Shown here: piece after piece, positions 1-64,000 of the stretch | How the letters are laid out: every line of letters starts with the position of its first letter | Numbering within the stretch: the first letter of the stretch is position 1 | Sequence record: OL770310 | From: Escherichia phage PSa2 | DNA length: 64,000 bases | Reading direction: 5' to 3' (one strand) | Position numbers and translations under genes: made by a program | Notes under the pieces: generated by a model | Databases searched by the model: none | Seen by the model: only the letters and a program-made list of their open reading frames with translations | Told to the model about the DNA's origin: nothing

Positions 1-271
1 ATTTTATCTCGGCCTATTTCGAGAGTCTTGAGGAAGCTGAAAGTGCGATAAGGGAAGCACGTGAGAAAGTATGTGGTGAGTTCACAAACCACGGTTAATA
101 GCGCTAATTTGAAAATTTTGAAATTTCATAAGATTACACATGCGGATGTGCTCAGTGGGACGGGGGATAGTTAGTAGTCTAATAATCCCCCTGTGTTACT
201 ATTACCATGCTAACTGTTTCATCCTGTAACCATTTTTTAATTACAAGATGAAACTATTTTATTTTTAATTG

Positions 272-1006
272 TTAGGCAACTTTTAATTTATCAATGAATT
301 GTTGCGGTGTGGTACTATATTCCGCGCGTTCTTCCTCGGTCATACCTTCCCAACACATTTTTAAACGGTCGGCTAGGAATTGATAATCATTATCATCATC
401 TAATGATTCATCAATAAAGGTTTCACCTATCAATGTTACCCCGATTGATAGGATATCGTTAACGGCTTGAGCGTCCAGCGTTTTAAATCCAGCATTTGCC
501 GCCGCTGATAATACACCTTTATGATCATCAATCATCGTAAAATCAGCGTTAGGATATAGCTGTTTAAACAGTTCAAAGTAATAAGACTTATATACAGCGT
601 CTTTGCTGTGGTATATTTCGCTAACCTTACCCGCTTCAAAGTATTTATGTAATGTATCGCGGGAAAATACGCGAATATTACTATTTCCGCGCCCTCTTAG
701 ACTTTGTTTACGCAAGAAATAATAATCAGATTTACCCATTAAGCGAGCGGTACAAATAAGGTTTAAGGTATTGGGATCATTCATACATTGGCGCATATAT
801 TCAACCAATGGCAATAAAGAATCCTGCATAATTAAATCATGCTTGCAGGCTTCGCGGGAATATTTATTTAAATCTAAATTCCCGTTATCGTCAAAGCAAG
901 GCGCTACACGATGGAAAGAATTTATAATCGTTCCGTCTAAATCCCAAATCATAACGCGGGAAATATGCGGGAAAGTGCGGGTAATATTCATTTTAACTTG
1001 ATTCAT
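272..1006 (-). CDS. dmp: 5'-deoxyribonucleotidase, HAD-family phosphatase (T5 Dmp-like)
   Basis: 244-aa ORF; N-terminal HAD motif I (WDLDGTII); position at extreme left of the pre-early block as in T5. Confidence 0.65.
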   Translation of the reverse strand: MNQVKMNITRTFPHISRVMIWDLDGTIINSFHRVAPCFDDNGNLDLNKYSREACKHDLIMQDSLLPLVEYMRQCMNDPNTLNLICTARLMGKSDYYFLRKQSLRGRGNSNIRVFSRDTLHKYFEAGKVSEIYHSKDAVYKSYYFELFKQLYPNADFTMIDDHKGVLSAAANAGFKTLDAQAVNDILSIGVTLIGETFIDESLDDDNDYQFLADRLKMCWEGMTEEERAEYSTTPQQFIDKLKVA

Positions 1007-1093
1007 TTGTTACATTCTCCATTTAAGGGATTTAGGTTAATTCAATCTTGCCAGCTAATTATATTAGATTAGCTGGCAATGTTCAATTAACTA

Positions 1094-1486
1094 TTAATTA
1101 GTGAGGCCATACGCTAGCGCGTCACCAATAAAGCTAAGATCTTCACCATGTACGCTAGAACGAATCCCCGCGCAAGTATAAACCATTGCGCTAGCTTCTG
1201 GATTGCAGACCGGACACGGCTTAACAACTGCAAACGCTAGACCGGATTTAAGCGCATCAATAATAATTGTTTGCACTGTCAAAGTATCAGCGTAAACGCC
1301 TTTTGCTTTCGTATGGCTTGCCACTTTGCCGGTATCATAAGCAAAGGTAGTAACCTGCAAAGCGTCGTTATAATTCAGCAAATCAAAATTAACTTGCCCC
1401 GCCTCGACGTGATAACGTTCACCATTAGAATAAACTAGAACGATGGAAGAAGTAGCGCGGTCAAAAGGAATGTTTTGGTTTTTCAT
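1094..1486 (-). CDS. pre-early hypothetical protein (A2 candidate by size and position)
   Basis: 130-aa ORF between dmp-like and A1-like genes; no motif recognised. Confidence 0.45.
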   Translation of the reverse strand: MKNQNIPFDRATSSIVLVYSNGERYHVEAGQVNFDLLNYNDALQVTTFAYDTGKVASHTKAKGVYADTLTVQTIIIDALKSGLAFAVVKPCPVCNPEASAMVYTCAGIRSSVHGEDLSFIGDALAYGLTN

Positions 1487-1522
1487 GTTTATGACTCCAG
1501 ATTATTTAATTACGGGATTAAA

Positions 1523-1783
1523 TTATTTAATACTGATTTGCATTTGATAGCCGGTTAATTCGCCTTTGGTCGGATAATCATTATCATCTAACCATTCCGC
1601 AAAATCAGCGGTATTATTAAAGCAAATAACATCACTATCATTTGAATCTATAACTACAACGCCGTTATTATTTTCTGACTCAGCGGCGAATAAATGCCCG
1701 AATTGATAAACCTTGCCCGATAAAATATCATGAGCGTCTACTAAATCGGATTTATTTATATTCTTTGGTAACACTACATTCAT
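1523..1783 (-). CDS. hypothetical acidic protein
   Basis: 86-aa ORF, same strand, tight packing. Confidence 0.4.
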   Translation of the reverse strand: MNVVLPKNINKSDLVDAHDILSGKVYQFGHLFAAESENNNGVVVIDSNDSDVICFNNTADFAEWLDDNDYPTKGELTGYQMQISIK

Positions 1784-1836
1784 TTAATTTTACCTTTTAT
1801 TAATGGCGGTATATTTCAACCGCCGATTAAATTTAA

Positions 1837-3504
1837 TTATGCAAAGAATTTACCGTTTTTGAAATCAATCAAAGTACGTTGCCCGTTTGCATAGGTAATT
1901 AAATGCGTTTGCGTCCAGCTTGACGCGCCCACGTTGTAACCCATATCGAGACTACCAGCAACGCCAGCGGTATAAACGCCGCCGTAAATGCTAGCCGTAT
2001 GAGTATGACCAGTGTTAAGGCGTCCCAACTTTTTAAACTGCTTAGGATTGCCCCGACTGCCGTTAATGCCATTGTGACCATGTACGCCGCACTCAATTCC
2101 TGCAATCTTGAAAGATTGGTCAGTAGTCAGGAAAATAGCGTTAAATTCGCAACCTGCGACGTTCCGCAAGGCGTAATCTAGCACGTTAAAGGTATCATCC
2201 TTTTCAGCAATAGCGGCGTAAATCGCAGCGTTTAGACGGTGATACAATTCCGCGTTTGCGGGATCGTCTTTAATGTTAGCGTTACGATCATCAAGCCAGC
2301 GTGAAAGAGCTAAATCATGGTTAGATTCCACAATGATTGTTTGAGAGAAATCACGCTCCATAGACTCTAATACGCGGCCCGTATCGATAAGATCATCAAT
2401 AACTTTATCACGTCCGGCGGCGTATTGTTTAGCAAGGAATACACCACTTGCGCGGTTATGGTGATTGCGGGATGTAAAATCATGCACATCATGAATAAAT
2501 TGATATTTCGGTTTAAGAATATCAAGCAAGCTGTTTTCACTAGCCCATGAAGCGACGGCGCAATCATCATCTAGTTTTTCGGCGTGAATATCGCCATATT
2601 GCAAGCCTAGAACATGATCGGACGTTTCAAAACATCCGGTAGGCATAGCGCAAACATTCAAATCATAGAACATTCCGCTTTCATCCATTGTTTCAAGTTG
2701 GCGGCAATAAAATTCTCCGTCGTCGTCAAATTCTACCAGCAAAGCGCCGTAATTATGTAAAGCCTCGGCCTTTTGTCCTGCTTTCTGCTGAATGTAGTTT
2801 TTAAGCGTAGCCGTTCCGGTTGAATACATACGGCGCACTACTTCACCTTTTAACGCTGGTACACTTTCAGCGGTAATTTTTGCCGCACCAATTGCCAGAC
2901 CTTCAATATTTAAAGCCGTGGCGGTTTCTGCGAATCCTGTAAGCGGATAATCTGCCGTTGGTAATACGTTAATTTCAGACATGAAAGCAAAGCGGCGATT
3001 ATTCAGGAAAACATTTTTATCACAGATATATTTATCAAATGCGGGATCGTATTTAATTTTTTCTTTGCTGCCGTCGCCGTTCTGGAATCCATTTTTATTG
3101 TAAATGAATTTACTAACCAGCAATTCACCGCCGATATATTCAGCGAATTTTTCCAGACTTGCTAAAAAGTTTTTATGCGGGAAAGTATTATTTTGAATCG
3201 ACGTTAGAATAAAACGGCGACCGGATTTAACTTCCCATTGTTCCACGGTACTAGAAACAATCCCCGCCGCTTCGGGGCGATCATCATTTTTAATCGCCTT
3301 TTCAGCTTTTGCCGCTTTCGGTTTCGCTGGCTTGTTTGCTTCTAACCAGTCACAAATTGCGGTTGAATGTTTCGTTGTATCGTAAACAGCTTTTGAAATA
3401 TCGTCGCAAACTTCTAATTTAGTAGCGCGCAAACGCTTACCATAGAAATTAAAATCAGCGGCCATTTTCAGAATTTGAGCTTGTTTTTCTGCGGAAATAT
3501 TCAT
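1837..3504 (-). CDS. A1: A1-like pre-early protein with calcineurin-like metallophosphoesterase motifs
   Basis: 555-aa ORF; motifs LQYGDIHAEK, GHNGINGSRGN, GHTHT; size and position match T5 A1. Confidence 0.65.
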   Translation of the reverse strand: MNISAEKQAQILKMAADFNFYGKRLRATKLEVCDDISKAVYDTTKHSTAICDWLEANKPAKPKAAKAEKAIKNDDRPEAAGIVSSTVEQWEVKSGRRFILTSIQNNTFPHKNFLASLEKFAEYIGGELLVSKFIYNKNGFQNGDGSKEKIKYDPAFDKYICDKNVFLNNRRFAFMSEINVLPTADYPLTGFAETATALNIEGLAIGAAKITAESVPALKGEVVRRMYSTGTATLKNYIQQKAGQKAEALHNYGALLVEFDDDGEFYCRQLETMDESGMFYDLNVCAMPTGCFETSDHVLGLQYGDIHAEKLDDDCAVASWASENSLLDILKPKYQFIHDVHDFTSRNHHNRASGVFLAKQYAAGRDKVIDDLIDTGRVLESMERDFSQTIIVESNHDLALSRWLDDRNANIKDDPANAELYHRLNAAIYAAIAEKDDTFNVLDYALRNVAGCEFNAIFLTTDQSFKIAGIECGVHGHNGINGSRGNPKQFKKLGRLNTGHTHTASIYGGVYTAGVAGSLDMGYNVGASSWTQTHLITYANGQRTLIDFKNGKFFA

Positions 3505-3542
3505 AACTAATTCAACTCCTATAAAGGGATAAAGATTAAAGC

Positions 3543-3556
3543 TGGCAATATTGCCA
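3543..3556. promoter_or_regulatory. perfect 14-bp palindrome TGGCAATATTGCCA about 40 bp upstream of the A1-like start
   Basis: read directly; half sites TGGCAAT/ATTGCCA. Confidence 0.3.
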
Positions 3557-3613
3557 AATATAACGCCTTGCCTGAAGTGAGGACAATTTAAAAGGCGTTA
3601 TAATTTGCAACAT

Positions 3614-3838
3614 TTAATTAAGCGGCATTAAACTAGAACAAAAGCCAAATACAATGCCAATTGTAAGAAAGATAATTGACAGATATTTTTGAATGTTCGC
3701 GTTTTTGCGGAAATTATTTGCGGCGTAAACGTTATTAATTCCAATTATTGCCAGAATTGACCTCGTATAATTCAGAATAAAAGCGGCGGCAATAATAAAT
3801 AAACCTAAAATAAACGCTTCGCTAGGATAAAAGATCAA
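3614..3838 (-). CDS. small membrane protein (two hydrophobic segments)
   Basis: 74-aa ORF, hydrophobic stretches. Confidence 0.35.
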   Translation of the reverse strand: MIFYPSEAFILGLFIIAAAFILNYTRSILAIIGINNVYAANNFRKNANIQKYLSIIFLTIGIVFGFCSSLMPLN

Positions 3839-3858
3839 GATTATTCTCCTTTAAGGGT

Positions 3859-3880
3859 TAGCGGGGAATATTCCCCGCTA
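3859..3880. terminator. perfect 22-bp palindrome TAGCGGGGAATATTCCCCGCTA (hairpin, terminator-like)
   Basis: read directly; lies between two minus-strand ORFs; same arms as hairpin at 7308. Confidence 0.35.
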
Positions 3881-3888
3881 GTTAAAAT

Positions 3889-4305
3889 TTATTCACCTGC
3901 GGCCTGTTTTACTTCCTCCGCTACGCCTAACAATTGCGCTACAGCTTCCAGCGTTTCCAGTTTTGCACTTTCCAGACTTGCCAGATCGTCGGCGTCTTTA
4001 ATAACGCCGCTATCAATAGCGTGTTTAGCGATGACGCGCACATAGTGAGCTTTACGGACACTAGACCCGCCGCCAACTTTACGCGGTTTATCGCTTTTCT
4101 GGTATGCTTTTGCGCTTGTCAGTTTAGAACGTACAGAAACAGGACTTGCAGCGCCAACGGCGGCGGCAATTTCTTTCAGGCCGTCACTGTTAGCAAATTC
4201 AATTCCGCTTTTAGCGACCATTTCAGAATACATAGAAACAGCTTTTTCGGTGTTTTCTTCGTTCCAAGAGAATTTTGCGGTTTTTTCGGTTTTAACGTTA
4301 GACAT
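3889..4305 (-). CDS. hypothetical protein
   Basis: 138-aa ORF. Confidence 0.5.
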   Translation of the reverse strand: MSNVKTEKTAKFSWNEENTEKAVSMYSEMVAKSGIEFANSDGLKEIAAAVGAASPVSVRSKLTSAKAYQKSDKPRKVGGGSSVRKAHYVRVIAKHAIDSGVIKDADDLASLESAKLETLEAVAQLLGVAEEVKQAAGE

Positions 4306-4591
4306 AATTTAATACTCCATTCAATTATTAATTAAGGGATTATGATTAACTAAATGTTAATCGCTATATATTCTATTAGCTAGAATATATAACGGAAACA
4401 TTTTATTTTTATTTCCAGTTTCAAGCGGTTTATTAATTCCCGAATATATTTATATTCTCACCTTATCCGGCTTGCCAGAGAATTAATAAGGCAACATTGT
4501 ATTTATACGCTGTTTATTATTCCGTTCACGCTAGGAATATTTCGAGTTATCTTTATTGCCTAACTAAGCATGATATGTAAGGCGCATTAAT

Positions 4592-4843
4592 TTATGCGAT
4601 AGCTTGCCATTTATCATCTTTCTGAATGATTTTTACAACGTCGCCAGATTTAACACGGACGTTATAAATCGGCTTGCCGTTGTTACTGCGTTCCGTTTCC
4701 GCATAGACCGCTTCAATCTTATCAAAGGGATCAAGCGCCGCGCCTTTGATACGTTCGGCTTTTCCGGTTAATTCATCCGTTTTAGTTACAAAAGGAATGA
4801 ATACAGATTGACCTACTTTCGGCGCGGTAATAACGTTTTGCAT
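4592..4843 (-). CDS. hypothetical protein
   Basis: 83-aa ORF. Confidence 0.45.
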   Translation of the reverse strand: MQNVITAPKVGQSVFIPFVTKTDELTGKAERIKGAALDPFDKIEAVYAETERSNNGKPIYNVRVKSGDVVKIIQKDDKWQAIA

Positions 4844-5007
4844 TTTTAATACTCCGGTTTATTGGGGATTATTCCACAATAGCGCCTCGATACTTTGAAA
4901 CGCTATTAGATTATAATCCGCTAGGAGTTAGCCTAAACATTACCGTTATCCAAATTTTTAAAGAGCAGTTACTACAGGGAACATCTTAAAACCTATCGGC
5001 TAGCGTG

Positions 5008-5226
5008 TCAAGCGTTTTTTAAACTTTTTTCGATTTGATGGGAGTTATATAAATCAATCATTATATTACGCCACACCATTTCCAGACCTTGCTGCTTGCC
5101 TTTCTTGTATTGCTTGAATCGGTATTTTATCGATCGTTGCGCTACTGTCAACAAATTTTTTGTTCTGCTATCTAATGCACTAGCAGGTTTCGCACTAATC
5201 ACTAAAGCGTTTTTTGATTTGATCAT
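5008..5226 (-). CDS. small basic protein
   Basis: 72-aa Lys/Arg-rich ORF. Confidence 0.35.
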   Translation of the reverse strand: MIKSKNALVISAKPASALDSRTKNLLTVAQRSIKYRFKQYKKGKQQGLEMVWRNIMIDLYNSHQIEKSLKNA

Positions 5227-5602
5227 TATCGTCGATTCCTTATATTATATAAGTTTACCGCCGATAGGCTTTAAGATGTTCCCTAGTTTTTAAAGAGCGC
5301 GGCGGTAAACTTCCCCGCCGTGTAGTTCGTCATTGCCGCCCTACGTGATAAATAATAGGAGAATACCGAGAAGGGCGCAACCTTATTTTTGTAAAGAAAC
5401 GTAAAGATAAACGCCACTGCACCACGTCCAGCGGCGCACTAAATTTAATGAAACGGGCGCGCGAATAACACCAAAACAACCATTTTAGCAAGTAATTTTT
5501 TCATTTATATTTGCTTTGCCCTACTTGACAAAATCTAAAATCCTCGTGGTGAGGTTTTCTCGGTGTACCCCTTATGATTGCCTATCTTTTCCTTTGAGGC
5601 GC

Positions 5603-5629
5603 TTAGAATGCGTTACAGAGCGTTTTAGA
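5603..5629 (+). repeat. 27-bp direct repeat TTAGAATGCGTTACAGAGCGTTTTAGA, copy 1
   Basis: identical copy at 9681-9707; related TAGAATGCG motifs near 6107 (inverted) and 10778. Confidence 0.6.
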
Positions 5630-5946
5630 CCCTGTTAATAACTTATACAAAAAGCAAAAATGAAATTTAATGAGTTATCCACTTGATTTTTCAAAAAAGT
5701 ATTTTCTGCTATTATTTTTCATTGACAAATAAGTTTAGACGTGCATTGATTGGTTAGCAGACTAACAATCGCTAGGATGATAATCACGCTGGTGGATTGT
5801 AACAGCTGAAACAGTTAGCAGACTATTAATACTCTAAAAACCTATTAGCCAACTAACTATTTCATATTATATAATATACTTATAAATTAAAGAGAAATAA
5901 TAACTATAAGAAACTATCGGCTAAGTGAGAACCACTATCATTTAGG

Positions 5947-5967
5947 TTATTCACAAAGTTATCCACA
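5947..5967 (+). promoter_or_regulatory. two adjacent DnaA-box-like 9-mers (TTATTCACA, TTATCCACA)
   Basis: matches to DnaA box consensus TTATNCACA read directly. Confidence 0.5.
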
Positions 5968-6007
5968 GCACAAAATAACTTGACGCAATAGGTGACGTTT
6001 TGGCGAC

Positions 6008-6016
6008 TTATCCACA
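6008..6016 (+). promoter_or_regulatory. DnaA box TTATCCACA
   Basis: exact consensus 9-mer. Confidence 0.5.
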
Positions 6017-6036
6017 GACTTATATACAGGTTATCC

Positions 6037-6056
6037 TACTGTATAAATATACAGGG
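6037..6056. promoter_or_regulatory. LexA/SOS-box-like palindrome TACTGTATAAATATACAGGG
   Basis: CTGT-N8-ACAG with AT-rich spacer; about 17/20 match to TACTGTATATATATACAGTA. Confidence 0.5.
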
Positions 6057-6303
6057 TAAATAGGTAGCAGTAACAACCGCAATCAAATTTAAGCGGCCTA
6101 GAACGCATTCTAAGCGATTTTCTCACTGCTACCCTTATTATAATAAAGCCTTGTGTACGCTTACATAGAGCTAGAAATAGAAAACGCGCGGTTATCATAA
6201 AAACAGGCAGTAAGCAAGAAATAAAAAACCTTTTCTTTTTTCTTGCCCCTAGTGAACAATTATCTATATCATTCACTCACCGATTAACGAGGGAGACAAA
6301 GAA

Positions 6304-7299
6304 ATGTCTACTGTAAGAATTGCAGTACCAGCAAACGCCACTATTATTAAGGGTAGTTTGCGCAACCTGCTAGACGGATCAAGTCCAGCAAGCCTACAGC
6401 ATACGGCGGCAATGGTTGAAAAGATTCACGATGATATTTTAGATAATAATGATACTCATTATTGTTTAAGTGATTTCACACAACTACTAGACCCTACCCG
6501 CGTTCTAGTGCTTTACAACCGTGACTATCACATCATGCGAAATCAGCGGGGAAGCGATATTGATTTTATCATTGTAGGTCACGACGAAAAAAGCTATATT
6601 GCCCGTGGTTACAATGTACAAGAAAAGGAAATGGTTTTCGCTACTAGCGTAAATGGTATTAATTCCAGCGATGTAGAAGATTTACTATCTAGTATTTGGG
6701 GCGAATTGACAAGCGCCATTAAACGTGCTGATAGTGACGCAATCGAAACAACTGGCGTATTGTGTTTTGAACGCGCTAGCGGTAACATGTTGATCCCTAA
6801 CGATTATTTAGAGTATGGGAATGAATCAAACGTTGCAAACGCTGGATTTACACTTTTACCGCTTGACAATGTAACAAAACAGGATGTAAACTCTCAAACT
6901 TCAAGCGCAAATGCGCAAACTACTGAAAATAAAGGAAATATTATGTCTAAAGTATCTTCTATCGTTGCCGCTAACAAATCTGCCGTTGTAAACGCTGCTA
7001 AACTGGAAGCGGGTAAAATTGCACTAACTCAAATCACAAAAGTAGCGGCTAAAAAAGCGCCGTTTATGATCAAAGGTTATATTGATACTCCGATTGGTCG
7101 CGTAGTGATCGCTAACCTGTTAAGCGTAGCGGTTGACCAGTACGCCCCGACTAATGCGAAAGCGAAAGCGGTAGCAGGCGCAGCAATGGAAGCGGCAATG
7201 CTGGAAATGGTACAGAGTTTCAATATTGCTGAAATGATCGATGAAATGGTAAAAGGTATTGACATTTCTACCTTTACCCAAAACACCGAAACAGAATAA
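6304..7299 (+). CDS. hypothetical protein
   Basis: 331-aa ORF with GAGGGAG RBS; followed by hairpin terminator. Confidence 0.6.
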   Translation: MSTVRIAVPANATIIKGSLRNLLDGSSPASLQHTAAMVEKIHDDILDNNDTHYCLSDFTQLLDPTRVLVLYNRDYHIMRNQRGSDIDFIIVGHDEKSYIARGYNVQEKEMVFATSVNGINSSDVEDLLSSIWGELTSAIKRADSDAIETTGVLCFERASGNMLIPNDYLEYGNESNVANAGFTLLPLDNVTKQDVNSQTSSANAQTTENKGNIMSKVSSIVAANKSAVVNAAKLEAGKIALTQITKVAAKKAPFMIKGYIDTPIGRVVIANLLSVAVDQYAPTNAKAKAVAGAAMEAAMLEMVQSFNIAEMIDEMVKGIDISTFTQNTETE

Positions 7300-7307
7300 T
7301 AATTACT

Positions 7308-7336
7308 AGCGGGGATTATTTCCCCGCTTTACTATT
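7308..7336 (+). terminator. intrinsic terminator hairpin AGCGGGGA-TTATT-TCCCCGCT plus T-rich tail
   Basis: read directly downstream of 6304-7299. Confidence 0.5.
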
Positions 7337-7363
7337 TCCCTGTTAATTGTTAGGAGACTAATT

Positions 7364-7858
7364 ATGTCAGAAGAAAAATATGGCTTTTCGCTAGAAAGTG
7401 TGAATGAAGCTAAACACGATATGATCGTTTTAGTTGATTGTCATACTGGCTATTGCGGGGAGGGCTGGACGGAGGAACATTTTGTTCCCGCTGGCTGTGA
7501 TCTGGACGCTTTCGCAAACGAACACGCATATGATAATGCTTCTCGTTTCGGTAGTGACGGGGAAGAAGATGAAGAAACAGGGGAATGGATTGAAAATGAT
7601 AATGTATATGCGAGTATTTATCATTATCAATTGAGTAAGTCCGGTACTTATGTAAATGGCGGCGATCCTATTAATACCGTTATGAAACTAATTATTAAAC
7701 ACGGTGGCGCGGAAATAATTGGTAACAAGGCGTTATTATACGCAAATCGATTAAAACAGCTTGTTTATATTCCTGATAATTCCCGTTGGGATGAATATGC
7801 CGTTTTACAGAAAGAATTAAAACGCTGTTTCAACATTGAAGCATTAGAAATAGTCTAA
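7364..7858 (+). CDS. hypothetical acidic protein
   Basis: 164-aa ORF. Confidence 0.6.
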   Translation: MSEEKYGFSLESVNEAKHDMIVLVDCHTGYCGEGWTEEHFVPAGCDLDAFANEHAYDNASRFGSDGEEDEETGEWIENDNVYASIYHYQLSKSGTYVNGGDPINTVMKLIIKHGGAEIIGNKALLYANRLKQLVYIPDNSRWDEYAVLQKELKRCFNIEALEIV

Positions 7859-7874
7859 TGTAAAGTTTTGTAAA

Positions 7875-7900
7875 GGTCGCCTATGTTGGCGGCCTTTTTT
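7875..7900 (+). terminator. intrinsic terminator (GGTCGCC-TATGTT-GGCGGCC followed by TTTTTT)
   Basis: 7-bp stem with one G-U, T6 tract. Confidence 0.6.
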
Positions 7901-7965
7901 GTTATAATGCCTTTACACCTAAACGGTGGATTGAAAATTTTCCCTGATTTCTAGGAGGCGTTAAA

Positions 7966-8193
7966 ATGGTGCATTCATCATCTTCTGCAATTTTTAACGG
8001 TATGGAATGGGTATCCGTTCCCGCTATTGTCAGCGTTATGGTTTCTGAATTTGGGATCGGTAAAACTTATGTTACCATTCAGGAGCTTTACGACAACGAC
8101 AAGATTGACCAGCAAACCGCCGGATTTTTGCTGGATGAATTGAAAGCTAACCATTGCACCAAAAAGCAAGCGGCAAAAATTGTTTTAATGTAA
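7966..8193 (+). CDS. hypothetical protein
   Basis: 75-aa ORF with RBS AGGAGG. Confidence 0.5.
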   Translation: MVHSSSSAIFNGMEWVSVPAIVSVMVSEFGIGKTYVTIQELYDNDKIDQQTAGFLLDELKANHCTKKQAAKIVLM

Positions 8194-8200
8194 TTATTAA

Positions 8201-8219
8201 AGGGGATATATTATCCCCT
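8201..8219 (+). terminator. hairpin AGGGGATA-TAT-TATCCCCT (weak T tail)
   Basis: palindrome directly after 7966-8193. Confidence 0.3.
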
Positions 8220-8239
8220 AATTTCTAGGAGCTAATAAA

Positions 8240-8389
8240 ATGGTTATTTTTCGATCTATTCTGGCTAGTATCTTGGGCGCTATTTTATCGCTGTTTGTAA
8301 TAGCTTTCGGCGTTCACGTGGTTATTATTGGAGCAGGTATCGCGGGGTTTTCTTACTTGTTAGGCTGTATGACTGGTAAAGGGGAATAA
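8240..8389 (+). CDS. small hydrophobic membrane peptide (49 aa, below ORF-track cutoff)
   Basis: ATG at 8240 preceded by TAGGAG; MVIFRSILASILGAILSLFVIAFGVHVVIIGAGIAGF. Confidence 0.4.
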   Translation: MVIFRSILASILGAILSLFVIAFGVHVVIIGAGIAGFSYLLGCMTGKGE

Positions 8390-8391
8390 AA

Positions 8392-8604
8392 ATGTTAAAG
8401 AATGTTTCCCTTGCCCGTTCCAAAGGTTTTAAGCTGGTGGATGTTAACACGTTCGAGCGTCCAGATTGTAAAATCGAATATGTAGCACGCAACAAAAACG
8501 CTTTCCGTGTTACAGAAAAGAAATTTGACAAGCGCGGAAATTTGGTAGCCGAAACGGTTAAACACTTTGCCACCTTTTACGCTGCTTTTCGTGGGGTATT
8601 ATGA
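8392..8604 (+). CDS. hypothetical protein
   Basis: 70-aa ORF. Confidence 0.5.
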   Translation: MLKNVSLARSKGFKLVDVNTFERPDCKIEYVARNKNAFRVTEKKFDKRGNLVAETVKHFATFYAAFRGVL

Positions 8605-8713
8605 GATCCTTATATATTGCTCTAGCGTTTGCTACCGTTGGCGTTGTTTGCTCATTCGCTGCATTTGTTTTAAAAATGTACCTGATATTTTCCCAGCTTT
8701 AGGAGGTTGACAA

Positions 8714-9058
8714 ATGGTAATTTATGAGGGTAATCGTTTTGTTACTAATTGCCGTCCGGCATTATTAGCAAACTATTTAAATCAGCTTTCACCAGTTTAT
8801 AAAGGCGTAGTTAATATCTATGAGGGCAAAGCACATTATAAGATTAATGCCATTGTTGCCCGTGAACTAGCGTTTCAATTTTTAACTTTTGGGTCTTGTG
8901 ACGTTCAGGTTATGGGGGAAGCGTTAATAGCGGAAAATGAAAATGAATTTATTGACATTTTCCGCAAAGTATGTACAGAGCGCCTGATTATGAAAGGCGC
9001 ATATATTCAATCAACCGCTGATAGTATTGAAACAGCGTTTCGAAAGGTGGCGCAATGA
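8714..9058 (+). CDS. hypothetical protein
   Basis: 114-aa ORF with AGGAGG RBS. Confidence 0.55.
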   Translation: MVIYEGNRFVTNCRPALLANYLNQLSPVYKGVVNIYEGKAHYKINAIVARELAFQFLTFGSCDVQVMGEALIAENENEFIDIFRKVCTERLIMKGAYIQSTADSIETAFRKVAQ

Positions 9059-9267
9059 AAAAGTTTACTTTAGTTATTAATAATCGTGTAACTATTTCAC
9101 TGGAAGCGGTTACTATAGCCGGTTTTATTGCTAATCTTGCATCGCTAGGGATTTTAAGCGGATACCCTGAATTGTGGGACTGGCTACCTGATGTAAGAAA
9201 CAAGGGAGGCGAATTATACGGAATTACTATTCGCGCAAAATTAACTATAGAGAATTTAAAACCGTGA
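9055..9267 (+). CDS. hypothetical protein
   Basis: 70-aa ORF, start overlaps upstream stop. Confidence 0.5.
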   Translation: MKKFTLVINNRVTISLEAVTIAGFIANLASLGILSGYPELWDWLPDVRNKGGELYGITIRAKLTIENLKP

Positions 9268-9310
9268 ATAGCTGGTGGCGAAAAACACAAAGCCATAAAT
9301 CTAATAATAC

Positions 9311-9341
9311 CGCTGGGAAACATTCCCAGCGTTTACTATTT
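9311..9341 (+). terminator. intrinsic terminator CGCTGGGAAACATTCCCAGCG plus T-rich tail
   Basis: read directly. Confidence 0.5.
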
Positions 9342-9397
9342 GGTAATGGCTTTACAATGATATTGATAATCATTCTCATTCTAGGAGCGATGGCGTT

Positions 9398-9592
9398 ATG
9401 AGTGATAAAATTGTTGTAACTAAAACTACTGTTACCGTTGATACTTTCTTTGTGCCTGATACGCTGGAAAATCGGCAAGCGGTGGAGCGTGGCGATTATG
9501 ATATAGTGATTTATGATAACGATGGTTACTACCAACATTTGGTAGACTCCTACGGCGAAAGCGAAAAGATCACACATCGACTACCAGACTAA
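9398..9592 (+). CDS. hypothetical protein
   Basis: 64-aa ORF with AGGAG RBS. Confidence 0.5.
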   Translation: MSDKIVVTKTTVTVDTFFVPDTLENRQAVERGDYDIVIYDNDGYYQHLVDSYGESEKITHRLPD

Positions 9593-9598
9593 TAATAA

Positions 9599-9628
9599 CG
9601 GGGCGCAACTATCGGCCCCGCCTTTTCT
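9599..9628 (+). terminator. intrinsic terminator CGGGGC-N10-GCCCCG followed by CCTTTTCT
   Basis: read directly after last plus-strand cassette gene. Confidence 0.55.
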
Positions 9629-9680
9629 GCCTGCAAACAAATTTCCCCTTATTAAAGTACCTCCTCCAAAAATAAACGCG

Positions 9681-9707
9681 TTAGAATGCGTTACAGAGCG
9701 TTTTAGA
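9681..9707 (+). repeat. 27-bp direct repeat TTAGAATGCGTTACAGAGCGTTTTAGA, copy 2
   Basis: identical to 5603-5629. Confidence 0.6.
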
Positions 9708-9737
9708 GCTATATTAGAGTTATTCACTACGTAGGAA

Positions 9738-9757
9738 TACTGTATAAATATACAGTA
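9738..9757. promoter_or_regulatory. LexA/SOS box TACTGTATAAATATACAGTA
   Basis: 19/20 match to SOS-box consensus; embedded in a ~28-bp element inverted relative to the copy at 6030-6056. Confidence 0.55.
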
Positions 9758-9838
9758 GAATAACCTGTTGATAAGTCTGTTGAAAACGTCTCAAAATCGC
9801 TAGGATTTTGTCAAGTCAAATCGTGCTGTTAATAAACC

Positions 9839-9847
9839 TGTGGATAA
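9839..9847 (-). promoter_or_regulatory. DnaA box (TGTGGATAA on plus)
   Basis: exact reverse complement of TTATCCACA. Confidence 0.45.
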
Positions 9848-9882
9848 CTTAAATAACAGTGTTTCTCACTTCGCTTTGTAAA

Positions 9883-10023
9883 TGCGAGTCATTCTCATTA
9901 TGCGACTCATTCGCATTCCGCCAATCAAATGATAACCATTCTCATTCCTCTTTCTAAACGCGAATCATTCTCATTCGCATTCAACTTCTCAAATGCGAAT
10001 CAATCTCATTATCATTTGCATTT
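9883..10023 (+). repeat. array of about 5 degenerate direct repeats GCGA(A/G)TCATTCTCATT
   Basis: copies near 9883, 9901, 9932, 9960, 9994. Confidence 0.55.
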
Positions 10024-10060
10024 CGGCAGGCAGGGCATTTTCTATTTGCCCTGCGCTTTT

Positions 10061-10663
10061 GTGCAAATCCGACATTTGCCCCCACGGATTACGTGCCAGC
10101 GTGTATGTGCGAATCCGACAATTTTTGGTGGTGTGCAAATCCGATGGGAAATATTTTTATAATGTGCGAATCCGACAATGAATTTTCCTAAAAACTCCAG
10201 CAATCACGAGCGTGGCTCGATTCCTGTGGAATTAGCTAGAATATGTGCAGAACCGACAAGCGTTAAGGTGTGCGAATCCGACAAGATTTTTGTGACTTCG
10301 ATGAGAGGGTGTGTAATTGTGTGAGTTTGGGGAGAAGTGCGAATCCGACGAGGTTTTTGGGAGGAACTATGGAGGGTGCAGCTGTAGTGGTGCTTCAGCA
10401 CCGGTTTGCTGCGTTTTTGGGGATAATGTGGGATGTTTTGGCTAGAATTGAGATTAGTGGAGATAAAGCGAAATTTTTATTAGCAAAATGGGGCAAAATC
10501 GCTTGACAAGTGAAAATTCCTGTGGCTCCAAAAACTCAGGCAATCAAGGGCCTTCGGCCCGAAATAATGCTGCTATTTTCAGGAGAGTATGTGTTCATGA
10601 AAACTTAGGCAATTGTGCAAATCCGACCATAAATTTCTAGAAACACAATGTGCAAATCCGACA
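10061..10663 (+). repeat. array of 9 dispersed direct repeats TGCGAATCCGACA (variants TGCAAATCCGACA, TGCAGAACCGACA)
   Basis: copies near 10061, 10108, 10133, 10164, 10246, 10270, 10338, 10616, 10651, all same orientation, irregular spacing. Confidence 0.65.
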
Positions 10664-10707
10664 GTAATTTCCAGAAATGTGTTTTCAAAAAAATGTTGTC
10701 TAGAAAT

Positions 10708-10779
10708 AACCGCCCTCCCTATAACCGCCCTGTATAGGAAACCGCCCTAGGATATCTATAGTAGGTGAGAAACTGCCCT
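10708..10779 (+). repeat. four direct repeats AACCGCCCT (one AACTGCCCT)
   Basis: copies at 10708, 10723, 10740, 10771. Confidence 0.55.
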
Positions 10780-11197
10780 AGAATGCGTGAGAAACAGATT
10801 TAAAGTTTGATGTAAACTCTAGAGTTAGTGCTCAACTATTCCTAGAAACTTAGGAGTCTAGAGGAAAGTGTTGTGCCATCCTAGCAGATGAGCGGCAACA
10901 GGTGTATCATCTTGAACATAAATATTGCCTTTAAATATTTATAAGGTAAATAAAAGTAAATATACCCCCATTTCATGAGAGTTAGCCCCTCTAGGCGCGT
11001 GCGATTTGATACATCCTCCTGAGTCTCGGGGAGGAAGAACAATTGACGAGAACCTGCAAGCAGAACCGTCATCAAGTGTTTTCCTACGAGGAATGATGTA
11101 AATCTACGGCCTAGAGGTAAAAACAAGTTGATGTTTTTAATCTATGAGATTATTATAACATGCAGCTCAAATAATGTCAAGAAGATTTTATTAACAT

Positions 11198-11584
11198 TTA
11201 TACATCGTGATTGACTTTGAGTATGACTCCCTTCGATGCCATGAAAAGGAATGTTGCTAAGTAAGATGACTCGGAGTTTAGCGCAGAATAATCTACACTT
11301 CCTCTAGGTCTAGTTTCTTGTTTAGTGTCAAGAATTGTTGATATATCAAACTTAACAAAGTTAGCAATCTTTCTAGCTTGCTCGGGATCACGTAAGAGTT
11401 CATAATGCGCTGCATTTAGAATATTAGTGGATTCAATTACATCATCATTAATTATACTTAGATGAACCTGCGCAAGTATCGAGACAATCCCTAGCTTTAA
11501 CTCAGATACAGAAGAATAAGGTGGTTCTACTTTCTTTGTAAGTCTAGGAAGATGATCATATTTACATTGTTTTTGTGGAATCAT
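11198..11584 (-). CDS. hypothetical protein; reading frame stays open upstream to 11917 (possible frameshifted 238-aa gene)
   Basis: 128-aa ORF from ATG 11584; same frame has no stop back to TAA at 11918-11920; ATG at 11927 lies in +1 frame across an A7 run. Confidence 0.4.
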   Translation of the reverse strand: MIPQKQCKYDHLPRLTKKVEPPYSSVSELKLGIVSILAQVHLSIINDDVIESTNILNAAHYELLRDPEQARKIANFVKFDISTILDTKQETRPRGSVDYSALNSESSYLATFLFMASKGVILKVNHDV

Positions 11585-11923
11585 CAGAATGTTGGGATAA
11601 CATTCTAAACATGACTTTGCATTTCCTTCTTTAAAATGTGGGAGTTCTTTATCAGCAAAGACATGGAATGAATCTGCTGAGAATCCTTTAATAGTAGGGT
11701 CAACAGTTTGAATCAGACGACGTAGACTAATGTATGAAGGAGCTAATGTAACTTCTTCTGCATCTTTATTATACTTGGGCTGTCCACTAGCATTAATATA
11801 TGCAGGATAAAACTCTGCACAAAATGCTATTGCATGTGCCTCTAACTCATTAAGCTGAGAAACACATTTTCCATTACAAGCTCTAGCTAATTTAATAATC
11901 TCTGCTAAATTCTTTTTTTATAC

Positions 11924-12232
11924 TCATATATAATCATCCGGTCTGGGTTTAAGTTCTGTTATTGATTTTGCTGAGGGCTCTAACTTAATCCATGTAAATC
12001 CTAGCTGTTCTGATAGGTGAGAGATATTTCTAGGTGTTATCTTTATATCTGGAGGTAATTTAAATACTAGGTCTTTAAGTAACTTCATATCATCTGAACC
12101 AATGAAGAGAATATACTGCATTTCATCTCTTAGTTCATATTCAGATTCACTCAGGGAGCTAACACCAGCAGTAAATTTATTGAGTTGGGCCACTTTGCAG
12201 CGACCCACGGTAAACTGAGTAATTATATCCAT
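11924..12232 (-). CDS. hypothetical protein
   Basis: 102-aa ORF; start overlaps upstream stop, stop overlaps downstream ATG. Confidence 0.5.
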   Translation of the reverse strand: MDIITQFTVGRCKVAQLNKFTAGVSSLSESEYELRDEMQYILFIGSDDMKLLKDLVFKLPPDIKITPRNISHLSEQLGFTWIKLEPSAKSITELKPRPDDYI

Positions 12233-12843
12233 TAACGACCTCTAGCCTTATCTGCATCAATAGCTTCGAATACTTTCGTTAACATTTCTTCAAGCTCTCC
12301 ATCTTTGCTAGGGTTGCTCAGATGAATAGTATATGAGTTCCTAGAAACTCCGGAGTCTTCCTGTGCTCCGCGATCTTTAGCAAAACTCATCATTGTAACA
12401 CCAGCTTTGTTCCACTCATCTACGTTAGACGCTTCCCCAAACTTATATGACTGTGTACTATTTACTATACCACCACACTTAATATTGTGCATATCCGACA
12501 TTAATCTTTTATCAGAATTATTTAACATCGTGATTGGTCCAGACTGCCACGGATCTCGAATAGTCACTGGAGTACTAGGGCGGTTCACCTCAGTCTTCAC
12601 AAGTTTGTATCCAGCATCGATTAGTGAATTAATCAGATTATCAGCCGGGATGCGAGCCGTGCCAAAGATCTTACTAGCATTCATAAGTTTAGCCTGAAAC
12701 TCTTTGCAAGCCTGAAGATCAATGTGCAAAAACGACAGCTGCATAGATTTAAACTGTACTGTAGCAGTCAGATCTTTAAAGTTGTAATCCCATGTATCGA
12801 GTTCATGATCTGCAACTACTTTAATGGTTTGTTGTGTAAACAT
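12232..12843 (-). CDS. hypothetical protein
   Basis: 203-aa ORF; translationally coupled on both sides. Confidence 0.55.
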   Translation of the reverse strand: MFTQQTIKVVADHELDTWDYNFKDLTATVQFKSMQLSFLHIDLQACKEFQAKLMNASKIFGTARIPADNLINSLIDAGYKLVKTEVNRPSTPVTIRDPWQSGPITMLNNSDKRLMSDMHNIKCGGIVNSTQSYKFGEASNVDEWNKAGVTMMSFAKDRGAQEDSGVSRNSYTIHLSNPSKDGELEEMLTKVFEAIDADKARGR

Positions 12844-13028
12844 TATCTATTCTCCAGTTTATCTAACAGCTTACGAGCTGCGATATTGTGTTGTTTAATT
12901 TCTCTGTTAAGAATCTCGTTCTCACAGTTTAACTCTAGATTCTTAGTATTAAGACGACTGCAGATCAGTATCAAGCCTAGAATAGTTAAGAGGGATACGC
13001 CAAGTATTATTAGTAATAAGGTTTCCAT
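12843..13028 (-). CDS. small single-pass membrane protein with coiled-coil tail
   Basis: 61-aa ORF; N-terminal hydrophobic helix LLLIILGVSLLTILGLILI. Confidence 0.45.
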   Translation of the reverse strand: METLLLIILGVSLLTILGLILICSRLNTKNLELNCENEILNREIKQHNIAARKLLDKLENR

Positions 13029-13261
13029 TATTTGATTCCCATGTAACGTTTAAGATAAACAATGAAGTCTTCCGCTGTATGTTCTAGGCTACCTTGAGCC
13101 ACGAATAACTTGAGAGACTCACGTTGTAATTTAAGAGTAGCTATCTCGCCACGTAACTTCACGTTATCGTCAATAATCTTATTAGCTTCACGAGTCTTGT
13201 GCACAGCAGTGTTAATGGCAAAGACTAATACGATTGCTAAGATAATTAATACATATTCCAT
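13028..13261 (-). CDS. small single-pass membrane protein with coiled-coil tail (paralog-like of 12843-13028)
   Basis: 77-aa ORF; N-terminal hydrophobic helix VLIILAIVLVFAI. Confidence 0.45.
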   Translation of the reverse strand: MEYVLIILAIVLVFAINTAVHKTREANKIIDDNVKLRGEIATLKLQRESLKLFVAQGSLEHTAEDFIVYLKRYMGIK

Positions 13262-13548
13262 TAGTTACTCCATATTAGCATCCAGCTCTTGTCGAACGTG
13301 GCTGCTCTATTAATTAATTCGCCCATGGAGACGTTATTGTCGTCTATGGCTTCTTGTACAAACTCTTTACCGAAATCATCTACTAGGTATTCTGTACCAT
13401 TTATAATAATCTTGTAGAGAGCTGGGACTAAAGGATGTTGATGATTAAGAGGACTCTCGTTAACAATTATCTCATTCTTTCCCCATGTCGTCTTGAACAG
13501 TTTGTGGGAGAGTAGAGCTAATGGGTTTGACCAGACTACGTACTCCAT
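13261..13548 (-). CDS. hypothetical protein
   Basis: 95-aa ORF; 5' end overlaps 3' end of 13472-14014 in another frame. Confidence 0.4.
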   Translation of the reverse strand: MEYVVWSNPLALLSHKLFKTTWGKNEIIVNESPLNHQHPLVPALYKIIINGTEYLVDDFGKEFVQEAIDDNNVSMGELINRAATFDKSWMLIWSN

Positions 13549-14014
13549 CTTTCTTTAACTCCTGTTTTAACTTTTGATCTTTATTATACCAAATTATATG
13601 CTCACCGTCAACTACAAATTTGTGGAAAGGTGCTGGTACAGTGTACACTCCATATTCTGTTAAGCGTGTCACAACTTTATGAGCACACAATCGGCAACCA
13701 TGTCCTTCTAAGTGAGACCGTGCAGTTTGCAAGAAGTAACCATCGTGATCTGGACAATAGATCTCAACCTGCTGTTGCATCGTTCTATATTTAACTCTTT
13801 CATACCCAAAGAACTTATCATGTGCTTCAACAGCTCTTCTGATAAAGATAAGATTAAGTGCGTCTTGCTGGAAGTCTGGATGAAGTTGTTTGAGCTTAGT
13901 TCTATTAATAGATCCATCTGATTTAGTGAATCTATTTATGGGGAATTGTAATGCTTCCTCATAAAGTAATTCGTTTATTTTATCTCTCATAGTATACACG
14001 AAAGGCCAGAACAA
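13472..14014 (-). CDS. hypothetical Cys/His-rich protein (possible zinc-binding nuclease)
   Basis: 180-aa ORF; CPDHDG...HLEGHGCRLCAH cluster. Confidence 0.45.
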   Translation of the reverse strand: MFWPFVYTMRDKINELLYEEALQFPINRFTKSDGSINRTKLKQLHPDFQQDALNLIFIRRAVEAHDKFFGYERVKYRTMQQQVEIYCPDHDGYFLQTARSHLEGHGCRLCAHKVVTRLTEYGVYTVPAPFHKFVVDGEHIIWYNKDQKLKQELKKDGVRSLVKPISSTLPQTVQDDMGKE

Positions 14015-14028
14015 TTAAGTCCTGGCCT
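14003..14028 (-). terminator. hairpin AGGCCAG-N12-CTGGCCT
   Basis: inverted repeat downstream of 14036-14458. Confidence 0.3.
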
Positions 14029-14035
14029 CTAGAAA

Positions 14036-14458
14036 TTAGGTAGCGTCAATGCTCACTAAATCCGTTATAAATTCACCTGATTCCATAGGGATAGAGATCG
14101 CAGGGTCACATTCACAGGAGGTTATCCATTCGTCCCATTTACTATCAAGTAAAGAGATAAAGCTATCAGGACTTCCTCTTTCTTTATACCTAGCTAAATA
14201 TTCTTCTTTTAGCTCTCGTTCTGGATAAAGCAGAATAAAATCTATTCCAGCAGCATGAAGAGCATCTCGTACTTCTTTATGGCTAGAAACTAAGATCAGT
14301 TTACCTTCTTCTATAGCTTGTGAAATGTGCTCAATATAGTTCGCTGGAAAGTTATCCTTCGGGAACTTAGAAGAATCTGAATCTAGTACACGTGGAAAAC
14401 ACTTAGTAAAGTAAGTCTTACCACACCCTGGAAAAGCAGATATAACGTTAAATTGCAT
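14036..14458 (-). CDS. small P-loop NTPase (Walker A GCGKT)
   Basis: 140-aa ORF; AFPGCGKTY. Confidence 0.5.
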   Translation of the reverse strand: MQFNVISAFPGCGKTYFTKCFPRVLDSDSSKFPKDNFPANYIEHISQAIEEGKLILVSSHKEVRDALHAAGIDFILLYPERELKEEYLARYKERGSPDSFISLLDSKWDEWITSCECDPAISIPMESGEFITDLVSIDAT

Positions 14459-14468
14459 AATTATTTCC

Positions 14469-14852
14469 TTAGTGAAGTTTCTTGCCGTTTAAGGCCATAT
14501 CAGCAGTTTCTAGAAGAGATTCAGTAATCTCACGAGATACTGAATACTCATTAATTGCATGGCGACGTTTATAAGCATAGGCATTAACAACCAGATCTAC
14601 AGCACCAAGAACATCTTGAACAGTAACTTCTTCACCATTATCAATCTCTTCCTGAGTAATGTCCATTAACTGGCCAACTGCCATTAAGAGACCAATAAGA
14701 TCTGCTGTTTCACCTGCAACGATTGGGTCAACATGGTCTGTAGTAAGATCGAAGGCATGATTAACAATATCTCGACCTTCTAGAGTACCTTCCTCAATCC
14801 GCTTCTCCAACTGCTTCATCTGCTCTAGCACTGGATTTTTCTTTTGTGTCAT
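14469..14852 (-). CDS. hypothetical acidic protein (possible MazG-like pyrophosphohydrolase)
   Basis: track ORF 14469-14918 trimmed to internal Met; Glu/Asp-rich helices. Confidence 0.35.
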   Translation of the reverse strand: MTQKKNPVLEQMKQLEKRIEEGTLEGRDIVNHAFDLTTDHVDPIVAGETADLIGLLMAVGQLMDITQEEIDNGEEVTVQDVLGAVDLVVNAYAYKRRHAINEYSVSREITESLLETADMALNGKKLH

Positions 14853-15261
14853 GATAAAGATTTCCTGTATCAGTTGGAAGGAATGCCGATTGTGCCTTCG
14901 GCGGATGTTGTTTTGCAATCCAGTTGAGGATCAGTACACGGCTAGGAACGATATCAGTATTATACCAGAAGTCATGAACCCAATGTCGTGCATCTTCGAA
15001 CTTACCAAATTTATATGCTTTCTTAAACAATTCAAAACCAAAACAGTCAGGTGCAAAATCTACATCACGATAAGGAATTACCTTAGAACCTGTGAGATCT
15101 TGGATAGCTGCATTAATTTCTGTGTGGGAGTATTTCGACTCATGGAATGTATTGAAGAAGCGATAATTGAAGCGTCCATTTGTTTCGACAAACAACTGAA
15201 TGAATAAATCATTAAATTGTCCATCAAACCAGTAATTCTGTAATCTTTGCAGTGCTGTCAT
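14794..15261 (-). CDS. hypothetical protein
   Basis: 155-aa ORF. Confidence 0.5.
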   Translation of the reverse strand: MTALQRLQNYWFDGQFNDLFIQLFVETNGRFNYRFFNTFHESKYSHTEINAAIQDLTGSKVIPYRDVDFAPDCFGFELFKKAYKFGKFEDARHWVHDFWYNTDIVPSRVLILNWIAKQHPPKAQSAFLPTDTGNLYHDTKEKSSARADEAVGEAD

Positions 15262-15458
15262 TTACGAACTCCATTAATTGCTGCGATAACGCCTTCATAC
15301 ATGAAGGGAAGAACTTGTGAAACGTGGAAATCTTGAATTGTCCAGCCCGCTTCTTGATACATAATGTTAATGATTGCACAACTTAACATAAAAGCGGGTA
15401 GAATTATAAAGTAATCCCACGTTGCTTTCTGCAAGTTAGGGTTATAAAAATTAATCAT
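15258..15458 (-). CDS. small membrane protein
   Basis: 66-aa ORF. Confidence 0.4.
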   Translation of the reverse strand: MINFYNPNLQKATWDYFIILPAFMLSCAIINIMYQEAGWTIQDFHVSQVLPFMYEGVIAAINGVRK

Positions 15459-15558
15459 CTATTTTTAAGTCTCCGTATTACTTTGGCCTGCTCAACGATT
15501 ATGAAAATGGCAACCACTAAACCGAAGATTAGGATTGCCATAACAGTTGTTAAATCAA

Positions 15559-15891
15559 TCAAGGTAGACGCCAAACGTAATGGGCTGTCCAAAGTGTTTC
15601 TGGTTCATCGTCATGATGCATCACTAAGGACTCTGGAGAATAACTATTAGCTAGTTCTTTACGAACCATCTCACGTTCTTCACCAGTTTCAATATTTTTA
15701 ACAATCACTTTCATATTAAGAGGAGTTAACTCAGAAAGCGGTCGCCATAAATCTTCCAGATCTGTTTTAGTTTTATTCTGGATAGATTGAAGGACTTCTA
15801 GTGTCTGGGGGTCTACGTTAATAAACCCACGTTCAGTAACAAAACCTAGAAACTCGTCCAGCAGGGTTAATTCACTAAAATTAAGCTTCAT
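15559..15891 (-). CDS. hypothetical protein
   Basis: 110-aa ORF. Confidence 0.5.
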   Translation of the reverse strand: MKLNFSELTLLDEFLGFVTERGFINVDPQTLEVLQSIQNKTKTDLEDLWRPLSELTPLNMKVIVKNIETGEEREMVRKELANSYSPESLVMHHDDEPETLWTAHYVWRLP

Positions 15892-16126
15892 CTTTCAGAA
15901 TATCCTCGATCATGTCAGAAGATTGCTGTAGTTCGTCTACAATGCGTTTAACGTCAGTTTTTGTCACTTTACCAGCCAACATCGTGAACAGCATTGCAAC
16001 GATGATGATAGGAACTGACAGAACAAACAGTGCTACTTTACCAACGTTCTTCGGGGTCCAGGTATGATACTTAGTAACCAGAACACCAACAATAACCAGA
16101 TAAAAAGCTAAGATAATTAACATCAT
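15881..16126 (-). CDS. small membrane protein
   Basis: 81-aa ORF, two hydrophobic segments. Confidence 0.45.
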   Translation of the reverse strand: MMLIILAFYLVIVGVLVTKYHTWTPKNVGKVALFVLSVPIIIVAMLFTMLAGKVTKTDVKRIVDELQQSSDMIEDILKDEA

Positions 16127-16404
16127 TTCTTAATCTCCGTGATTACCTGAGCGCGCAGGACTTTAATAGGAAGTTTAGTGTTACCAACAAGAGTTTCAAT
16201 ATTCGTTAGCTTTTCTTTAAGAAGATCTGAACGTCTTTGCGTGTCCTCAATATCTTTCTCAGCAGCTATATACTTTTCCCATAGTGCATTGTTGGTGGCC
16301 TTCATTGCTTCCATATTTTTATTAGCATTAATAATACCAATGATTCCACCAATTGCTGCTAAAGTCGTGAGAACCAGTAATCCAATTAAAATTTCTGTAA
16401 TCAT
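16123..16404 (-). CDS. single-pass membrane protein with coiled coil
   Basis: 93-aa ORF. Confidence 0.45.
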   Translation of the reverse strand: MITEILIGLLVLTTLAAIGGIIGIINANKNMEAMKATNNALWEKYIAAEKDIEDTQRRSDLLKEKLTNIETLVGNTKLPIKVLRAQVITEIKK

Positions 16405-16808
16405 TTAAATACTCCATTAGCACACCACATGGATGGTGGGACTTCTTCTACATTTCCATAAAATTTGATCTTAAATAAGACACTACCTTTATTTTGGCAG
16501 AAAATCTTTCCTTCCTCTACCATAATTTTTGCTTGATTTGTGTCACCAGATCTTAAAACATCTATTACTGTAACCCCTGTAAATCTGGAGAATTGTTCAT
16601 CAGCATATTCACCTTGTTGACGGTGTCTCTGCTCCATTTCCATGGCTGCTTTCTTTGCCTCTTCCCATTTATCCTTATGCTGAGTTGGGGCTTCCTTAAC
16701 TTCTACTTTATCACGCTGGTTAAGCATGAAATCGGTAACACCGAGTGTGATAGCTAGAGAGACTAGGGCATTCAGCCCTAGTACAAGTAAGAATTTTCCG
16801 TTAGTCAT
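16401..16808 (-). CDS. membrane-anchored protein
   Basis: 135-aa ORF, N-terminal hydrophobic segment. Confidence 0.5.
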   Translation of the reverse strand: MTNGKFLLVLGLNALVSLAITLGVTDFMLNQRDKVEVKEAPTQHKDKWEEAKKAAMEMEQRHRQQGEYADEQFSRFTGVTVIDVLRSGDTNQAKIMVEEGKIFCQNKGSVLFKIKFYGNVEEVPPSMWCANGVFK

Positions 16809-17077
16809 TATTTCTTACCTTTTAGTTGCTTAACTTCACGCTCAAAAGATGCTGCACGACGTTCGGCGGTTGCCTGATGCTCTTTCGCAAAACGTACTTC
16901 CTGTTTAGCGAGGTTGAATGCCATAGCATTCTTGTTCAGAGAATCATACATCTTTTTCATTGCCGGAATAGACATCTTCATAAGCTGACCTTCAAAACCC
17001 TGCATATCGAGGAGAATTGCCAGAACGTTAGCCATTTCAGTTTTAGTCATGTTTTCCATTAGAATTTCCTCTCTCAT
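16808..17077 (-). CDS. hypothetical protein
   Basis: 89-aa ORF. Confidence 0.5.
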   Translation of the reverse strand: MREEILMENMTKTEMANVLAILLDMQGFEGQLMKMSIPAMKKMYDSLNKNAMAFNLAKQEVRFAKEHQATAERRAASFEREVKQLKGKK

Positions 17078-17091
17078 TAATTTATGAACTT

Positions 17092-17120
17092 ATTATACAG
17101 AATTTTAAAGCTAAAAGCAA
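17092..17120 (-). promoter_or_regulatory. sigma70 early promoter (TTGCTT-17-TGTATAAT on minus strand)
   Basis: -10 complement at 17092-17097, -35 complement at 17115-17120, 17-bp spacer. Confidence 0.6.
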
Positions 17121-17137
17121 CTGAATTTTTTAATTAC

Positions 17138-17569
17138 TTACCAATCGTTAACGAAACCTGAGAACTCAGAAGCAAATACTAGCTCAAATTTCTCAGCAAT
17201 TTCAGGGTGATCTTTACAGATCAGTTCAATGCACTTCTCAGGTTCCATACCATCTTCCTCAGGATCACCGTAATACTTGTCCCAAAGATCATCAGGAATA
17301 ACTTGCTCAGCTAGATCTTGGAAGTTCACTAACTGATAGCGTGGAGTATCCTCATTAATAAAGATCTCATGCAATTCCTCAGATACTTCTCCCTTATAAT
17401 CGGAAATTAGCAGAGCATTGCAAGCAAAACATTCCCACATCATCAAACGCTCAGAAATCGGGTTCGATTTGTCTTGAACATAGGACTGAAAGACTGCCTT
17501 AAAAGTAGCTTTAACTTGCTCAAACTTATCTGCTGTTGCGATTAAAAGTGCTTTATCAATCTTTTGCAT
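17138..17569 (-). CDS. hypothetical protein
   Basis: 143-aa ORF. Confidence 0.55.
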   Translation of the reverse strand: MQKIDKALLIATADKFEQVKATFKAVFQSYVQDKSNPISERLMMWECFACNALLISDYKGEVSEELHEIFINEDTPRYQLVNFQDLAEQVIPDDLWDKYYGDPEEDGMEPEKCIELICKDHPEIAEKFELVFASEFSGFVNDW

Positions 17570-17599
17570 TTTGATTCCTTCTCATCAATTTATAAAGTA

Positions 17600-17627
17600 A
17601 TTATACAGAAAACTAAGCATTTTAGCA
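17600..17627 (-). promoter_or_regulatory. sigma70 early promoter (TTGCTA-17-TGTATAAT)
   Basis: same architecture as promoter family. Confidence 0.55.
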
Positions 17628-17730
17628 AATGAAGTTTTAAAATAAAAGGCCTAAGCCTAGGCCCGTAAAGAAAGAGATAAGAACTACTATCCCTATTGCT
17701 ATAAATATCTCACGAGCCATGCCATCAAAA

Positions 17731-18321
17731 TCAAACATTGATATCTCCCCTCAATACCGCTGCCACATCTTCATCAATTTGGAGTACTTCACCAGTAGTA
17801 CAGTTAACCACTTTATCATAGCTTGTGAATTTGCCAGACACAATATCCTCTAGAGGAATAGGAGTCTTGCTCATCTCAAAAGAGACGTTGATATAACGTG
17901 GGTCACGCACAGAATTAGTATGCACATGTCCGTGAATGTTTAGCCTACCACGAAGTTCTGCTTCATGCAATGGACAATGTGACAGCCAAAACTTCTTGCC
18001 ACCACCTGTTTGCTTACCTAGAGCCTGAATATCATCATAAACGTCTATAAGATCTTTAATATGCAGACCCTGACGCTCAGCATCGTGGTTTCCCATAATT
18101 AGTTGGTTAGGCACGTTGTGGATAACCGACTTCAACTTGGCCAACCCTTCTCGCCCCACGGCACTATCTCCTAGCAGCACAAGTTTTGTACGCTTGCCAA
18201 TGTGCTTGGACAAAGTATCTAGGATATACTCATCGTGCTCTTTCATGTTCTTAAACCAGGGGCGAAAACGAAGAATCCCTGGGTGGTCTAAGTGGAGTTC
18301 ACTCCAGAATTTAACTTTCAT
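17731..18321 (-). CDS. calcineurin-like metallophosphoesterase
   Basis: 196-aa ORF; motifs LGDSA, GNHD, HGHVH. Confidence 0.6.
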   Translation of the reverse strand: MKVKFWSELHLDHPGILRFRPWFKNMKEHDEYILDTLSKHIGKRTKLVLLGDSAVGREGLAKLKSVIHNVPNQLIMGNHDAERQGLHIKDLIDVYDDIQALGKQTGGGKKFWLSHCPLHEAELRGRLNIHGHVHTNSVRDPRYINVSFEMSKTPIPLEDIVSGKFTSYDKVVNCTTGEVLQIDEDVAAVLRGDINV

Positions 18322-18527
18322 TATTTATTCCTTACACATGTGGATGTAATAGTATAACTATCGTAGAATATACCTTTTGTGAGTCCAATTTGAATACTGG
18401 AATAATCTAGCTCACCTCCAGCTACATCACATAAGTGTTTTGTATCTTCTGCAGTAAATCTCATATTATCGTCGTAGGAATCACATCCAGCTAACAGTAA
18501 TGTAGATAAGAATACCAGCTTTTTCAT
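18321..18527 (-). CDS. small lipoprotein
   Basis: 68-aa ORF; signal peptide with lipobox LLAGC. Confidence 0.5.
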   Translation of the reverse strand: MKKLVFLSTLLLAGCDSYDDNMRFTAEDTKHLCDVAGGELDYSSIQIGLTKGIFYDSYTITSTCVRNK

Positions 18528-18826
18528 TAATACCTCTTTTTAGTTAACCAATACATATTGTGCTCATATTGATAGCGATTCCACTTATCTTTAAATTCAT
18601 TCATATGATTAAAGATATGTTTGGCTAAATCGTTAGCATTCTCTAGTGTTTTAGCGTAAAGTTTTACTGGTTCGCCATTTTCATATGAGATAATAATAAA
18701 GAGCCTATTATCTTCTTCAAATGCGGGGGATATAGAACGTATCCCCTTAACATCAATAAAGCCAGCCCAGCCTAGAGACTCAAAGTTACAATACTTAGTA
18801 ATTGTTGGTATAATAGGTTTTTCCAT
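18527..18826 (-). CDS. hypothetical protein
   Basis: 99-aa ORF. Confidence 0.5.
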   Translation of the reverse strand: MEKPIIPTITKYCNFESLGWAGFIDVKGIRSISPAFEEDNRLFIIISYENGEPVKLYAKTLENANDLAKHIFNHMNEFKDKWNRYQYEHNMYWLTKKRY

Positions 18827-19704
18827 TACAGAATCCTCTGTACACCACAGCTATCATTTTTATCTGTGGTAAATGTCATGATCTTACCGGCTTCATCATT
18901 AACTTGCGCAACCGTCAACTGCCCGTTGAAAACACCGCCAGTATCGAGATAAACACGGTTCTTGTACAGAATTGGGTAAGGAACACCAGTGTGGCCATGG
19001 AATACGAAATCTACACTTTCAACTTCTGGCACTTCCACAGTCAGTTCATCTTTAAATCCTGCATAACGCTGGAAATAGGGGTGCTCTGCACCTTGCTTAG
19101 ACAGATGAAAACCAATTTCCTGAATTACATCACGATCCCATAGATACGGCTCAATGTAATAGCTAGGATGATCATTAGGATCATTTTCACTTGCAGCGAT
19201 ATGATCAATAATATCATCCCAATTAGGTGTATGTACATCGAATCCAGCATCTTTATACTGAAACGGTATTCCGCCATGAACAACACCGTATTTCTTGCCA
19301 CGATGGAGTACGGTCATGAATACAGGCATTTTAGCTGCCATATCTTCTGCGATACCTTTAATTGTATCGGTATCCAGATCATTCATTGCCCACATCCCTC
19401 CATTATACATCCAGTTGGCATAGTCACCCGCAATCATAAACTGATCATGGTTGCCACGAACGCTACGGAAGCGTGGGTTATATAAGAATTTGGCTAGGAC
19501 CTGTAAGTTCTGCGGGCCACGGTCAATTAAGTCGCCAACACAGACAACATAGTCACGCTTTTCTTTATATCCTGCTAGTTTAAGAGCATCTTCCAGCATA
19601 TCATTACAGCCGTGAATATCTCCTACGAAGAACAGGTTAACATCGTCTGGTACTACTAACATTTCGTGCAGGTTAAATTCTTTTTTCATTATCGAGTCAT
19701 CCAA
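18826..19704 (-). CDS. Ser/Thr protein phosphatase (PPP-family metallophosphatase)
   Basis: 292-aa ORF; GDIHGC, GDLIDRG, GNHD, HGHTG motifs. Confidence 0.7.
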   Translation of the reverse strand: MDDSIMKKEFNLHEMLVVPDDVNLFFVGDIHGCNDMLEDALKLAGYKEKRDYVVCVGDLIDRGPQNLQVLAKFLYNPRFRSVRGNHDQFMIAGDYANWMYNGGMWAMNDLDTDTIKGIAEDMAAKMPVFMTVLHRGKKYGVVHGGIPFQYKDAGFDVHTPNWDDIIDHIAASENDPNDHPSYYIEPYLWDRDVIQEIGFHLSKQGAEHPYFQRYAGFKDELTVEVPEVESVDFVFHGHTGVPYPILYKNRVYLDTGGVFNGQLTVAQVNDEAGKIMTFTTDKNDSCGVQRIL

Positions 19705-20069
19705 TTAGTGTGTTTTTCAGCTTCTGTATCATTTGGCTCAAAGACAACGTGACAGTCTACTACTTCCCAGAAAGATTGACGGATGATAGCATTTTGTTCT
19801 GCAATATCCAATCCTTCCCATTCTTCAAGTGTTTCTAGATCTGTATCAACTTCGGTATCACAGCCCACCAGCCCCAAAGTAACAACAATAGTAACACGGC
19901 CTTCACGTTCTTCGGGATAAACTTCAGCATATTCCCAAGCAGCCTGTTCAACATAGTATTCTTGCTCCGATTTAGACAAAGAGTTATACTTTTCTTCTGT
20001 GATTCCCATCTCTACAGCACGAGTACCACAGACCACGTTGTTATGTATTATAAGATATGCGTAATTCAA
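19689..20069 (-). CDS. hypothetical acidic protein
   Basis: 126-aa ORF. Confidence 0.5.
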   Translation of the reverse strand: MNYAYLIIHNNVVCGTRAVEMGITEEKYNSLSKSEQEYYVEQAAWEYAEVYPEEREGRVTIVVTLGLVGCDTEVDTDLETLEEWEGLDIAEQNAIIRQSFWEVVDCHVVFEPNDTEAEKHTNWMTR

Positions 20070-20100
20070 TGTGATACTCCCCTCATCAATTTATACATAT

Positions 20101-20130
20101 ATTATATCAAAATTTTTAGCAGAAAGCAAG
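20101..20130 (-). promoter_or_regulatory. sigma70 early promoter
   Basis: promoter family motif. Confidence 0.5.
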
Positions 20131-20132
20131 TA

Positions 20133-20164
20133 ATAAAAAACCCAGATCAGCTAAGATCTGGGTT
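20133..20164 (-). terminator. intrinsic terminator AACCCAGATC-AGCTAA-GATCTGGGTT with U6 tail on minus strand
   Basis: 10-bp stem, A6 on plus immediately 5' of hairpin. Confidence 0.65.
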
Positions 20165-20171
20165 AGATTTA

Positions 20172-20462
20172 TTAATCTTCTGGATTATCTTCCAGGAAGT
20201 TTTTGATTGCGTCATGCATAGTTTCTTTACGAAGTTGACGACCAATCAGAATGTGGTTGGCTTCCACACGACCATTAGGGAGACGATCTGCTAGAACTAC
20301 TACAGGAACCTGACGAACGCCAAATTTCTGCATAAGTTCTGCATTATCAGTCTCTTTATGAACTTCTAGACTGTAGTCCTGTACTACTTTATCGAATACA
20401 GGCTCGAACATTTTGCACGGATTGCAGGTAGATCCCTTCAATAGATATACTAATTTACTCAT
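20172..20462 (-). CDS. thioredoxin/glutaredoxin-like protein
   Basis: 96-aa ORF; CNPC redox motif. Confidence 0.5.
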   Translation of the reverse strand: MSKLVYLLKGSTCNPCKMFEPVFDKVVQDYSLEVHKETDNAELMQKFGVRQVPVVVLADRLPNGRVEANHILIGRQLRKETMHDAIKNFLEDNPED

Positions 20463-20865
20463 GTTTATTAACTGCCTCTAAAAACGCACGCATCACTTTT
20501 ACTGTTGCAGTGCTAAGATCTAAGGTAGCACCTAAGCACTCAGATACAGCAGCCTGATAAGGGGCTTTTAGCCTGCCTTCCGGTACTTGTACTTTCTTAT
20601 AGGTTTTCTTTTTGACTTTATCCAGCATCGTTTCAAGAACATTGAGAGGCAACTTCTGACCTTCAATATTCACGCCAAGCTCTTCCATTAGCATGGTATT
20701 TAAGTCAATACGAGTAAGTTTCTTGCCCTTGCTAGACATACGAATTCCCGCCTTTTTCTCAAGTTTTGCACGCTCTGGTGAATCGAGGTCACGTAATGCG
20801 ATGTTCAATTCATACGGAGCCATATTGTAATGGTTAGCCATCTGAGTGTAGTAACGATCTGACAT
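20455..20865 (-). CDS. hypothetical protein
   Basis: 136-aa ORF. Confidence 0.5.
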   Translation of the reverse strand: MSDRYYTQMANHYNMAPYELNIALRDLDSPERAKLEKKAGIRMSSKGKKLTRIDLNTMLMEELGVNIEGQKLPLNVLETMLDKVKKKTYKKVQVPEGRLKAPYQAAVSECLGATLDLSTATVKVMRAFLEAVNKHE

Positions 20866-20898
20866 TTGTGAAACTCCTCTGATTCAATTTATACAAAT

Positions 20899-20928
20899 AT
20901 TATATAAAAATTTCAGCGGAAAGTCAAC
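20899..20928 (-). promoter_or_regulatory. sigma70 early promoter (TTGACT-17-TATAAT)
   Basis: promoter family motif. Confidence 0.5.
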
Positions 20929-20940
20929 TACTTTTTTATA

Positions 20941-21357
20941 TTAATGTGCTTGATGTGGGAATCTCTTCCTAACTAGGTACATTGTTATTGGATATATTGA
21001 ATACATAAGTATAGGGGAGAAAAGGGTGAAATAAGCCGTGACTCCCCCAGCTAACATCAGTGGTATCAATGCTAGAGTAAGGGCCATAAGAATCATACCG
21101 AATGAGACAGCCAGGGCTACTGTTATGCAGTTCTCTAACTCCATCCAAAGCCAACAATATTTCGTATTTCTCTGGCAGTTGCATTTGCAAACGCCGAATG
21201 TGCCCATAATTATATACTCTAGCCCATGAACGACTTTCTTTAATGTGTCATTTTGGGTAACTAGTGCGACAACCGTAAGAATTATCATTAAAATGAAAAC
21301 TACTAGGCTTATCTTCCATATTCCTAGTAACATCATGGTGAATAGTTCTGCAAACAT
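20941..21357 (-). CDS. membrane protein (lysis-associated candidate)
   Basis: 138-aa ORF with several hydrophobic segments, downstream of endolysin. Confidence 0.45.
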   Translation of the reverse strand: MFAELFTMMLLGIWKISLVVFILMIILTVVALVTQNDTLKKVVHGLEYIIMGTFGVCKCNCQRNTKYCWLWMELENCITVALAVSFGMILMALTLALIPLMLAGGVTAYFTLFSPILMYSIYPITMYLVRKRFPHQAH

Positions 21358-21432
21358 GGCTTTCTCCTATCATTAAGTTTTTAAAGCCCCCTTTGCTTTA
21401 AAAGGCGGGAATTACCCCACCTTGATTTATTA

Positions 21433-21846
21433 TCAGACTAATTCTACGTGACCACCGTCGTAAGTACCACGATCGATCTCATCATGATAATCACCAGAAC
21501 TATTCCAGTCGGCACCAAAACGAAGTTTGACACCAAGTTCCTTACCAGCTTGTTCAAAAGCCTTCTTAACAGCCCAAAATGCTTCCAGATCTTTCCAATC
21601 AATCTTACCATTAATATATGGTGCAAAATCGATAGCGTCTCCAGTTACATGCTTACTTTTGCTAGGGTCTTTCAAAAATGAAGTACCATTAGCAATGTTT
21701 TGGGCACTTTGTGCTACTGTACGAATACCTTGTACGATTGTGAAATCATATGGGGATAGTTCTAAAGCCCTACGAGCTACCTTTTGTAGCTCGGGCTTAA
21801 CAGTTGCTAATTGTTTTTCGCTATTTTTACCAAATTTAAAACTCAT
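21433..21846 (-). CDS. lys: endolysin, L-alanyl-D-glutamate peptidase (T5 Lys-like)
   Basis: 137-aa ORF; His/Asp zinc-peptidase residues; size and neighbourhood match T5 endolysin. Confidence 0.7.
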   Translation of the reverse strand: MSFKFGKNSEKQLATVKPELQKVARRALELSPYDFTIVQGIRTVAQSAQNIANGTSFLKDPSKSKHVTGDAIDFAPYINGKIDWKDLEAFWAVKKAFEQAGKELGVKLRFGADWNSSGDYHDEIDRGTYDGGHVELV

Positions 21847-22499
21847 ATAGATCTACCTAATGATCTTTGCTGCGGTGAGCAAAGCTTTGTTAAGTACTCC
21901 TTAAATTGTTCCGAGTCAGCTGTATCTACGGGTTTATCCTTCCAGGCAATACCTATGTATCCAGCATAGATATTATTTAGGTTGAAATACGGACAAGTAT
22001 AGACGTAATTAAAAGTAACGTTCTTAAACGCGGGTATATTTGACCCCATATATTTATTTACTTTTACACTTAAATCCGAAGCGTAGTTAAAGCCTTCCAG
22101 GTGACGTCTATAAAGTTCAGACGTCTTGTTTACTGCTTTATCGGCCAAGTCAGCCCTATCCAATTGCGCATTGCTTTCCCATGCAATAATGTTCGAATAA
22201 TCGTTTATAGCATCGGGTTTATACTTGACTACAAAAACAGCATCCGCACCCGTCTGAGAGAAAAGAACCATGCTCTTTTCTCGTGCTACATTAGGAAAGT
22301 TATCTATCCTTTGGGTTTGAACATCCTGTAAAACCGCAGACGTGGAGAAAGTCTTTAAAAATGACATCACCTCGCTAGTGTTACTTACAAACAAGAAAAT
22401 AATGACAGCAACTAAGATAGTTAGCAGACGTTTTAGTAGCGAAGCTGGATCTTTCGCTTCTTGGAGCAGTACCGTTAATAGTTGTAGAAACTTTTCCAC
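21843..22499 (-). CDS. holin candidate
   Basis: 218-aa ORF directly upstream of endolysin; TM segment LLTILVAVIIFLFV. Confidence 0.5.
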   Translation of the reverse strand: MEKFLQLLTVLLQEAKDPASLLKRLLTILVAVIIFLFVSNTSEVMSFLKTFSTSAVLQDVQTQRIDNFPNVAREKSMVLFSQTGADAVFVVKYKPDAINDYSNIIAWESNAQLDRADLADKAVNKTSELYRRHLEGFNYASDLSVKVNKYMGSNIPAFKNVTFNYVYTCPYFNLNNIYAGYIGIAWKDKPVDTADSEQFKEYLTKLCSPQQRSLGRSI

Positions 22500-22607
22500 T
22501 TGTAACCTCCTCTAACCATTACCATTATACTAATTCTAGAGGAAAATTACAACGTGTTTTTAAAGATCACTTCTGGAGCATAATTTTTTGTCGTTGTCAA
22601 GAAGAAT

Positions 22608-22647
22608 TTTAGGCAAAAGAAAAGCCAGAGTCGTTAAACTCTGGCTT
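22608..22647 (-). terminator. intrinsic terminator AGCCAGAGT-CGTTAA-ACTCTGGCT with U-rich tail
   Basis: read directly downstream of ClpP-like gene. Confidence 0.55.
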
Positions 22648-22655
22648 AAAACTAC

Positions 22656-23255
22656 TTACACTTCTCCATGTTCTTCTGGATGCGGAGCTTGAGCTTTACT
22701 ATATTGCTCTTTGCGATAATTCGCCAAAATTTCAATACGCTTATTGATTTCTTTACTGTTGAGGTAGATATTCTTATTCTCTTTTACCATGTCCTCGATC
22801 TCGTCAATAGAGAAGAACGGGAAGTAAACATCGAGCATCATATCTTCTACAAACTGGTTGTAAGATTCATAGGCTTTCTTGATTTCTTGACCTTTCTCAC
22901 AGAATCCGCCAGAGAACGTATGTCCCATAAGCGTAGCATGTGGATGTACAACCCAACCGTGGCAAGACAGGAAGATTGTGCAGTAAGCAGAAGCACTAGG
23001 ACCGAGCAGGTGTCCAATAACCGTTCCACGACAGTTAGCGATTAGGTTAGATAGTTGTGCAGCAGTATCAACGTAACCACCAGGCCCATTAATCATCAGA
23101 TTAATTTCATCATCTTCACCAGCCTGCATCAGTATCATGGATAGGTCACGATACTCATCCGGTGAGCCTAATTCTTCATCAAAGAAAAAGGTATATTCGT
23201 TAGATTGGCGAACAGTGTGAAACAGGTTAGTCTTTTCTTCTTTCTTATTAGTCAT
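22656..23255 (-). CDS. ClpP-like serine protease
   Basis: 199-aa ORF; NGPGG, GPSASAYC, HPHATLMGH resemble ClpP catalytic motifs. Confidence 0.6.
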   Translation of the reverse strand: MTNKKEEKTNLFHTVRQSNEYTFFFDEELGSPDEYRDLSMILMQAGEDDEINLMINGPGGYVDTAAQLSNLIANCRGTVIGHLLGPSASAYCTIFLSCHGWVVHPHATLMGHTFSGGFCEKGQEIKKAYESYNQFVEDMMLDVYFPFFSIDEIEDMVKENKNIYLNSKEINKRIEILANYRKEQYSKAQAPHPEEHGEV

Positions 23256-23267
23256 AGTGATCCTTAA

Positions 23268-24020
23268 TTATCCAACTAGTGGTTCTAGCTCTAAGTCACA
23301 GAAGTGGTACACATCGGTACGAAGTGCATCAAGTCCGTTGAAGGTATTCTCAAATTTATGAGAAATGTATTTTTCAGGAATACCGCTTTCAGACGGATGA
23401 TCTGTCTCGATGCGATACTTATTAGTAATACCAGATTCAACCTTAATAAGCATGGAATCCATATCTAGAGTATTGGTTTCCATGATTAGCTCTCCCTCAT
23501 TGGGGAAACGCACATCGGTAACGATTGCGACGTCTGGGTCGTCTTTATCGATGGATTGCTCCAGAATTATGAGCCAAATGCGTTCATGCACCAGCTGCCT
23601 TCCTAACTCAGTACCTACAAGCTGTAGCATTTTTCTTGGGGAGATAAATACGCTATACAGCGCATCATCAGCTTGCCCAATTAACTGCTGAGGATCAAGG
23701 TATTTTCCTTCAAAAATCGGCCAAACGTACGAGAAGTCCTCAAACTTATCGATACCATACTTAAACCATACGTCTCTAGCTCGCTCCAATTGAGATTGTG
23801 TGACTGTAAACCATTGGTCAATCTCTTTTCCCCTGCGCTCTCCCAGAAACTCTGGAGTTACCCCGAGGATTACGGATGCAAGTTCGTAAACGGGTTTAGC
23901 AAAACTGTAACTACGGGATAAACACGTTGGGAACGTGTCATTACACCAGTCAATCATTAATTCTGCAACGGTATCTTTTCCCGCACCAGCCTCACCATGT
24001 AAACCGACTAATACTGACAT
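23268..24020 (-). CDS. dnk: deoxynucleoside monophosphate kinase
   Basis: 250-aa ORF; Walker A GEAGAGKDT. Confidence 0.55.
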   Translation of the reverse strand: MSVLVGLHGEAGAGKDTVAELMIDWCNDTFPTCLSRSYSFAKPVYELASVILGVTPEFLGERRGKEIDQWFTVTQSQLERARDVWFKYGIDKFEDFSYVWPIFEGKYLDPQQLIGQADDALYSVFISPRKMLQLVGTELGRQLVHERIWLIILEQSIDKDDPDVAIVTDVRFPNEGELIMETNTLDMDSMLIKVESGITNKYRIETDHPSESGIPEKYISHKFENTFNGLDALRTDVYHFCDLELEPLVG

Positions 24021-24373
24021 TAATCTTTCCTATTTGTAATGGGTGGATAGTAAACTAAGCAACGTTTTTCTTGTAAATCTTGACGATAGAAGCAAACCAT
24101 ACCGGTCAGTCGTGAAATGTAAGAGTAAACTGCTTCCTCGCATTTTGCTTTTGCATTCCAATCTTTGTAAGGTACAACAACTACTACGCCATCTTCACCA
24201 TTTGTAGCTAATTTCTTTTCGAATTTGAAATCAAAGCTACACGGCTGAAGTCCTTTAGGCCAGTCAACATGAGCTTGTTTTAACTCATGGGATGGCTCCG
24301 GTTTTATTTCTTCTGCACAGCCTGTGATTGTGATTGCGGCTGCGAGCAGTACTCCAAGTTTCCAGTTAAACAC
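24020..24373 (-). CDS. lipoprotein (o-spanin candidate)
   Basis: 117-aa ORF; signal peptide with lipobox ITGC; 5' end overlaps 3' end of 24304-24753. Confidence 0.45.
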   Translation of the reverse strand: MFNWKLGVLLAAAITITGCAEEIKPEPSHELKQAHVDWPKGLQPCSFDFKFEKKLATNGEDGVVVVVPYKDWNAKAKCEEAVYSYISRLTGMVCFYRQDLQEKRCLVYYPPITNRKD

Positions 24374-24753
24374 GCTAATCTTTCCTCGAACTCTTTATTC
24401 TGCTTTTTAGCAATTAATGTTACCAATCCAGGCTTTGCAGCGATAACATCTTGACGACTAAGAGCTTTATCTAACTGCTTAATCTTTTTGTCTAGATCTG
24501 CTTGCGAAATATTATTCATTGTGAAATACTGGTTCATTCGAGTCTCACGAAGTTCACTCTCAGTTTTCACTTTATTAAGATAAGTCTCTAGAGTGGAGAT
24601 CTTTTTAGTCGCAACTGCAAGATCTCCCGCTAAAGTTTCAACCTTATTTACTAAATGATAAGCACCGAATCCGATACCTATCGCAAGACCAGCTCCCAGG
24701 ATATACCACTTACCTTGCCATATTCCTGAAAGAAGTTTTTGTATCAAATCCAT
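24304..24753 (-). CDS. N-terminal TM plus coiled-coil protein (i-spanin candidate)
   Basis: 149-aa ORF; TM helix YILGAGLAIGIGFGAY then helical region. Confidence 0.45.
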   Translation of the reverse strand: MDLIQKLLSGIWQGKWYILGAGLAIGIGFGAYHLVNKVETLAGDLAVATKKISTLETYLNKVKTESELRETRMNQYFTMNNISQADLDKKIKQLDKALSRQDVIAAKPGLVTLIAKKQNKEFEERLACLTGNLEYCSQPQSQSQAVQKK

Positions 24754-25408
24754 GTGCTGCTAACCTGTCTTTATCTGATACGGTAATCATATCAGGCTCA
24801 CCAGTTCCTAGTACACCGAAGATATACTGTTCGAGAACTTGGTGTAAACGGTATAAGTTACTTTCAATTTCCTGCCACGGAATACCTGACTGATGGAAAC
24901 GAATGTTTGTCTGAATTACGAAGTTACGAATATCATCGTTATCGTTCTTCTTAATACCTTTCACATATGCAATTGGTACGCGCAGTTCAGATAAGATACG
25001 TTCTGCTTTAGGTTTTGCTTCAACCAACATATCTCGCATGGTTTCACGAACATCACCACGATTCTTGTCTAGTAAGTAAGAACGGGCATGTAATCCCATT
25101 TCTTCCATTTTATCAAATACAGCATCGATGTTGAACGTTTTGAAACTGAATGCCGGATGCCAGCAGGACAGCTCATGTAACCAGTAAACTTCACCTGCAA
25201 TAAACAGCGGATTTACTGAGTATTCGAAATCACCACGGAAGGATAAGGAACCTTCACGAAACACCTGACGATTATGAACAATATTCTTTTCTACATCGTC
25301 GGTTACTTTTACTAGCAGCTCTTCAGTTTTACGCTCCCAGACACGATCTGGATCAAATAAACTATTCTGCAAATCGTATACATCATTGAACTTTGAAATG
25401 ATTCTCAT
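24710..25408 (-). CDS. hypothetical protein
   Basis: 232-aa ORF. Confidence 0.55.
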   Translation of the reverse strand: MRIISKFNDVYDLQNSLFDPDRVWERKTEELLVKVTDDVEKNIVHNRQVFREGSLSFRGDFEYSVNPLFIAGEVYWLHELSCWHPAFSFKTFNIDAVFDKMEEMGLHARSYLLDKNRGDVRETMRDMLVEAKPKAERILSELRVPIAYVKGIKKNDNDDIRNFVIQTNIRFHQSGIPWQEIESNLYRLHQVLEQYIFGVLGTGEPDMITVSDKDRLAAHGFDTKTSFRNMAR

Positions 25409-25437
25409 AAATTATCCTTTTGCCTCAATCTATAAAC

Positions 25438-25468
25438 ATATTATATAATACTTGTGGCGTCTGAGCAA
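25438..25468 (-). promoter_or_regulatory. sigma70 early promoter
   Basis: promoter family motif. Confidence 0.45.
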
Positions 25469-25554
25469 CTGAAATTTTATTACAAAAAATAGCCCAGCCT
25501 GCAATTTTGCGACTGGGCTTTGTCATTATTATTCTTGCTAGGAGGTGATTATCA

Positions 25555-25944
25555 TCACTCTTGTTTACTTAATTCTCTAGCACGACGTAGCGATCCAGCG
25601 GTTCTCCATAGTTTAATGTCGTCAATAACTTCTTTGTAAGGAGCAATAGTAAGACCTAGCGGTCCTGCTACCAACAGTCCAAAGAAACCAATTACACGCA
25701 TGTATAGCAAGCATTCTTTGGGAGTCATTGACTGGACAGCCTGCCTTTCCTCATCACTGTCGAACTCGTATTCTTGATCGTCTAAACGTAGGTACTTAAT
25801 AAACCATTCAGCAGAATATTCATCCAGATGACTAATAACTGCAATAGCATAGCCTAAACCAATAATAAACCATGCTGCTACAATGAATAAAATAAAGCTC
25901 ATGATATCTCCAGTTAAAGTTGAGGTCCGCGACCAACTCACCAC
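25555..25944 (-). CDS. membrane protein
   Basis: 129-aa ORF. Confidence 0.5.
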   Translation of the reverse strand: MVSWSRTSTLTGDIMSFILFIVAAWFIIGLGYAIAVISHLDEYSAEWFIKYLRLDDQEYEFDSDEERQAVQSMTPKECLLYMRVIGFFGLLVAGPLGLTIAPYKEVIDDIKLWRTAGSLRRARELSKQE

Positions 25945-26018
25945 TTACCGCACTAAGGGGCACGACTCCCTTATCCGTAACAGTTGCAGGTGACGCAACT
26001 CGGTCCTACGCGAGTTCT

Positions 26019-26303
26019 TTACTTGCTCTGCATTTCAGCACGGAATTTTTTCATCTTACGAGTTTTACGGAAGAAGAAATAAGTAGCTACTGGCCCGAAC
26101 AAGGTGTCCATAATAAGCATACCTGACATGATGAATTTGAACATCTTTTCATCGTCAAATTCTGCTAATTCTGGTGGACGATATTTGTTTATAACATAAA
26201 GAATAACATCTTTATTTTTAGAGATATACAGATCATCAATCAGACTGTAAATCGCGACAACTGCACCAATAACAAACCACAAAGCAAATGGAGAGATAAT
26301 CAT
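26019..26303 (-). CDS. membrane protein
   Basis: 94-aa ORF. Confidence 0.45.
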   Translation of the reverse strand: MIISPFALWFVIGAVVAIYSLIDDLYISKNKDVILYVINKYRPPELAEFDDEKMFKFIMSGMLIMDTLFGPVATYFFFRKTRKMKKFRAEMQSK

Positions 26304-26596
26304 TTAAGATCCTTTTCATCAATTAGAATAGTAACAAACAAGGGTACACAACCTGGGCACAAATCTTTACCAAACTTTTCCATTACATCCCAAAGTGGTA
26401 AGGTAATCATATCATTCTTAACTCTAGGATCTGTATACTCAGCTATTCGTTTATCCGCGAATGTTATTGCACTAGAAGTTTCTTCGTACTGTTCTGCATA
26501 GTTAGTCCAGAACTTAATATGTTCCTGTTTGAGGAAGCCTAGTACAGCATCAGTTGCTGGAATCTGTACTAGACTGTTGAGATTTAGCTCTTTCAC
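26300..26596 (-). CDS. hypothetical protein
   Basis: 98-aa ORF. Confidence 0.5.
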   Translation of the reverse strand: MKELNLNSLVQIPATDAVLGFLKQEHIKFWTNYAEQYEETSSAITFADKRIAEYTDPRVKNDMITLPLWDVMEKFGKDLCPGCVPLFVTILIDEKDLK

Positions 26597-27047
26597 GTTC
26601 TGCTCTCCGACGTTTGCGTTCTTTCATCATGTAAGCTGCTACAACTTCATGATAGTAGTCATTAATGTTATCTTCTGGCAAGAAATGTTTAATTGTTTCT
26701 AGCTGACAGATAACACGGTAAAGATGTTTATTTGGCAAACATAATTTCATGCCCATAACAAATCCAGAGAAACCTGGAACACTGAACGTGGGTTGGGCTT
26801 CTACGTTGCCCTCGGGATTGATACTAAGTTCAATCGAGATACCCATTTTCATACTATAAAGCTGACAACCCTCACCATTACCGAATTTTGACCAAACAGT
26901 GAAATCCTCATCGATTTGATCTTGGATTTCTTCGACTGCAAGTTTAATTCTAGGGTCTAAATTACTCATCTTCACCTTCAAAGCCGCAGTCATAACGGCA
27001 AGTAAAAGAATCAGAACTATTAGTACGTTGAGTAGTGATTTCACCAC
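26550..27047 (-). CDS. hypothetical protein
   Basis: 165-aa ORF. Confidence 0.5.
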   Translation of the reverse strand: MVKSLLNVLIVLILLLAVMTAALKVKMSNLDPRIKLAVEEIQDQIDEDFTVWSKFGNGEGCQLYSMKMGISIELSINPEGNVEAQPTFSVPGFSGFVMGMKLCLPNKHLYRVICQLETIKHFLPEDNINDYYHEVVAAYMMKERKRRRAERERAKSQQSSTDSSN

Positions 27048-27327
27048 GTTTACTAACAGTAATAGCCGGAGTAGAGAAGTTTTTATTAGTATATATTTCT
27101 ACTTTGCCATTACGTTCTTTTACATCACGTACTTTACCATATTCGGTGGTAATGCCATTCTGCTGAACTTTAACATTACCATTTTTCATAGAAACTTTGG
27201 TAGATGCCAGAGAACCGAAACTAACTGCTGAGATTACTAGAGCAATAATAAACTTATTCATCTTCATCGTCCTCTTTACAGTCACGGCATACATCATAAT
27301 CATTGAAAGAATGTTCGTGAGCTTCAC
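26962..27327 (-). CDS. secreted protein (signal peptide)
   Basis: 121-aa ORF. Confidence 0.45.
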   Translation of the reverse strand: MKLTNILSMIMMYAVTVKRTMKMNKFIIALVISAVSFGSLASTKVSMKNGNVKVQQNGITTEYGKVRDVKERNGKVEIYTNKNFSTPAITVSKRGEITTQRTNSSDSFTCRYDCGFEGEDE

Positions 27328-27553
27328 ACCACCAAGAACAAGAATCGCACAAGAAAATTTCTGTTTTCTCTATTGCCTGTCCAAGCAGTTCGTCTGCTTC
27401 ATCTTCGGTGATTTTCAAACTACAAACATCAGCAACACGTTTAACAATCATTCTGCCTGCTTCATGATAGGACATACAAGTCCCAACAACATCATGCTCA
27501 AGTACATGAACAGCACAGTCTAAGCGAGTTTTCATTTCAAAGCTCCTTATCAA
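27254..27553 (-). CDS. Cys-rich small protein
   Basis: 99-aa ORF. Confidence 0.45.
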   Translation of the reverse strand: MIRSFEMKTRLDCAVHVLEHDVVGTCMSYHEAGRMIVKRVADVCSLKITEDEADELLGQAIEKTEIFLCDSCSWWCEAHEHSFNDYDVCRDCKEDDEDE

Positions 27554-27564
27554 TTTATATAAAT

Positions 27565-27593
27565 ATTATACCAAGAAAAGAGGGTTTTAGCAA
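27565..27593 (-). promoter_or_regulatory. sigma70 early promoter
   Basis: promoter family motif. Confidence 0.55.
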
Positions 27594-27610
27594 ATGAATT
27601 ATTTACGAAA

Positions 27611-27967
27611 TTAGTCGTAGCACCACCATAATCCTTTCTTTCTCAGATCATGGTCTCGGTTATAGTCATAATTATCCGGATCTTTTAATACGCGGTGTAG
27701 TTCAATACGATTGCTCTGACGTACCAGTTTGTTTGAGTGCCACTTAACACTCTTACTAATGGAATTCCACCAGTGCCCATCCTTCTTCTCGTTATTAACG
27801 ATGCCTCTTTGAATCTCAGCATCAATCTCATCCCATGAGAGTACTTCGAATTCTTTTACTTCACAAAATCTAATTCTAGCGCACATATTAATACGGTAGT
27901 TCCACTTAGAACGATGTGCATCACGCCAGTGACGATTACCAGATTGTTTACGATATGTACGGCTCAT
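27611..27967 (-). CDS. hypothetical basic protein
   Basis: 118-aa ORF. Confidence 0.5.
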   Translation of the reverse strand: MSRTYRKQSGNRHWRDAHRSKWNYRINMCARIRFCEVKEFEVLSWDEIDAEIQRGIVNNEKKDGHWWNSISKSVKWHSNKLVRQSNRIELHRVLKDPDNYDYNRDHDLRKKGLWWCYD

Positions 27968-28025
27968 ATTACCTCCATTAAGTCTTTTAAATTAACTTAA
28001 TGTGGACGAACTTCAAAATATAACA

Positions 28026-28211
28026 TTAGTAATCTCCGTTGTCGTTGTATACTACCCCACTGCTAGGGAGTTCTTCTACTGTCAGATTCTCGAATTCTAT
28101 AGAACTTCTATGATTTCTAGCCAGTTCGATTGCTTCTTCCGCAGTTTCCGCAACAACAATAGCTGTACCACCTAACCACAGGCCGCTATAGTTCACTTTA
28201 AAAATTTTCAT
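28026..28211 (-). CDS. hypothetical protein
   Basis: 61-aa ORF. Confidence 0.4.
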   Translation of the reverse strand: MKIFKVNYSGLWLGGTAIVVAETAEEAIELARNHRSSIEFENLTVEELPSSGVVYNDNGDY

Positions 28212-28229
28212 TTCGAAAATCCTATATAC

Positions 28230-28270
28230 AAGAAAACCCCAGACTACGTATTCAATAGCTGGGGTTTATT
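28230..28270 (-). terminator. hairpin AAACCCCAG-N16-CTGGGGTTT
   Basis: 9-bp inverted repeat downstream of 28276-28575. Confidence 0.45.
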
Positions 28271-28275
28271 ATTAA

Positions 28276-28575
28276 TTAGATAATTTCGACAATATCCTGA
28301 GTTACAAAACCGTCGAATTCATCAGAGATACCACCTGTAAAGGTGATGCCCATAATCATTGCATCCATCTTTTTAATCTCCGAAATTTTCATGCCTGCTT
28401 TACTATTCTTATAGTATTTGCGAGGATTCCCACACATCCAACAAGAACAGATGCAAGGAGTGGTAGTGATAATGCCTAACCTCTTAGGGCTTTCTTCATG
28501 TGGGAAGACTGTCCAATACTTCTTGCGATTGTTTTTCACACGTTGCCGATGATGGCGTCTTAATGCTCGATCCAC
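28276..28575 (-). CDS. Cys-rich small protein
   Basis: 99-aa ORF. Confidence 0.45.
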   Translation of the reverse strand: MDRALRRHHRQRVKNNRKKYWTVFPHEESPKRLGIITTTPCICSCWMCGNPRKYYKNSKAGMKISEIKKMDAMIMGITFTGGISDEFDGFVTQDIVEII

Positions 28576-28656
28576 ACATTTCTCCTAAAACTTGGGAGAT
28601 AAATGGAGTTTGCTCGACTACTTTGCGTAGCTGGGAGAAATCGTATCCAAACCCCA

Positions 28657-29025
28657 TTATATCGCCTGAGTAAATGTACGACTAATAACGTCGTTCTGTT
28701 GTTCACGCGTCAGTGCATTAAATCGAACAGCATAGCCAGAGACACGAATGGTCAACTGAGGGTATTTTTCAGGATGTTTCTGTGCATCCAAAAGCTGATC
28801 ACGACTTAACACATTGACATTTAGGTGCTGACCTCCCTCGACCTGAGGAATTACTTCAACATCTACGATGCGAAAGGCTTCAGGATCAAAGTGAGGTGTA
28901 ATACCTTCTAGATCTTCAACTAGAACTTTTTGTTTAAGTTCACCATCTTTAGAGTATAATTGAATGATCTGATTGTCATGAACAAGGTTAATTACGCCGG
29001 ATTTAAGGTTTTGGTACGCTTTCAT
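28657..29025 (-). CDS. hypothetical protein
   Basis: 122-aa ORF. Confidence 0.5.
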
Positions 29026-29208
29026 TAGATCTCCCTGATGTTAGAATTTGGCTCAGCTTTTTGTTAACCCAGAAGCAAGATAAAAACTGGGAGGCAGGCT
29101 GTTTATTAAGTGAATACCCGATAATCGCTCGTAGTCCGGCTTGTGGATTGATAGTCCCATTCAGTTTAATAAACACAGAGATCTGGCACAAAGGCCTGAT
29201 CTTATCTT

Positions 29209-29284
29209 TGGTAGTTAGTAGTGGATTTGAACCACTGTAGTCGCTCCGTATGAAGGAGGTGCATAACCTCTCTGCCAACTAACT
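29209..29284 (-). tRNA. tRNA, anticodon CAU (Met / fMet / Ile2 type)
   Basis: hand-folded: acceptor 7/7 Watson-Crick, T-arm AGTGG-TTCAAAT-CCACT, anticodon loop UUCAUAC, CCA encoded. Confidence 0.55.
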
Positions 29285-29380
29285 ATTATGTTTTACTAGA
29301 CTAAGTAAGTATTCTTTATACTCTTTAGACCAATTAGCTTTTTTAAACTTTCCTGGACGCATAGTCTTACTTCCTAAATT

Positions 29381-29457
29381 TGGTACTCCAGGAGGGATTT
29401 AAACCCCCGATCTCTCGGTTATCAGCCGAGTGCTTTAGATCGCTAAGCTACCGAAGC
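29381..29457 (-). tRNA. tRNA-Ile (GAU)
   Basis: hand-folded: anticodon arm CUCGG-CUGAUAA-CCGAG; acceptor stem has 3 G-U pairs. Confidence 0.5.
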
Positions 29458-29458
29458 A

Positions 29459-29665
29459 TTAACATTTAATTACAGAACGTTTACCATTTCTAGGCGCACC
29501 TGGAAGTCGTGCACGTTCTGCCATTCTTCGCTTAATCTTTGGGATATTTTCTAGTGTTTGTTCTTCAGGCTTAATACCTGAAACACTACACCACTGATTA
29601 CCATCCCATGCGGTAATGATCATAACACCATTACCCATAATCTTTTCTGTGAAAGTAATTCTCAT
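29459..29665 (-). CDS. hypothetical protein
   Basis: 68-aa ORF. Confidence 0.4.
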   Translation of the reverse strand: MRITFTEKIMGNGVMIITAWDGNQWCSVSGIKPEEQTLENIPKIKRRMAERARLPGAPRNGKRSVIKC

Positions 29666-29958
29666 TATAACAACTCGTCTAAGTAAGAGGTATACTGGTA
29701 TTTAGCTTCACCAGTTTTATCTACTTCGACTTCTGTTCTAGGTACTTTTCGTACCAGACCGTGAATCATCTTATATTGAATAGATTTAGATGGTTCGTGA
29801 TCTTTAGGAAAGACCTGCTTAACTGTAACTACTTTAAATCCCTCACGTGGTGTTAGTACAACAACTTGATCACCTTCTTTGATTTTCCAAGACTCAGGAA
29901 ATTCATAAGTGTAGCGTTGACCACCGGTAAGGAATATAACAGAAAGATAACGTTTCAT
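29665..29958 (-). CDS. hypothetical protein
   Basis: 97-aa ORF. Confidence 0.45.
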   Translation of the reverse strand: MKRYLSVIFLTGGQRYTYEFPESWKIKEGDQVVVLTPREGFKVVTVKQVFPKDHEPSKSIQYKMIHGLVRKVPRTEVEVDKTGEAKYQYTSYLDELL

Positions 29959-29988
29959 TTGGTTTTCCTCTCATTAATTTATACAAAC

Positions 29989-30018
29989 ATTATATCAAGA
30001 AATAAGAGGAAAGGCAAA
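29989..30018 (-). promoter_or_regulatory. sigma70 early promoter
   Basis: promoter family motif. Confidence 0.5.
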
Positions 30019-30032
30019 TGAATTTTTAAATT

Positions 30033-30107
30033 TGGTGCTCCCACCAGGAATCGAACCCGGTTCAGATGCTTACAAGGCAACTGCATCGCCAGCAATGCTT
30101 TAGGAGC
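30033..30107 (-). tRNA. tRNA-Thr (UGU)
   Basis: hand-folded: T-arm CCGGG-TTCGATT-CCTGG, loop CUUGUAA. Confidence 0.55.
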
Positions 30108-30274
30108 AATAAACCCGTTATTTCAACGGGATTTCTTTTTCAAATACAGGAGACTTATCAGACATTACTGTCATAGCCAACTGCTGTAGAAATTCGAATG
30201 AGAGTTTTAAACGTTCTTCGCCCAACTCAACCTCAACGCGCTTCATTCGTTTATCTACCTTTATCTTTAGATTA

Positions 30275-30496
30275 TCAGCCATCTTCGGGTTCTCTTTGCT
30301 CAGCTATTGCTAGCCAGTCTGGTAAAAGAAACTTAGTACGAAATTCTTCATATGTTTCTTCCGGATGAAAGCTATAGCCTTGCTTTTCATCATTTAATAA
30401 AACCGAACCGTCTTCCTGCTCATAAGCTCGGTATGTTTCACCAATAATTAAAACTCGCCTATTAGGGTTTTTATTACGAAACTCAAAAACGTCCAT
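30275..30496 (-). CDS. hypothetical protein
   Basis: 73-aa ORF. Confidence 0.4.
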   Translation of the reverse strand: MDVFEFRNKNPNRRVLIIGETYRAYEQEDGSVLLNDEKQGYSFHPEETYEEFRTKFLLPDWLAIAEQREPEDG

Positions 30497-30511
30497 AACG
30501 TTTCCTTAAAT

Positions 30512-30586
30512 TGGTGCGGGATACGAGAGTCGAACTCGTGTCTACTGGTTGGAAGCCAGTTATTCTAGCCACTGAACTAATCACGC
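30512..30586 (-). tRNA. tRNA-Gly (UCC)
   Basis: hand-folded: anticodon arm ACUGG-CUUCCAA-CCAGU; 3' half resembles bacterial tRNA-Gly. Confidence 0.6.
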
Positions 30587-30592
30587 ATAAAT

Positions 30593-30668
30593 TGGCTGGA
30601 GAAGGAGGAATCGAACCTACCATTAACGGAGTCAAAGGCCGTTGTGCTAACCGTTACACTACTCTCCA
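30593..30668 (-). tRNA. tRNA-Gln (UUG)
   Basis: hand-folded: loop CUUUGAC, 3' end CCAGCCA as in bacterial tRNA-Gln. Confidence 0.55.
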
Positions 30669-30674
30669 AGTATT

Positions 30675-30750
30675 TGGCTGGGATGCCACGGATCGAACGT
30701 GGAACCTTCGGAGTCAGAGGCCGACGATCTGCCAATTGATCTACATCCCA
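30675..30750 (-). tRNA. tRNA-Gln (CUG)
   Basis: hand-folded: acceptor 7/7, loop CUCUGAC. Confidence 0.55.
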
Positions 30751-30758
30751 ATAATTTT

Positions 30759-30959
30759 TTATTCTTCAGGAACCGTGGCTATTGGATCTGGTTCTTCTAG
30801 ACGTTTACCATTATGATCGACACGAATAATGCCACAACCTTCACAGATTACAACAGCACCATAGCCTTCTTTAACTTCGGCTTCTGTAATCAGACCAGAT
30901 AAATCACCAGTATCTTTGCCCCACATATCAATAGAGCATTCTTTGCAGAAATCAGCCAT
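30759..30959 (-). CDS. zinc-ribbon-like small protein (CxxC...CxxC)
   Basis: 66-aa ORF. Confidence 0.4.
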   Translation of the reverse strand: MADFCKECSIDMWGKDTGDLSGLITEAEVKEGYGAVVICEGCGIIRVDHNGKRLEEPDPIATVPEE

Positions 30960-30983
30960 ATTTTATTTCCTATTTAAGTTAAT

Positions 30984-31058
30984 TGGTGCATCCTCAGGGA
31001 ATCGAACCCCGATCGTAAAGTTCGTAGCTTTACATTCTTTCCGTTGAAATAAGGACGC
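30984..31058 (-). tRNA. tRNA-Arg (ACG)
   Basis: hand-folded: anticodon arm UAAAG-CUACGAA-CUUUA. Confidence 0.6.
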
Positions 31059-31064
31059 AATATT

Positions 31065-31141
31065 TGGGGTGGCTAGTGGAATTCGAATCCACATAGGCCT
31101 GATTCACAATCAGGATCATTAACCAATTATGATATAGCCAC
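31065..31141 (-). tRNA. tRNA-His (GUG)
   Basis: hand-folded: anticodon arm CCUGA-UUGUGAA-UCAGG, discriminator C. Confidence 0.6.
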
Positions 31142-31502
31142 AATTGAAAACTCGTAGGGTTAGCGAAACCATCCTCAAATAGTATTTTCTAGAATACTAA
31201 TCAAGTTATCTCCTATTGCACGAAGCTCAAGACGAGTACGAATTTTCAATTGTGGCGGCTCTCCGAAACTCATCACACTAACAACTAGTTGATTACACCT
31301 GGATTCTCGCCCAGGAAATTCTCTAGAAAGGTGCACCGTTACTCTTTGAGCCATTGAATATCAAGAAGCAGAAGGACTTGAACCTTCATGAGATAGACCA
31401 TTTATCTCAGCCTCGTTTTCGGGTATCTTATGAGGAGTGGATGTTCCCCTTACGCCCTTTAGGAAGCCCCGTCTACCGATTCCGGCATACTTCAAGAATT
31501 AT

Positions 31503-31706
31503 TTAAAACTTGTAACCTTCGGGAACCTTATCCTTAACACCAATATACTCAGCTTGGATGTAGTATGTTGGCACATGATCTTTAGGTAGATCTTTATTTA
31601 CATCATTAACTTCCATCAAGGCTTCGGCCTCGGTGTCAAATGGACGATACCAGATTTCACCACCCCAGCCACGTTCGCTTTCGGTATACTTAACAATGTG
31701 TTTCAT
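31503..31706 (-). CDS. hypothetical protein
   Basis: track ORF 31503-31757 trimmed to internal Met so it does not overlap the tRNA. Confidence 0.4.
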   Translation of the reverse strand: MKHIVKYTESERGWGGEIWYRPFDTEAEALMEVNDVNKDLPKDHVPTYYIQAEYIGVKDKVPEGYKF

Positions 31707-31724
31707 AAGGTTTTCCTTATTAGT

Positions 31725-31814
31725 TGGAGGAAGGTAATGGAGTCGAACCATCACCATATCGCTACAGCGGGCAGGTTTTCAAGACCTGTTACATACCACT
31801 ATGTCCTACCTTCC
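31725..31814 (-). tRNA. tRNA-Ser (UGA), long variable arm
   Basis: hand-folded: acceptor 7/7, loop CUUGAAA, ~90 nt. Confidence 0.55.
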
Positions 31815-31821
31815 AGTTGTT

Positions 31822-31914
31822 TGGCGGAAGAAGAGAGATTCGAACTCTCAAGCCTGCTTTCACAAGTCAGCCACTTTCCAAGCGGTTTTCGTCACCTAAT
31901 CGATTTGCTCTTCC
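31822..31914 (-). tRNA. type II tRNA, anticodon tentatively GGA (Ser)
   Basis: acceptor and T-arm (GAGAG-TTCGAAT-CTCTC) clear; anticodon arm assignment uncertain. Confidence 0.4.
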
Positions 31915-32088
31915 GTAGATCTTAGGATTAAATCATAAACCTCATTAGCGCATACTGGAAGTATGAGATTGTACATCTTTTGGTCGTACCTCTGACCATA
32001 TTCTATAAACACATACTCTTTAGTTAATGTATTAATAGCCAACCAGATATCAGTTACAGGAGTTTTCATCGTGATTTAATCCAATGTT

Positions 32089-32169
32089 TGGTAGGGATGG
32101 AGGGACTCGAACCCACACCCGAAGACTAGAACCTAAATCTAGCGCGTCTGCCAATTTCGCCACATCCCC
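32089..32169 (-). tRNA. tRNA-Leu (UAG)
   Basis: hand-folded: anticodon arm CUAGA-UUUAGGU-UCUAG. Confidence 0.45.
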
Positions 32170-32176
32170 ATTTTAT

Positions 32177-32395
32177 TTAGTTAGAAATAAATAATAATCC
32201 CGCAACAATGGAACCTACGCCACTGAATACCATTATCAGCATAGCTTCTAAGCTGATAAAGCGGACAGTATATGGAGCGCCCCAAGAATAATCAGTAAAG
32301 AAAGTTTTCTTTTCTTTAGCTAAATCTTTAACAATTCTAAAATAGATAGCTAGTGCTAAAGCTGCAAGAACTACAGAGGCTGCTAAGAATACCAT
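32177..32395 (-). CDS. small membrane protein
   Basis: 72-aa ORF, two hydrophobic segments. Confidence 0.4.
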   Translation of the reverse strand: MVFLAASVVLAALALAIYFRIVKDLAKEKKTFFTDYSWGAPYTVRFISLEAMLIMVFSGVGSIVAGLLFISN

Positions 32396-32415
32396 ATTAT
32401 TTCCTTAATTTGTTT

Positions 32416-32490
32416 GGTGGAGTCACTCAGAATTGAACTGAGTTCCACTGCTTGCAAGGCAGTAAGTTTAACCAAATAACCTATGACCCC
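32416..32490 (-). tRNA. tRNA-Ala (UGC)
   Basis: hand-folded: G3-U70 pair present, loop CUUGCAA. Confidence 0.55.
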
Positions 32491-32496
32491 GAATTT

Positions 32497-32570
32497 TGGT
32501 GGAGAAAGAGGGAGTTGAACCCTCGTCTTCTGCGTGCAAAGCAGATGTTCTACCATTAAACTATATCCCC
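32497..32570 (-). tRNA. tRNA, anticodon UGC by simplest fold (Ala-like, second copy)
   Basis: hand-folded: anticodon arm UCUGC-UUUGCAC-GCAGA, G3-U70; one acceptor mismatch. Confidence 0.45.
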
Positions 32571-32925
32571 AAAATCTTTAAGTTTACTAAGGCTATTAGC
32601 TCGGTGTGCGTACTGCCCTCAGACATTAGCCAGTAGAGAACAGCCGCTCTTCACAAACCCGATACACTATTCAGTTGCCGCTGAATCTAGTGGACTAATC
32701 TAGAACTTATTGCAAAGTATCCCCCGCCATTAGGGGTCTAATTGCAACTGTGCTTGTTGGCAGCCAGTCCTAGGTCGAGCTAATACCTTAGTGAACTAAA
32801 TTGATGGATATCAGACTAATTTTGCTACGGCGTTTATCCTGAGGATCTCTTTTTCGGTAGCTCTGCTAGTGTAGACGTCATACACCTGATATCTAGGCAG
32901 CTATTTTCACATCAATTTATATAAA

Positions 32926-32955
32926 TATTATAACAAGAAATTAAGCATCAAGCAA
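32926..32955 (-). promoter_or_regulatory. sigma70 early promoter
   Basis: promoter family motif. Confidence 0.5.
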
Positions 32956-33307
32956 GTACATTTTTAGCAATTTCTTGTAGTTCCTTAACGTCACTAACGA
33001 AAAGGTAGTCAGAGCTTCCAGAGTGCATACTCTGCATAACCACACCACCATCCGGTGCATCTTCTTTCAAGGTAAGTCCTAACCAGAACTCGGCAAAACT
33101 AGGTGTTACCTCACCTTGACTTGCCTTGAACACATCGCCTTCTGTGATCTCTTGACCAGTGGAGAGTCCCATGTATGGTACGTTCAGATCAATATCTTTG
33201 TAGAACTCAGCTAGATCTTGCTCGAAATCCCAACCTTTAGAGATAGCGAACTCCATTGTTACATGACCGAAATAGCCTTGAACCTTGCTTGATAATTGCA
33301 TTTGCAA
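32948..33307 (-). CDS. hypothetical protein
   Basis: 119-aa ORF. Confidence 0.5.
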   Translation of the reverse strand: MQMQLSSKVQGYFGHVTMEFAISKGWDFEQDLAEFYKDIDLNVPYMGLSTGQEITEGDVFKASQGEVTPSFAEFWLGLTLKEDAPDGGVVMQSMHSGSSDYLFVSDVKELQEIAKNVLA

Positions 33308-33326
33308 TTCCTTATTTTGAGTTAAT

Positions 33327-33400
33327 TGGTACTCGGTGATAGAATCGAACTATCGCAACCGCCGTGTAAAGACGGGGTTCTCCCATTAAACTAACCGAGC
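33327..33400 (-). tRNA. tRNA-Val (UAC)
   Basis: hand-folded: T-arm GATAG-TTCGATT-CTATC, loop UUUACAC. Confidence 0.55.
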
Positions 33401-33404
33401 AATT

Positions 33405-33482
33405 TGGTGGATTGCCTGGGATTCGAACCCAGAACTGACGGATTAAAGGTCCGCTACTCTTATCCAGTTGAGCTAGCAATCC
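33405..33482 (-). tRNA. tRNA-Lys (UUU)
   Basis: hand-folded: acceptor 7/7, loop CCUUUAA (C at position 33). Confidence 0.5.
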
Positions 33483-33868
33483 AATTTTTCTACTAATAAT
33501 TTAAAAGCATCTAGTACAGGTACTTCAAACCATTCTCCAGATACTCTATAATCTTTAAGAAGATTATGTAATTCTTTCTCTGTACGTCTTTTATCCGACG
33601 AAAATCTGAAATGGTATAGCTTGTAGTCTCTATTAGGTGAATAAGTTTGATAACTTGTTAACCTCTCATTCACATCTATAGTCATACCTATTTTATACAT
33701 GCCTGGCCATGCTGGATTACCAATTACATATACAAAACCTTCCGTTATAGGTATTTTATGCTCCCTTTTATACTTTAAGAGATTTAAGGCTGCCATTCGA
33801 TAACAGAATCTAAACTCTGAAGTTTTTAACTTACCTTCTTTACCTGAAATTTCGTTATATTTGCTCAT
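33473..33868 (-). CDS. T5orf172 / GIY-YIG-like domain protein
   Basis: 131-aa ORF; GFVYVIGNPAWPGMYKIGMT ... GEWFE pattern. Confidence 0.55.
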   Translation of the reverse strand: MSKYNEISGKEGKLKTSEFRFCYRMAALNLLKYKREHKIPITEGFVYVIGNPAWPGMYKIGMTIDVNERLTSYQTYSPNRDYKLYHFRFSSDKRRTEKELHNLLKDYRVSGEWFEVPVLDAFKLLVEKLDC

Positions 33869-34122
33869 ATAAGCTCTTATGAGCTTATCATCTATAATGA
33901 AGTTATCAGGAAGGTTTAAGGCAGCTAAAAACTTTATTAATTAGCATAGACTTCTTTAATAGAGTAAACTTTTAAGTAAGGATGATTAATACCAAATTCC
34001 GCCATCACTTCATTTTCATCTTTACCGTAATAGGCTAATGGATACTTCTTACGATCTTTACTAGAACGTAAATCACTTACTTTTAAACGAAATAATTTCA
34101 TTTCGAAATCCTTCTATTAAAT

Positions 34123-34200
34123 TGGAAGCGGGTGCAGGAATCGAACCTACCTCTTTCTAGCTTATGAGACTAGAGATCTCTACCAGAGATCTAACCCGCA
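34123..34200 (-). tRNA. tRNA-Met (CAU)
   Basis: hand-folded: D-arm GATC/GATC, loop CUCAUAA; one acceptor mismatch. Confidence 0.5.
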
Positions 34201-34206
34201 ATTGTT

Positions 34207-34284
34207 TGGTCTCCGTGGGAGGATTTGAACCCACGACCCTATCGCCCCAAACGAAACGCTCTGGCCAAACTGAGCTACACGGAG
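34207..34284 (-). tRNA. tRNA-Pro (UGG)
   Basis: hand-folded: acceptor 7/7, loop UUUGGGG. Confidence 0.55.
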
Positions 34285-34317
34285 AATATTCTTTGTTAAC
34301 TCACTTTATAAAATATA

Positions 34318-34346
34318 TTATACAGAGAATTAAGCTAAATAGCAAC
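34318..34346 (-). promoter_or_regulatory. sigma70 early promoter
   Basis: promoter family motif. Confidence 0.5.
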
Positions 34347-34593
34347 TACATTTTTTAATAAATTTACTTATTAGGTAAGTCACCGAGCTATCAACTCATG
34401 CTAGCGAGAAAGTTTGCGAGACCTTCTTTAAGTACTAGAACACACCCGCCGATGTGTCGGACTTACTTAATAAGTAAACTTTCGTTTACTTACACCTACC
34501 TGGTCGGGAGGATTTTCAGCGACTAGAACCGGCCGGAAACTCATCGCCTTGTTTATCTAGGAGTCCGTTCTCTAGGAAGCAGAAACCTAAATT

Positions 34594-34667
34594 TGGTGCG
34601 GTCGGAGGGAATCGAACCCTCAACTTTTGGTTGGCAACCAAAAATTATACCTTTTAACTACGAACGC
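34594..34667 (-). tRNA. tRNA-Gly (GCC)
   Basis: hand-folded: anticodon arm UUUGG-UUGCCAA-CCAAA. Confidence 0.55.
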
Positions 34668-34669
34668 AT

Positions 34670-34880
34670 AATAAGTCAATCTAGGCAGGACTTGAACCTG
34701 CTATCACTTGTGCGGATTTACGAGAACCATTCTTTCACTCGAATCGAACGAGCTTCTACCCTCGGCAAGCTGGTGTCCCCTCTCCACCACGCTAGAATGA
34801 TAATTAATGCCTGCTCCTTTGAATCAAGAAGTCCACCCCGGACTTTGGGTCTTTGCAGTACATCACGCTGCTCTGATGTT
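34670..34880 (-). other. tRNA-like segment: two canonical T-arm motifs but no pairing acceptor stems found
   Basis: minus-strand GCAGG-TTCAAGT-CCTGC and GCTCG-TTCGATT-CGAGT without matching 5' acceptor strands. Confidence 0.3.
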
Positions 34881-34956
34881 TGGTACACCCACTAGGACTT
34901 GAACCTAGAACCCTCCGCTTAAGAGGCGGTAGCTCTAACCATTGAGCTATGGATGT
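34881..34956 (-). tRNA. tRNA, anticodon CUU by simplest fold (Lys-like)
   Basis: hand-folded: T-arm CTAGG-TTCAAGT-CCTAG, loop CUCUUAA. Confidence 0.45.
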
Positions 34957-35032
34957 ATTATTATGTTTTGCAGTGCTCTAAATATAGACACTTCCCACGC
35001 GGTGGTTATCTATACCAGCGTCCTGCAAAAAT

Positions 35033-35109
35033 TGGCGCGACCGATGGGATTCGAACCCACATTTTCTCCCGTGACAGGGGAGTACCATTACCAAGCCAGC
35101 CCCGATCGC
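35033..35109 (-). tRNA. tRNA-Asp (GUC)
   Basis: hand-folded: anticodon arm CUCCC-CUGUCAC-GGGAG. Confidence 0.6.
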
Positions 35110-35118
35110 ATAATTTAT

Positions 35119-35304
35119 TTACTCAGTTTTGAGTTTTTCGATAGCTTCCTCAACCTCTTTTAGAGCTTCACGACGGGCATTCTGTTGCTGCATATCTTGA
35201 ATTAATGTCAGTTTTTGGTTTTCAATTTCTTGATCCCAAACCTTAATATTATTAATCAGACTATCACGATCAGCTTCTAGTCGAGCAATTGCACGAGTTG
35301 TCAT
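35119..35304 (-). CDS. small coiled-coil protein
   Basis: 61-aa ORF. Confidence 0.4.
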   Translation of the reverse strand: MTTRAIARLEADRDSLINNIKVWDQEIENQKLTLIQDMQQQNARREALKEVEEAIEKLKTE

Positions 35305-35405
35305 ATCTATTTCCTCAGTTATTAATGAAAATGGTATCTGTGACTGAATTCAATATCAGTAATGATAGCTGGTTGGCTACCGGTTTACTTAACTCTACAC
35401 AGAAT

Positions 35406-35488
35406 ATGGCGGGCCGTGTAGGATTCGAACCTACGTTGTCTTTCGACATGGATTAACAGTCCACCGCCAAACCGCTTGGCTAACGACC
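35406..35488 (-). tRNA. tRNA with anticodon GUU (Asn) and an unusual 13-nt variable arm
   Basis: hand-folded: anticodon arm GUGGA-CUGUUAA-UCCAU; variable hairpin GTCGAAAGAC. Confidence 0.4.
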
Positions 35489-35495
35489 CTAAAAT

Positions 35496-35571
35496 TTGGA
35501 CGACCGCATGAGATTCGAACTCACATAAGGAGGTTTTGCAGGCCTCCGCCTAAGCCATTCAGCCAACGGTC
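35496..35571 (-). tRNA. tRNA, anticodon tentatively GCA (Cys), enlarged anticodon loop
   Basis: acceptor and T-arm clear; anticodon stem GGAGG/CCTCC encloses a 9-nt loop. Confidence 0.35.
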
Positions 35572-35750
35572 GAGTTATCTTGCTTTTCGAGATTAGTAAA
35601 CTCTAGATCTTTAGAATGTCCTATAGATCTAGCATAATAGCCATCTCCAGCATCATAGCCTGATTTACCACACTTACACATCTTAAACTCGCGTAAACGT
35701 GTAAATATATGTTCAGAACCACAACACTTAAATTTAACTAGCTTTTTCAT
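35559..35750 (-). CDS. Cys-rich small protein
   Basis: 63-aa ORF; 3' end overlaps tRNA, true extent uncertain. Confidence 0.35.
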   Translation of the reverse strand: MKKLVKFKCCGSEHIFTRLREFKMCKCGKSGYDAGDGYYARSIGHSKDLEFTNLEKQDNSTVG

Positions 35751-35989
35751 CCAACACGCTCCGGCAGGTCTTCCAGTTTATATTCAGTAGCCACATTAGC
35801 AGCATCTAGTAACAAACCCATATGTTTAAGAATTCTAGTGATAGCCTCGCCTTCTGCTTCTTCTACAAAGCAGCGTAGTTGCATGAAGTCAATACCACCA
35901 TCCATACCAGAGAAAATGTTAAGTAAGCGAAGCATTACCAGCTTACGTTCTTTCAATTCTTGTTCTGTCATGTTGCTTCTCCAGTTCAA
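35747..35989 (-). CDS. hypothetical protein
   Basis: 80-aa ORF. Confidence 0.45.
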   Translation of the reverse strand: MNWRSNMTEQELKERKLVMLRLLNIFSGMDGGIDFMQLRCFVEEAEGEAITRILKHMGLLLDAANVATEYKLEDLPERVG

Positions 35990-36000
35990 TTTATGAAATA

Positions 36001-36030
36001 ATTATACAGAACTTTAAGCGGTTAAGCAAC
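36001..36030 (-). promoter_or_regulatory. sigma70 early promoter
   Basis: promoter family motif. Confidence 0.55.
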
Positions 36031-36309
36031 TACATTTTTCAGAAATATGATGCCTTTCTTTTTCTTCTTATACTTCCACGTTAACGGGTTCTGTCTATTA
36101 TGAACGCTTGAGATCTTTGTCTCGTCAAAGTTCTTCAATACCATGTAATCACAGGCCAACTGTTCTAGTGGAATGTGATCTCCGTCAAAAGCGTAAACGT
36201 AAGGCTGTTGACTGGCACGATAATGATAGACTTTGTTAATTCTGCGTTTCAGTGACTTATCCGCACAGTAAATAAAGAAGTTTTCAGGATGCATCAGCAT
36301 CTCCTTCAA
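36022..36309 (-). CDS. hypothetical protein
   Basis: 95-aa ORF. Confidence 0.45.
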   Translation of the reverse strand: MKEMLMHPENFFIYCADKSLKRRINKVYHYRASQQPYVYAFDGDHIPLEQLACDYMVLKNFDETKISSVHNRQNPLTWKYKKKKKGIIFLKNVVA

Positions 36310-36311
36310 AT

Positions 36312-36386
36312 TGGTGCACCCTGTTCGAATTGAACGAACCTCTCAAGCTCTTCAGGCAAGCGCTAATCCATCTCAGCTAAAGGTGC
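36312..36386 (-). tRNA. tRNA-Phe (GAA)
   Basis: hand-folded: T-arm GTTCG-TTCAATT-CGAAC, loop CUGAAGA; weak anticodon stem. Confidence 0.45.
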
Positions 36387-36392
36387 AAATAT

Positions 36393-36470
36393 TGGCAAAC
36401 CTACTAGGACTCGAACCTAGACCGTACGGTTTTGGAGACCGACATGCTGTCCAGTAACACTCTAGGAATG
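36393..36470 (-). tRNA. tRNA-Trp (CCA) candidate
   Basis: anticodon arm UCGGU-CUCCAAA-ACCGU resembles bacterial tRNA-Trp; acceptor pairing poor, 5' end uncertain. Confidence 0.35.
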
Positions 36471-36477
36471 CAGAAAT

Positions 36478-36554
36478 TGGCGTCCTGTGCGGGGATCGAA
36501 CCCGCAAATCCTACCTTGAAAGGGTAGTGACTTTACCAGTTTGTCTAACAGGAC
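36478..36554 (-). tRNA. tRNA-Glu (UUC)
   Basis: hand-folded: acceptor 7/7, T-arm GCGGG-TTCGATC-CCCGC, loop CUUUCAA. Confidence 0.6.
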
Positions 36555-36561
36555 TTAAATT

Positions 36562-36652
36562 TGGTGTTGGATGATGGAGTCGAACCACCCGAGACCCTTC
36601 CGAGTCGGCAGATTTACAGTCTGCTTCGCTACCTCTACGATACTAATCCAAC
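36562..36652 (-). tRNA. tRNA-Tyr (GUA), long variable arm
   Basis: hand-folded: acceptor 7/7, anticodon arm GCAGA-CUGUAAA-UCUGC. Confidence 0.6.
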
Positions 36653-36777
36653 ATATTTGAATGAAAAGTAAGTCGGTTAAACTCAAGGTGGAATATTTCA
36701 GGATTTCCTGACTTTACCCATAAAAGTAACTCGCTTAGTTACTTCTCATTCAGATATGTTTTCCAAATTAGATAACT

Positions 36778-36807
36778 ATTATATCAAGTTTTGAAGGACT
36801 GAGCAAG
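36778..36807 (-). promoter_or_regulatory. sigma70 early promoter
   Basis: promoter family motif, degenerate. Confidence 0.4.
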
Positions 36808-36842
36808 TCAAATTTTAAAGAACTTGCTCAGTGCTACATCAG

Positions 36843-37118
36843 TTACTCGAAGCTAGGAGTGACACTCAGTTTGAATGGAAGCTCGAACACTTCTTCATAA
36901 TCATCATTGAGCGTAATTACACGACCTTCTAGCTTAGTCATGGTGATTTCGATATCAGCCCTTGCATCAGGAGCCATACCAGCTTCCACACATTTAGCTT
37001 TAACTTCCGGCAGAAGTTCTACATCGTAGAAATAAAGCCATTCAATCTCACCTTCCCAGCCACCCCAGGATTTACAAACAGCACTTTCAACACCAGTTGC
37101 AGTAACACGTTTTGACAT
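36843..37118 (-). CDS. hypothetical acidic protein
   Basis: 91-aa ORF. Confidence 0.5.
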   Translation of the reverse strand: MSKRVTATGVESAVCKSWGGWEGEIEWLYFYDVELLPEVKAKCVEAGMAPDARADIEITMTKLEGRVITLNDDYEEVFELPFKLSVTPSFE

Positions 37119-37148
37119 TCGTTAACTCCTTCATCAATTTATATAACT

Positions 37149-37179
37149 ATTATAACAGAAATCTTAAGTAAAAAGCAAG
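37149..37179 (-). promoter_or_regulatory. sigma70 early promoter
   Basis: promoter family motif. Confidence 0.5.
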
Positions 37180-37208
37180 TACATTTTTAAAATTTCTGCT
37201 TGGAGGAG

Positions 37209-37460
37209 TTAAACTCCTGATTCTTCAGCCAGATCAAGCCCAACCAACGTGATTGCCATAATAGCCGCGCCATGTTCTTTCTCTCCTAGCTCTTTGGCTT
37301 GAGTGAGAATATTAAGGAATTGCTTTTGAAAATCTGCAACTTCTTCTGTCATGCCTGCTTCAGCAATGATTCCTTTCAGCATAAAGCGTTGTGCCGTAAT
37401 TTCAGAATTAGCCATTTGTTTTCTCCAGTTGTTTAGAATGTAAGCCAAACTTAGGATCAT
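37209..37460 (-). CDS. hypothetical protein
   Basis: 83-aa ORF. Confidence 0.45.
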   Translation of the reverse strand: MILSLAYILNNWRKQMANSEITAQRFMLKGIIAEAGMTEEVADFQKQFLNILTQAKELGEKEHGAAIMAITLVGLDLAEESGV

Positions 37461-37566
37461 AGCGATCGTAAGTAGTACCGTTAGTTGAAGCCTTGATGCT
37501 ATGAAAACGACAGTACATAAATTTACGTAGTGCTTTCTTAATAGCTTTCATTTTATTTCCTTAATT

Positions 37567-37643
37567 TGGTAGGGGTGGTGGGATTCGAACCCACAAAACC
37601 TGAATTTTAAGTCCAGTACCTATGCCAATTCGATTACACCCCC
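37567..37643 (-). tRNA. class I tRNA with anticodon UAA by simplest fold (Leu-decoding)
   Basis: hand-folded: T-arm GTGGG-TTCGAAT-CCCAC, anticodon arm CUGGA-CUUAAAA-UUCAG, short variable loop. Confidence 0.4.
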
Positions 37644-37651
37644 ATGTAATC

Positions 37652-38005
37652 TTAGCGAATCTCTAAACCCTGGAAATATCGAGGGAATGGAGAGCCAACT
37701 TCAAAATTGATGCCCCAATTAAGTTCAACGAGTTCAGATTTATTAAGATCTAGGCCATTACCTTCAAAGATATAGCCGTAAACCGCAGGGAACATAGCTG
37801 CTAGATCTTCCATATCGGAATGAGCATTGTGTTCTTCACGGAACTGCTCAAACTCTTCAAAGAACTTTTCTAGGAAGAACTCAGGTACGATGAACGTTAC
37901 CACATCAGTAGAATCATCGGTACGATACACCGTAGCTTGGAACAAGCCAACACCTAAAAGGTTTATTGCCGGAGTAGTAAAAATATCCATCTTAGCCTCG
38001 CTCAA
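37652..38005 (-). CDS. hypothetical protein
   Basis: 117-aa ORF. Confidence 0.5.
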   Translation of the reverse strand: MSEAKMDIFTTPAINLLGVGLFQATVYRTDDSTDVVTFIVPEFFLEKFFEEFEQFREEHNAHSDMEDLAAMFPAVYGYIFEGNGLDLNKSELVELNWGINFEVGSPFPRYFQGLEIR

Positions 38006-38177
38006 TGTCTAGACAAATTGCATATTCAGGGTTGATACCAGTACCTTTACATGTAGGACATTCCCATTCTCTACAGAAAATATCCCCAGGTTCTGCATCA
38101 TCCTGCCTACCACCACCATGACAATCCTTACACCGACATTCTTCTAAGGCTTTCTTCATTTCATAGAATCTAGACAT
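37992..38177 (-). CDS. zinc-finger-like small protein
   Basis: 61-aa ORF; CRCKDCHG ... CPTCKGTG. Confidence 0.4.
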   Translation of the reverse strand: MSRFYEMKKALEECRCKDCHGGGRQDDAEPGDIFCREWECPTCKGTGINPEYAICLDIERG

Positions 38178-38194
38178 ATAGTCTCCTAGTTAAT

Positions 38195-38272
38195 TGGTGG
38201 CTCCCGGAGGATTCGAACCTACCTACCTTTCGCTTATGAGGCGACGGCTCATACCAAATGAGCTTGAGAACC
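38195..38272 (-). tRNA. tRNA, anticodon CAU (Met / fMet / Ile2 type)
   Basis: hand-folded: D-arm GCTC/GAGC, loop CUCAUAA. Confidence 0.5.
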
Positions 38273-38277
38273 AAATT

Positions 38278-38371
38278 TGGAGGAAGATGCCAGATTCGAA
38301 CTGGCACACCGTGTCTCCACAGCTACTGGCTGTTTAGCAAACAGCTCCCTTACCTTTAGGGTTAATCTTCC
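38278..38371 (-). tRNA. tRNA-Ser (GCU), long variable arm
   Basis: hand-folded: acceptor 7/7, anticodon arm GCUGU-UUGCUAA-ACAGC. Confidence 0.5.
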
Positions 38372-38386
38372 GAATTTATGAATATA

Positions 38387-38414
38387 TTATACAGAAAATT
38401 TCGGCATTAAGCAA
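38387..38414 (-). promoter_or_regulatory. sigma70 early promoter
   Basis: promoter family motif. Confidence 0.55.
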
Positions 38415-38422
38415 GTGAAATT

Positions 38423-38719
38423 TTACTGAACACTGCACTGATACACTTGTTTGATACGTGTCACTGACTTCTTAGTTGGATTGATAGAAGAACCTTGCCA
38501 CCAACGTGATTCTGAGCTGAGAACAGCACCAGGAACAGCTTGTTCTTTTGGCAGAACAATATCAAAACATTGCTCACCCATATTATCTTTAATGTGTGAC
38601 CAAATATCCAAAGTAAATCGTTCTAACTTATTACAAACCTGAACTTGACAAAGTTCCTGTTGCGGAGCAGCAAATACAGAAGTAGATACTAGAGTCAATG
38701 CAAGTACAGTGCGTTTCAT
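38423..38719 (-). CDS. secreted small protein (signal peptide)
   Basis: 98-aa ORF. Confidence 0.45.
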   Translation of the reverse strand: MKRTVLALTLVSTSVFAAPQQELCQVQVCNKLERFTLDIWSHIKDNMGEQCFDIVLPKEQAVPGAVLSSESRWWQGSSINPTKKSVTRIKQVYQCSVQ

Positions 38720-38749
38720 GTTTGATTCCTCTCTCGAATTTATAAATAT

Positions 38750-38778
38750 ATTATACAGAAATTTTCTATATTAAGCAA
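38750..38778 (-). promoter_or_regulatory. sigma70 early promoter
   Basis: promoter family motif. Confidence 0.55.
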
Positions 38779-38795
38779 GTGAAAATTTCTGTATA

Positions 38796-38818
38796 ATAGC
38801 CCTCTAAGCGAGGGCTAT
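38796..38818 (-). terminator. hairpin ATAGCCCTC-TAAGC-GAGGGCTAT downstream of pnuC-like gene
   Basis: 9-bp inverted repeat. Confidence 0.45.
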
Positions 38819-38825
38819 AACTACT

Positions 38826-39518
38826 TTATTTGTTAACGCGTACAAAGTATCCTTTATAAGCTCCAAGAATAGAGTTGCCTAAGAATACTAGCCACATTGC
38901 TAGGATTGCGTAAGATGCACCTGTAGATTGAGCAGTTACAAGCCAAATATATACAGTACCAATATTAATAGCAATCCAGATCAGCCACTGCTCGGCGTAC
39001 TGCTTAACCATAAGCCACATAGCGATCACACTACCTACCGCAGTAAATGCATCCAACATTGGGAATGGATCAGCCGTAGTAGCTAAGAAACTACCATACC
39101 CTAACGTGGCTACTGCTAGAATCCCTAGAGTTAGCAAAGCTTGGGCTTTAGTCAGAATCTTAGTTGGAACATCCGGCAGATTACTTGGCTTATTTTTATG
39201 CCATAAGTACATTCCATAAAACTGCATAGGAACGTAGTATAGCAGGTTTAGTGCAGCGTTACCATAAAGATCTGCGTTTAAAGCTGTAATACCATATGTA
39301 AGAACACCCACTAAGCCCCAAATATAGTTGGAAACACGTCCTTTTGCAACCAGAATAACACAAACCACATTGGTTATTGCAGTAGCCCAATCTAGAGCTG
39401 TACCATTATAGTTTGCTAAACTAATAAAGGCGACTGCTATAAACAGCCACAGATATTCCAGAGGTTTCCAGTTTTTAAAGTCATTTACGAGATAGTTAGT
39501 CATATTAAAACTCTCCAA
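38826..39518 (-). CDS. pnuC: nicotinamide riboside transporter PnuC-like
   Basis: 230-aa polytopic membrane ORF with PnuC-like pattern. Confidence 0.65.
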   Translation of the reverse strand: MESFNMTNYLVNDFKNWKPLEYLWLFIAVAFISLANYNGTALDWATAITNVVCVILVAKGRVSNYIWGLVGVLTYGITALNADLYGNAALNLLYYVPMQFYGMYLWHKNKPSNLPDVPTKILTKAQALLTLGILAVATLGYGSFLATTADPFPMLDAFTAVGSVIAMWLMVKQYAEQWLIWIAINIGTVYIWLVTAQSTGASYAILAMWLVFLGNSILGAYKGYFVRVNK

Positions 39519-40578
39519 CGTTAAAGTGATGAATCAGCCAGTCTACTGCGTTTACTGCTTCGTCCATACGAACTTTGTAGTCCGGAGAGTCGATGTAAAC
39601 AGTACGCCCTTCAGGGAACTGATTTGGAAATTCTTTCTTCATCTGCTCGAACAGTTCAGAAGTAATTGAACGATCGGAGTTAATACGTAAACCATCATCT
39701 ACCCACTTGACAGTAGGCGCTAGAACAATTACTAAATCGTAATGTTCTTCTTTTGCAATTGCTGTAACCACAGGGTTCTTACTATGTTCATAAAGTCTGT
39801 GGTAGAACTCAGTAATAAAAGCATTTGTATCCACAAACATGATCTTATTTGCAGTACGTTCTGCTTCAAACTCTAGCTCTTTGTGTCTGAACGCAATTTT
39901 ACTATAGTCTTCGCTGGTAAGCAGATTTTCGTTACCAACTAGATCAACTTCACAATACGTTCGGCCATATTCTTCTACCCACGAAGTGTTGTATAGCTTC
40001 GCAAGGTATTTTGTTAAAGTAGTCTTTCCTGAGCTTTCAGTCCCAATGATTACAACCTTACGCACGTAATCTTTACGAACTACGCTAGGAAGAAACTCCC
40101 AATACTTCATAAGATCATTACGAATCATTGTAGCTGAGACTGGAACACGAGTCCGATCAGAATCTACAATATAATGACCAAACTTCGGCAGATATTTCTT
40201 ATATTCTGCATCATAGTCTAGTTCGCTAGAGAAAATGGTGATCTCAGGCAAATGTCCGTAATTTTCATTAAGGATTCTAGCATATTCCGGCCAACCATTC
40301 GGATATTCAGGAATATCATCTTCAATAATGTACTCTACCGAAATGTGCTCAATATCCGCGTAAGTTTGTTCTAACCAACGAAGTCGATTCTTTAACTGTA
40401 ATACTTCCTGATCACGTGTGTTCTGCTTATCCAGCCAACGATTATCATGACTAACTACAATAATAACTCGTTCACACATAGTTGCTGCTGTGTTTATTAG
40501 GTTAATATGACCACGCGTTAATGGCGCGAACTTACCAATTACTAGACCAGTCTTAATCATATTTGATTCCTCTCTCAA
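39505..40578 (-). CDS. nadR: NadR-like bifunctional NMN adenylyltransferase / ribosylnicotinamide kinase
   Basis: 357-aa ORF; N-terminal GKFAPLTRGH motif, C-terminal Walker A GTESSGKTT. Confidence 0.65.
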   Translation of the reverse strand: MREESNMIKTGLVIGKFAPLTRGHINLINTAATMCERVIIVVSHDNRWLDKQNTRDQEVLQLKNRLRWLEQTYADIEHISVEYIIEDDIPEYPNGWPEYARILNENYGHLPEITIFSSELDYDAEYKKYLPKFGHYIVDSDRTRVPVSATMIRNDLMKYWEFLPSVVRKDYVRKVVIIGTESSGKTTLTKYLAKLYNTSWVEEYGRTYCEVDLVGNENLLTSEDYSKIAFRHKELEFEAERTANKIMFVDTNAFITEFYHRLYEHSKNPVVTAIAKEEHYDLVIVLAPTVKWVDDGLRINSDRSITSELFEQMKKEFPNQFPEGRTVYIDSPDYKVRMDEAVNAVDWLIHHFNVGEF

Positions 40579-40590
40579 ATTTATAAATAT

Positions 40591-40619
40591 ATTATACAGA
40601 TAATTTAGCGTTCAAGCAA
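40591..40619 (-). promoter_or_regulatory. sigma70 early promoter
   Basis: promoter family motif. Confidence 0.55.
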
Positions 40620-40776
40620 TCGAATTTTTAAACTTTTTAGTGGAAAAATCTCAAGGCATTTAGTGGTAGCACGTTGTTGCTACAATAATAGTATATGATT
40701 CTAAAGAATTAAAGAATTAAATACTAAAGACCTTAGTTGAATAACTTATGGGCTTTTCTTTTGCCTTAAATACAGA

Positions 40777-40808
40777 AAAGCCCGCGCTCTCGGAGGAAAC
40801 GCGGGCTT
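40777..40808 (-). terminator. hairpin AAAGCCCGCG-N13-CGCGGGCTT
   Basis: GC-rich inverted repeat downstream of SPFH gene. Confidence 0.5.
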
Positions 40809-40831
40809 GGTTCGAAGATTACGTGTAACTA

Positions 40832-41776
40832 TTACTTGTTACGCATATCCATGATCATTTGACCATCGTAGCCAGTACCAACAACAGTCTGCGGTACACC
40901 ACCTTGGTATTTTTCAGCACGAAGCATTTCAACTTCCAGCTGCTTCCAACGAATCATTTCAGGAGTAATGGTACGTTGCAGAGCGGCGTTAGCTTCAGCC
41001 TCTTTCTTAGCTGCGTACAGTTTAGCATCTGCGTCACGTTCGTTAGCTACTGCCATGTTTTCACGAGCGGAACGATCTGCCTCAGCTTGCTTAACTTTCT
41101 GCTGTGCTTCTTGTTCAACACGAGCCAGTTCAGCTTTTGCAGCGTTAACTTGTTCTTCACGAACTTTGGTGTTCTGTACCTGTTCCATGATTACCGGTGG
41201 CAGAGTAATATCCTGAAGGAATACTTGCTTAACGGTGTAACCATAAGGACGCGCATACTCTTCTACTTCTTGCTGAATAGCGGTTTGCAGTTGAGCCTGA
41301 ATCTTAGCGTCGAACAGATCTTGTGCTTTTGGTACAGACTTACCAAACTCACGAATCGTAGATAGCATCTTCTCTTCAACGTACTTGTTCAGAGCTTGAT
41401 CCTGAGTACCTGCGTTAACACGGTTCATAGGAGCTTTAGCTCCATCAAACTGCAACATAACGGTAATGTCAACAGTAGACTTAAACTTATCCTGGCTAGG
41501 AACCTGAAGTTTATCCAGTTTCATAGAAATATCTTTCGTACTAAAAGTATCAAAAGAAGCAAATGGGTTAACAATATGGAAGCCTGGCAATACAGGATTA
41601 GGGCTAACTTTACCCAGGAAAGTTTGGGTCTTAACAGTACCATCCTGAACAACTGTATAGGAATTGAGAGCCAGAATAAGAGCACCAAGACCAACAGCAG
41701 CACCAACACCCCAACGTTTAATAGTACGAATTACTTTTTGCTCAGAAGTCAGTTCTTTAGTGTTTTTAGTAAACAT
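40832..41776 (-). CDS. SPFH/band-7 (prohibitin/HflC-like) domain membrane protein
   Basis: 314-aa ORF; N-terminal TM, SPFH-like core, Ala/Glu/Gln-rich coiled coil. Confidence 0.55.
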   Translation of the reverse strand: MFTKNTKELTSEQKVIRTIKRWGVGAAVGLGALILALNSYTVVQDGTVKTQTFLGKVSPNPVLPGFHIVNPFASFDTFSTKDISMKLDKLQVPSQDKFKSTVDITVMLQFDGAKAPMNRVNAGTQDQALNKYVEEKMLSTIREFGKSVPKAQDLFDAKIQAQLQTAIQQEVEEYARPYGYTVKQVFLQDITLPPVIMEQVQNTKVREEQVNAAKAELARVEQEAQQKVKQAEADRSARENMAVANERDADAKLYAAKKEAEANAALQRTITPEMIRWKQLEVEMLRAEKYQGGVPQTVVGTGYDGQMIMDMRNK

Positions 41777-41787
41777 ATATTTCCTTA

Positions 41788-41988
41788 TTATTTAGAAGAG
41801 TTAGCTACTACAGTTACTTTAGTTGCAGAAATAAACAGGCTAGCATCCACAGCAAATTCAGGAGCTTTGATATCTCCATTATGAAATATGACTATACCGG
41901 AGACTACTTCAAATGCTAGTGCTGTAACATCGGTGGTATTTACTTGTGAATGTTCACCTACTACTTTTACTATATATCGTGTTTTCAC
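41788..41988 (-). CDS. hypothetical protein
   Basis: 66-aa ORF. Confidence 0.4.
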   Translation of the reverse strand: MKTRYIVKVVGEHSQVNTTDVTALAFEVVSGIVIFHNGDIKAPEFAVDASLFISATKVTVVANSSK

Positions 41989-42014
41989 TTTATTTTCCTA
42001 GCAGTTAATAAAAT

Positions 42015-42089
42015 TGGCCGAGGTGACAGGATTCGAACCTGCATAAAGGAATTTAGAAGACTCCTGCCTATCCCTTAGACTACACCCCG
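42015..42089 (-). tRNA. tRNA-Arg (UCU)
   Basis: hand-folded: D-arm GUCU/AGGC, anticodon arm GGAGU-CUUCUAA-AUUCC. Confidence 0.55.
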
Positions 42090-42099
42090 TTTAGGTATT

Positions 42100-42900
42100 T
42101 TTAAGAACTCTCGTAAAAGTCCTTAAAGATACCCGACGGTAGGTAGGGTCAGCCCCCTCAGATTAAGCTCTGCAGCCCTTCCGTCAGACAATATCTTCCA
42201 GTTTAAGTCAAGGTGACTTTGTGGTTATGTTCTCCGTATGTGAAGAACTCGGTTAGGCTTAGGTCATGACTCCCAGCCTACTGCTGCCGCTCAACAGGAA
42301 TTATCGCGAATTACCTGTACTATTGGGCACCATTAGTGACATCTCTCATGTCAGCGTTTCCCACTCTCATATTCACGCGGTCTGTTAGAATCGCACCTCC
42401 GATTTTCGATGCGAAGCTGGATGCCTAGTCTCAGGTTAAACGGGGTACACACTAGGCAGTGATCCCGAGTTCCGAGTTTGGTTGAGGCCGTCAGGTTTCC
42501 TCGTGGTTTAGCTGTTTCGATTCTAACCTAATACTGATCAGGCGGCGTACCTCCTGAACCGTCATAGTATGTACTCCAGCAGCGAATGCTTATCCGGTAT
42601 AAGCCCGAGTTATCCGATTCTTTCCAGAAGGAGCAGTGAAGCTCAATGTCAGCCTGTGAGCATCTGGCAGTGTTATCACATAAGTCAGTTCGACACCCCA
42701 CTAACATAAACTAGAGAAGAGTTTACGAGATTTCGGGACAGCTCCCGAGTTTTCCACAGATTTTCAGTTCCCTATCAATAGCAATAAGCGTTAGCTCGTA
42801 GCCTCTCTCAGAGTACTTACTAGTCTCCAACTCACCGACTCTATTCAGTGGAATAGCTATCCTACTAGGAATCACTAAACTCACTCAGCGTAATCGGCTC
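42100..42900 (-). other. ORF-free, GC-richer 0.8-kb transcribed leader (candidate structured RNA)
   Basis: no ORF of 60 aa or more on either strand; between promoter at 42914-42942 and tRNA-Arg. Confidence 0.35.
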
Positions 42901-42913
42901 GCTGTTCTCTAAT

Positions 42914-42942
42914 TTATGAATCTATTATACAGAATTTTAAAG
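42914..42942 (-). promoter_or_regulatory. sigma70 early promoter
   Basis: promoter family motif. Confidence 0.55.
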
Positions 42943-42960
42943 CATTTAGCAAATCAATTT

Positions 42961-43404
42961 TTAATTAAATTCGCCAGCAACCTGAGCAGCAATGCCACCG
43001 TCGTAACGACCAGGAAACTCTTCCTTAATCGCTTTCATCAGCATACCCTTTGTAATCCCAGGATTCAGCTTAACTAATTCTGCGAAGTATTTGCGAATCT
43101 CAGAATCAGATAGCTGAGGAGGCAAATACTGCTGTAACCATTTGTTCAGTATATATTCATACTGAGCAGACTGCAAGCTATAATTATCAAGGTCTTGACC
43201 GTGAAGTTTAGCTTTTGTCTGATTAATGCTTTTCAGTTGAGCTTTTAGATAAGATACAAACTGTTCAGAAGTAATGAAGTCTTTATCAACACGCTGAAGA
43301 TCTCCGATTATGGTTTGGTAGCTTTTAGCTACTTCTTTATCAGAACCATCAACCTTAGATTCCTGCAAAGCCCTACGCAAAACATCTAGAATATTCTCTT
43401 CCAT
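42961..43404 (-). CDS. GatB/YqeY-domain-like protein
   Basis: 147-aa ORF; C-terminal pattern resembles YqeY family. Confidence 0.45.
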   Translation of the reverse strand: MEENILDVLRRALQESKVDGSDKEVAKSYQTIIGDLQRVDKDFITSEQFVSYLKAQLKSINQTKAKLHGQDLDNYSLQSAQYEYILNKWLQQYLPPQLSDSEIRKYFAELVKLNPGITKGMLMKAIKEEFPGRYDGGIAAQVAGEFN

Positions 43405-43574
43405 TATTTAATTCCCAGTGCTTGGTTAAAAGATTGTTCTGTCATAACTGCCGAGACTTTAGCGAAATCAAACTTCTTAGGGTTTGTAGTAATTTCAGCA
43501 ACGTTAGTAGTTTTAACTGTTTTCGTAGTACGGATACCACGAGTATTAACACCAATAATTACAACTGATTTCAT
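43405..43574 (-). CDS. small protein (56 aa, below ORF-track cutoff)
   Basis: stop immediately abuts ATG of 42961-43404. Confidence 0.35.
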
Positions 43575-43606
43575 ATTTCGCTTCCTCTCATTAATTTATG
43601 AAAGTA

Positions 43607-43634
43607 TTATACAGAAATTTAAGGCTTTAAGCAA
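43607..43634 (-). promoter_or_regulatory. sigma70 early promoter
   Basis: promoter family motif. Confidence 0.55.
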
Positions 43635-43642
43635 TCGAATTT

Positions 43643-44110
43643 TTAAGTTTTCTTAACCACAGGCTTGTAGAACGTATGGCCTTGAATCTTCGTTGTTTTC
43701 TTAAACTTCTTTGTCCAGTACGGTTTATCTTTACCACTATGGAAGTATAACGCTCCATGTGTTGGATCTTGTGGTAAATCAACGTAGTATATCACTCTAG
43801 CTAAATTCTTAGCAACTTGCCAAGCCTCATCGGTTTTATCAACTTTTGGTCTCTTGGCCACCCAAGAGAACTGGTTAGACTGATATACTACTTTACAGTA
43901 AGAATCAGGAAAAGTACCAGAGTTAACACGGTTTTTAGTAACCTGTGCAACTGCGATCATTCCTTTAGTGCCCTCACCTCGTGCTTCGAAGTAGATATTT
44001 TTTGCAATGCAATCAATCTGCTTTGAGTCGTAGGTCGCATGACTATTGAAGCTATAGGTTAGGGCAGCTATTAAAAGCAAAGCTGCCTTCATTTTATTTA
44101 CTCCGGCCAA
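43643..44110 (-). CDS. secreted cell-wall hydrolase, SleB/Hydrolase_2-like
   Basis: 155-aa ORF; signal peptide; NIYFEARGEG and VAQVTKNR motifs. Confidence 0.5.
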   Translation of the reverse strand: MAGVNKMKAALLLIAALTYSFNSHATYDSKQIDCIAKNIYFEARGEGTKGMIAVAQVTKNRVNSGTFPDSYCKVVYQSNQFSWVAKRPKVDKTDEAWQVAKNLARVIYYVDLPQDPTHGALYFHSGKDKPYWTKKFKKTTKIQGHTFYKPVVKKT

Positions 44111-44415
44111 TCGTACTCAATACGATTAGGGCTTTCTTGATACCCTTCGTCTAAGAGATCATTACGCATGGTCTCTTTAGCTACTGGGTTCGAGGTTACT
44201 AGTACCACTTTCTTGGGTCTCTGACCAAATTCTAGGAGTAAACGAAGAATTTGATAACCTTCCATACCCTCTACAGCCAGATCGTTATCCATATAAACGA
44301 AATGACCTGTGGTATCGGTTTTATTCAGAAACTCAACAGCGGCTTCGGGGGTTCTAATGATAATGTCCATTCCATGAAGGTTACGCACATCATCAATCAG
44401 AATATGAAAAATCAT
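44098..44415 (-). CDS. hypothetical protein
   Basis: 105-aa ORF. Confidence 0.45.
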   Translation of the reverse strand: MIFHILIDDVRNLHGMDIIIRTPEAAVEFLNKTDTTGHFVYMDNDLAVEGMEGYQILRLLLEFGQRPKKVVLVTSNPVAKETMRNDLLDEGYQESPNRIEYDWPE

Positions 44416-44445
44416 AATAGCCTCGTCTCATCAATTTAAAAATAT

Positions 44446-44473
44446 ATTATACAGAAAACTAAACTAATTAGCA
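44446..44473 (-). promoter_or_regulatory. sigma70 early promoter
   Basis: promoter family motif. Confidence 0.55.
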
Positions 44474-44858
44474 AATACATTTTTAAATTGAGAGACTAGT
44501 AAACCGATAAACAGCCTAGAGGCGCCACAGGCCATATCTTATGAGCCATGTACCTTTGATCTAGGGTTTGAATCATCAACGAATACTTTGCATCTTTTAG
44601 CTTTAGAAGGTTAGAAGTTTGAGTGCTTTTAACTTTTCAGCTTTCATACTTGAGCGTTGATCTTTGAAGTTGTGTTGGTACTACCAACGACCTTTTGTTT
44701 TTACGTGTCAGATTAAATGTCTGATGTAATAAACATAATCTCCAATAGATTATACTTTATAGTATGGTCAGCGGTCTTATTTAACCTCGTATTTCAACCG
44801 CTGCTGCGAGGTAAGATGCTTGGGCTTTCGTCTACCGATTTACTAGTCTTTTAAATTA

Positions 44859-45497
44859 TTACTCTACTTCGATAAAAGTAGAGGCGTTGGACTCAGACAG
44901 AACAAAGTCAACGTTAGTTGCAAAGTCCTGGTATTCTTCGTCGTGTTGCTTGATCAGCTTTTCCAGCTCCAGCGGATCGATCAGGAACGGAGTGTTCTTG
45001 AGTTCCAGCAGGTTAAGCTGCATCTTAACTTCATCCTCGGAAGTCTTCTTGTCGCGGGTAGCCATGGTATCCTGCAAACGCTCATACTTGGCATCAAACT
45101 GAGCCTTCTGAGTGTTAAACTTAACAGTAGCAGCATGGAACTGCTTACGCATGTTAGCCAGCAACTGAGCCTTGAGTTCCATAGAACGCTTAGCTTCGAT
45201 TGCTTCCGCAACAGTCATAGAGCGAGAGCCGATCTCTACAACAGTTTCAGCATTGCTCTTGATCAGCGCAGCTTTCAGACGATCACGCTGGGACATCATA
45301 TCCAGCAGAGACTGGAAATCAGTCTTAATACGAGTAGACAGAGCATCTACTTCGATTGCAGCGCCAACTACAACTTGGTTCTTGTCCTTACCTTCACCAA
45401 CAGCAATCAAAAGCTGTTGTTCAGTAGCTTTACGGATTTTAGCTTCCAGAGACTTGATAGTTGCCAGAGCACGAGTTTTAGAGATACGAGTAGTCAT
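44859..45497 (-). CDS. coiled-coil protein
   Basis: 212-aa ORF, helical, Ala/Lys/Glu-rich. Confidence 0.5.
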   Translation of the reverse strand: MTTRISKTRALATIKSLEAKIRKATEQQLLIAVGEGKDKNQVVVGAAIEVDALSTRIKTDFQSLLDMMSQRDRLKAALIKSNAETVVEIGSRSMTVAEAIEAKRSMELKAQLLANMRKQFHAATVKFNTQKAQFDAKYERLQDTMATRDKKTSEDEVKMQLNLLELKNTPFLIDPLELEKLIKQHDEEYQDFATNVDFVLSESNASTFIEVE

Positions 45498-45550
45498 TAT
45501 TTGCTTCCTTATACGAAGTTTGAGATTTGAATTTGTTTTAAAATGGTCTA

Positions 45551-45733
45551 TTACAGACCGATTGCCAGCAGAGTGCGCAGAACAGTATCAGAACTGTTAT
45601 CAATATTCGTATTAGCGCGATTCAGCACGTTAAAGATTTTCTGGATGCCGGACTGACGCTCAGCCATACGACGCAGACCCAGGTTACGTTTTGCTACTTT
45701 ACCATTTTTACGGACGTTTTTAGATACTGGCAT
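45551..45733 (-). CDS. small basic protein
   Basis: 60-aa ORF. Confidence 0.35.
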   Translation of the reverse strand: MPVSKNVRKNGKVAKRNLGLRRMAERQSGIQKIFNVLNRANTNIDNSSDTVLRTLLAIGL

Positions 45734-45773
45734 AATTATTTTCCTTTTGTTGTTCTCTCAAATTTATGAATAT

Positions 45774-45802
45774 ATTATACAGAATTTTGGAGCTGAAAGC
45801 AA
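45774..45802 (-). promoter_or_regulatory. sigma70 early promoter
   Basis: promoter family motif. Confidence 0.55.
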
Positions 45803-45803
45803 A

Positions 45804-46505
45804 TCAAATTTTGATTTTTTCGATCATGATGGCTACACAATAACTTTCAACTAAAGCATCGAATGCGGGATCATGTTTCACTGGATAGATTCCATAACGA
45901 ATGGTATCCATCTTTTCCATTTTAGCTTTTGCCCAGCTAGCACCTTCGGCTTCTAGATCTTTATAGCTATAACCAGCTTGCATCCACTGATTACGGAAAG
46001 ATCGAACGTTACCTAAGTTCCAGAATTTCCACGGAACTATTTCTTCATGGGTTCCGGCATGGAACGTATTTGCAGAGTAGATTGTCATATCAAACTCTGG
46101 GCCATTGCCGTAATACAGAGCATTATCTCCTAGAGACAATTCCATAATGTTCTGAGCCATAGAGAAGGCAGCATAATTAGAGCCTACGTCATTAGTGCAG
46201 TGATGCTTACCATCACGGAAGGCAATCAGTTTAGGATTACGACCATTTAGAGCCTCCATAATATGGAGCGCAGATGGACTGTTTTTAGCTTGATCCATCC
46301 AGAATGCAATAGTAGAGGCAGTTACCTTAGCACCCGCATTAAGCTGATCTTGAACGTCTAGAGTAACGAATACCAGATCAGGATCTTTATCAATTCCGTG
46401 CATCGCTACAAAAGCGAAAGAAGGCATTGCAATATGAGTAGTACCGCAATTTCCTGGAGTACCTAGAGATTCAATGTCCAGCATACCAAAGGGCTTGAAT
46501 TTCAT
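45804..46505 (-). CDS. hypothetical protein (possible DEDD-type exonuclease)
   Basis: 233-aa ORF; N-terminal MLDIESLG resembles exonuclease motif I. Confidence 0.4.
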   Translation of the reverse strand: MKFKPFGMLDIESLGTPGNCGTTHIAMPSFAFVAMHGIDKDPDLVFVTLDVQDQLNAGAKVTASTIAFWMDQAKNSPSALHIMEALNGRNPKLIAFRDGKHHCTNDVGSNYAAFSMAQNIMELSLGDNALYYGNGPEFDMTIYSANTFHAGTHEEIVPWKFWNLGNVRSFRNQWMQAGYSYKDLEAEGASWAKAKMEKMDTIRYGIYPVKHDPAFDALVESYCVAIMIEKIKI

Positions 46506-46535
46506 AATTATGTCCTTTATTGTTGTAGAAAACTA

Positions 46536-46748
46536 TTAAAGAGCTGTCTCTTTAATAGACTCCCACTGTTTGGGGTCTTTCAGAGGAAGTTCCTCTTCTT
46601 CAAACAGGTCTGTTCCATTTTCACTAACATCCCAGTTTTCTTCCATGATTTCTTCTAGAAGCTCATGTTTAGAAAGACGAGTGTAGTCTCTAGCAGACTT
46701 GTGAGTGCTAGCACGGTTAAAATCATTCTTTGCAACGAAGTTACGCAT
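46536..46748 (-). CDS. hypothetical protein
   Basis: 70-aa ORF. Confidence 0.45.
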   Translation of the reverse strand: MRNFVAKNDFNRASTHKSARDYTRLSKHELLEEIMEENWDVSENGTDLFEEEELPLKDPKQWESIKETAL

Positions 46749-46763
46749 AGTTTCTCCAAATAA

Positions 46764-46781
46764 GAGGGGCTTTCGCCCCCT
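46764..46781 (-). terminator. intercistronic hairpin GAGGGGC-TTTC-GCCCCC
   Basis: same hairpin core as 47043-47058. Confidence 0.4.
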
Positions 46782-46789
46782 GATTTAAA

Positions 46790-47059
46790 TTACTTGCCAA
46801 GCAGTTTAAGGATATTTTCCTTAATAGTTTGAGCAGATTTTTCACTCTTATTGGTTTCAGCCAGTTTCAGAGCGAGTTCTTCCTGCTGTTTCTGAATATC
46901 AGCAGCAGTTTTCTGATCAGCTTCAATACGAGCTTGAAGTTCGTCAGTAATAGTGGTAAAGGAAGCAACGATTTCAGTAACGGAACGTGGTTTCTTAGAG
47001 AACATAAAATATCCTTGATTAGTCAGAGAAAGAGTTAGTATATGGGGCTTTCGCCCCAT
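46790..47059 (-). CDS. coiled-coil small protein
   Basis: track ORF begins at TTG 47062; ATG at 47059. Confidence 0.45.
   Translation of the reverse strand: MGRKPHILTLSLTNQGYFMFSKKPRSVTEIVASFTTITDELQARIEADQKTAADIQKQQEELALKLAETNKSEKSAQTIKENILKLLGK
47043..47058 (-). terminator. intercistronic hairpin TGGGGC-TTTC-GCCCCA
   Basis: overlaps start region of 46790-47059. Confidence 0.35.
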
Positions 47060-47065
47060 CAATCA

Positions 47066-47590
47066 TTACTTCGCTTTACGCTTACGAGCAGGTTTAGCGG
47101 ATTTAGCGGATTTACGATCAGAAGCACCAGTAAACTTAATACCGATACCATAGCACAGAGCGCGAACGTTGTCACGGCTATACTCTACCCCGAAGATATT
47201 CGGTTTAATGGAGCCAAACTGTCCACGGGATTCACGCATTACGTCGGCCATTGGCTTACGCTTCTGATTGACTGCTTTTTCGTAGTCTTTCAGAGCCATA
47301 CCGTTGCGGGCGAACATCTCAGCACCGCCGTTAAAGCTCAGAGTTACCGGTACAGACTTATGACCTTCACCCTTGATGAACACAACCTGCTTAGCAGTTG
47401 CGCGAGTAGAGTTCTTGGCCTTCGGCTTCTGGCGAACCGGAGCCGCAGACTTCAGGGCAGTCTGAGCCTGAGCATCAGTAGGATGCTTACGCAGATGACG
47501 TTCCAGACGAGCCTTACGATTGGCTTCGGTCTGAGCGAAAGTTTTAACTGCCGGAGCTGCCTGAGTTTTTGCGTTTTTCTGCTTAGCCAT
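47066..47590 (-). CDS. basic Lys/Ala-rich protein (possible nucleic-acid-binding)
   Basis: 174-aa ORF. Confidence 0.5.
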   Translation of the reverse strand: MAKQKNAKTQAAPAVKTFAQTEANRKARLERHLRKHPTDAQAQTALKSAAPVRQKPKAKNSTRATAKQVVFIKGEGHKSVPVTLSFNGGAEMFARNGMALKDYEKAVNQKRKPMADVMRESRGQFGSIKPNIFGVEYSRDNVRALCYGIGIKFTGASDRKSAKSAKPARKRKAK

Positions 47591-47628
47591 TATTTGTTTT
47601 CCTTTTTGTTGATCAATTTATGAGATAT

Positions 47629-47657
47629 ATTATACGAAATTTTGAAGCGTTTAGCAA
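47629..47657 (-). promoter_or_regulatory. sigma70 early promoter
   Basis: promoter family motif. Confidence 0.55.
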
Positions 47658-47673
47658 ATGAATTTTTTAAAAA

Positions 47674-47952
47674 TTATCTGCCGATCATCTTAGCTTGTTC
47701 CTCACTGAAAACGTACTGATAACCACCCTTGTTATATGCAGGAGCAGTACACAGTTTCTTGCGCTCAATTTCTTCTTGAGCTTTGCGTTCCCTTTCGGCT
47801 AATTCTTCATCTAGGTAAACTAGACGTTGCTCCGGAGGTGGTGGAAGCCTAGTTTCTGGCTCACCAATATTTGCCTTTCTGATCTGACGCGGAGATTGTG
47901 CGCGTTTTCTCAAAGGTTTAAATCCTAATGAATTTGAGTTGTAAATTCGCAT
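47674..47952 (-). CDS. hypothetical protein
   Basis: 92-aa ORF. Confidence 0.45.
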   Translation of the reverse strand: MRIYNSNSLGFKPLRKRAQSPRQIRKANIGEPETRLPPPPEQRLVYLDEELAERERKAQEEIERKKLCTAPAYNKGGYQYVFSEEQAKMIGR

Positions 47953-47978
47953 AAAGCCCTCCTCACTTTCAATACGAA

Positions 47979-48008
47979 TATTATACTAAATTCGAGGGCT
48001 TTAAGCAA
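47979..48008 (-). promoter_or_regulatory. sigma70 early promoter
   Basis: promoter family motif. Confidence 0.5.
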
Positions 48009-48028
48009 GTGAATTTTTAAATTATTTA

Positions 48029-48517
48029 TTACATCTCAGCAAGTTCTTGCTCAGTAATTACAGTATTGCATAGAGCATCAACTTCTTCATTACCACGAAT
48101 ACCTGAGTGACCTTTAACCTTAACAAAGGTTGGATTGGTATCATGGAAGTTAATATACTGTTGAGTTAGTTTAAATGCTTCTTGCCAGAGTTCTAGATTA
48201 AGAGGAGTTTCACCATCTCCCTTCTTCCAGCCTTTCTTCTGCCAAGACCACATCCAGCTTTCCATACCATTTTTGCAGTAAGCAGAATCAGTATAGATAA
48301 TTACTGGACGATTATCTTTCTTAGTAGACCAACGAAGAACTTCTACAATTGCAGTGAGTTCCATTTCGTTATTAGTAGTTTTAGGACTGAAGCCGGATTT
48401 AGATCCGATACGATCATCATTATCATTATAGACAACGAATCCCCATGCACCTAACCCAGGATTGCCTTTACATGCACCATCTGTATATATGTGGAAAACT
48501 GACATTATTTGCTCCAA
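48029..48517 (-). CDS. rnhA: ribonuclease HI
   Basis: 162-aa ORF; TDGACKGNPG, NNEMEL, TDS pattern collinear with E. coli RNase HI. Confidence 0.75.
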   Translation of the reverse strand: MEQIMSVFHIYTDGACKGNPGLGAWGFVVYNDNDDRIGSKSGFSPKTTNNEMELTAIVEVLRWSTKKDNRPVIIYTDSAYCKNGMESWMWSWQKKGWKKGDGETPLNLELWQEAFKLTQQYINFHDTNPTFVKVKGHSGIRGNEEVDALCNTVITEQELAEM

Positions 48518-48774
48518 TCAATTTCAAGCCAAAAACCTTCACGCTGCTCATACTTAGCTTCCACAACATAACCTAGTTTACTAAGTTTTTGCATGACGCT
48601 ATTTCTAGCGTTTTCTGAGTATTCAGTCAGTCCCTGGATGTGGCAATTAAATTCTTTATCTTTGATGGCTTTGTCAATCTCTACGGCAATAAGTGACTCT
48701 AAGTCAATTACTTCCTTTTTAATACTAGCAATAGTATTTTGTTTTGCTTCTAAAGCAGATAAAAGAATAGACAT
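48505..48774 (-). CDS. hypothetical protein
   Basis: 89-aa ORF. Confidence 0.45.
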   Translation of the reverse strand: MSILLSALEAKQNTIASIKKEVIDLESLIAVEIDKAIKDKEFNCHIQGLTEYSENARNSVMQKLSKLGYVVEAKYEQREGFWLEIDWSK

Positions 48775-48776
48775 AT

Positions 48777-49355
48777 TTATTCTCCAATTACTAAAACATC
48801 ATGTTGGGAAGATACACCACACATATAATCTGCACAATGCGTAAAAGCCAGATCAATGATTTCAAATATATCATCTACATCTAAATCTGTGGCTCGACAA
48901 TCCGCAATAGCTAAACCTGTACGAATACTGGAAAGTACATCTTCTCCTCCACAGCCTACACCGGCATATTCAACTTCTAGAATAGAAGCATTAGATTGGA
49001 AAATAAAGATTCTTCCTTTGTAGAGCATAATAAATTGTCCCAGATTAGGTTCAGCATATTTTTCATTTTTCTTTTCGCCAAAGTCTTTCTGGTTAAACAT
49101 ATCACGTAATTTAGGTACTATTTCCGTATATAAATATTTATCATCGGAAATATCTGCTAAACGTGGTGGTACAGTAAAGCTATGCTCTAGTAATTGTCCC
49201 ATGTAGAAGGAACTAGTGTATCCGAAGTACAAATCATCAGAGATTTTGAATACTTTCGGATTTTTAACCAGCAGTTTCGTATAGCCATTAGAACCCATAC
49301 GATCACCAGCTAAGTATACTTTATCTTTATATTTAAATGCTACTATGGCTGTCAT
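48777..49355 (-). CDS. hypothetical protein, possible Ntn-hydrolase (HslV/proteasome beta-like) fold
   Basis: 192-aa ORF; N-terminus MTAIVAFKYKDKVYLAGDR resembles HslV start. Confidence 0.35.
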   Translation of the reverse strand: MTAIVAFKYKDKVYLAGDRMGSNGYTKLLVKNPKVFKISDDLYFGYTSSFYMGQLLEHSFTVPPRLADISDDKYLYTEIVPKLRDMFNQKDFGEKKNEKYAEPNLGQFIMLYKGRIFIFQSNASILEVEYAGVGCGGEDVLSSIRTGLAIADCRATDLDVDDIFEIIDLAFTHCADYMCGVSSQHDVLVIGE

Positions 49356-49386
49356 TATTAAATCCTTCTGTCAAATTAGAAGTATA

Positions 49387-49415
49387 TTATATTTGAATTT
49401 CACTCAGTAAGCAAA
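49387..49415 (-). promoter_or_regulatory. sigma70 early promoter
   Basis: -10 complement at 49387-49392, -35 complement at 49410-49415, 17-bp spacer. Confidence 0.55.
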
Positions 49416-49431
49416 TGAAATTTAAATATAA

Positions 49432-49449
49432 TAGCCCCGAAGGGCTATT
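49432..49449 (-). terminator. hairpin ATAGCCCC-GAA-GGGGCTAT with U-rich tail
   Basis: read directly downstream of 49454-49807. Confidence 0.5.
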
Positions 49450-49453
49450 TGAA

Positions 49454-49807
49454 TTAGATTATAATCAAGATTATTAGAGCGTATGTCAGATAATGCAGTA
49501 ACTGATCAAATCCTAAAGCTATCCAAAACTTAGCATCGCTTATAGCGTATTTACAGCGTTGTGCTTTCCAATAATCTATAATAAAGTGTAGAATTAATTC
49601 CATAATAGCTAAAGCTATAGACATTCCTGGTGATGTGAATAGGATTAGAATTGCAAATGTTAATCCAGCATGTACTAGCGAATGGGTTAATAATGGAAGT
49701 TTCCACCCTATTTTATGCGTCTTTCTTAGCATATATGGTGTTTGGAGTGGATAATCGGCCATAAAATGTTTTAGAAAGAATATGACAAATAATAGTATAA
49801 TTAACAT
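49454..49807 (-). CDS. membrane protein
   Basis: 117-aa ORF, multiple hydrophobic segments. Confidence 0.45.
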   Translation of the reverse strand: MLIILLFVIFFLKHFMADYPLQTPYMLRKTHKIGWKLPLLTHSLVHAGLTFAILILFTSPGMSIALAIMELILHFIIDYWKAQRCKYAISDAKFWIALGFDQLLHYLTYALIILIII

Positions 49808-49810
49808 ATG

Positions 49811-50665
49811 CTACACCGTAAATGGATATGCAATAGCAGGATGGTGTTCATAGCCACGAACAGTAAAATCATCCTTACTTACCCACGTTAATACATCATC
49901 CAAAGTTCTAATATTTGGATTGATTTCTAAAGTAGGAGGTGCAAAAGGTTCACGATCGAATTGCTTGTGCTCCATCAGAACATTATACTGATCTTCATAG
50001 ATATGAAGATTGATAATCTTTTGACGAGCAATACCTGGCTTAAGACCTGTAATCTGTGCCATAATAGCTAGAAGTGCATAGCATTGTACCATATTAAATA
50101 CTTGGCCCAGCAAGAAATCATTAGACCTCTGGAAAGAGTTTAGGTATAGTGTATCACCTAAAATAGAGAATTGATGGGTATGCATACACGGACGTAGGCA
50201 TCCTTTACGAAATTCCCCAGGGTTCCAAAAAGTTAAAATTTCTCCACGATCGTCAATCCCTCTTTTCAAATTATGATAGACTTTGGCTAACTGATCAAAT
50301 ACCATACCATCAGAATTAGTCCAATGACGTCCTTGAACACCATAGACTCGTCCCATATCATCTTCGCCTTTACGGAATGGATTACCTAGCCAGGCAATAT
50401 TTTCATTTGCATTAGCATTCCATGTATTAACACCAATAGCGCGGAATTGTGCTGCTGAGTCGTACCCACGGAGATATCCGATCATTTCCATTATTGCTTG
50501 TTTAGCAAATGCTTTACGAGTAGTTACTAGCGGCAGTTCTCCTGCTCCTACGTTAAAGGTAAAGTCTGCATCAATAATGGTTAGGCAACGAACCCCCGTT
50601 CTAGGATTCGTTACCCATACACCCTCTTCTAGAATACGTTTTCCAGTTTCAATATATTGCTTCAT
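49811..50665 (-). CDS. thyA: thymidylate synthase
   Basis: 284-aa ORF collinear with E. coli ThyA incl. catalytic Cys region [10 protein letters not shown]. Confidence 0.85.
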
Positions 50666-51192
50666 TTAAATATCACCAATTCTTGTAAGAAAGAAAGTGT
50701 TTTATCTGCATTCTGTCCTGCTACATAGTCCATTCTAGTTGCCATTGAATTAGTTAAAGTAATGTGATGATGCAGATGTACATCAGCAGATAATGGTGTA
50801 GCTGAAGTAATAGTAGAGATATACGCCATATCTAGATGATTTTTGACATACATTTCAAGAAGCAGAGTTGCTCCCCCTAATACTACAGTTACTTCTTCCT
50901 TGAGGAAATCAGGTAGACTGTATCCAATGTTACTTATGCGTGTGGCTGATCCTACAGAGTTAGGTAGTGGTCTATTTGCATAAATAAATAGGTCAGAATC
51001 TCCTAGTATTCTTTTTTGCAGAGTCTCAGGGAATGCTAACCAAGTTCCTGCTCCTACAATAATATTGTCAGGTGCTAGAGAATCCAAAGTAGCATAGAAG
51101 ATATCTAGTTCTTCTTTGAAAGAACCCCAAGGGAGCTTACCATTGAGGCCGAACTCCCCATTCGGCCCAGTTGCATAGATTGCTGCTATCAT
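50662..51192 (-). CDS. folA: dihydrofolate reductase
   Basis: 176-aa ORF; N-terminus [22 protein letters not shown] resembles DHFR; overlaps thyA start. Confidence 0.65.
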
Positions 51193-52337
51193 TAGAACAT
51201 ATCCTCAAATTCGTTGCCAAGATCTTTCAGAGTATCAGCAGAGGTTTCAGTTACTTGACCTACACGGTACGCTGCACCAATCTGAATCTCTTGCGGAGCA
51301 GGTTGTAAAGATGTAGTATCCAACCAGTTCATAATCCACGGAATAGGGTTCTTAGTAATTACAGGTAAGTGGCTTGGCCATTCTACACCAATGTGCATAA
51401 ATGCGTTACGTCCTACAAAGTAAAGGTATTCTTCAAGCAGTTCTGCATTCAAACCAATCAGACTGCGGCCTTTAAAAATAAAGTGACCCCATTCAATCTC
51501 AGTTTTCAGAGTTTTCAGGAGTTGTGCTGGTGCTTTAGCTAATGCTTCATCTACCAGATCTTTATCAAACTGCTGGAACATAATCTGGATGATAGCTTTA
51601 GACATTTGAGTATGCAGAGCTTCATCTTTAGCGATTAATTGCAGGTTCTTAGCAATACCTTGCAGAATATCGTTCTCTGCTAGAGCAAAGGTACATGCAA
51701 AAGATGCGTAGAACTGCATTGCTTCCAGACCGTAGATTGCAAAGTAAGCATCTAACAGCTTAGCCTGAGTTTCACGTTTAACTTCAGGGAACTCAGTTTC
51801 TGGATAAGTATTATCACCCTGATGATCACGTACTGCAAGGAAATACTGACCTAACAGATACAATTCATCAAACAGTTCAACAGAATCTGCGATACGTGCA
51901 AATGCTTCTTGGTTTTTAGTTACAGAATCAATAAATTCTGCTGGGTCAGTCAGAACGTTACGAATAATGTTACTATACGCACGGCTATGTAGATCTTCGA
52001 AGTAGCTCCACTGCTTGAGCATACCTTCCAATTCAGGACGGCTTACAAGTGGCATAATAGCTGCCTCAGGAGCACGACTAATGAAAGAATCTGTTTGAGT
52101 TTGCCACGCTAAGTTCAGGAGAGTAATTTCCTGGATATCACGCGGAAGGTTTGGCCATTGTTTCTTATCAGCTTCCAGACTGATTTCAGTTTCAGTCCAA
52201 AATTGAGAACGTTGCAGAAGTGCTAGACGCTCAAGTTCAGGATGTGCTACACGAACGTAATCTGCGATACCAAGAGAATCGCCCAGGAAAAGGTCAGCGT
52301 TAGTATGATCCCAATTCAGGTTTAGTAAAGTAGTCAT
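51192..52337 (-). CDS. nrdB: ribonucleotide reductase small subunit
   Basis: 381-aa ORF adjacent to nrdA, ferritin-like helices. Confidence 0.75.
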   Translation of the reverse strand: MTTLLNLNWDHTNADLFLGDSLGIADYVRVAHPELERLALLQRSQFWTETEISLEADKKQWPNLPRDIQEITLLNLAWQTQTDSFISRAPEAAIMPLVSRPELEGMLKQWSYFEDLHSRAYSNIIRNVLTDPAEFIDSVTKNQEAFARIADSVELFDELYLLGQYFLAVRDHQGDNTYPETEFPEVKRETQAKLLDAYFAIYGLEAMQFYASFACTFALAENDILQGIAKNLQLIAKDEALHTQMSKAIIQIMFQQFDKDLVDEALAKAPAQLLKTLKTEIEWGHFIFKGRSLIGLNAELLEEYLYFVGRNAFMHIGVEWPSHLPVITKNPIPWIMNWLDTTSLQPAPQEIQIGAAYRVGQVTETSADTLKDLGNEFEDMF

Positions 52338-52367
52338 TGATTTTCCTCTTTCTCACTATTTCAGGAA

Positions 52368-52397
52368 TATTATAGCAAATCTGGTAGCGATTAGCAA
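52368..52397 (-). promoter_or_regulatory. sigma70 early promoter
   Basis: promoter family motif. Confidence 0.5.
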
Positions 52398-52404
52398 GTA
52401 AAAT

Positions 52405-52440
52405 TTCAAAGAAAAAGGAGACCCGAAGATCTCCTTGTTT
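52405..52440 (-). terminator. intrinsic terminator AAGGAGA-N8-TCTCCTT flanked by A/T runs (bidirectional)
   Basis: read directly downstream of nrdA. Confidence 0.6.
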
Positions 52441-52443
52441 TTA

Positions 52444-54834
52444 TTACAGGTTACAACCACCTGATGCACAACCTGCTGCTTCTTCACCAGCTCCACCACC
52501 ATTTTCAGTGTTGAAGTTAGCGTAGTACCAAGTTTTCCAACCGTACTTAACAGCAGTCATGAAATCACGAACTACTACTGGACCAGGAATGATTTCATTC
52601 TCAAACTTGGTGTAGTCATAGTACATATTTGTACTGATAGACTGACTGAAAAATTTCTGCATGGTTGCTACCCATTTGATCCACTCGATACGATCTACAT
52701 CATAAGCCAGTTTATAGCTCATTAATGTATCCCAATTAGTTGCACCTGGAGCAATTGCAATTACTTTATTCACTGCACTACCCTTGATAGATACGATCTT
52801 ACGAGGCGGTTCGATAGAGTTAGTAACACCTAGCAGTACAGAGGAACTTTCACCTGGCATCTGAGCAGTCAGAACAGAGTTACGCATACCATATTTCAGA
52901 ATATCTGCACGCAGAGATTCCCAATCCATTTCTAGACCTACAGTTACCAGTTCATCAACAGTTTTCTTATACGTGTCGATTACCAGAGTTCCTTGTGAAG
53001 GCTTAGTACGATTAAACCAGTCACATGCACCCTGTTCTTTGGCCAGACGTACAGAGGCTTTGTGCAGGAAGTAGGACAGCTTTTCAGCTTCACGGTGAAT
53101 CCAGTTACGTGCTTCAACACCTTCGTAAGCCAAACCTTCTGCTGCCATTGCACCTGCTGCGTTCATCAGACCAATACCAACGTTACGACGTTTCTTAGCC
53201 GTGTATTCCATAGTTGGGAATGGATAATCCTGAATCTCAATGATTGTATCAACGAATTTCAGAAGGATGTAGCAAGTTTTCTCCCATTCAGCCAGAGATT
53301 CCATGCGGCCTAGTACAACACCACCTAAGTTACACAGAGATACTTCACCAATATCTTCTGGACGCATATCGTCTAACTGATCTTGGGTTTTATACAGTTC
53401 CGTAACGTGATGGAATGGACGGGTTGGCTGAGTAATTTCAACACAAAGGTTGGTCATACGAATCGGGTCAAGGAAGTTACCATGACGGTTAGATTCACCA
53501 ATGTGATGAGCATACATACGCCCTGTTTCCATACGGATACGTAACCAAGTATCTAGGATTTCTTTTGCAGAGATTCTAGGAGCTGCTGGAATTGTTTTTC
53601 CTTCGTGGTCGATCTTTGTAAGAGATGCCACACGTTTCTCCGCTGCCACGTAGATTTCTTCAAACTTAGCCTCATCTTCACCATAAAACGCTTCATGAAC
53701 TTCTGGTGCGTAGAAGTAGGACATTAGCGTAATATCTTCGTTTTTCAGGTAACGTTTTAACAGAAGGTTGTTAAAGCTCAGAGAATAATCCATCTTATCG
53801 ATTTTATTCTCGTCTGTAGCACGTTGCTGCTTAACCTGCATCAACTGAATGATTTCAGGATCGAAGTATGGATAAGACACAGTAGCAGAACCGCCACGGG
53901 TTTGCTGAGTGTTAGCTTTTACTGAACGGTCAATGTGTCGATAATATGGCAGTTTTCCGGAATGCGGGAATGCCCCATTTCGCACCGGATCAGCAATTGA
54001 TCGGCTTTCAAGATGATACCCGATTCCCGCTCTGGCTGCGACCATTTTGAAGACGATATGCTCGGCTGTGTCGATTGAATCGAGGGTATCAGTACTATCA
54101 ACAAGACAACAAGAAGCAAAACCGCGGTCGCTGCTCCTAAGACCCACGAGAGGTGGAGTCGGCACGTTGATTTTATGGAGTGACATTGCGTTGTAGAGGT
54201 CGATTGCATCGAGAATTGTCCAGTTAGGTTGAGATAACATCGCCATTGCCATACCCATATAGGCAAACTGCGGGGTTTCATAAATTTCACCAGTTGCAAT
54301 ATTACGACGAGAATACTTGTCGAAGAACTGTTTCAGTCCACCACTGGTGAATAAACGATCACGATCATGATCAATAACTTGGTTCAGAGCGTCAAACTGA
54401 TCATCGCTAATCCATGCACTCATGTCTTCCCAAGCGCCTGCACGAACCATATGATCGTGGAAGAAACGCAGAGAAGGAGGTTCAAAGGAATCATATAGGC
54501 GTTTACGCATCTGCGCAAGACGTAATTCCTTTGCTACAGTATCATATGCTGGGTTGTCTTTGATAAGACCTTCAGCGGCTTTAATTAACACATCTTGGAG
54601 TGTATCGGAGTCTACAACACCTTTGGGTAGATTTTTCAGGGCAGCCATAACTACGGCAGACCAACTTACGTCAGTATCTTTACATGCCCATGCAGCCCAA
54701 TCATTGAGTTTTTCAGGAGCAAAGTCCTGAACAGTACCGTCACGTTTAATTACTTTTTCGATGCGATGGCTCATTTGGCTTTCCTTTTTGTAGTTATCAG
54801 GATTTAGGAAATATTCTACTTTGTTTTGGGTCAT
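52444..54834 (-). CDS. nrdA: ribonucleotide reductase large subunit (class Ia)
   Basis: 796-aa ORF; N-terminal ATP-cone (VIKRDGTVQDF), RNR core. Confidence 0.85.
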   Translation of the reverse strand: MTQNKVEYFLNPDNYKKESQMSHRIEKVIKRDGTVQDFAPEKLNDWAAWACKDTDVSWSAVVMAALKNLPKGVVDSDTLQDVLIKAAEGLIKDNPAYDTVAKELRLAQMRKRLYDSFEPPSLRFFHDHMVRAGAWEDMSAWISDDQFDALNQVIDHDRDRLFTSGGLKQFFDKYSRRNIATGEIYETPQFAYMGMAMAMLSQPNWTILDAIDLYNAMSLHKINVPTPPLVGLRSSDRGFASCCLVDSTDTLDSIDTAEHIVFKMVAARAGIGYHLESRSIADPVRNGAFPHSGKLPYYRHIDRSVKANTQQTRGGSATVSYPYFDPEIIQLMQVKQQRATDENKIDKMDYSLSFNNLLLKRYLKNEDITLMSYFYAPEVHEAFYGEDEAKFEEIYVAAEKRVASLTKIDHEGKTIPAAPRISAKEILDTWLRIRMETGRMYAHHIGESNRHGNFLDPIRMTNLCVEITQPTRPFHHVTELYKTQDQLDDMRPEDIGEVSLCNLGGVVLGRMESLAEWEKTCYILLKFVDTIIEIQDYPFPTMEYTAKKRRNVGIGLMNAAGAMAAEGLAYEGVEARNWIHREAEKLSYFLHKASVRLAKEQGACDWFNRTKPSQGTLVIDTYKKTVDELVTVGLEMDWESLRADILKYGMRNSVLTAQMPGESSSVLLGVTNSIEPPRKIVSIKGSAVNKVIAIAPGATNWDTLMSYKLAYDVDRIEWIKWVATMQKFFSQSISTNMYYDYTKFENEIIPGPVVVRDFMTAVKYGWKTWYYANFNTENGGGAGEEAAGCASGGCNL

Positions 54835-54897
54835 TTTGCAAGTACAATTTTACAGATAAAAAGAGCCCGGATATTTTCATACCCAGGCTCGTCTGTC

Positions 54898-55140
54898 TTA
54901 CCATTTAAGTTTATCGGCTTGATCAAGTAACTGCTGTCGTATTTCTCGGTTAAAGAGAATATCTACAGAAGTACTTAGTTCATTATAGTTGAAAGGCCGA
55001 TTTGGATTAGAGGCTACAATTTTCCACGCTAGGGTAGTCTTAGGACTTTCTTCCCCTTCCTTACGTGTAATCATATTAGCAGCACTCAATGAAGTACGGT
55101 GGATCTTAGTTTTGCGGTGCAGATGTACGACGTTTCCCAT
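54898..55140 (-). CDS. hypothetical protein
   Basis: 80-aa ORF. Confidence 0.4.
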   Translation of the reverse strand: MGNVVHLHRKTKIHRTSLSAANMITRKEGEESPKTTLAWKIVASNPNRPFNYNELSTSVDILFNREIRQQLLDQADKLKW

Positions 55141-55141
55141 A

Positions 55142-55903
55142 TTACACCTTCCCCATATCCTTAAAGATATCGTAGAATGCTTTAGACTCTGGTGAGCGAA
55201 CGTTGTCGATCAGTTCGATCATAGAGAAAGGAGAGTTTTCGTACTTCTCATAGACTTCCATAAGAAGTGCTAGACCTGAATCACCCTTGATGTCTTTCTG
55301 AGCTATATCCCCACAGATAATTAAACGACAATCTTGTCCTACACGAGTCAGGAGACAGATCATTGCTTCAACGGAGATATTCTGAGCTTCATCGACAATA
55401 ACATAGGAGTTGTTGAAAGTTCGGCCACGGGCATGTTCGATAGCCAGGAATTTGATTTTCTGACGTTCGACATATCCTTTGTAGGCGTGATCACCGATTG
55501 CCCATTTCATGCCATCGGCTATTGGTTCCAACCAAGGCTCTAGCTTTTCTGCTAGATCACCTGGGAGCATACCAAGAGATTTACCTAGAGGTTCGTTCGG
55601 ACGCACGAGGATCACTTGCTCAATATCTGAGTGAATGTCTACGAGTTCCTGAGCTGCAATAACGGATGGAATAAAGGTTTTACCAGTACCTGGTTCACCA
55701 ATACCCACAGTCACTGTGTTGTTCTTGATCATATTGATATATGATTTTTGCTCACGGTTTTTACCAACTAGGGATTTAGCAACTGGATTGGCGTAATCAC
55801 CAGAGAAATCTGCTTGAATTACGTTACTCTCATACTTGTTGCCACGCTTTCTTGAACCATTGCGGTTCTCTCTTTTTTGACGTGCTTTTCCCATAAATAA
55901 CAC
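55142..55903 (-). CDS. phoH: PhoH-like ATPase
   Basis: 253-aa ORF; Walker A GEPGTGKT, PhoH-like core. Confidence 0.8.
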   Translation of the reverse strand: MLFMGKARQKRENRNGSRKRGNKYESNVIQADFSGDYANPVAKSLVGKNREQKSYINMIKNNTVTVGIGEPGTGKTFIPSVIAAQELVDIHSDIEQVILVRPNEPLGKSLGMLPGDLAEKLEPWLEPIADGMKWAIGDHAYKGYVERQKIKFLAIEHARGRTFNNSYVIVDEAQNISVEAMICLLTRVGQDCRLIICGDIAQKDIKGDSGLALLMEVYEKYENSPFSMIELIDNVRSPESKAFYDIFKDMGKV

Positions 55904-55967
55904 TCCTATAGTGTACTTCGCTAACAGAGGATCAACAAAAAGATCTTGTTTATCAACTTACAAATAT

Positions 55968-55997
55968 ATTATACCAATATATGCGGGAGAAAGCAAC
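55968..55997 (-). promoter_or_regulatory. sigma70 early promoter for phoH operon
   Basis: -10 complement at 55968-55973, -35 complement at 55991-55996. Confidence 0.55.
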
Positions 55998-56188
55998 TAC
56001 AATTTTAAATAAGCCTATGATATTGCATTTAAATAAAAAATTTGCTTGCTTTTATTGGGAGATGTATGGTACTAGATAATCATTTTATATCGCGTACACG
56101 GGCGCGTGATTATACTATTTTTAATAGAGGTTGGCAAATAAAATTTTTTGACTCAGATCAATTTACAGAATGTTATAGTAAAATATTG

Positions 56189-56217
56189 TTGACATCCGCC
56201 TTCGAATGAGTTATAAT
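56189..56217 (+). promoter_or_regulatory. consensus sigma70 promoter TTGACA-17-TATAAT for nrdD
   Basis: TTGACA at 56189-56194, TATAAT at 56212-56217. Confidence 0.65.
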
Positions 56218-56246
56218 AGTAGTCTTAGTTAGAGAAGGAGGGTATA

Positions 56247-58121
56247 ATGAATCGCAATGAAGAACTAAAGTATAAAGGAATGCAGTCCTTGATTCGAAAC
56301 TGCAAAGAAATTATCGAAGGTTCAGCAGATGAAGAACTGCTGTTTAATAATGCCAATAAGCCCTCAGAACGTTTCCCTACACAAAGGGACATGCTTGCAG
56401 GGGAATTGAGTAAATATCTGATTCTGGAAGAAATGCCAATCCAGATTCGAAATGCTCACATGATTGGTGATATTCACTTCCATGATGCTGATTACGCTGC
56501 GTTAGGTATGACTAACTGTTGCCTGGTTGCTTTGGAAGATATGTTGAAAAACGGTATGAAGGTTGGTAATGCTGAAATCAGTACGCCAAACTCCATTACT
56601 ACTGCGGCTGCTATTACAGCTCAGATTATTACTCAGGTTAGCTCCCATCAATATGGTGGTACTTCTGTAGACCGATTAGATGAAGTACTGGCTCCTTATG
56701 TTCGTAAGTCTTATGATAAGAATCATGCGTTTGCAAAGCGTTGGACTAAGGATGAAGCCAAAGCATCTGTAATGGCTACGGAAATGACTGAGAAAGAAGT
56801 TTACGATGCCTGTCAAGGTCTAGAGTATGAAATCAATACGATGTTCAACTCTAATGGTCAGAGTCCATTTATTACCTTTGGTTTTGGTCTAGGAACTTCC
56901 TGGGAAGCACGTCTTGTACAGAAAGCAATCTTAGAAGTGCGTATGGATGGTTTGGGTATCAATAAACGTACAGCTATCTTCCCTAAACTGGTATTTGTTT
57001 TGCGTGATGGCGTAAACATGAAACCTGGTGATGTTAACTATGATATCAAGAAGTTAGCTATGAAATGTACTGCTGAACGTATGTATCCTGACTACATCAG
57101 TTATGATAAGGTTGTAGAAGTTACGGGAGACTACAAAGTCTCTATGGGCTGTCGTTCATTCCTGGCTGCTGCGGAAGATGGTGAAACTTCTGGTCGTAAC
57201 AACTTAGGCGTTGTTTCCGTAAACCTTCCTCGAATCGCTATCGAAGCGGAAGGAAATATTGATCTATTCTTCGATCTGCTTGAGCTGCGTGTGGATACCG
57301 CGTTAAAAGCATTGGAGTGGAGGGTTGATCGCTTAAAATACATTCAAGCTAAAGCTGCGCCCATCCTCTATATGTCAGGAGCCTTTGGATTACGTCTGGG
57401 ACCCGATGAATATGTATTTGATCATTTCTACAAGCGTGCTTCTGTATCTCTAGGATATATTGGTTGCCACGAAATGTTGCAGCTCATGTTTGGTAAAGAT
57501 GTAGATACAATGTCTGAGTCTTGTATCAAGTTCGTTCAACGTGTGCTACAATATATGCGTGATCGTGCTGATCAGAAGAAGGAAGAGACTCAATTAGGTT
57601 ATAGTCTGTATGCTACACCATCTGAATCTCTATGTGATCGCTTTTGTCGCCTAGACCGTGAGTATTTCCCAGAGCATGAAGATATTCTGGCTAAAGGATA
57701 TTACACTAACTCCCATCACCTTGATGTAGAACGTAAGGTTGCTCCAAACGTGAAGTTTGATTATGAGTCTAACTTTACCCCTATTGCTTCTGGTGGGTGC
57801 ATTTCCTATGTGGAACTACCGGATATGAAACGATTCCCAGATGCGCTGGAATGGGTTATTAACTATGCCGCAAGTAAAGTTCATTACTTCGGTATTAATA
57901 CTCCAGTAGACTCTTGTGGGGAATGTGGGTTCTTGGGTGAAACTATAGCTTCTGAGGATGGTTTCAAATGCCCTATTTGTGGCAACCATGATCCTGAGAC
58001 TCTTGAGGTAACTCGTCGAGTTTGTGGCTATCTTGGAAATCCAGGTGCTCGTCCGTTTAACCCAGGTAAACAACATGAGGTTATGGGTCGAGTGAAACAT
58101 CAGGACATTCGCGCTAAATAA
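56247..58121 (+). CDS. nrdD: anaerobic ribonucleoside-triphosphate reductase
   Basis: 624-aa ORF; C-terminal glycyl-radical motif RRVCGYLG; RBS AGGAGGG. Confidence 0.85.
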   Translation: MNRNEELKYKGMQSLIRNCKEIIEGSADEELLFNNANKPSERFPTQRDMLAGELSKYLILEEMPIQIRNAHMIGDIHFHDADYAALGMTNCCLVALEDMLKNGMKVGNAEISTPNSITTAAAITAQIITQVSSHQYGGTSVDRLDEVLAPYVRKSYDKNHAFAKRWTKDEAKASVMATEMTEKEVYDACQGLEYEINTMFNSNGQSPFITFGFGLGTSWEARLVQKAILEVRMDGLGINKRTAIFPKLVFVLRDGVNMKPGDVNYDIKKLAMKCTAERMYPDYISYDKVVEVTGDYKVSMGCRSFLAAAEDGETSGRNNLGVVSVNLPRIAIEAEGNIDLFFDLLELRVDTALKALEWRVDRLKYIQAKAAPILYMSGAFGLRLGPDEYVFDHFYKRASVSLGYIGCHEMLQLMFGKDVDTMSESCIKFVQRVLQYMRDRADQKKEETQLGYSLYATPSESLCDRFCRLDREYFPEHEDILAKGYYTNSHHLDVERKVAPNVKFDYESNFTPIASGGCISYVELPDMKRFPDALEWVINYAASKVHYFGINTPVDSCGECGFLGETIASEDGFKCPICGNHDPETLEVTRRVCGYLGNPGARPFNPGKQHEVMGRVKHQDIRAK

Positions 58122-58127
58122 TGAATC

Positions 58128-58162
58128 AGCCAGGTTGCTAGTCGACCTGGCTTTTATTTTAT
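58128..58162 (+). terminator. intrinsic terminator AGCCAGGT-N9-ACCTGGCT plus TTTTATTTTATTT
   Basis: read directly after nrdD. Confidence 0.65.
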
Positions 58163-58219
58163 TTGCTTTCTAGCTAAAACTTATGTATAATTGATTTATA
58201 AATTTGAGAGGAGAAAGCT

Positions 58220-58501
58220 ATGAGTGAATTGCTTCCTAAAGTAGATGTTTCCCATCTTGGAGAGCCTAGTGAAGAACGTAAGGCTCTAGATTGGTTGGGC
58301 GGATTTGATTATCGTCGTGTTGTTGCAACATGGAATGATAAGAAAGTTAAGAAGTTTCGGGTACATTATGTAGGTAAAGACAAGTGGCTCTGGATTGATT
58401 ATGAAGAATCGAAGGGGTCTACTAAGGCTGTGAAAATTTATCGTATGTATGGGTATTATTATGCTCACTGTGATAAGAATGAATTTACAGTACAGAACTA
58501 A
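58220..58501 (+). CDS. hypothetical protein
   Basis: 93-aa ORF with GAGAGGAG RBS. Confidence 0.5.
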   Translation: MSELLPKVDVSHLGEPSEERKALDWLGGFDYRRVVATWNDKKVKKFRVHYVGKDKWLWIDYEESKGSTKAVKIYRMYGYYYAHCDKNEFTVQN

Positions 58502-58510
58502 GGAACAAGA

Positions 58511-58714
58511 ATGAAAAACGTAAAACATCTCAAATATCGCTTAATTTACAACGGACGTATGGAAACAGAAGATCTAGCTCAGCTAGCGATCAATTCAGAT
58601 GAAGTTACAGTTCGTGCTTTGTCCATCGAGAAGCTGCGTGCTTCTTACGAAAATCGTATTATGGAATTGGAGGAAAAACTTTATGGACTTCTTGAATCAG
58701 AATCTAAAAAGTAA
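58511..58714 (+). CDS. hypothetical protein
   Basis: 67-aa ORF. Confidence 0.45.
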   Translation: MKNVKHLKYRLIYNGRMETEDLAQLAINSDEVTVRALSIEKLRASYENRIMELEEKLYGLLESESKK

Positions 58715-58877
58715 TTTAGAAAATATGCTCATGGAGCAGTGGAATGCTGGGTATAATGCTGGAGTAGCTACCTGTATTGCTGGTTTGGATATGCTTATTA
58801 AGCAAGAGAAGGTTCGCCCAGAAGAAGCAATTCTGCTCCAAAATATCATCGAAGGATTCAAGCAAGGAATCGTATAA
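58683..58877 (+). CDS. hypothetical protein
   Basis: track ORF 58599-58877 trimmed to internal Met preceded by GGAGGA. Confidence 0.4.
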   Translation: MDFLNQNLKSNLENMLMEQWNAGYNAGVATCIAGLDMLIKQEKVRPEEAILLQNIIEGFKQGIV

Positions 58878-59092
58878 TGCGTAGACTAATCGTTGTTAGT
58901 GGTGCAGGTTTGAGTGTAGATAGTGGTGTTCGTGCTTTCCGTACTGATACTGCTAGTGGGAAATCCTTGTGGGATGAGTACGATCTAGAGGAAGTATGTA
59001 ATATTCATGCCTTTCGTGGTAATTTTACCATAAAACTCATATGTTTTACAACAAACGTCGTGAAGAGTTACAAACTGTTGAACCTAACCTAG
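58877..59092 (+). CDS. Sir2-family NAD-dependent deacylase, N-terminal fragment (frame-interrupted)
   Basis: VVSGAGLSVDSGVRAFR matches sirtuin GAGIS..SGI..FR motif; ORF ends soon after a T4 run. Confidence 0.5.
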   Translation: MRRLIVVSGAGLSVDSGVRAFRTDTASGKSLWDEYDLEEVCNIHAFRGNFTIKLICFTTNVVKSYKLLNLT

Positions 59093-59691
59093 CTCATTTG
59101 CGTATTGGTGAATGGTATAAACGGTATCCAAATCAAGTGGTAAACCTTACTACCAATGTTGATGATCTAATCGAACGTGCTGGAGTGCCGAGAGAAGATA
59201 TACTCCATATTCATGGATATCTGAAAGAAATTATTGTAGAGCATGCGTTCGACCAGACACGTGATGTTATTGATATTGGGTATAGTTCTATTGATCCAGA
59301 TGACTTTGATTGGGTTAAACCTAACGTTATCTTCTTTGGTGAGGTTGCTCCTGCCTATAAAACAATGTATGAGGTTTTTGATGGTATCACCAGTCATGAT
59401 ATGATCATCATTGTTGGGTGCTCTAACCAAGTAATTAACTTCTACTGGGAGCTATTTCCTGTTCTGAATCTTACTGCTGCAAAACTTATGGTAGTTAACT
59501 ATTACGATAGTGCAGTAGCTATGGAACCAGGCTATCAGGGCATGACTCGTAGTGAAATGTATCAGTTAGAAGAACGTGGTATTCCTTACTGGAGTAAAGG
59601 TGCTGTGGATGCCTTTAGTGATCCCGATTTTATTGCTCGTGTGGAAGCTCATCTAGAAGGTAAACCCTATGTTCAACAAAAGCATGTGTGA
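59041..59691 (+). CDS. Sir2-family NAD-dependent deacylase, C-terminal part
   Basis: FYNKRREEL, NVDDLIERAG, HIHG, VIFFGE collinear with CobB-type sirtuins; frame is -1 relative to N-terminal fragment. Confidence 0.55.
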   Translation: MFYNKRREELQTVEPNLAHLRIGEWYKRYPNQVVNLTTNVDDLIERAGVPREDILHIHGYLKEIIVEHAFDQTRDVIDIGYSSIDPDDFDWVKPNVIFFGEVAPAYKTMYEVFDGITSHDMIIIVGCSNQVINFYWELFPVLNLTAAKLMVVNYYDSAVAMEPGYQGMTRSEMYQLEERGIPYWSKGAVDAFSDPDFIARVEAHLEGKPYVQQKHV

Positions 59692-59851
59692 TCTTTTAGT
59701 GTGGCCGGATGGTAGTTGGTGCTACCGTTTCGAATTTGCTACCGATGATTTCTCATGGAAGAGTGATGATTTCTGTGTTATCTATGAAGATACAGCAGAA
59801 TGGAAAGAGTTCCTTATTAAGGAGGGAGAATATGGTGAAGAAGATTTTTAA
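59669..59851 (+). CDS. hypothetical acidic protein
   Basis: 60-aa ORF. Confidence 0.35.
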   Translation: MFNKSMCDLLVWPDGSWCYRFEFATDDFSWKSDDFCVIYEDTAEWKEFLIKEGEYGEEDF

Positions 59852-60017
59852 GGGTATCTGGAAAGGTCTAGTATGGTTTGTCAACCTAATCGGTATGATT
59901 ACCATTTATTCTCTGTTCCTATCTGTTATGTGGGGTAAAGGTGAGCTGAAGGTTCCAGTTCCTTTTACTGATGAAGTTAAAGTCTGGACGTGGGATGCTA
60001 CTGGTGGAAATAAGTAA
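59832..60017 (+). CDS. small membrane protein
   Basis: track ORF 59709-60017 trimmed to Met preceded by AGGAGGGAG. Confidence 0.45.
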   Translation: MVKKIFKGIWKGLVWFVNLIGMITIYSLFLSVMWGKGELKVPVPFTDEVKVWTWDATGGNK

Positions 60018-60510
60018 TACTCCTATAATTTTCCTGGATATTGATGGGGTGCTCAATTCGAGCATCTCTCACCATCATGCTCCAGATAGTGAAAAGCTAT
60101 TCTTTGGTAGTGATTGGGTTTATAAGCCATTACTCCAGGCTTTTCAGAACTTCCTTAAACCTTCTCCAATAATGATTGTTGGGGTATCTTCATGGTTTTC
60201 TGTACGAAACGAGATGGAGAACGTCCAGATTATGACCGGACTCGGTTTGATCGATCGTTTCCTTGGTACAACAGATTTTACTGGAGGTGGTTTATCTCGA
60301 GGTAATTCTGTCTTACGTTTCGTAGAAAAACATAAGCTCAAGCATTGGTGCGTCCTAGATGATGCTGGTGCTATGATGTACCAATTTCCTACTGTTATTG
60401 TAAATGGCAGGACTGGAATAAACCTTCAAGATTTAAATACTATCAGCTATATGCTGGAATTTAGTCCAGATCTTGAAATGTGTAAGGCTCTTCAGAAACT
60501 CAAGGTGTAA
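59971..60510 (+). CDS. HAD-like phosphatase
   Basis: 179-aa ORF; HAD motif I FLDIDGVLN; exact start uncertain. Confidence 0.5.
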   Translation: MKLKSGRGMLLVEISNTPIIFLDIDGVLNSSISHHHAPDSEKLFFGSDWVYKPLLQAFQNFLKPSPIMIVGVSSWFSVRNEMENVQIMTGLGLIDRFLGTTDFTGGGLSRGNSVLRFVEKHKLKHWCVLDDAGAMMYQFPTVIVNGRTGINLQDLNTISYMLEFSPDLEMCKALQKLKV

Positions 60511-60512
60511 AT

Positions 60513-60941
60513 ATGTTCGATAATCTTTTCATGAAAGAGGTAAATCCTATGCTCCTCAACTTCTGGCGTTCTCTCCCTAATGGTATGTATAATGAAACCA
60601 TCAATCTGCTCAAGATTTGGTGTGAGAATAACGATATCTTCTTATCCTTTAAAGGCCCACTAGAGGAAGCTCCGTGTATTGGAGTTAGCGTGGATTTAGG
60701 GGAGGGAGTAGAAGAGATTGTAGACTGGAAAGAACTCGATGAAATGGGTCTGGTTTTTGCCTTGAACCATAAGCTGTTTATGCCTGCAAATCACCGTCTT
60801 ATTGTAAATTATCGCACTGGTGAAGCTCCTGCTTTCCAGGTAAATGAACGTGAGGGCTGGTCATATTCGCCCGAGGAAGTAAATGAGGGGATTCAGAAAC
60901 TTCGTCGTTTCGGGTATATGATCCCAGGTTTAACTGCTTAA
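60513..60941 (+). CDS. hypothetical protein (paralog pair member 1)
   Basis: 142-aa ORF; shares WxELxxMGL...TGExP...PGL pattern with next ORF. Confidence 0.5.
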   Translation: MFDNLFMKEVNPMLLNFWRSLPNGMYNETINLLKIWCENNDIFLSFKGPLEEAPCIGVSVDLGEGVEEIVDWKELDEMGLVFALNHKLFMPANHRLIVNYRTGEAPAFQVNEREGWSYSPEEVNEGIQKLRRFGYMIPGLTA

Positions 60942-60950
60942 GGAGGCAGA

Positions 60951-61346
60951 ATGGAACAAGTATTTTGGCGTCAGATAGATCCTAGTTTGGTAGAGCGTGC
61001 TGAGGGGCTCCTTGCACGTTGGTTGGGGGTTGACAAGGTTAGTGTAACATTTCCGTTTACTTCTGTAACAGACCCTAGTGTAGGTGTCTTTGTGGACGAA
61101 GATGAAGATGATGGTTGGGAAGCTGACTGGAATGAATTGTCCAGCATGGGCTTGATTGTTGCCCTCAACTTCTCTATATTCCACCCACGTGGTTTAGCTA
61201 TTACACGTGATCCCGAAACCGGTGAATCCCCTTATCTTTTGCAAGTAGAAGATGATATTTGGGAGTACACCGAAGGTATTCTCGAAGAAGCTAAAGGTCA
61301 ATTAAATCGTATTGGGATCTATGTCCCGGGCCTAAATGATGATTGA
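60951..61346 (+). CDS. hypothetical protein (paralog pair member 2)
   Basis: 131-aa ORF with AGGAGG RBS. Confidence 0.5.
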   Translation: MEQVFWRQIDPSLVERAEGLLARWLGVDKVSVTFPFTSVTDPSVGVFVDEDEDDGWEADWNELSSMGLIVALNFSIFHPRGLAITRDPETGESPYLLQVEDDIWEYTEGILEEAKGQLNRIGIYVPGLNDD

Positions 61347-61369
61347 TTTTCATTAGCTCAATCCTGATT

Positions 61370-61397
61370 ACCGAGTCATTTTGGCTCGGTTTTCTCT
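61370..61397 (+). terminator. hairpin ACCGAG-N9-CTCGGT followed by TTTCTCT
   Basis: read directly after 60951-61346. Confidence 0.45.
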
Positions 61398-61437
61398 GTG
61401 CTCAAAGACACTGATAGCACCTTCGGAAAAATTTTAC

Positions 61438-61466
61438 TTGCAGGATGCTCAAAATCTTGATATAAT
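61438..61466 (+). promoter_or_regulatory. sigma70 promoter TTGCAG-17-TATAAT
   Basis: TTGCAG at 61438-61443, TATAAT at 61461-61466. Confidence 0.5.
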
Positions 61467-61962
61467 ATTTATATTGAATTGAGAGACATTAGTAAAAATT
61501 GATTTTGCTAATTTTTCTTGTTTACAATCCGCAATACGGAACAGTTAGGCTGCCCCATTAAGGGTTGTTTTAACTATTACTAGTGTTTATACTGCATTAG
61601 TTAATTATCAATTAAGTGATCTGCGTACCCTGAATTCGGAAAGGTAAATCCAAACCGTGCATATTTAGCTCGTTATATAGGCAGAGCTTTATATGGGGGT
61701 GCGAACGAAAAGAGCAGCGAATGGTGACACGTCCAGTAGCCACCTACCAATAGGATAGTGAGGGCAATCAGAATCGGCTTAGCGGCCAATGACCTAGGTT
61801 CTGATCTGGATAAGAGTTAAGAGAGCGCAGCACTGAGGTATGATAACTTATTCATACTGCTTGATGATGATTAATGTTTGTGTAAATGGTAGTAATAGTT
61901 GTTCTATTCTTTTGAATAGTCCTAAAGAAAGATATTCGAATAACCAACATAGGAGTATTGTT

Positions 61963-64000
61963 GTGTTCTCAATCCTACAAGGCCACGCAGGATTTTCCAG
62001 AGATAAAGCTACTGGCATCTGGAAAGAGATCAAAGTGGAAGATTATACCTTTGCAAAGCGATTCTCTAAAGAGCATCCAGAAGGTAAACCAGCTTCCATG
62101 CCCTTCAAATTTGATGTACTTGAAGAACTTGACCCGCAAAACCTTGCTGAAATGTTACCTATCATGCGTCGTCTTACCAAAGACCCGCATATTGTAGCTA
62201 TTCGGGGTAAATGTCTAGCTCCAAAAGATAATGTGCGTCGTACCAGGGGAAACTTTAACGTATCCAATCCTAGTCATATTATTGCTATGGACGTGGATGG
62301 TATTGTAGATACTGGTGGCTATGACAAGTTTAATCTTGTTGGCATGGCACGTCATATTATTAAGATGTTGAATAGTATTAGTGAGGATATGTTTCCTCTT
62401 GATGCAGGGTTTATTGCCCATGCATCGTCTTCGGCTGGGTTAAAACCAGGTATCCGAATGCACTTAATGCTAGAATCTAATGTCAAGGTAACGCAGGGAC
62501 AGTTAAAGTTCTTATTTACATCTATCAATGATAGTAGTAAGCAAAAGTACGGCTTTGATATTGCTGACTTAGCTTATTATTCTTCTGTTCAGCTTCACTA
62601 TTTCGCAGATCCCTTATTTGATGATGGTATAGTCGATCCGTTTAAAGCGGAGAATAAACCACGTCTTGTGTATGTTAAGGGTTCGAAGGTAAATCTACCT
62701 AATAACCTAGTTGACTTTGAAACAACTAGAGGTGAGTTTAAAGAAGAGTTCTACTCCTTACTTGACCAAATTAAAGGCAAGAAGGCTGCATCTGATAAAG
62801 TGGAAGAAACCATCAGCGAACTAGAAGAAGCTGAGGATGGAGTGTACCTGCGTATTATTCCAAAACTTTATCACAGAGCGTTAGAAGATGGTGTTGACTT
62901 TACGTGGTTAGAACGTGAGATTAAACCAGCTTTATCTGAGTATATTGCGACTAAAGATAATAGTCGTAATATTCAAGATTACTTTAATAACGGTCGTAAG
63001 CAGGCTCTCAAAGCCTTTGTAAATAACTCCAAACGTGAGATTCCACCAAACTTAAAAGGTGTACCATTAAAACGTCTAGACACAGATTCTCCACCAGAAG
63101 TTCCATACCTGAAAATTAACATTGTACCACCAAAAGGACATTTAACATTTGTTAAGGCAAGTCTTGGTACGGGTAAAACTACAGCAGTAACTAAGTGGCT
63201 AGATGCAGGTGTTCTTCCAGGGAACTTTATTGCAATCACAAATACTAGAGCACTTGTATCTTCTAACGCGAAGAAATTCGGTGCTGGCCAGTATGATAAG
63301 TCAGTTGATATGCTGAACTTCAAACGTGGTGCTATTGATCGTATGTCTTCAACTATTCACTCTATCCATAAGTTCAAGAGCTTTGTGGGTCAGATTGATA
63401 CGATCTTTATTGATGAATGTGACGCAGTAATGAATGATCTGTTATTCGCTCCGGTTGTTAAAAACCGTCGTGAATGTATTCAGGTTCTTCGTGATATCCT
63501 TATTACTGCTAAAACTGTTATCTTATCTGATGGTGATATCAGTGCAGAAACGATTGAAGCCTATGGTTCTTTGATTGATTTTGATAAACCAGTTGCATTC
63601 TATAATCATCACCGTAAAATGCTGGCGAAAGCTCACGCTTATGAATTCCCTGACGAATCCAGTATTTGGGTTGCACTTCAAACATCTCTAGAGATGGGTG
63701 AGAAGTCAATCCTAGTATCTGACTGTGGACCAGATGAACTGAATGAAAAGGGAATGGCGTTACGTCGTAATACTGGTGCGTTAGTTAAAGAAATTCACTC
63801 AAACTCTACGTCTGATATAGATATCCGACGTATTCTGGATTATACAACTAATGAGCTAATTGATCAACAGATTGATTGTTTGTTATGTAGTCCATCTGTA
63901 ACGAGTGGTGTTGACTTTAACTATTTTGATAACGTATTCGTAATCACTAGAACCTCAAACCAAGCGCCAAACATGCGTTTTCAAGCAATCAGGCGCGACC
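61963..64000 (+). CDS. replication protein, P-loop NTPase (primase/helicase-like), 5' partial in window
   Basis: open frame from GTG 61963 preceded by AGGAG, runs to window end (>675 aa); Walker A LGTGKTT, Walker B IFIDECD. Confidence 0.5.
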   Translation, partial: MFSILQGHAGFSRDKATGIWKEIKVEDYTFAKRFSKEHPEGKPASMPFKFDVLEELDPQNLAEMLPIMRRLTKDPHIVAIRGKCLAPKDNVRRTRGNFNVSNPSHIIAMDVDGIVDTGGYDKFNLVGMARHIIKMLNSISEDMFPLDAGFIAHASSSAGLKPGIRMHLMLESNVKVTQGQLKFLFTSINDSSKQKYGFDIADLAYYSSVQLHYFADPLFDDGIVDPFKAENKPRLVYVKGSKVNLPNNLVDFETTRGEFKEEFYSLLDQIKGKKAASDKVEETISELEEAEDGVYLRIIPKLYHRALEDGVDFTWLEREIKPALSEYIATKDNSRNIQDYFNNGRKQALKAFVNNSKREIPPNLKGVPLKRLDTDSPPEVPYLKINIVPPKGHLTFVKASLGTGKTTAVTKWLDAGVLPGNFIAITNTRALVSSNAKKFGAGQYDKSVDMLNFKRGAIDRMSSTIHSIHKFKSFVGQIDTIFIDECDAVMNDLLFAPVVKNRRECIQVLRDILITAKTVILSDGDISAETIEAYGSLIDFDKPVAFYNHHRKMLAKAHAYEFPDESSIWVALQTSLEMGEKSILVSDCGPDELNEKGMALRRNTGALVKEIHSNSTSDIDIRRILDYTTNELIDQQIDCLLCSPSVTSGVDFNYFDNVFVITRTSNQAPNMRFQAIRRD

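What the first reader, a model, noticed from the sequence alone, without database searches (positions are those of the whole stretch)
11198..11927. Unknown gene interrupted at an A7 homopolymer: frameshift, sequencing error or programmed slippage
On the minus strand an ATG at 11927 overlaps the stop of the upstream gene (ATGA coupling) and encodes only MSIKKEFSRDY before a stop. The +1 frame is open for 240 codons from 11917 to 11198 with no in-frame ATG, GTG or TTG until 11584. The two frames meet in an A7 run (T7 on plus, 11913-11919); removing one A or a +1 shift yields a single 238-aa protein MSIKKNLAEIIKLARA... .
Basis: seen in the sequence. Interest (0 to 1): 0.5.

Follow-up and report, generated by a model that had tools for sequence, protein, structure and literature searches.

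The report
Homopolymer sequencing error splits a phage gene
The interrupted gene is real in the deposited phage EPS7 sequence, but the extra A is almost certainly a base-calling error in that 2008 record, and the true gene is an ordinary intact 242-codon early gene of unknown function found in all T5-like phages.

Summary
The window is Escherichia phage EPS7 (CP000917). On the minus strand, an ATG at 11927 overlaps the upstream gene's TGA. An A7 run lies at 11913-11919. Frame 0 stops after MSIKKEFSRDY, and the +1 frame stays open to 11198.

It is not programmed recoding. Every one of 59 sampled related records is one base shorter here (A6 in the four sequences read directly). Relatives encode one intact 241-242 aa protein from the same coupled ATG. 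The repaired EPS7 protein is 100% identical to that of phage STWB21 and matches PHROG 8993 end to end.

The same EPS7 record carries at least seven other single-base indels, mostly in homopolymers, that break virion genes. These include the tape-measure protein pb2 (A7 vs A6), pb4 (T6 vs T5) and the tail tube terminator. Two independent relatives agree against EPS7 at each site. A plaque-forming phage cannot carry all of these, so the record has a systematic indel error problem.

Best reading is a sequencing artefact (about 0.83). A real, recent frameshift in the lab stock is the main rival (about 0.13). Programmed slippage is effectively excluded. The protein's function remains unknown, with no Pfam, PDB or fold match outside T5-like phages. 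Interest is low.

The parts
11198..11927 (-). The full gene as it should read: a 242-aa early protein of the PHROG 8993 family. In this record it carries one surplus base.
   Evidence: Deleting one A gives a 729-nt ORF that is 100% identical in protein to STWB21 and 98.3% to BD13. PHROG 8993 matches at 1-241/242. Family members align from their own residue 1-10.
11913..11919 (-). The A7 homopolymer (T7 on the plus strand) where the frame breaks. Relatives have A6.
   Evidence: Alignment with BD13, STWB21 and faergetype. All 59 sampled non-EPS7 rows are one base shorter across this site.
11924..11927 (-). ATGA overlap: the start codon of this gene (11927-11925) overlaps the stop codon of the upstream gene (11926-11924), which implies translational coupling.
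   Evidence: Sequence. The same 4-nt overlap is annotated in BD13, STWB21, faergetype and BF23.
11892..11894 (-). Premature TAA that ends the 11-aa frame-0 peptide MSIKKEFSRDY as the record stands.
   Evidence: Translation.
11198..11584 (-). The CDS actually annotated in the EPS7 record (AGC_0018, ACB97461.1, 128 aa from an internal Met). This is a truncated mis-annotation caused by the extra base.
   Evidence: Record annotation. The 128-aa entry also appears in the viral structure library as UniProt B2I456.
11924..12232 (-). Upstream 102-aa gene (AGC_0019) to which the gene is coupled.
   Evidence: ORF list and annotations.

Best explanation
The extra A at 11913-11919 is an over-called homopolymer in the deposited EPS7 genome (CP000917 and its RefSeq copy NC_010583). 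It is a sequencing or assembly artefact. In the real phage the run is most likely A6. The gene is then one intact 242-codon ORF, translationally coupled by an ATGA overlap to the upstream 102-codon gene, in the early-gene block just to the right of the left terminal repeat. Its product belongs to a small family restricted to T5-like phages (PHROG 8993) and its function is unknown. What is shown: the anomaly is unique to this record, the family norm is intact, and the same record has many equivalent errors in essential genes. What is inferred: this particular extra base is one of those errors.
For: (1) A7 is unique to EPS7. With a 71-nt query, only the two copies of the EPS7 record reach 100%. 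All 59 other sampled rows span exactly one base less. A6 was read directly in BD13, STWB21 and faergetype.
(2) Relatives annotate one 726-729 nt CDS from the coupled ATG. In 280 of 283 records, a single tblastn place covers at least 80% of the repaired protein.
(3) The EPS7 gene differs from STWB21's by one synonymous substitution plus the extra A, and there is no other lesion.
(4) The record's error profile. EPS7 alone differs by one base from both BD13 and faergetype inside seven virion-gene sites. These are pb2 (A7 on the coding strand; ende has A6 in a single 3711-nt CDS), pb4 (T6 vs T5, the only difference in 601 nt against BSP22A and faergetype), the large tail protein AGC_0146 (C4 vs C5), the minor tail protein (a missing C), the tail tube terminator (T6 vs T5) and the nickase-like ORF (T7 vs T6 and G3 vs G4). 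The receptor-binding protein region is also broken (327 vs 606 open codons), and the fetched CP000917 feature table lists no CDS between 108138 and 110014. EPS7 is a plaque-forming phage, so these cannot all be real.
(5) PHROG 8993 and the exhaustive profile search show that the family is about 219-266 aa and begins at the coupled ATG.
Against: No reads are available, so the run length in the real phage is unverified. Within the 64-kb window this is the only indel that breaks a long ORF, so the error density here is lower than in the late region. The gene is probably dispensable, because other records show it disrupted: GSW6 has a frameshift at another A-run, and P0033 is a fusion with a GIY-YIG-like endonuclease. 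A true loss-of-function mutation would therefore be tolerated. I could not retrieve the original paper to learn the sequencing method.
Confidence: 0.83

Rival explanations
1. A genuine, very recent +1 frameshift mutation (A6 to A7 by replication slippage) fixed in the sequenced EPS7 stock. This would make a non-essential early gene a pseudogene. A trace of full-length product might still arise from RNA polymerase slippage on the A7/T7 run (giving A6 or A9 in the mRNA).
For: A6 runs are natural slippage hotspots. The gene looks dispensable, because GSW6 has an independent frameshift and another phage has a GIY-YIG-like endonuclease fused into it. T5 itself has only a remote relative at this position. 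Zero further lesions relative to STWB21 is compatible with a very recent event.
Against: No other record or assembly carries A7. The same record contains at least seven equivalent single-base indels in virion genes, which must be artefacts. An artefact is therefore the more economical reading for an eighth.
Confidence: 0.13
2. Programmed recoding: the A7 run is a functional slippery site where a +1/-2 ribosomal frameshift or transcriptional slippage produces the full-length protein at a regulated level.
For: Only the raw geometry supports this. A long A run sits exactly where two frames meet, five codons after a coupled start.
Against: The defining feature of programmed sites, conservation of the slippery run and the two-frame layout, is absent. 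All relatives have A6 and one ORF. Distant family members do not keep an A-run at all (N-termini MNIKDKLKEI and MS-KEAIIEI). The shift needed is +1 or -2, whereas an A_AAA_AAA heptamer favours -1, which leads into the third frame. There is no in-frame stop or Shine-Dalgarno arrangement of the prfB type at the site (sequence). The downstream RNA is not unusually structured (z = -1.41; 18 of 200 shuffles fold at least as well).
Confidence: 0.02
3. The annotated 128-aa product from the internal Met at 11584 (AGC_0018) is the real gene, and the upstream 111 open codons are non-coding.
For: It is what the GenBank and RefSeq records annotate.
Against: The upstream 111 codons are conserved as protein in all relatives and in the family profile, with alignments starting at residue 1-10 of the members. 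No relative starts there. No Shine-Dalgarno-like motif precedes the ATG at 11584 (sequence).
Confidence: 0.02

Closest known systems
Homopolymer-length base-calling errors in early phage genome records, which produce split or truncated CDS annotations
   Same: A single extra base in an A/T run. It is unique to one record. Near-identical relatives are intact, and the same record has other such sites in essential genes (pb2, pb4, tail tube terminator).
   Different: Nothing material. The only missing element is read-level proof.
PHROG 8993, hypothetical early proteins of T5-like phages (e.g. BD13_186, STWB21 QTJ63394.1, faergetype_160, SPC35_0016, BF23_00019)
   Same: Full-length sequence match. 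Same position downstream of a roughly 102-115 codon gene with a 4-nt start/stop overlap, in the block to the right of the left terminal repeat. Length about 240 aa.
   Different: The EPS7 copy as deposited has one surplus base. The family has no assigned function, no Pfam domain and no solved or predicted structural relative outside Demerecviridae.
Programmed frameshift or transcriptional slippage sites on A-runs (dnaX A_AAA_AAG -1 frameshift; slippage on long A/T tracts). Named from my own knowledge, not from a tool result.
   Same: A run of A residues at the junction of two reading frames.
   Different: The run is not conserved. The shift direction needed is wrong for a -1 heptamer. There is no stimulatory element, and the two-frame layout is absent from every orthologue.

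Membership tests
Sequencing/assembly homopolymer artefact | The indel lies in a homopolymer and is unique to one record among near-identical relatives | tested here: met
   A7 against a stretch one base shorter in all 59 sampled related rows. Only the two EPS7 records reach 100%.
Sequencing/assembly homopolymer artefact | The same record shows further single-base indels that break genes the organism cannot do without | tested here: met
   pb2, pb4, AGC_0146, the minor tail protein, the tail tube terminator and the nickase-like ORF (two sites) each differ by one base from both BD13 and faergetype.
Sequencing/assembly homopolymer artefact | Reads or resequencing show the shorter run | not testable with these tools
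   No reads are available. The original paper is not held.
Programmed ribosomal frameshift / transcriptional slippage site | The slippery run and the two-frame gene layout are conserved in orthologues | tested here: not met
   Orthologues have A6 and a single ORF. Distant members lack the run.
Programmed ribosomal frameshift / transcriptional slippage site | The slippery motif fits the direction of the shift required | tested here: not met
   A +1 or -2 shift is required. A_AAA_AAA in frame 0 favours -1, which enters the third frame (read from the sequence).
Programmed ribosomal frameshift / transcriptional slippage site | A stimulatory element: a downstream structure or an upstream Shine-Dalgarno-like sequence | tested here: not met
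   The downstream 83 nt fold at -18.5 kcal/mol, z = -1.41, and 18 of 200 shuffles do as well. No SD-like motif or in-frame stop is present at the site.
PHROG 8993 (T5-like phage early protein, unknown function) | Full-length match to the family profile | tested here: met
   E = 4.5e-112, residues 1-241 on profile positions 1-241 of 242, for the repaired protein.
PHROG 8993 (T5-like phage early protein, unknown function) | Conserved genomic position and start/stop overlap with the upstream gene | tested here: met
   Same gene order and the same 4-nt overlap in BD13, STWB21, faergetype and BF23.
True pseudogene | Additional inactivating or non-synonymous changes have accumulated downstream of the lesion | tested here: inconclusive
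   Zero non-synonymous and one synonymous difference from STWB21. The sequences are too close for the test to have power.

The most novel reading that the evidence does not exclude
The A7 run is real in the EPS7 phage, and the gene is still expressed at a low level through RNA polymerase slippage or a +1 ribosomal shift on the run. That would be a recently arisen, unselected example of frameshift rescue in a T5-like phage.
Probability: 0.04. Interest if true: 0.35.

Novelty: not a real feature. Interest (0 to 1): 0.08.

Why it matters
The biology is ordinary: an intact early gene of unknown function. The practical value is curation. The EPS7 reference genome is the type genome of the genus Epseptimavirus. 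It carries at least eight single-base indel discrepancies that truncate or split genes, including pb2, pb4, the receptor-binding protein region and this gene. The truncated products have spread into protein and structure databases, for example the 128-aa UniProt entry B2I456. Anyone scanning this genome for recoding signals or pseudogenes will meet the same false positives.

Tried and rejected
- **IMG/VR pattern scans:** exact scans for both the A7 and the A6 variant found nothing. A variable-gap scan of the metagenome collection also found nothing. No independent environmental copy could therefore be used.
- **Function of the protein:** Pfam gave no hits for the protein. Across 37 family members there were only scattered single-member hits with E of 0.015 or worse. 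A PDB profile search gave nothing better than E = 0.15.
- **T5.018:** at best a remote relative (27% over 96 aa, pairwise E = 0.005).
- **Sequencing method:** the original EPS7 paper could not be read. A literature search for EPS7 with 'frameshift' gave nothing relevant.
- **Protein-level frame-switch scan of the window:** it flagged only a spurious ORF over a tRNA and intergenic stretch near 31059.

Full report
**Identity of the window.** A megablast of 11000-12400 hits Escherichia phage EPS7 (CP000917.1 and its RefSeq copy NC_010583.1) at 100% identity. Window position equals record position minus 35. EPS7 is a T5-like siphovirus and the type of the genus Epseptimavirus.

**Observation.** Reading the minus strand confirms every element of the finding.
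- The ATG lies at 11927-11925.
- The TGA at 11926-11924 ends the upstream 102-aa ORF 11924..12232.
- An A7 run lies at 11919-11913.
- Frame 0 gives MSIKKEFSRDY, then TAA at 11894-11892.
- The +1 frame is open from 11917 to the stop at 11200-11198, which is 239 sense codons.
- That frame has no ATG, GTG or TTG before 11584.

The GenBank record annotates only the 128-aa piece from the internal Met (AGC_0018).

**What relatives show.**
- BD13 (99.4% identical over 1.4 kb), STWB21 (98.6%) and faergetype (90.8%) each annotate one CDS of 726-729 nt. It starts at the same ATG, which overlaps the upstream stop.
- The alignment shows A6 in all three against A7 in EPS7.
- With a 71-nt query centred on the run, only the two copies of the EPS7 record are 100% identical. 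In a 60-row spread over the 94 matching records, all 59 non-EPS7 rows span exactly one base less than the query.
- tblastn with the repaired protein finds 283 records. In 280 of them one place covers at least 80% of the query. The repaired protein is 100% identical to STWB21's.
- At the DNA level the EPS7 gene differs from STWB21's by one synonymous substitution plus the extra A.
- BF23 keeps the same gene order and the same 4-nt overlap.
- PHROG 8993 matches residues 1-241 on 242 profile positions at E = 4.5e-112.
- An exhaustive profile search of 1.84 billion representative proteins finds only 29 clusters. Nearly all are 219-266 aa and align from their own residue 1-10.

The family norm is therefore one intact protein of about 240 aa that begins at the coupled ATG.

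**Programmed recoding is excluded.**
- The run and the two-frame layout are not conserved in close relatives.
- Distant family members do not have an A-run at their N-terminus.
- The shift needed is +1 or -2, while an A_AAA_AAA heptamer in frame 0 favours -1, which leads into the third frame.
- The site has no prfB-like stop or Shine-Dalgarno arrangement.
- The downstream RNA is not unusually structured (z = -1.41).

**Artefact or real mutation.** The deciding evidence comes from the rest of the same record.
- **pb2:** EPS7 annotates pb2, the tape-measure and pore-forming protein, as two overlapping CDSs (AGC_0152 and AGC_0151). Pb4 is preceded by an unannotated 355-nt gap.
- **pb2 junction:** EPS7 has A7 where phage ende has A6, and ende has a single 3711-nt CDS there.
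- **pb4:** EPS7 has T6 where BSP22A and faergetype have T5. This is the only difference in 601 nt, and it shifts the frame after residue 77.
- **Whole late region:** a comparison of the EPS7 late region with BD13, checked site by site against faergetype, finds more cases. EPS7 alone differs by one base in the large tail protein AGC_0146 (C4 vs C5), the minor tail protein (a missing C), the tail tube terminator (T6 vs T5) and the nickase-like ORF (T7 vs T6 and G3 vs G4).
- **Receptor-binding protein:** this gene region is also broken, and the fetched CP000917 feature table lists no CDS between 108138 and 110014.

BD13 and faergetype agree with each other at every one of these sites. EPS7 forms plaques and has a working tail, so these lesions cannot all be real. 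The record therefore has a systematic single-base indel error problem, mainly in A/T homopolymers. The extra A at 11913-11919 has exactly this signature.

Within the window itself it is the only uncompensated indel that breaks a long ORF that is intact in BD13. A protein-level frame-switch scan found nothing else of substance.

I give the artefact reading about 0.83. A real recent frameshift remains possible (about 0.13) because the gene looks dispensable. Phage GSW6 has an independent frameshift at another A-run and is annotated as two overlapping CDSs. One family member, P0033, is a fusion of a GIY-YIG-like N-terminus with the last 74-75 residues of this family.

**Function of the gene.**
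- No Pfam family matches.
- No solved structure matches by sequence.
- A confident AlphaFold model was obtained (pLDDT 90.6, pTM 0.63, from a 37-sequence alignment).
- Foldseek against viral models finds only uncharacterised proteins of T5-like phages.
- T5.018 may be a remote relative.

What can be said is limited. The gene sits in the minus-strand early-gene block immediately to the right of the terminal-repeat and injection-stop region. It is translationally coupled to the gene upstream. It is confined to Demerecviridae.

**Verdict.** Novelty: not a real feature. Interest is low, apart from its value as a curation note for a widely used reference genome.

Noticed in passing
L014 (CP000917 64000-111382): record positions about 84805, 89469, 94400, 98585, 100424, 106151, 106282, 108260-109118: The EPS7 record has at least seven further single-base indels, mostly in homopolymers, that break virion genes: the large tail protein AGC_0146, pb4, pb2, the minor tail protein, the tail tube terminator and the nickase-like ORF. 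The receptor-binding protein region is also broken and has no CDS in the fetched CP000917 feature table. BD13 and faergetype agree against EPS7 at each site. The reference genome needs correction.
   Followed up: yes
window 11152-11180 (minus strand): A perfect sigma-70 consensus promoter, TTGACA-17 nt-TATAAT (12 of 12) with an extended -10 TG. It lies 18 nt downstream of the gene's stop and points toward the terminal-repeat side and a small ORF (AGC_0017, window 10881-11072). It is probably one of the strong T5-type early promoters.
   Followed up: partly
window 9670-10810: A repeat-rich, apparently non-coding stretch. It holds six to eight copies of GTGC(G/A)AATCCGAC-containing units at 10050-10675, four copies of a 41-nt unit at 9859-10010, and inverted repeats at 9897-10031. 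An exact DnaA-box consensus lies at 9839-9847. The position corresponds to the injection stop signal (iss) region annotated in T5.
   Followed up: partly
L009 (Salmonella phage GSW6, OQ362005) 801-1527: The orthologue in GSW6 is also split, by one extra base in or next to an A-run (TTAAAAAAGG where relatives read CAAAGAAAG). It is annotated as two overlapping CDSs. This is either another sequencing error or a second natural disruption of this gene.
   Followed up: partly
protein P0033 (135 aa; source phage contig of 106 kb): A GIY-YIG-like N-terminus (MSLYKVYILANRD...KIGIS...) fused to the last 74-75 residues of this family. Several T5-like records list an endonuclease, homing endonuclease or GIY-YIG nuclease under the match to this gene (SE8, GEC_vB_N5, Lindwurm, DT571/2). 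The locus seems to be a homing-endonuclease insertion site.
   Followed up: no
window 10474, 10687, 25489, 30755 (EPS7 one base longer than BD13); 3884, 35328, 45540, 47006 (EPS7 one base shorter): Isolated one-base homopolymer length differences between EPS7 and BD13 in intergenic stretches or at gene ends. Some may be further base-calling errors in the record, but without a coding frame they cannot be judged.
   Followed up: no
window 11198-11584; UniProt B2I456: The truncated 128-aa annotation from the EPS7 record has spread into UniProt and into the BFVD library of predicted viral structures as if it were a complete protein.
   Followed up: no

Follow-up and report, generated by a model that had tools for sequence, protein, structure and literature searches.

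The early promoters of bacteriophage T5 are textbook knowledge dating from the 1980s, and one of them, PN25, is the 'T5 promoter' of pQE-type expression vectors. To judge from the citation in PMC7472727, T5 early promoters including PK28a/b were characterised by Gentz and Bujard (1985, J Bacteriol 164:70). P15A and Ppol have since been assigned as early promoters by primer extension, all three temporal classes of T5 are transcribed by the host σ70 polymerase, an ATATT discriminator is present in every known T5 early promoter, and a UP element is marked in Fig. S5 of the same study (Klimuk et al. 2020, PMC7472727). In the T5-like phage AKFV33, visual inspection combined with a neural-network predictor defined 32 promoters with the consensus TTGCTw, a 17–18 bp spacer, TATAATA, AAAAATT at about −43 and TAAATT at +1 (Niu et al. 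2012, PMC3326045). The promoter family considered here is therefore already known, its consensus having been published for AKFV33.

The window that we analysed comprises 64,000 nucleotides, the left 64 kb of the genome of a T5-like phage of Salmonella/E. coli (genus Epseptimavirus, family Demerecviridae). It is A/T-rich, with a G+C content of 39%, about 97% identical to the Epseptimavirus phages PHZ191 and Sw2, and collinear with T5, starting at T5 base 49. The records of Sw2 and similar close relatives carry no annotated promoters. We conclude, with a probability of about 0.94, that a repeated element of this window represents the early promoter class of T5-like phages, used by the host σ70 RNA polymerase.

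A first-pass annotation of the window had described a family of about 24 near-identical leftward copies. That the minus-strand element is truly repeated is clear from a search for the strict motif TTGCTW-N15-TGTATAAT with at most two mismatches, which gave 25 matches against 2.37 ± 1.69 expected from 100 dinucleotide shuffles; the largest shuffle count was 8, and none came near 25. Twenty-one of the matches are on the minus strand and span 17092–55996, the limits within which the family had been reported, and 12 of these are exact. One of the 21, at 38946–38974, falls within the pnuC-like ORF and must be discounted as a false positive. The position-weight-matrix search that had been proposed as a check was run with a matrix built from the sites, spanning −47 to +8 and allowing spacers of 16–18 bp. 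It recovers 26 sites in the window, all scoring 32.9 bits or more, and none in 20 Markov shuffles. Twenty-four sites lie on the minus strand (17092–55996), in agreement with the reported number, and two on the plus strand (58163 and 61438); the strict motif misses four of the members (20927, 30017, 36806 and 37178). Since just two matches, both weak, score between 8 and 18 bits, leaving a bimodal distribution, the family is a discrete one. 'Near-identical' is nevertheless too strong a description: mean pairwise identity among the copies from −47 to +25 is 57.5%, compared with 26% for random 72-mers.

Could these matches be chance occurrences in A/T-rich intergenic DNA, or promoters read by a polymerase or sigma factor that the phage itself encodes? 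The base composition of the genome (39% G+C) lends itself to the former, and a generic σ70 scan finds no excess of sites over shuffles (55 versus 55.1 and 52 versus 52.2). The lack of excess in that scan arises, however, because TTGCTT agrees with TTGACA at only three of six positions (three or four across members). Chance does not account for 25 matches where 2.4 are expected, a number attained by no shuffle, nor for a matrix with bimodal scores and no match in 20 shuffles. A phage polymerase, for its part, is contradicted by the perfect σ70 −10 hexamer at the optimal 17-bp spacing, by the T5 orthologues, which are textbook promoters of E. coli RNA polymerase, and by the service of all T5 classes by the host enzyme (Klimuk et al., PMC7472727). 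With statistics and T5 orthology both refuting it, we give this reading virtually no credence.

Promoters of the host polymerase are, by comparison, what the matrix finds in T5. Applied to that genome, the window-derived matrix yields 29 sites in 1–72 kb and three in 72–121.7 kb, and all 32 coincide with 'promoter' features of AY543070, including PN25, PN26, PK28a, PH207, PD/E33, PF30, P11, P13a/b, P14a/b, P15a–c, P16-17, P31A/B and the lpp promoter. Of these, PN25, PN26, PK28a, PH207 and PD/E33 are among those with experimental characterisation. The T5 matches are confined to the early regions, and neither the pre-early promoters PD/E20 and PH22 nor the late promoters PG25 and PJ5 give a matrix match. 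Positional orthology holds for 21 of the 26 window sites, which lie at most 21 bp from a T5 family promoter in site-spanning alignments, and one further site (49414) maps to an annotated T5 promoter that scores below the matrix threshold. A full-length T5 alignment is missing, with one flank replaced, at four or five members (17628, 32955, 38414, 38778 and, in part, 49414). The initial assignment to host-polymerase early promoters of a T5-type phage is thus well founded. Across 23 window–T5 promoter pairs, the −10 is fully conserved (100% identity), followed by the −35 (97%), positions +1 to +9 (94%) and the A-tract (88%); the spacer (80%) and the sequence further upstream (68%) are less alike. 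At the level of sequence, this shows the −35, −10, +1 to +9 and A-tract blocks to be under purifying selection. Function in the window phage (start sites, polymerase binding and timing) rests on T5 orthology, and it is in this sense that we infer polymerase contacts, exact start sites, high strength and early timing.

Each cassette is about 55–80 bp long. The −10 is TATAAT in all 26 sites, the −35 is TTGCT(T/A/C) in 21 and TTGACT, TTGCCT or TTGCAG in the remainder, and the spacer is 17 bp in 25 sites and 18 bp in one (37178). Conservation extending far beyond both hexamers had been overlooked in the first-pass annotation. Upstream, the A-tract AAAA(A/T)TT(C/T)A at −45 to −37 is conserved across members, with A at −45 to −42 in 17–19 of 21 seed sites and then T at −40/−39. 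The proximal subsite of the UP element, according to Estrem et al. in 1999, is reportedly AAAAAARNR at −46 to −38; the A4–5 at −45 to −41 is compatible in sequence with such a subsite, which the α C-terminal domain would contact. A second conserved stretch, ATATT(T/C)ATAAATTGA, occupies −6 to +9, and the consensus downstream of TATAAT, AT(A)TT(T/C)ATAAATT, agrees with those of Klimuk 2020 and Niu 2012.

The earlier interpretation of TGTATAAT as a canonical extended −10 (TGnTATAAT) does not hold. The TG directly adjoins TATAAT (−14/−13, (C/A)TGTATAAT) in 13 of the 26 sites, one base nearer the hexamer than in canonical extended −10 promoters. A true TGn (TG at −15/−14), the feature held in common with those promoters, is found in nine (20129, 27593, 30017, 32955, 36806, 37178, 52397, 55996 and 61438), and the remaining four lack the TG. 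Accordingly, the generic σ70 scan flags TG as absent at 17628, 34345, 42952 and 44474, where it abuts the hexamer, and at 47657, which lacks it. Unlike typical extended −10 promoters, all phage members also retain a −35 element. Given a weak −35 and, mostly, no TGn, strength must be supplied by a perfect −10, an optimal spacer length, the A-tract and sequences downstream, the same features to which the Bujard laboratory is said to have traced the strength of PN25.

From these parts, a course of initiation may be proposed. Once the whole genome is inside the cell, unmodified host σ70 RNA polymerase would read the elements, its α C-terminal domains presumably contacting the UP-element-like A-tract at −45 to −37. 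It would then use the fixed non-consensus −35 TTGCT(T/A), the A/T-rich spacer of 17 bp (18 bp once) and the perfect TATAAT. Past the A/T-rich discriminator ATATT, initiation is predicted at the A of (T/C)ATAAATT, 7 nt beyond the −10, so that transcripts would begin with the stereotyped A/U-rich initial transcribed region ATAAATTGA. In protein-coding units, a GAGAGGA ribosome-binding site is followed by a start codon 21–27 nt from the predicted +1, and the predicted 5′UTR has this length at 17 members. Five members serve genes for tRNA or stable RNA instead of proteins. These keep the ATAAATT block and have lost the Shine-Dalgarno sequence, which argues that the block is a promoter or 5′-end feature and not a translation signal.

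Every member is sited in non-coding sequence and points toward the next gene or tRNA. In what follows, coordinates cover each element from −47 to +9 on the minus strand, with the −35 position given separately and scores in matrix bits. By matrix, no family member lies in the first 17 kb of the window, which take in the pre-early region and the beginning of the early one. The rightmost end of this empty stretch is followed by the element at 17077–17132 (−35 TTGCTT at 17120, TG abutting the −10; 60.3 bits), the orthologue of T5 16245–16319, with a 5′UTR of 26 nt and ATG at 17059. The next, at 17585–17640 (−35 TTGCTA at 17628; 55.7 bits), matches T5 PF30 by sequence, has its ATG at 17569 and carries a terminator hairpin and T-tract 18 nt upstream. 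A terminator hairpin is also found directly upstream, at 20139–20164, of the element at 20086–20141 (−35 at 20129, TGn; 43.4 bits; orthologue of T5 18550–18624). The element at 20884–20939 has the variant −35 TTGACT at 20927 (37.5 bits; orthologue of T5 19368–19442; ATG 20865). Further on are 25425–25480 (−35 TTGCTC at 25468; 45.6 bits), the orthologue of T5 24443–24517, with an upstream terminator hairpin of −18.8 kcal/mol, and 27550–27605 (−35 at 27593, TGn; 53.4 bits), the orthologue of T5 26722–26796, with ATG at 27535.

The element at 29974–30029 (−35 TTGCCT at 30017; 38.5 bits), orthologous to T5 P11 (T5 28651), drives the ORF at 29665–29958 and then tRNA-Ile and tRNA-Met. The T5 P13b counterpart at 32912–32967 (−35 at 32955; 52.1 bits) sits in an island of 68 bp homologous to T5 32010–32076 and drives a non-coding RNA and tRNA-Ala, 350 nt away, with no Shine-Dalgarno ORF downstream. 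At 34302–34357 (−35 at 34345; 47.9 bits), the orthologue of P13a (T5 32812) drives tRNA-Pro, 26 nt past the predicted start, and tRNA-Met. Two orthologues of the P14 promoters follow: that of P14b at 35986–36041 (−35 at 36029; 58.5 bits; ATG 35971), and that of P14a at 36763–36818 (−35 TTGCTC at 36806; 45.3 bits), which drives the tRNA-Tyr/Glu/Trp/Phe cluster with tRNA-Tyr 119 nt downstream. The single 18-bp spacer belongs to 37134–37190 (−35 at 37178; 42.3 bits), and its orthologue, T5 P15c, likewise has 18 bp. The best score of all, 66.3 bits, is that of the T5 P15b counterpart at 38371–38426 (−35 at 38414), within which T5 homology stops, at 38400; it drives tRNA-Ser, from 8 nt past the predicted start, and tRNA-Met. 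P15a is represented twice. The copy at 38735–38790 (−35 at 38778; 52.6 bits; ATG 38719) is without a T5 positional orthologue and is of P15a type, with a 68-bp match to T5 P15a (37794–37861), while the P15a orthologue (T5 37856) lies at 40576–40631 (−35 at 40619; 60.2 bits; ATG 40560) and drives nadR-like and pnuC-like genes.

At 42909–42964 (−35 at 42952; 63.6 bits), the orthologue of P16-17 drives a non-coding RNA of about 830 nt and then tRNA-Arg, with no ORF before the tRNA. The T5 record annotates a stable RNA, 'RNAX', at the position of this unit. Beyond it are the orthologues of PD/E33 at 43591–43646 (−35 at 43634; 62.3 bits), of T5 43067–43141 at 44431–44486 (−35 at 44474; 60.6 bits), of T5 44393–44467 at 45759–45814 (−35 at 45802; 60.9 bits), of PH207 at 47614–47669 (−35 at 47657; 51.7 bits) and of T5 46337–46411 at 47965–48020 (−35 at 48008; 48.5 bits). 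The element at 49371–49426 (−35 at 49414; 42.7 bits), which maps onto the annotated T5 promoter 46937–47011, has a terminator hairpin upstream, as does the weakest member, at 52354–52409 (−35 at 52397, TGn; 32.9 bits; hairpin 52415–52436), an orthologue of T5 50061–50135 that drives nrdB. The last leftward member, at 55953–56008 (−35 at 55996; 55.0 bits; orthologue of T5 53638–53712), precedes a phoH-like gene with a 5′UTR of 67 nt. Two plus-strand members follow. The one at 58151–58206 (−35 at 58163; exact motif, 46.4 bits; orthologue of T5 55708–55782) is outside the range first reported and overlaps the nrdD terminator, with a hairpin 10 nt upstream. The other, at 61426–61481 (variant −35 TTGCAG at 61438; 34.2 bits), is the orthologue of T5 58999–59073, a promoter that in T5 precedes the gene for the origin-binding protein.

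A crude gene model lists approximately 39 non-coding gaps of 60 bp or more in the leftward block; 21 of them contain a member, and members 36029, 38414 and 55996 fall outside the listed gaps. To place an element upstream of nearly every gene cluster, as had been done, is therefore to claim too much. The accompanying view of the transcription units as short and individually driven fits the median spacing between promoters of about 1.4 kb, but only seven or eight of the 26 promoters have a terminator-like hairpin with a T-tail directly upstream. Read-through and nested transcripts are thus likely, and the units are probably nested rather than insulated.

Might the cassette have a second role? 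The −6 to +9 block, ATATT(T/C)ATAAATTGA, could be the cis-target of a phage factor that switches the early class on or off. Both gpT5.026 and the D5 DNA-binding protein are candidates, as is a factor that works at the RNA level on the common 5′ end AUAAAUUGA. The block is missing from the T5 pre-early and late promoters, is 86–94% conserved between orthologues against 80% for the spacer, and is kept at tRNA-driving promoters. gpT5.026 weakens polymerase contacts at −5/+2, where early and late promoters mainly differ, but its in vitro effects are weak, and the switching mechanism of T5 is stated to be unknown (Klimuk et al., PMC7472727). For D5, an entry of the T5 record mentions involvement in shut-off of expression. 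Against this, the sequence does not demand a separate factor, since an A/T-rich discriminator and initial region act on melting and escape through polymerase alone. An effect of the downstream region at T5 promoters was reportedly described by Kammerer et al. in 1986. The switching idea is already in the literature and so is not new; we regard it as unlikely, although the role of the block matters for the unsolved switch from early to late expression in T5.

Dispersed cassettes, some of them fused to terminators, might also provide homology for module shuffling among T5-like phages. They would then resemble the PeSL promoter–terminator cassettes documented in T4-like phages (Arbiol et al. 2010, PMC2839356; Comeau et al. 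2014, PMC4122927). Ends of T5 homology fall inside the elements in 17 of 75 cases (4.5 expected), as do 28 of 208 indel or replacement boundaries in 98 IMG/VR loci (11.8 expected). Window–T5 islands of 68–211 bp cover little beyond the promoter at 32955, 34345, 38778, 40619, 42952 and 49414. Furthermore, precisely between promoters 38414 and 40619, the nadR–pnuC block (38400–40557) stands in place of T5.076 and brings with it the extra P15a-like copy at 38778. However, counting unique breakpoints gives densities of 7.1 per kb for promoter elements, 4.8 for the remaining non-coding gaps and 2.2 for genes, so that the enrichment is mostly a generic intergenic effect. Mostly just one boundary per event lies within a promoter, a conserved island beside a fast-evolving gene would give the same picture without recombination, and elements about 58% identical are a poor substrate for homologous recombination. 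The two families are alike in being dispersed early-promoter repeats, some terminator-fused, at the borders of variable modules. Yet a PeSL is a composite of promoter and stem-loop, whereas only seven or eight of the 26 window cassettes have a hairpin, and the breakpoint enrichment over other intergenic DNA is weak here. We consider a shuffling role very unlikely. That the block is an early-class shut-off signal, as DNA or as a common RNA 5′ end, or else that the cassettes seed module exchange in the Demerecviridae, seems to us quite unlikely.

Read as early promoters of the host polymerase, the elements carry little weight as a discovery, and their practical value is in promoter annotation: with the matrix, 26 promoters and the transcription units that they head can be annotated cleanly and with class specificity, and it becomes apparent which tRNA and stable-RNA clusters own a promoter. 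The family reaches more distant Demerecviridae. In Serratia phage Kamaji the same architecture occurs throughout the early/tRNA block and, over the 50 kb scanned, is absent from pre-early and structural genes. The extended core is present in 98 IMG/VR stretches (among the matches listed, all but one on contigs of about 95–123 kb), and it occurs only twice in the 185,579 species genomes of bacteria and archaea that were covered.

The closest relatives remain the T5 early promoters, which share with the window the same consensus of about 55 bp (A-tract, TTGCTW, 17 bp, TATAAT, ATATT, ATAAATT), the same orientation, downstream genes and class restriction and, at 21 of 26 sites, the same position. 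PN25 itself reads TTGCTT-tcaggaaaatttttctg-TATAAT-agattcATAAATTTGAGAGAGGAG; its orthologue lies just past the right end of the window. The window phage differs in belonging to another genus with a Salmonella host, in lacking the P12 operon of T5, in having one extra promoter copy (38778), and in using its P15a orthologue to drive nadR and pnuC where T5 has T5.076. The AKFV33 consensus, in turn, is the motif of the first-pass annotation together with the flanks found here, and its count of 32 promoters equals that of the matrix matches in T5. The AKFV33 set came without a chance test or orthology mapping, whereas the set described for the window has both.

The elements examined here form a discrete, selected, class-specific and orientation-locked family, orthologous to experimentally studied sigma-70 promoters. 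The motif TTGCTW-N15-TGTATAAT, allowing up to two mismatches, occurs 25 times in the window, compared with 2.37 ± 1.69 times (maximum 8) in 100 dinucleotide-preserving shuffles, which bears out the recurring element described in the first-pass annotation, including its plus-strand form, ATTATACAGAA...AAGCAA. On the minus strand, 21 matches, 12 of them exact, extend from 17092 to 55996, precisely the limits claimed. We also ran the weight-matrix search that had been proposed, with sites aligned on the -35 hexamer from -47 to +8 and spacers of 16–18 bp. This retrieved 26 sites scoring 32.9–66.3 bits, and none in 20 Markov shuffles. Sites are named here by the position at which the -35 hexamer starts. 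The earlier estimate of about 24 copies agrees with the 24 minus-strand members within the range, among them four missed by the strict motif (20927, 30017, 36806 and 37178). Two additional members, 58163 and 61438, are on the plus strand, after the point near 56 kb where transcription diverges and where the GC skew also shifts.

Only two weak matches fall between 8 and 18 bits, and the family is therefore sharply bounded. The match at 5846 (+; 13 bits) is in the pre-early region. The other, at 54841 (-; 14 bits), reads TTGCAA-17-TAGAAT and lies directly after a terminator (54863-54890) upstream of nrdA (region 54813-54890); it is possibly a weak family member, without annotation in T5. Four strict-motif matches, at 38946 (in the pnuC-like ORF), 56042 (+), 56109 (-) and 63839 (-), have full-matrix scores under 8 bits and were rejected as members. 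The copies had been called near-identical; their mean pairwise identity is 57.5% over 72 nt, versus 26% for random windows, and they are better described as a strong consensus family.

The conserved blocks extend well past those originally noticed. From upstream to downstream, they are an A-tract block, AAAA(A/T)TT(C/T)A (-45 to -37); the -35 hexamer TTGCT(T/A) (-35 to -30), in which all 21 seed sites share the G, C and T; a loosely conserved spacer, ..GC(T/C)T.AAA.TTCTG; an invariant TATAAT; the discriminator ATATT (-6 to -2); (T/C)A at -1/+1; and an initial transcribed block, TAAATTGA, reaching +9. In protein-coding units there follows a ribosome-binding site, GAGAGGA, and at 17 sites the start codon is 21–27 nt from the predicted +1. 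A canonical extended -10 has the form TGnTATAAT, with TG at -15/-14. The extended -10 ascribed to the family is correct for the nine members in this register (..TTGnTATAAT), and incorrect for the 13 in which TG, at -14/-13, is directly against TATAAT ((C/A)TGTATAAT; those that the scan tool lists are flagged 'no' for TG) and for the four that lack TG. As TTGCTT shares only three of six positions with TTGACA, below the 4/6 required by the generic sigma-70 consensus scan, the lack of excess over shuffles in that scan (55 versus 55.1; 52 versus 52.2) is uninformative for this family.

Other readings of the repeated sequence were considered. The ATTTATAAAT core around +1 is an operator-like palindrome, which was discarded since the T/C alternation at -1 disrupts many copies; palindromes often arise by chance in A/T-rich DNA. 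T5 nick sites (PuGCGC) are ruled out by the absence of a GCGC core, and both nick sites and replication iterons by the fixed orientation of each element and its fixed distance to the next gene start.

From 30 to 50 kb, the window shares 97% identity with Salmonella phages PHZ191, Sw2 and 3-29, of which Sw2 is classified in Epseptimavirus, Demerecviridae. Collinearity with phage T5 (AY543070) from T5 base 49 onward identifies the window as the left 64 kb of the genome, comprising in order the terminal repeat and pre-early genes (A1 homologue, 1837-3504), the leftward early block with 29 tRNA genes, and the start of the rightward early block. All across the corresponding region, T5 carries annotated 75-bp 'promoter' features, many with classical names. 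When a matrix derived from the window sites only is applied to T5, there are 29 matches in 1–72 kb and three in 72–121.7 kb, and 32 of 32 fall on annotated promoters: PF30, P11, P13a/b, P14a/b, P15a/b/c, P16-17, PD/E33, PH207, PN25, PN26, PK28a, P31A/B, the lpp promoter, the promoter upstream of the DNA polymerase gene, and unnamed annotated ones. The T5 pre-early promoters PD/E20 and PH22 and the late promoters PG25 and PJ5 are not matched by the family matrix. PN25 (TTGCTT-tcaggaaaatttttctg-TATAAT-agattcATAAATTTGAGAGAGGAG), whose sequence is the one known from expression vectors, is a typical member.

By BLAST with 500 bp on either side of each site, 21 of the 26 window sites are located within 21 bp of a T5 family promoter; 49414 maps on an annotated T5 promoter that scores under the matrix threshold, and the remaining four have one flank replaced relative to T5. 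Identity between orthologues is 100% in the -10 hexamer, 97% in the -35 hexamer, 94% from +1 to +9, 88% in the A-tract, 86% in the discriminator, 80% in the spacer and 68% further upstream. Purifying selection thus acts on just the blocks that define the family. Chance matches, or promoters of a phage-encoded polymerase, are excluded by the shuffle statistics and the orthology with T5. This orthology, along with the 32 matches on annotated promoters, supports the original reading of the elements as early promoters of a T5-type phage.

Five members have no ribosome-binding site and lead straight into RNA genes: 34345 into tRNA-Pro (26 nt downstream), 38414 into tRNA-Ser (8 nt), 36806 into tRNA-Tyr (119 nt), 32955 into tRNA-Ala by way of a non-coding stretch, and 42952 into tRNA-Arg (42015-42089) after about 830 nt that lack a convincing ORF (42090-42917, -). 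ATAAATT is present at all five, which argues that this block is a feature of the promoter or the RNA 5' end, and not of translation. The -6 to +9 block may, as the literature has already proposed, have a regulatory role. The 29 tRNA genes (29209-42089), separated by small ORFs, are all on the minus strand and are fed by at least seven family promoters. The counterpart of 42090-42917 in T5 is 'RNAX', annotated as a stable RNA of unknown function, and ORF-free gaps in the tRNA block at 31142-31502, 32571-32947 and 34668-34880 match other T5 stable RNAs.

The transcription units had been described as short and individually driven. Successive leftward members are 351–4541 bp apart, and with a median of about 1.4 kb the units are indeed short. 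A hairpin with a T-tract is found directly upstream of only seven or eight members (17628, 20129, 25468, 49414, 52397, 58163, 61438 and, weakly, 38778); thus most promoters are not insulated, nested read-through transcripts are expected, and individual drive holds only in part. Location upstream of nearly every cluster was also overstated: a crude gene model lists about 39 non-coding gaps of 60 bp or more, of which 21 contain a member, and three further members fall outside the listed gaps. Other gaps contain stable-RNA genes or promoters from outside the family, one of which precedes the holin gene.

The holin and endolysin genes are preceded by a promoter-like TTGTAA-17-TATAAT at 22524-22552 (-), itself preceded by a strong terminator with an 11 bp stem at 22622-22647 (region 22524-22647). 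T5 has an annotated promoter at the counterpart, where the family matrix has no match. As this site lies outside the family, the lysis genes may belong to a separate regulatory class. Two more non-family promoters occupy the divergent phoH/nrdD control region (56089-56217), in places matching annotated T5 promoters: one, at 56189-56217 (+), precedes nrdD (56247-58121) and matches the sigma-70 consensus perfectly (TTGACA-17-TATAAT); the other, TTGCCA-17-TATAAT at 56109-56137 (-), forms a tandem pair with family promoter 55996. Starting where the -10 hexamer of the second promoter ends, the inverted repeat ATCGCGTACACGGGCGCGTGAT (56089-56110) could be an operator.

A weak rival explanation is that the family promoters are recombination junctions, similar to the PeSL promoter-terminator cassettes of T4-like phages. 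Homology ends relative to T5 lie inside elements in 17 of 75 cases (4.5 expected), as do 28 of 208 indel boundaries relative to 98 IMG/VR loci (11.8 expected), the best single case being the nadR-pnuC block at 38400-40557. However, with 7.1 unique breakpoints per kb in elements, 4.8 in other non-coding gaps and 2.2 in genes, the enrichment is mostly generic to intergenic DNA.

The nadR-like/pnuC-like module (region 38400-40674) takes the place of T5.076 exactly between 38414 (T5 P15b) and 40619 (T5 P15a). It contains an extra P15a-like promoter copy, 38778, that differs very little from 40619 and T5 P15a between the -10 and the ATG. The rightward P12 operon (T5.077-079), present in T5 and in Sw2, where it is a 1.8-kb insertion relative to the window, is absent here (40674/40750), with the deletion junction immediately upstream of promoter 40619.

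The extended core TTGCTW-N15-TGTATAATANNTTYATAAATT is found in 98 IMG/VR stretches, T5 itself included, and among the matches listed all but one are on contigs of 95–123 kb, the size of T5-like genomes. Across 185,579 bacterial and archaeal species, with one genome each, there are two matches only, neither of them a cluster (L103 has one isolated matrix match, L104 none); mis-binned T5-like phages were therefore dropped as the source in favour of chance or unrelated matches. Serratia phage Kamaji (ON287373.1; G+C 45%; A1 protein 61% identical), a member of Demerecviridae, was scanned over 50 kb, and its early/tRNA block has 13 matrix sites on the coding strand. The pre-early and structural genes in those 50 kb have no sites, except one weak 12.8-bit match on the opposite strand at 40091. 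The promoter architecture in Kamaji (1-24100) is that of the window, but the canonical TGn register is commoner there than TG directly against the -10, which suggests a one-base drift in the position of TG among family members.

On the basis of what is known of sigma-70 promoters and PN25, sigma region 4 would bind TTGCTW and region 2 the perfect TATAAT at the optimal 17-bp spacing, while the A-tract from -45 to -41 would offer a proximal UP subsite to the alpha C-terminal domains. The A/T-rich discriminator and initial transcribed region would favour melting and fast promoter escape, a downstream-region effect reportedly described by the Bujard laboratory, and the uniform short leader with GAGAGGA would probably make translation efficient.

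Overall, the observation made in the first-pass annotation is confirmed and, apart from three points corrected above, its interpretation is supported. According to Klimuk et al. 2020 (PMC7472727), host sigma-70 polymerase transcribes T5 genes of all three temporal classes, primer extension revealed 11 of the 19 promoters that Gentz & Bujard 1985 had first identified in vitro, and P15A and Ppol showed early behaviour. According to its legend, Fig. S5 of the same paper marks an UP element. The family is thus already known, both as a promoter class and as a published consensus: the 32 promoters described for the T5-like phage AKFV33 (Niu et al. 2012, PMC3326045) have the same motif as the one first noticed in the window.

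What the first reader, a model, noticed from the sequence alone, without database searches (positions are those of the whole stretch)
24020..24753. Spanin-like overlapping gene pair located away from the holin-endolysin cassette
ORF 24304-24753 has an N-terminal TM helix followed by a coiled-coil region; ORF 24020-24373 starts inside its 3' end in another frame and encodes a lipoprotein (lipobox ITGC). This matches the classic i-spanin/o-spanin overlap, yet it sits about 2 kb from the endolysin and next to the dNMP kinase gene.
Basis: inference. Interest (0 to 1): 0.4.

Follow-up and report, generated by a model that had tools for sequence, protein, structure and literature searches.

The report
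Known T5-type spanin gene pair
These two overlapping genes are the already catalogued outer-membrane-disrupting "spanin" pair of T5-like phages, and their position about 2 kb from the holin and endolysin genes is the normal layout for this phage family.

Summary
ORF 24304-24753(-) encodes a 149-aa protein with one N-terminal membrane helix and a helical, heptad-patterned periplasmic part. ORF 24020-24373(-) starts 70 nt before its stop codon, in another frame, and encodes a 117-aa lipoprotein precursor (lipobox ITGC, Cys19, Ala at +2).

The spanin interpretation is also correct, but it is not new. The window is an Epseptimavirus closest to phage EPS7. RefSeq annotates both genes as "Rz-like spanin", and other records call them i-spanin and o-spanin. 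Kongari et al. 2018 list EPS7 by name in the "T5 family" of overlapped spanins, with a 70-bp overlap in T5.

Both proteins are homologous to T4 PseT.3 and PseT.2, which were shown experimentally to replace lambda Rz/Rz1. They fall in the same PHROG families, and the two essential C-terminal cysteines of PseT.2 are conserved.

The separation from holin-endolysin is not an anomaly. The order i-spanin, o-spanin, dNMP kinase, Clp-like protease, terminator plus promoter, holin, endolysin is conserved in all 33 T5-like loci examined. T4 spanins are also unlinked from its holin and endolysin.

I found no direct lysis experiment on a T5-type spanin. Already known; low interest.

The parts
24304..24753 (-). 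i-spanin gene (149 aa; homologue of T5 T5.045 and T4 PseT.3)
   Evidence: ORF. Hits phrog_739 'Rz-like spanin' at 1.9e-37. Annotated as spanin in NC_010583 and MZ501076. BLASTP to T4 PseT.3 gives 6e-06.
24649..24705 (-). Codons 17-35 of the i-spanin: the single N-terminal transmembrane helix (YILGAGLAIGIGFGAYHLV)
   Evidence: Kyte-Doolittle 19-residue maximum of 1.55 at residues 17-35. Helical in the AF2 model.
24517..24648 (-). Codons 36-79 of the i-spanin: periplasmic helix with coiled-coil heptad pattern
   Evidence: Hydrophobic occupancy is 0.83 at a/d positions against 0.22 elsewhere, reached by 1 of 2000 shuffles. The AF2 model has a continuous helix over residues 3-79 (low confidence).
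24020..24373 (-). o-spanin gene (117-aa precursor, 99-aa mature lipoprotein; homologue of T5 T5.044 and T4 PseT.2)
   Evidence: ORF. Hits phrog_812 at 4.2e-30. BLASTP to T4 PseT.2 gives 2e-07 and to PEi26 PseT.2 gives 3e-11. Annotated as o-spanin.
24317..24328 (-). Lipobox ITGC (codons 16-19). Cys19 is the acylated first residue of the mature protein, and Ala at +2 predicts outer-membrane sorting.
   Evidence: PROSITE-type lipobox match at residues 9-19. The lipobox cysteine is conserved in all 34 relatives examined, including the T4-like phage.
24304..24373 (-). 70-nt out-of-frame overlap. It encodes the i-spanin C-terminal tail (with CX7C) and the o-spanin signal peptide.
   Evidence: The same 70-nt overlap occurs in 29 T5-like loci, 88 nt in Sugarlandvirus, and three loci have a separated layout. 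T5 is reported to overlap by 70 bp (PMC6139136).
24383..24387 (-). GAGGA Shine-Dalgarno sequence, 9 nt upstream of the o-spanin GTG start, inside the i-spanin gene
   Evidence: Read directly from the sequence.
25440..25468 (-). Sigma-70-like promoter (TTGCTC, 17 nt, TATAAT) upstream of ORF 24710-25408. Likely start of the transcription unit that holds the spanins.
   Evidence: Aligns with the promoter annotated in T5 upstream of T5.047. Inferred, not shown.
22614..22647 (-). Intrinsic terminator after the Clp-like protease gene. It separates the spanin/dnk/clp unit from holin-endolysin.
   Evidence: 11-bp stem followed by a T-run. Folding energy -16.0 kcal/mol. Aligns with the terminator annotated in T5.
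22524..22600 (-). Promoter region of the holin-endolysin unit (TTGACA... and TTGTAA, 17 nt, TATAAT)
   Evidence: 10 of 12 consensus match. Conserved with the T5 promoter annotated upstream of the holin gene.
21843..22499 (-). Holin (218 aa, T-holin family). Functional partner, in a separate transcription unit.
   Evidence: PF11031 at 1e-114. phrog_860.
21433..21846 (-). Endolysin (137 aa, M15 peptidase, T5 Lys type). Functional partner.
   Evidence: PF13539 at 8.6e-06. phrog_465 at 4.8e-54.

Best explanation
The pair is the two-component spanin of a T5-like phage (genus Epseptimavirus, closest to EPS7). It belongs to the T5 spanin family, which is homologous to T4 PseT.3/PseT.2.

The 149-aa product is a type II inner-membrane protein. 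Its helical, partly coiled-coil periplasmic domain reaches across the periplasm. The 117-aa product is processed at Cys19 and lipidated, and because it has Ala rather than Asp at +2 it is sorted to the inner leaflet of the outer membrane. The two C-terminal regions bind each other, giving complexes that span the periplasm through the peptidoglycan mesh.

When the T-type holin releases the M15 endolysin and the wall is degraded, the complexes are free to move and change shape. They then fuse or disrupt the inner and outer membranes, which completes lysis.

- **Shown here:** ORFs, membrane and lipoprotein signals, overlap, conservation, homology.
- **Shown by others for the T4 homologues:** complementation of lambda Rz/Rz1, and the requirement for the two C-terminal cysteines.
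- **Inferred for this phage:** topology, complex formation, membrane fusion, and the transcription unit shared with dnk and clp.
For: - ORFs and signals.
- PHROG spanin families 739 and 812 are hit by the window proteins and by T4 PseT.3 and PseT.2.
- Pairwise homology to T4 and PEi26 PseT.3/PseT.2.
- Family alignment shows the conserved HxxWP motif, the C-x-YR-x-x-L-x-E-x-x-C motif in the o-spanin (Cys94 and Cys105, spacing 11 as in T4 Cys87 and Cys98) and the D-V-x-A-x-KP-x-L motif in the i-spanin.
- Public annotation as spanins, and the T5 record's notes of similarity to PseT.2 and PseT.3.
- EPS7 is listed in the T5 i- and o-spanin families with overlapped architecture. T4 PseT.3/PseT.2 complement the lambda RzamRz1am lysis defect, and their Cys-to-Ser mutants are defective (PMC6139136).
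- Lipobox, cysteines, gene order and overlap are conserved in 33 T5-like loci.
- AF2 secondary structure: the i-spanin is almost all helix; the o-spanin has a disordered linker followed by strand-strand-helix-strand-strand, similar to the organisation described for PseT.2.
Against: - I found no direct genetic or biochemical test of a T5-type spanin in the searchable literature.
- Neither protein matches a Pfam or NCBIfam spanin model.
- Identity to the T4 proteins is only 27-32%.
- The structure models were made from single sequences and have low confidence (pLDDT 62 and 54).
- Charge bias around the membrane helix is weak, so N-in topology rests mainly on homology.
Confidence: 0.93

Rival explanations
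1. The lipoprotein is a superinfection-exclusion or receptor-blocking lipoprotein of the T5 Llp or Cor type. On this reading it masks the phage receptor after infection, and the upstream membrane protein is unrelated to it.
For: T5-like phages do encode such a lipoprotein (llp, T5.158). The mature protein here is fairly large (99 aa) and has four cysteines, so it looks like a folded, disulfide-bonded domain.
Against: BLASTP finds no alignment with T5 Llp even at E up to 100. Homology is instead to T4 PseT.2. The gene is always coupled to the PseT.3-like membrane protein and usually overlaps it. Llp lies next to the receptor-binding protein gene, not here.
Confidence: 0.02
2. The 117-codon frame is a chance open frame overlapping the real 149-aa gene, and the gap down to dnk is non-coding.
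For: The start codon is GTG, and several public records leave the ORF unannotated or call it 'hypothetical'.
Against: A GAGGA ribosome-binding site lies at 9-nt spacing. The frame stays open with the same start position, lipobox and five cysteines in all relatives, including phages at 46% identity and T4-like phages where the gene stands alone. It hits phrog_812 at 4.2e-30. Frames of this length are rare in the window, 73 of 7989.
Confidence: 0.01
3. The pair are true PseT.3/PseT.2 homologues but have another envelope function in T5-like phages, for example early envelope remodelling. This would explain why they sit in an operon with nucleotide-metabolism and protease genes rather than with the lysis genes.
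For: They share a likely transcription unit with dnk and a Clp-like protease, bounded by a terminator before the holin promoter. No experiment on T5-type spanins was found.
Against: T4 PseT.3/PseT.2 are likewise unlinked from the T4 holin and endolysin genes and still act as spanins (PMC6139136). No other spanin candidate is annotated in these phages. Spanins are held inactive by the intact cell wall until the endolysin acts (lambda model, established knowledge), so transcription apart from the lysis genes need not be harmful. Expression timing was not examined here.
Confidence: 0.04

Closest known systems
T5 family of two-component spanins (T5 T5.045/T5.044; SpaninDataBase of Kongari et al. 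2018)
   Same: Same genes. Identity to T5 is about 90% (i-spanin) and 91% (o-spanin). The 70-nt overlap, the lipobox TITGC, the cysteine pattern and the neighbours (dnk downstream; holin and endolysin about 2 kb away) are the same. EPS7 is named as a member.
   Different: Nothing of substance. The o-spanin starts with GTG here where most relatives have ATG. The i-spanin N-terminus differs by two residues in length. T5 has an HNH endonuclease gene (hegF) inserted upstream of the i-spanin that is absent here.
Phage T4 PseT.3 (i-spanin) / PseT.2 (o-spanin)
   Same: Homologous over most of their length and in the same PHROG families. The HxxWP and C-x10-C motifs of the o-spanin and the KPxL motif of the i-spanin are conserved. 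Both pairs are unlinked from holin and endolysin, and in both phages the holin is of the T type.
   Different: The T4 genes count as 'separated'; here they overlap by 70 nt. The i-spanin here has a roughly 25-residue C-terminal extension with a CX7C pair, whereas PseT.3 has no cysteine. The o-spanin here has two further cysteines (Cys45, Cys78) and a C-terminal tail. Identity is only 27-32%.
Lambda Rz/Rz1
   Same: Same functional class and topology: a type II inner-membrane protein with coiled coil plus an outer-membrane lipoprotein. The lambda pair can be functionally replaced by the T4 homologues (PMC6139136).
   Different: No detectable sequence similarity, with no Pfam Rz or Rz1 hit. Rz1 is fully embedded in Rz, short, proline-rich and unstructured. 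Here the genes only overlap, and the o-spanin is predicted to have a folded strand/helix domain. Lambda's genes sit in the lysis cassette.

Membership tests
Two-component spanin (i-spanin/o-spanin) | i-spanin: a single N-terminal transmembrane domain with the bulk of the protein periplasmic (type II), and a helical or coiled-coil periplasmic domain | tested here: met
   There is one hydrophobic segment, at residues 17-35. Heptad periodicity covers residues 36-79. The AF2 model is mostly helical. Orientation itself is inferred from homology, since the charge bias is weak.
Two-component spanin (i-spanin/o-spanin) | o-spanin: a lipoprotein signal peptide with a lipobox cysteine and no Lol-avoidance Asp at +2 | tested here: met
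   LLAAAITITGC matches the PROSITE-type pattern. Cys19 is followed by Ala-Glu. The feature is conserved in all relatives.
Two-component spanin (i-spanin/o-spanin) | Gene pair in the order i then o on the same strand, in embedded, overlapped or separated architecture | tested here: met
   Overlapped architecture with 70 nt shared and different frames.
Two-component spanin (i-spanin/o-spanin) | Periplasmic cysteines available for intermolecular disulfide bonds | tested here: met
   The i-spanin has Cys128 and Cys136. The mature o-spanin has Cys45, Cys78, Cys94 and Cys105. Whether the bonds actually form was not tested.
Two-component spanin (i-spanin/o-spanin) | Required for outer-membrane disruption: a lysis block in the presence of Mg2+ when mutated, or complementation of lambda RzamRz1am | not testable with these tools
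   Shown only for the T4 homologues (PMC6139136). I found no T5-family experiment.
T5 spanin family / T4 PseT.3-PseT.2 superfamily (PHROG 739 and 812) | Significant sequence similarity of both subunits to family members | tested here: met
   Hits to phrog_739 at 1.9e-37 and phrog_812 at 4.2e-30. Identity to T5 is about 90%. BLASTP to T4 gives 6e-06 and 2e-07. EPS7 is listed in the family.
T5 spanin family / T4 PseT.3-PseT.2 superfamily (PHROG 739 and 812) | The two C-terminal o-spanin cysteines, 11 residues apart, that are essential in T4 PseT.2 | tested here: met
   Cys94 and Cys105 align with T4 Cys87 and Cys98. Their essentiality in T4 comes from PMC6139136.
Lambda Rz/Rz1 sequence families (Pfam Rz, Rz1) | Match to the Pfam models | tested here: not met
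   Neither protein has a Pfam hit above noise. It works like Rz/Rz1 but does not belong to those sequence families.
Llp/Cor superinfection-exclusion lipoproteins | Sequence similarity to T5 Llp, and location next to the receptor-binding protein gene | tested here: not met
   No BLASTP alignment. Llp lies beside oad in T5.

The most novel reading that the evidence does not exclude
T5-type spanins may use a covalent architecture different from both studied models. The i-spanin carries a conserved C-terminal CX7C tail, encoded exactly in the 70-nt overlap. The o-spanin carries two cysteines (Cys45, Cys78) beyond the T4-type pair, giving six periplasmic cysteines in all. This would allow heterotypic i-o disulfides, or an intramolecularly stapled o-spanin domain. 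Neither has been described for lambda (homotypic links in both subunits) or T4 (o-spanin only). The tail is kept even where a homing endonuclease has split the genes apart.
Probability: 0.2. Interest if true: 0.25.

Novelty: already known. Interest (0 to 1): 0.07.

Why it matters
It matters little beyond correct annotation. The pair completes the lysis gene set of this phage: T-type holin, M15 endolysin and spanin. It also shows that T5-like and T4-like phages share homologous holin and spanin modules while using different endolysins.

Many deposited T5-like genomes still label one or both genes 'hypothetical', or put the i-spanin label on the o-spanin gene. The practical value is therefore annotation clean-up.

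A direct lysis test of a T5-type spanin appears to be missing from the open literature. It would be a routine experiment, not a surprising one.

Tried and rejected
- **Pfam and NCBIfam scans:** no meaningful hit for either protein. Only PHROGs recognises them.
- **PDB sequence search:** nothing below E = 0.1. There is no solved relative.
- **Single-sequence AlphaFold2 models:** low confidence (pLDDT 62 and 54). I used them for secondary structure only and ran no fold search on them.
- **Viral-contig scan with the o-spanin:** returned only close relatives at 86-100% identity. Divergent members came from tblastn against GenBank phages instead.
- **Literature searches for T5.044/T5.045 or T5 spanin experiments:** found none.
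- **Llp-like lipoprotein hypothesis:** rejected, as there is no similarity.
- **Large protein-database searches:** not run (search for homologous proteins, the search of protein representatives). The identity of the pair was already settled, and the cost was not justified.

Full report
**Observation**

The minus strand holds an ATG-initiated ORF at 24304-24753 (149 aa) and a GTG-initiated ORF at 24020-24373 (117 aa). They share 70 nt (24304-24373) in different frames. The GTG has a GAGGA Shine-Dalgarno sequence 9 nt upstream, inside the first gene.

The 149-aa protein has one hydrophobic segment. Its Kyte-Doolittle maximum is at residues 17-35 (YILGAGLAIGIGFGAYHLV). The following segment, residues 36-79, shows strong heptad periodicity: hydrophobic residues fill 83% of a/d positions against 22% elsewhere, and 1 of 2000 shuffles reaches that contrast. 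A single-sequence AlphaFold2 model has low confidence (pLDDT 62) but is almost entirely helical, with helices at 3-79, 84-101 and 108-129.

The 117-aa protein starts MFNWKLGVLLAAAITITGC. This fits the PROSITE-type lipobox pattern with Cys19, has Lys5 in the n-region, and is followed by Ala-Glu, so there is no Lol-avoidance Asp. The 99-aa mature part has four further cysteines (45, 78, 94, 105). It is predicted, with low confidence (pLDDT 54), as a disordered linker followed by strand-strand-helix-strand-strand.

The endolysin (21433-21846, M15 peptidase) ends 2174 nt from the pair. The dNMP kinase gene (23268-24020) abuts the o-spanin stop codon.

**Source of the window**

The region is 99.9% identical to Escherichia phage EPS7 (NC_010583/CP000917). 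A 20-kb stretch around it is 98.3% identical to the same phage. EPS7 is a T5-like siphophage (Demerecviridae, Markadamsvirinae, Epseptimavirus).

**What the pair is**

- **Protein families.** Both proteins hit PHROG lysis families named 'Rz-like spanin': phrog_739 at 1.9e-37 and phrog_812 at 4.2e-30. Pfam and NCBIfam have no model for them.
- **Public annotation.** The RefSeq EPS7 record annotates the same two ORFs (AGC_0048, AGC_0047) as Rz-like spanins. The BASEL-collection phage IrmaTschudi calls them i-spanin and o-spanin at the same positions.
- **T5.** The orthologues are T5.045 and T5.044. They carry the original annotators' notes of similarity to T4 and RB69 PseT.2 and PseT.3.
- **Literature.** Kongari et al. 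2018 (PMC6139136) list EPS7 by name in the 'T5' i-spanin and o-spanin families. They class it as overlapped and state that the T5 spanins overlap by 70 bp. That is exactly the overlap found here.

**Relation to the experimentally studied T4 spanins**

T4 PseT.3 and PseT.2 fall into the same two PHROGs, at 1.3e-37 and 5e-42. Pairwise BLASTP gives these E-values:

| Window protein | T4 homologue | T4-like Edwardsiella phage PEi26 homologue |
|---|---|---|
| i-spanin | 6e-06 (PseT.3) | 3e-08 (PseT.3) |
| o-spanin | 2e-07 (PseT.2) | 3e-11 (PseT.2) |

The family alignment shows three conserved motifs:

- an HxxWP motif after the o-spanin linker;
- a C-x-YR-x-x-L-x-E-x-x-C motif near the o-spanin C-terminus;
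- a D-V-x-A-x-KP-x-L motif in the i-spanin.

The two cysteines of the C-terminal motif are Cys94 and Cys105 here. They align with T4 Cys87 and Cys98, with the same 11-residue spacing.

According to PMC6139136, pseT.3 and pseT.2 complement the lambda RzamRz1am lysis defect, and both cysteines are essential. So the window's pair is homologous to a spanin with direct functional evidence, although T5-family members themselves seem untested.

**Conservation**

tblastn finds the o-spanin in 554 phage records and the i-spanin in 541. These are almost all T5-like phages of Salmonella, Escherichia, Klebsiella, Proteus, Providencia and Pectobacterium, with weak hits in T4-like phages.

I examined 33 T5-like loci (T5, EPS7, IrmaTschudi, Klebsiella phage Shiner and 28 IMG/VR contigs), plus the T4-like phage PEi26 for comparison:

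- The lipobox cysteine is present in every one, PEi26 included.
- The four periplasmic o-spanin cysteines and the CX7C pair in the i-spanin tail are present in every T5-like locus. PEi26 has only the C-terminal cysteine pair in its o-spanin and none in its i-spanin.
- The overlap is 70 nt in 29 loci and 88 nt in the Sugarlandvirus Shiner, which is only 39-46% identical.
- Three loci have the separated, Shivani-type layout with a 666-nt gap. The literature attributes that layout in Shivani and phiR201 to an inserted GIY-YIG homing endonuclease gene; I did not check the content of the gap in these three loci.

**The location is not an anomaly**

All 33 T5-like loci have the order i-spanin, o-spanin, dNMP kinase, holin, endolysin, and the annotated records (T5, EPS7, IrmaTschudi, Shiner) place a Clp-like protease gene between dnk and holin. 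The T5 record annotates a terminator and a promoter between the protease and holin genes, and a terminator plus promoter upstream of T5.047. All four elements align with the window:

| Element | Window coordinates (minus strand) | Detail |
|---|---|---|
| Upstream terminator | 25483-25521 | hairpin, -19.8 kcal/mol |
| Promoter before ORF 24710-25408 | 25440-25468 | TTGCTC, 17 nt, TATAAT |
| Terminator after the Clp-like protease gene | 22614-22647 | 11-bp stem plus T-run, -16.0 kcal/mol |
| Promoters before the holin gene | 22524-22600 | TTGACA...; TTGTAA, 17 nt, TATAAT |

The likely transcription unit is therefore ORF232, i-spanin, o-spanin, dnk, clp. Holin and endolysin form a separate unit directly downstream. 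This is inferred from conserved signals, not shown.

[quoted passage not shown] 8 legend). The holin here is also of the T4 T-holin family (PF11031, 1e-114).

**Mechanism**

The best-supported mechanism is the established spanin model.

1. The i-spanin is anchored in the inner membrane and extends a coiled coil into the periplasm.
2. The o-spanin is lipid-anchored in the inner leaflet of the outer membrane.
3. Their C-terminal regions bind, stabilised by disulfide bonds, and the complexes are caged by the peptidoglycan.
4. Once the holin releases the endolysin and the wall is degraded, the complexes fuse or disrupt the two membranes.

The sequence features and homology are shown here. Topology, complex formation and the fusion step are inferred for this phage. 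I put confidence in this explanation at 0.93.

**Rival explanations**

- **Llp/Cor-type exclusion lipoprotein.** Excluded, because there is no similarity to T5 Llp and the protein is homologous to PseT.2.
- **Chance open frame.** Excluded by the ribosome-binding site, the conservation and the PHROG score. Only 73 of 7989 stop-to-stop frames in the window are this long.
- **A non-lysis envelope role.** Cannot be excluded without experiments, but nothing supports it.

**Differences from T4**

The i-spanin has a roughly 25-residue C-terminal extension with two cysteines, where PseT.3 has none. This extension is encoded in the overlap. The o-spanin has two extra cysteines and a short C-terminal tail. 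That gives six periplasmic cysteines, an uncommon count in the published survey (16 of 526 pairs). The most novel reading left open is a different disulfide architecture. It is speculative and of modest interest.

**Verdict**

The feature is already known and catalogued for this very phage, and the 'unusual' location is the family norm. Interest is low.

Noticed in passing
window 21433-22499 (-), compared with L001 (NC_010583) 2203-3321: The RefSeq EPS7 record annotates a truncated endolysin (243 nt) and holin (429 nt). The window has an intact 137-aa endolysin and an intact 218-aa holin. The two sequences differ by 3 indels over 1121 nt, so either the deposited record has frameshift errors or the window comes from a different, closely related isolate (98.3% identity over 20 kb).
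   Followed up: partly
window ~23839 (-), inside the dNMP kinase gene 23268-24020: T5 annotates one of its 'major single-chain interruptions' (nick consensus Pu-pGCGC) inside dnk. That sequence context is conserved here (GGGAGAGCGCAGGGG), which suggests that this phage has the same site-specific nick.
   Followed up: partly
window 24710-25408 (-): A 232-aa ORF of unknown function (phrog_4243, E 2.7e-115) overlaps the i-spanin start by 44 nt and is the first gene of the likely spanin/dnk/clp operon. In T5 the HNH endonuclease gene hegF is inserted between it and the i-spanin. Some records label this ORF 'DNA polymerase III epsilon', with no support from Pfam.
   Followed up: no
window 24371-24373 (-); loci L001-L035: The o-spanin start codon is GTG in the window, in EPS7 and in about a quarter of relatives, and ATG in the rest, always at the same position. 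Many GenBank records leave the o-spanin unannotated or place the 'i-spanin' label on it.
   Followed up: partly
L031, L032, L033 (IMG/VR T5-like contigs), ~3310-4001: In three relatives the i-spanin and o-spanin genes are separated by a 666-nt gap (Shivani-type layout). The published explanation for that layout in Shivani and phiR201 is an inserted GIY-YIG homing endonuclease; I did not check the content of the gap in these loci. The i-spanin there is 141 aa, keeps its CX7C pair and has a new C-terminal end.
   Followed up: partly
window 25555-26303 (-) and 20941-21357 (-): Several small ORFs near the lysis genes encode proteins predicted to lie in the membrane, for example 129 aa at 25555-25944, 94 aa at 26019-26303 and 138 aa at 20941-21357. 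T5 annotates the counterparts of the first two (T5.048, T5.049) as having two transmembrane domains. Their function is unknown.
   Followed up: no
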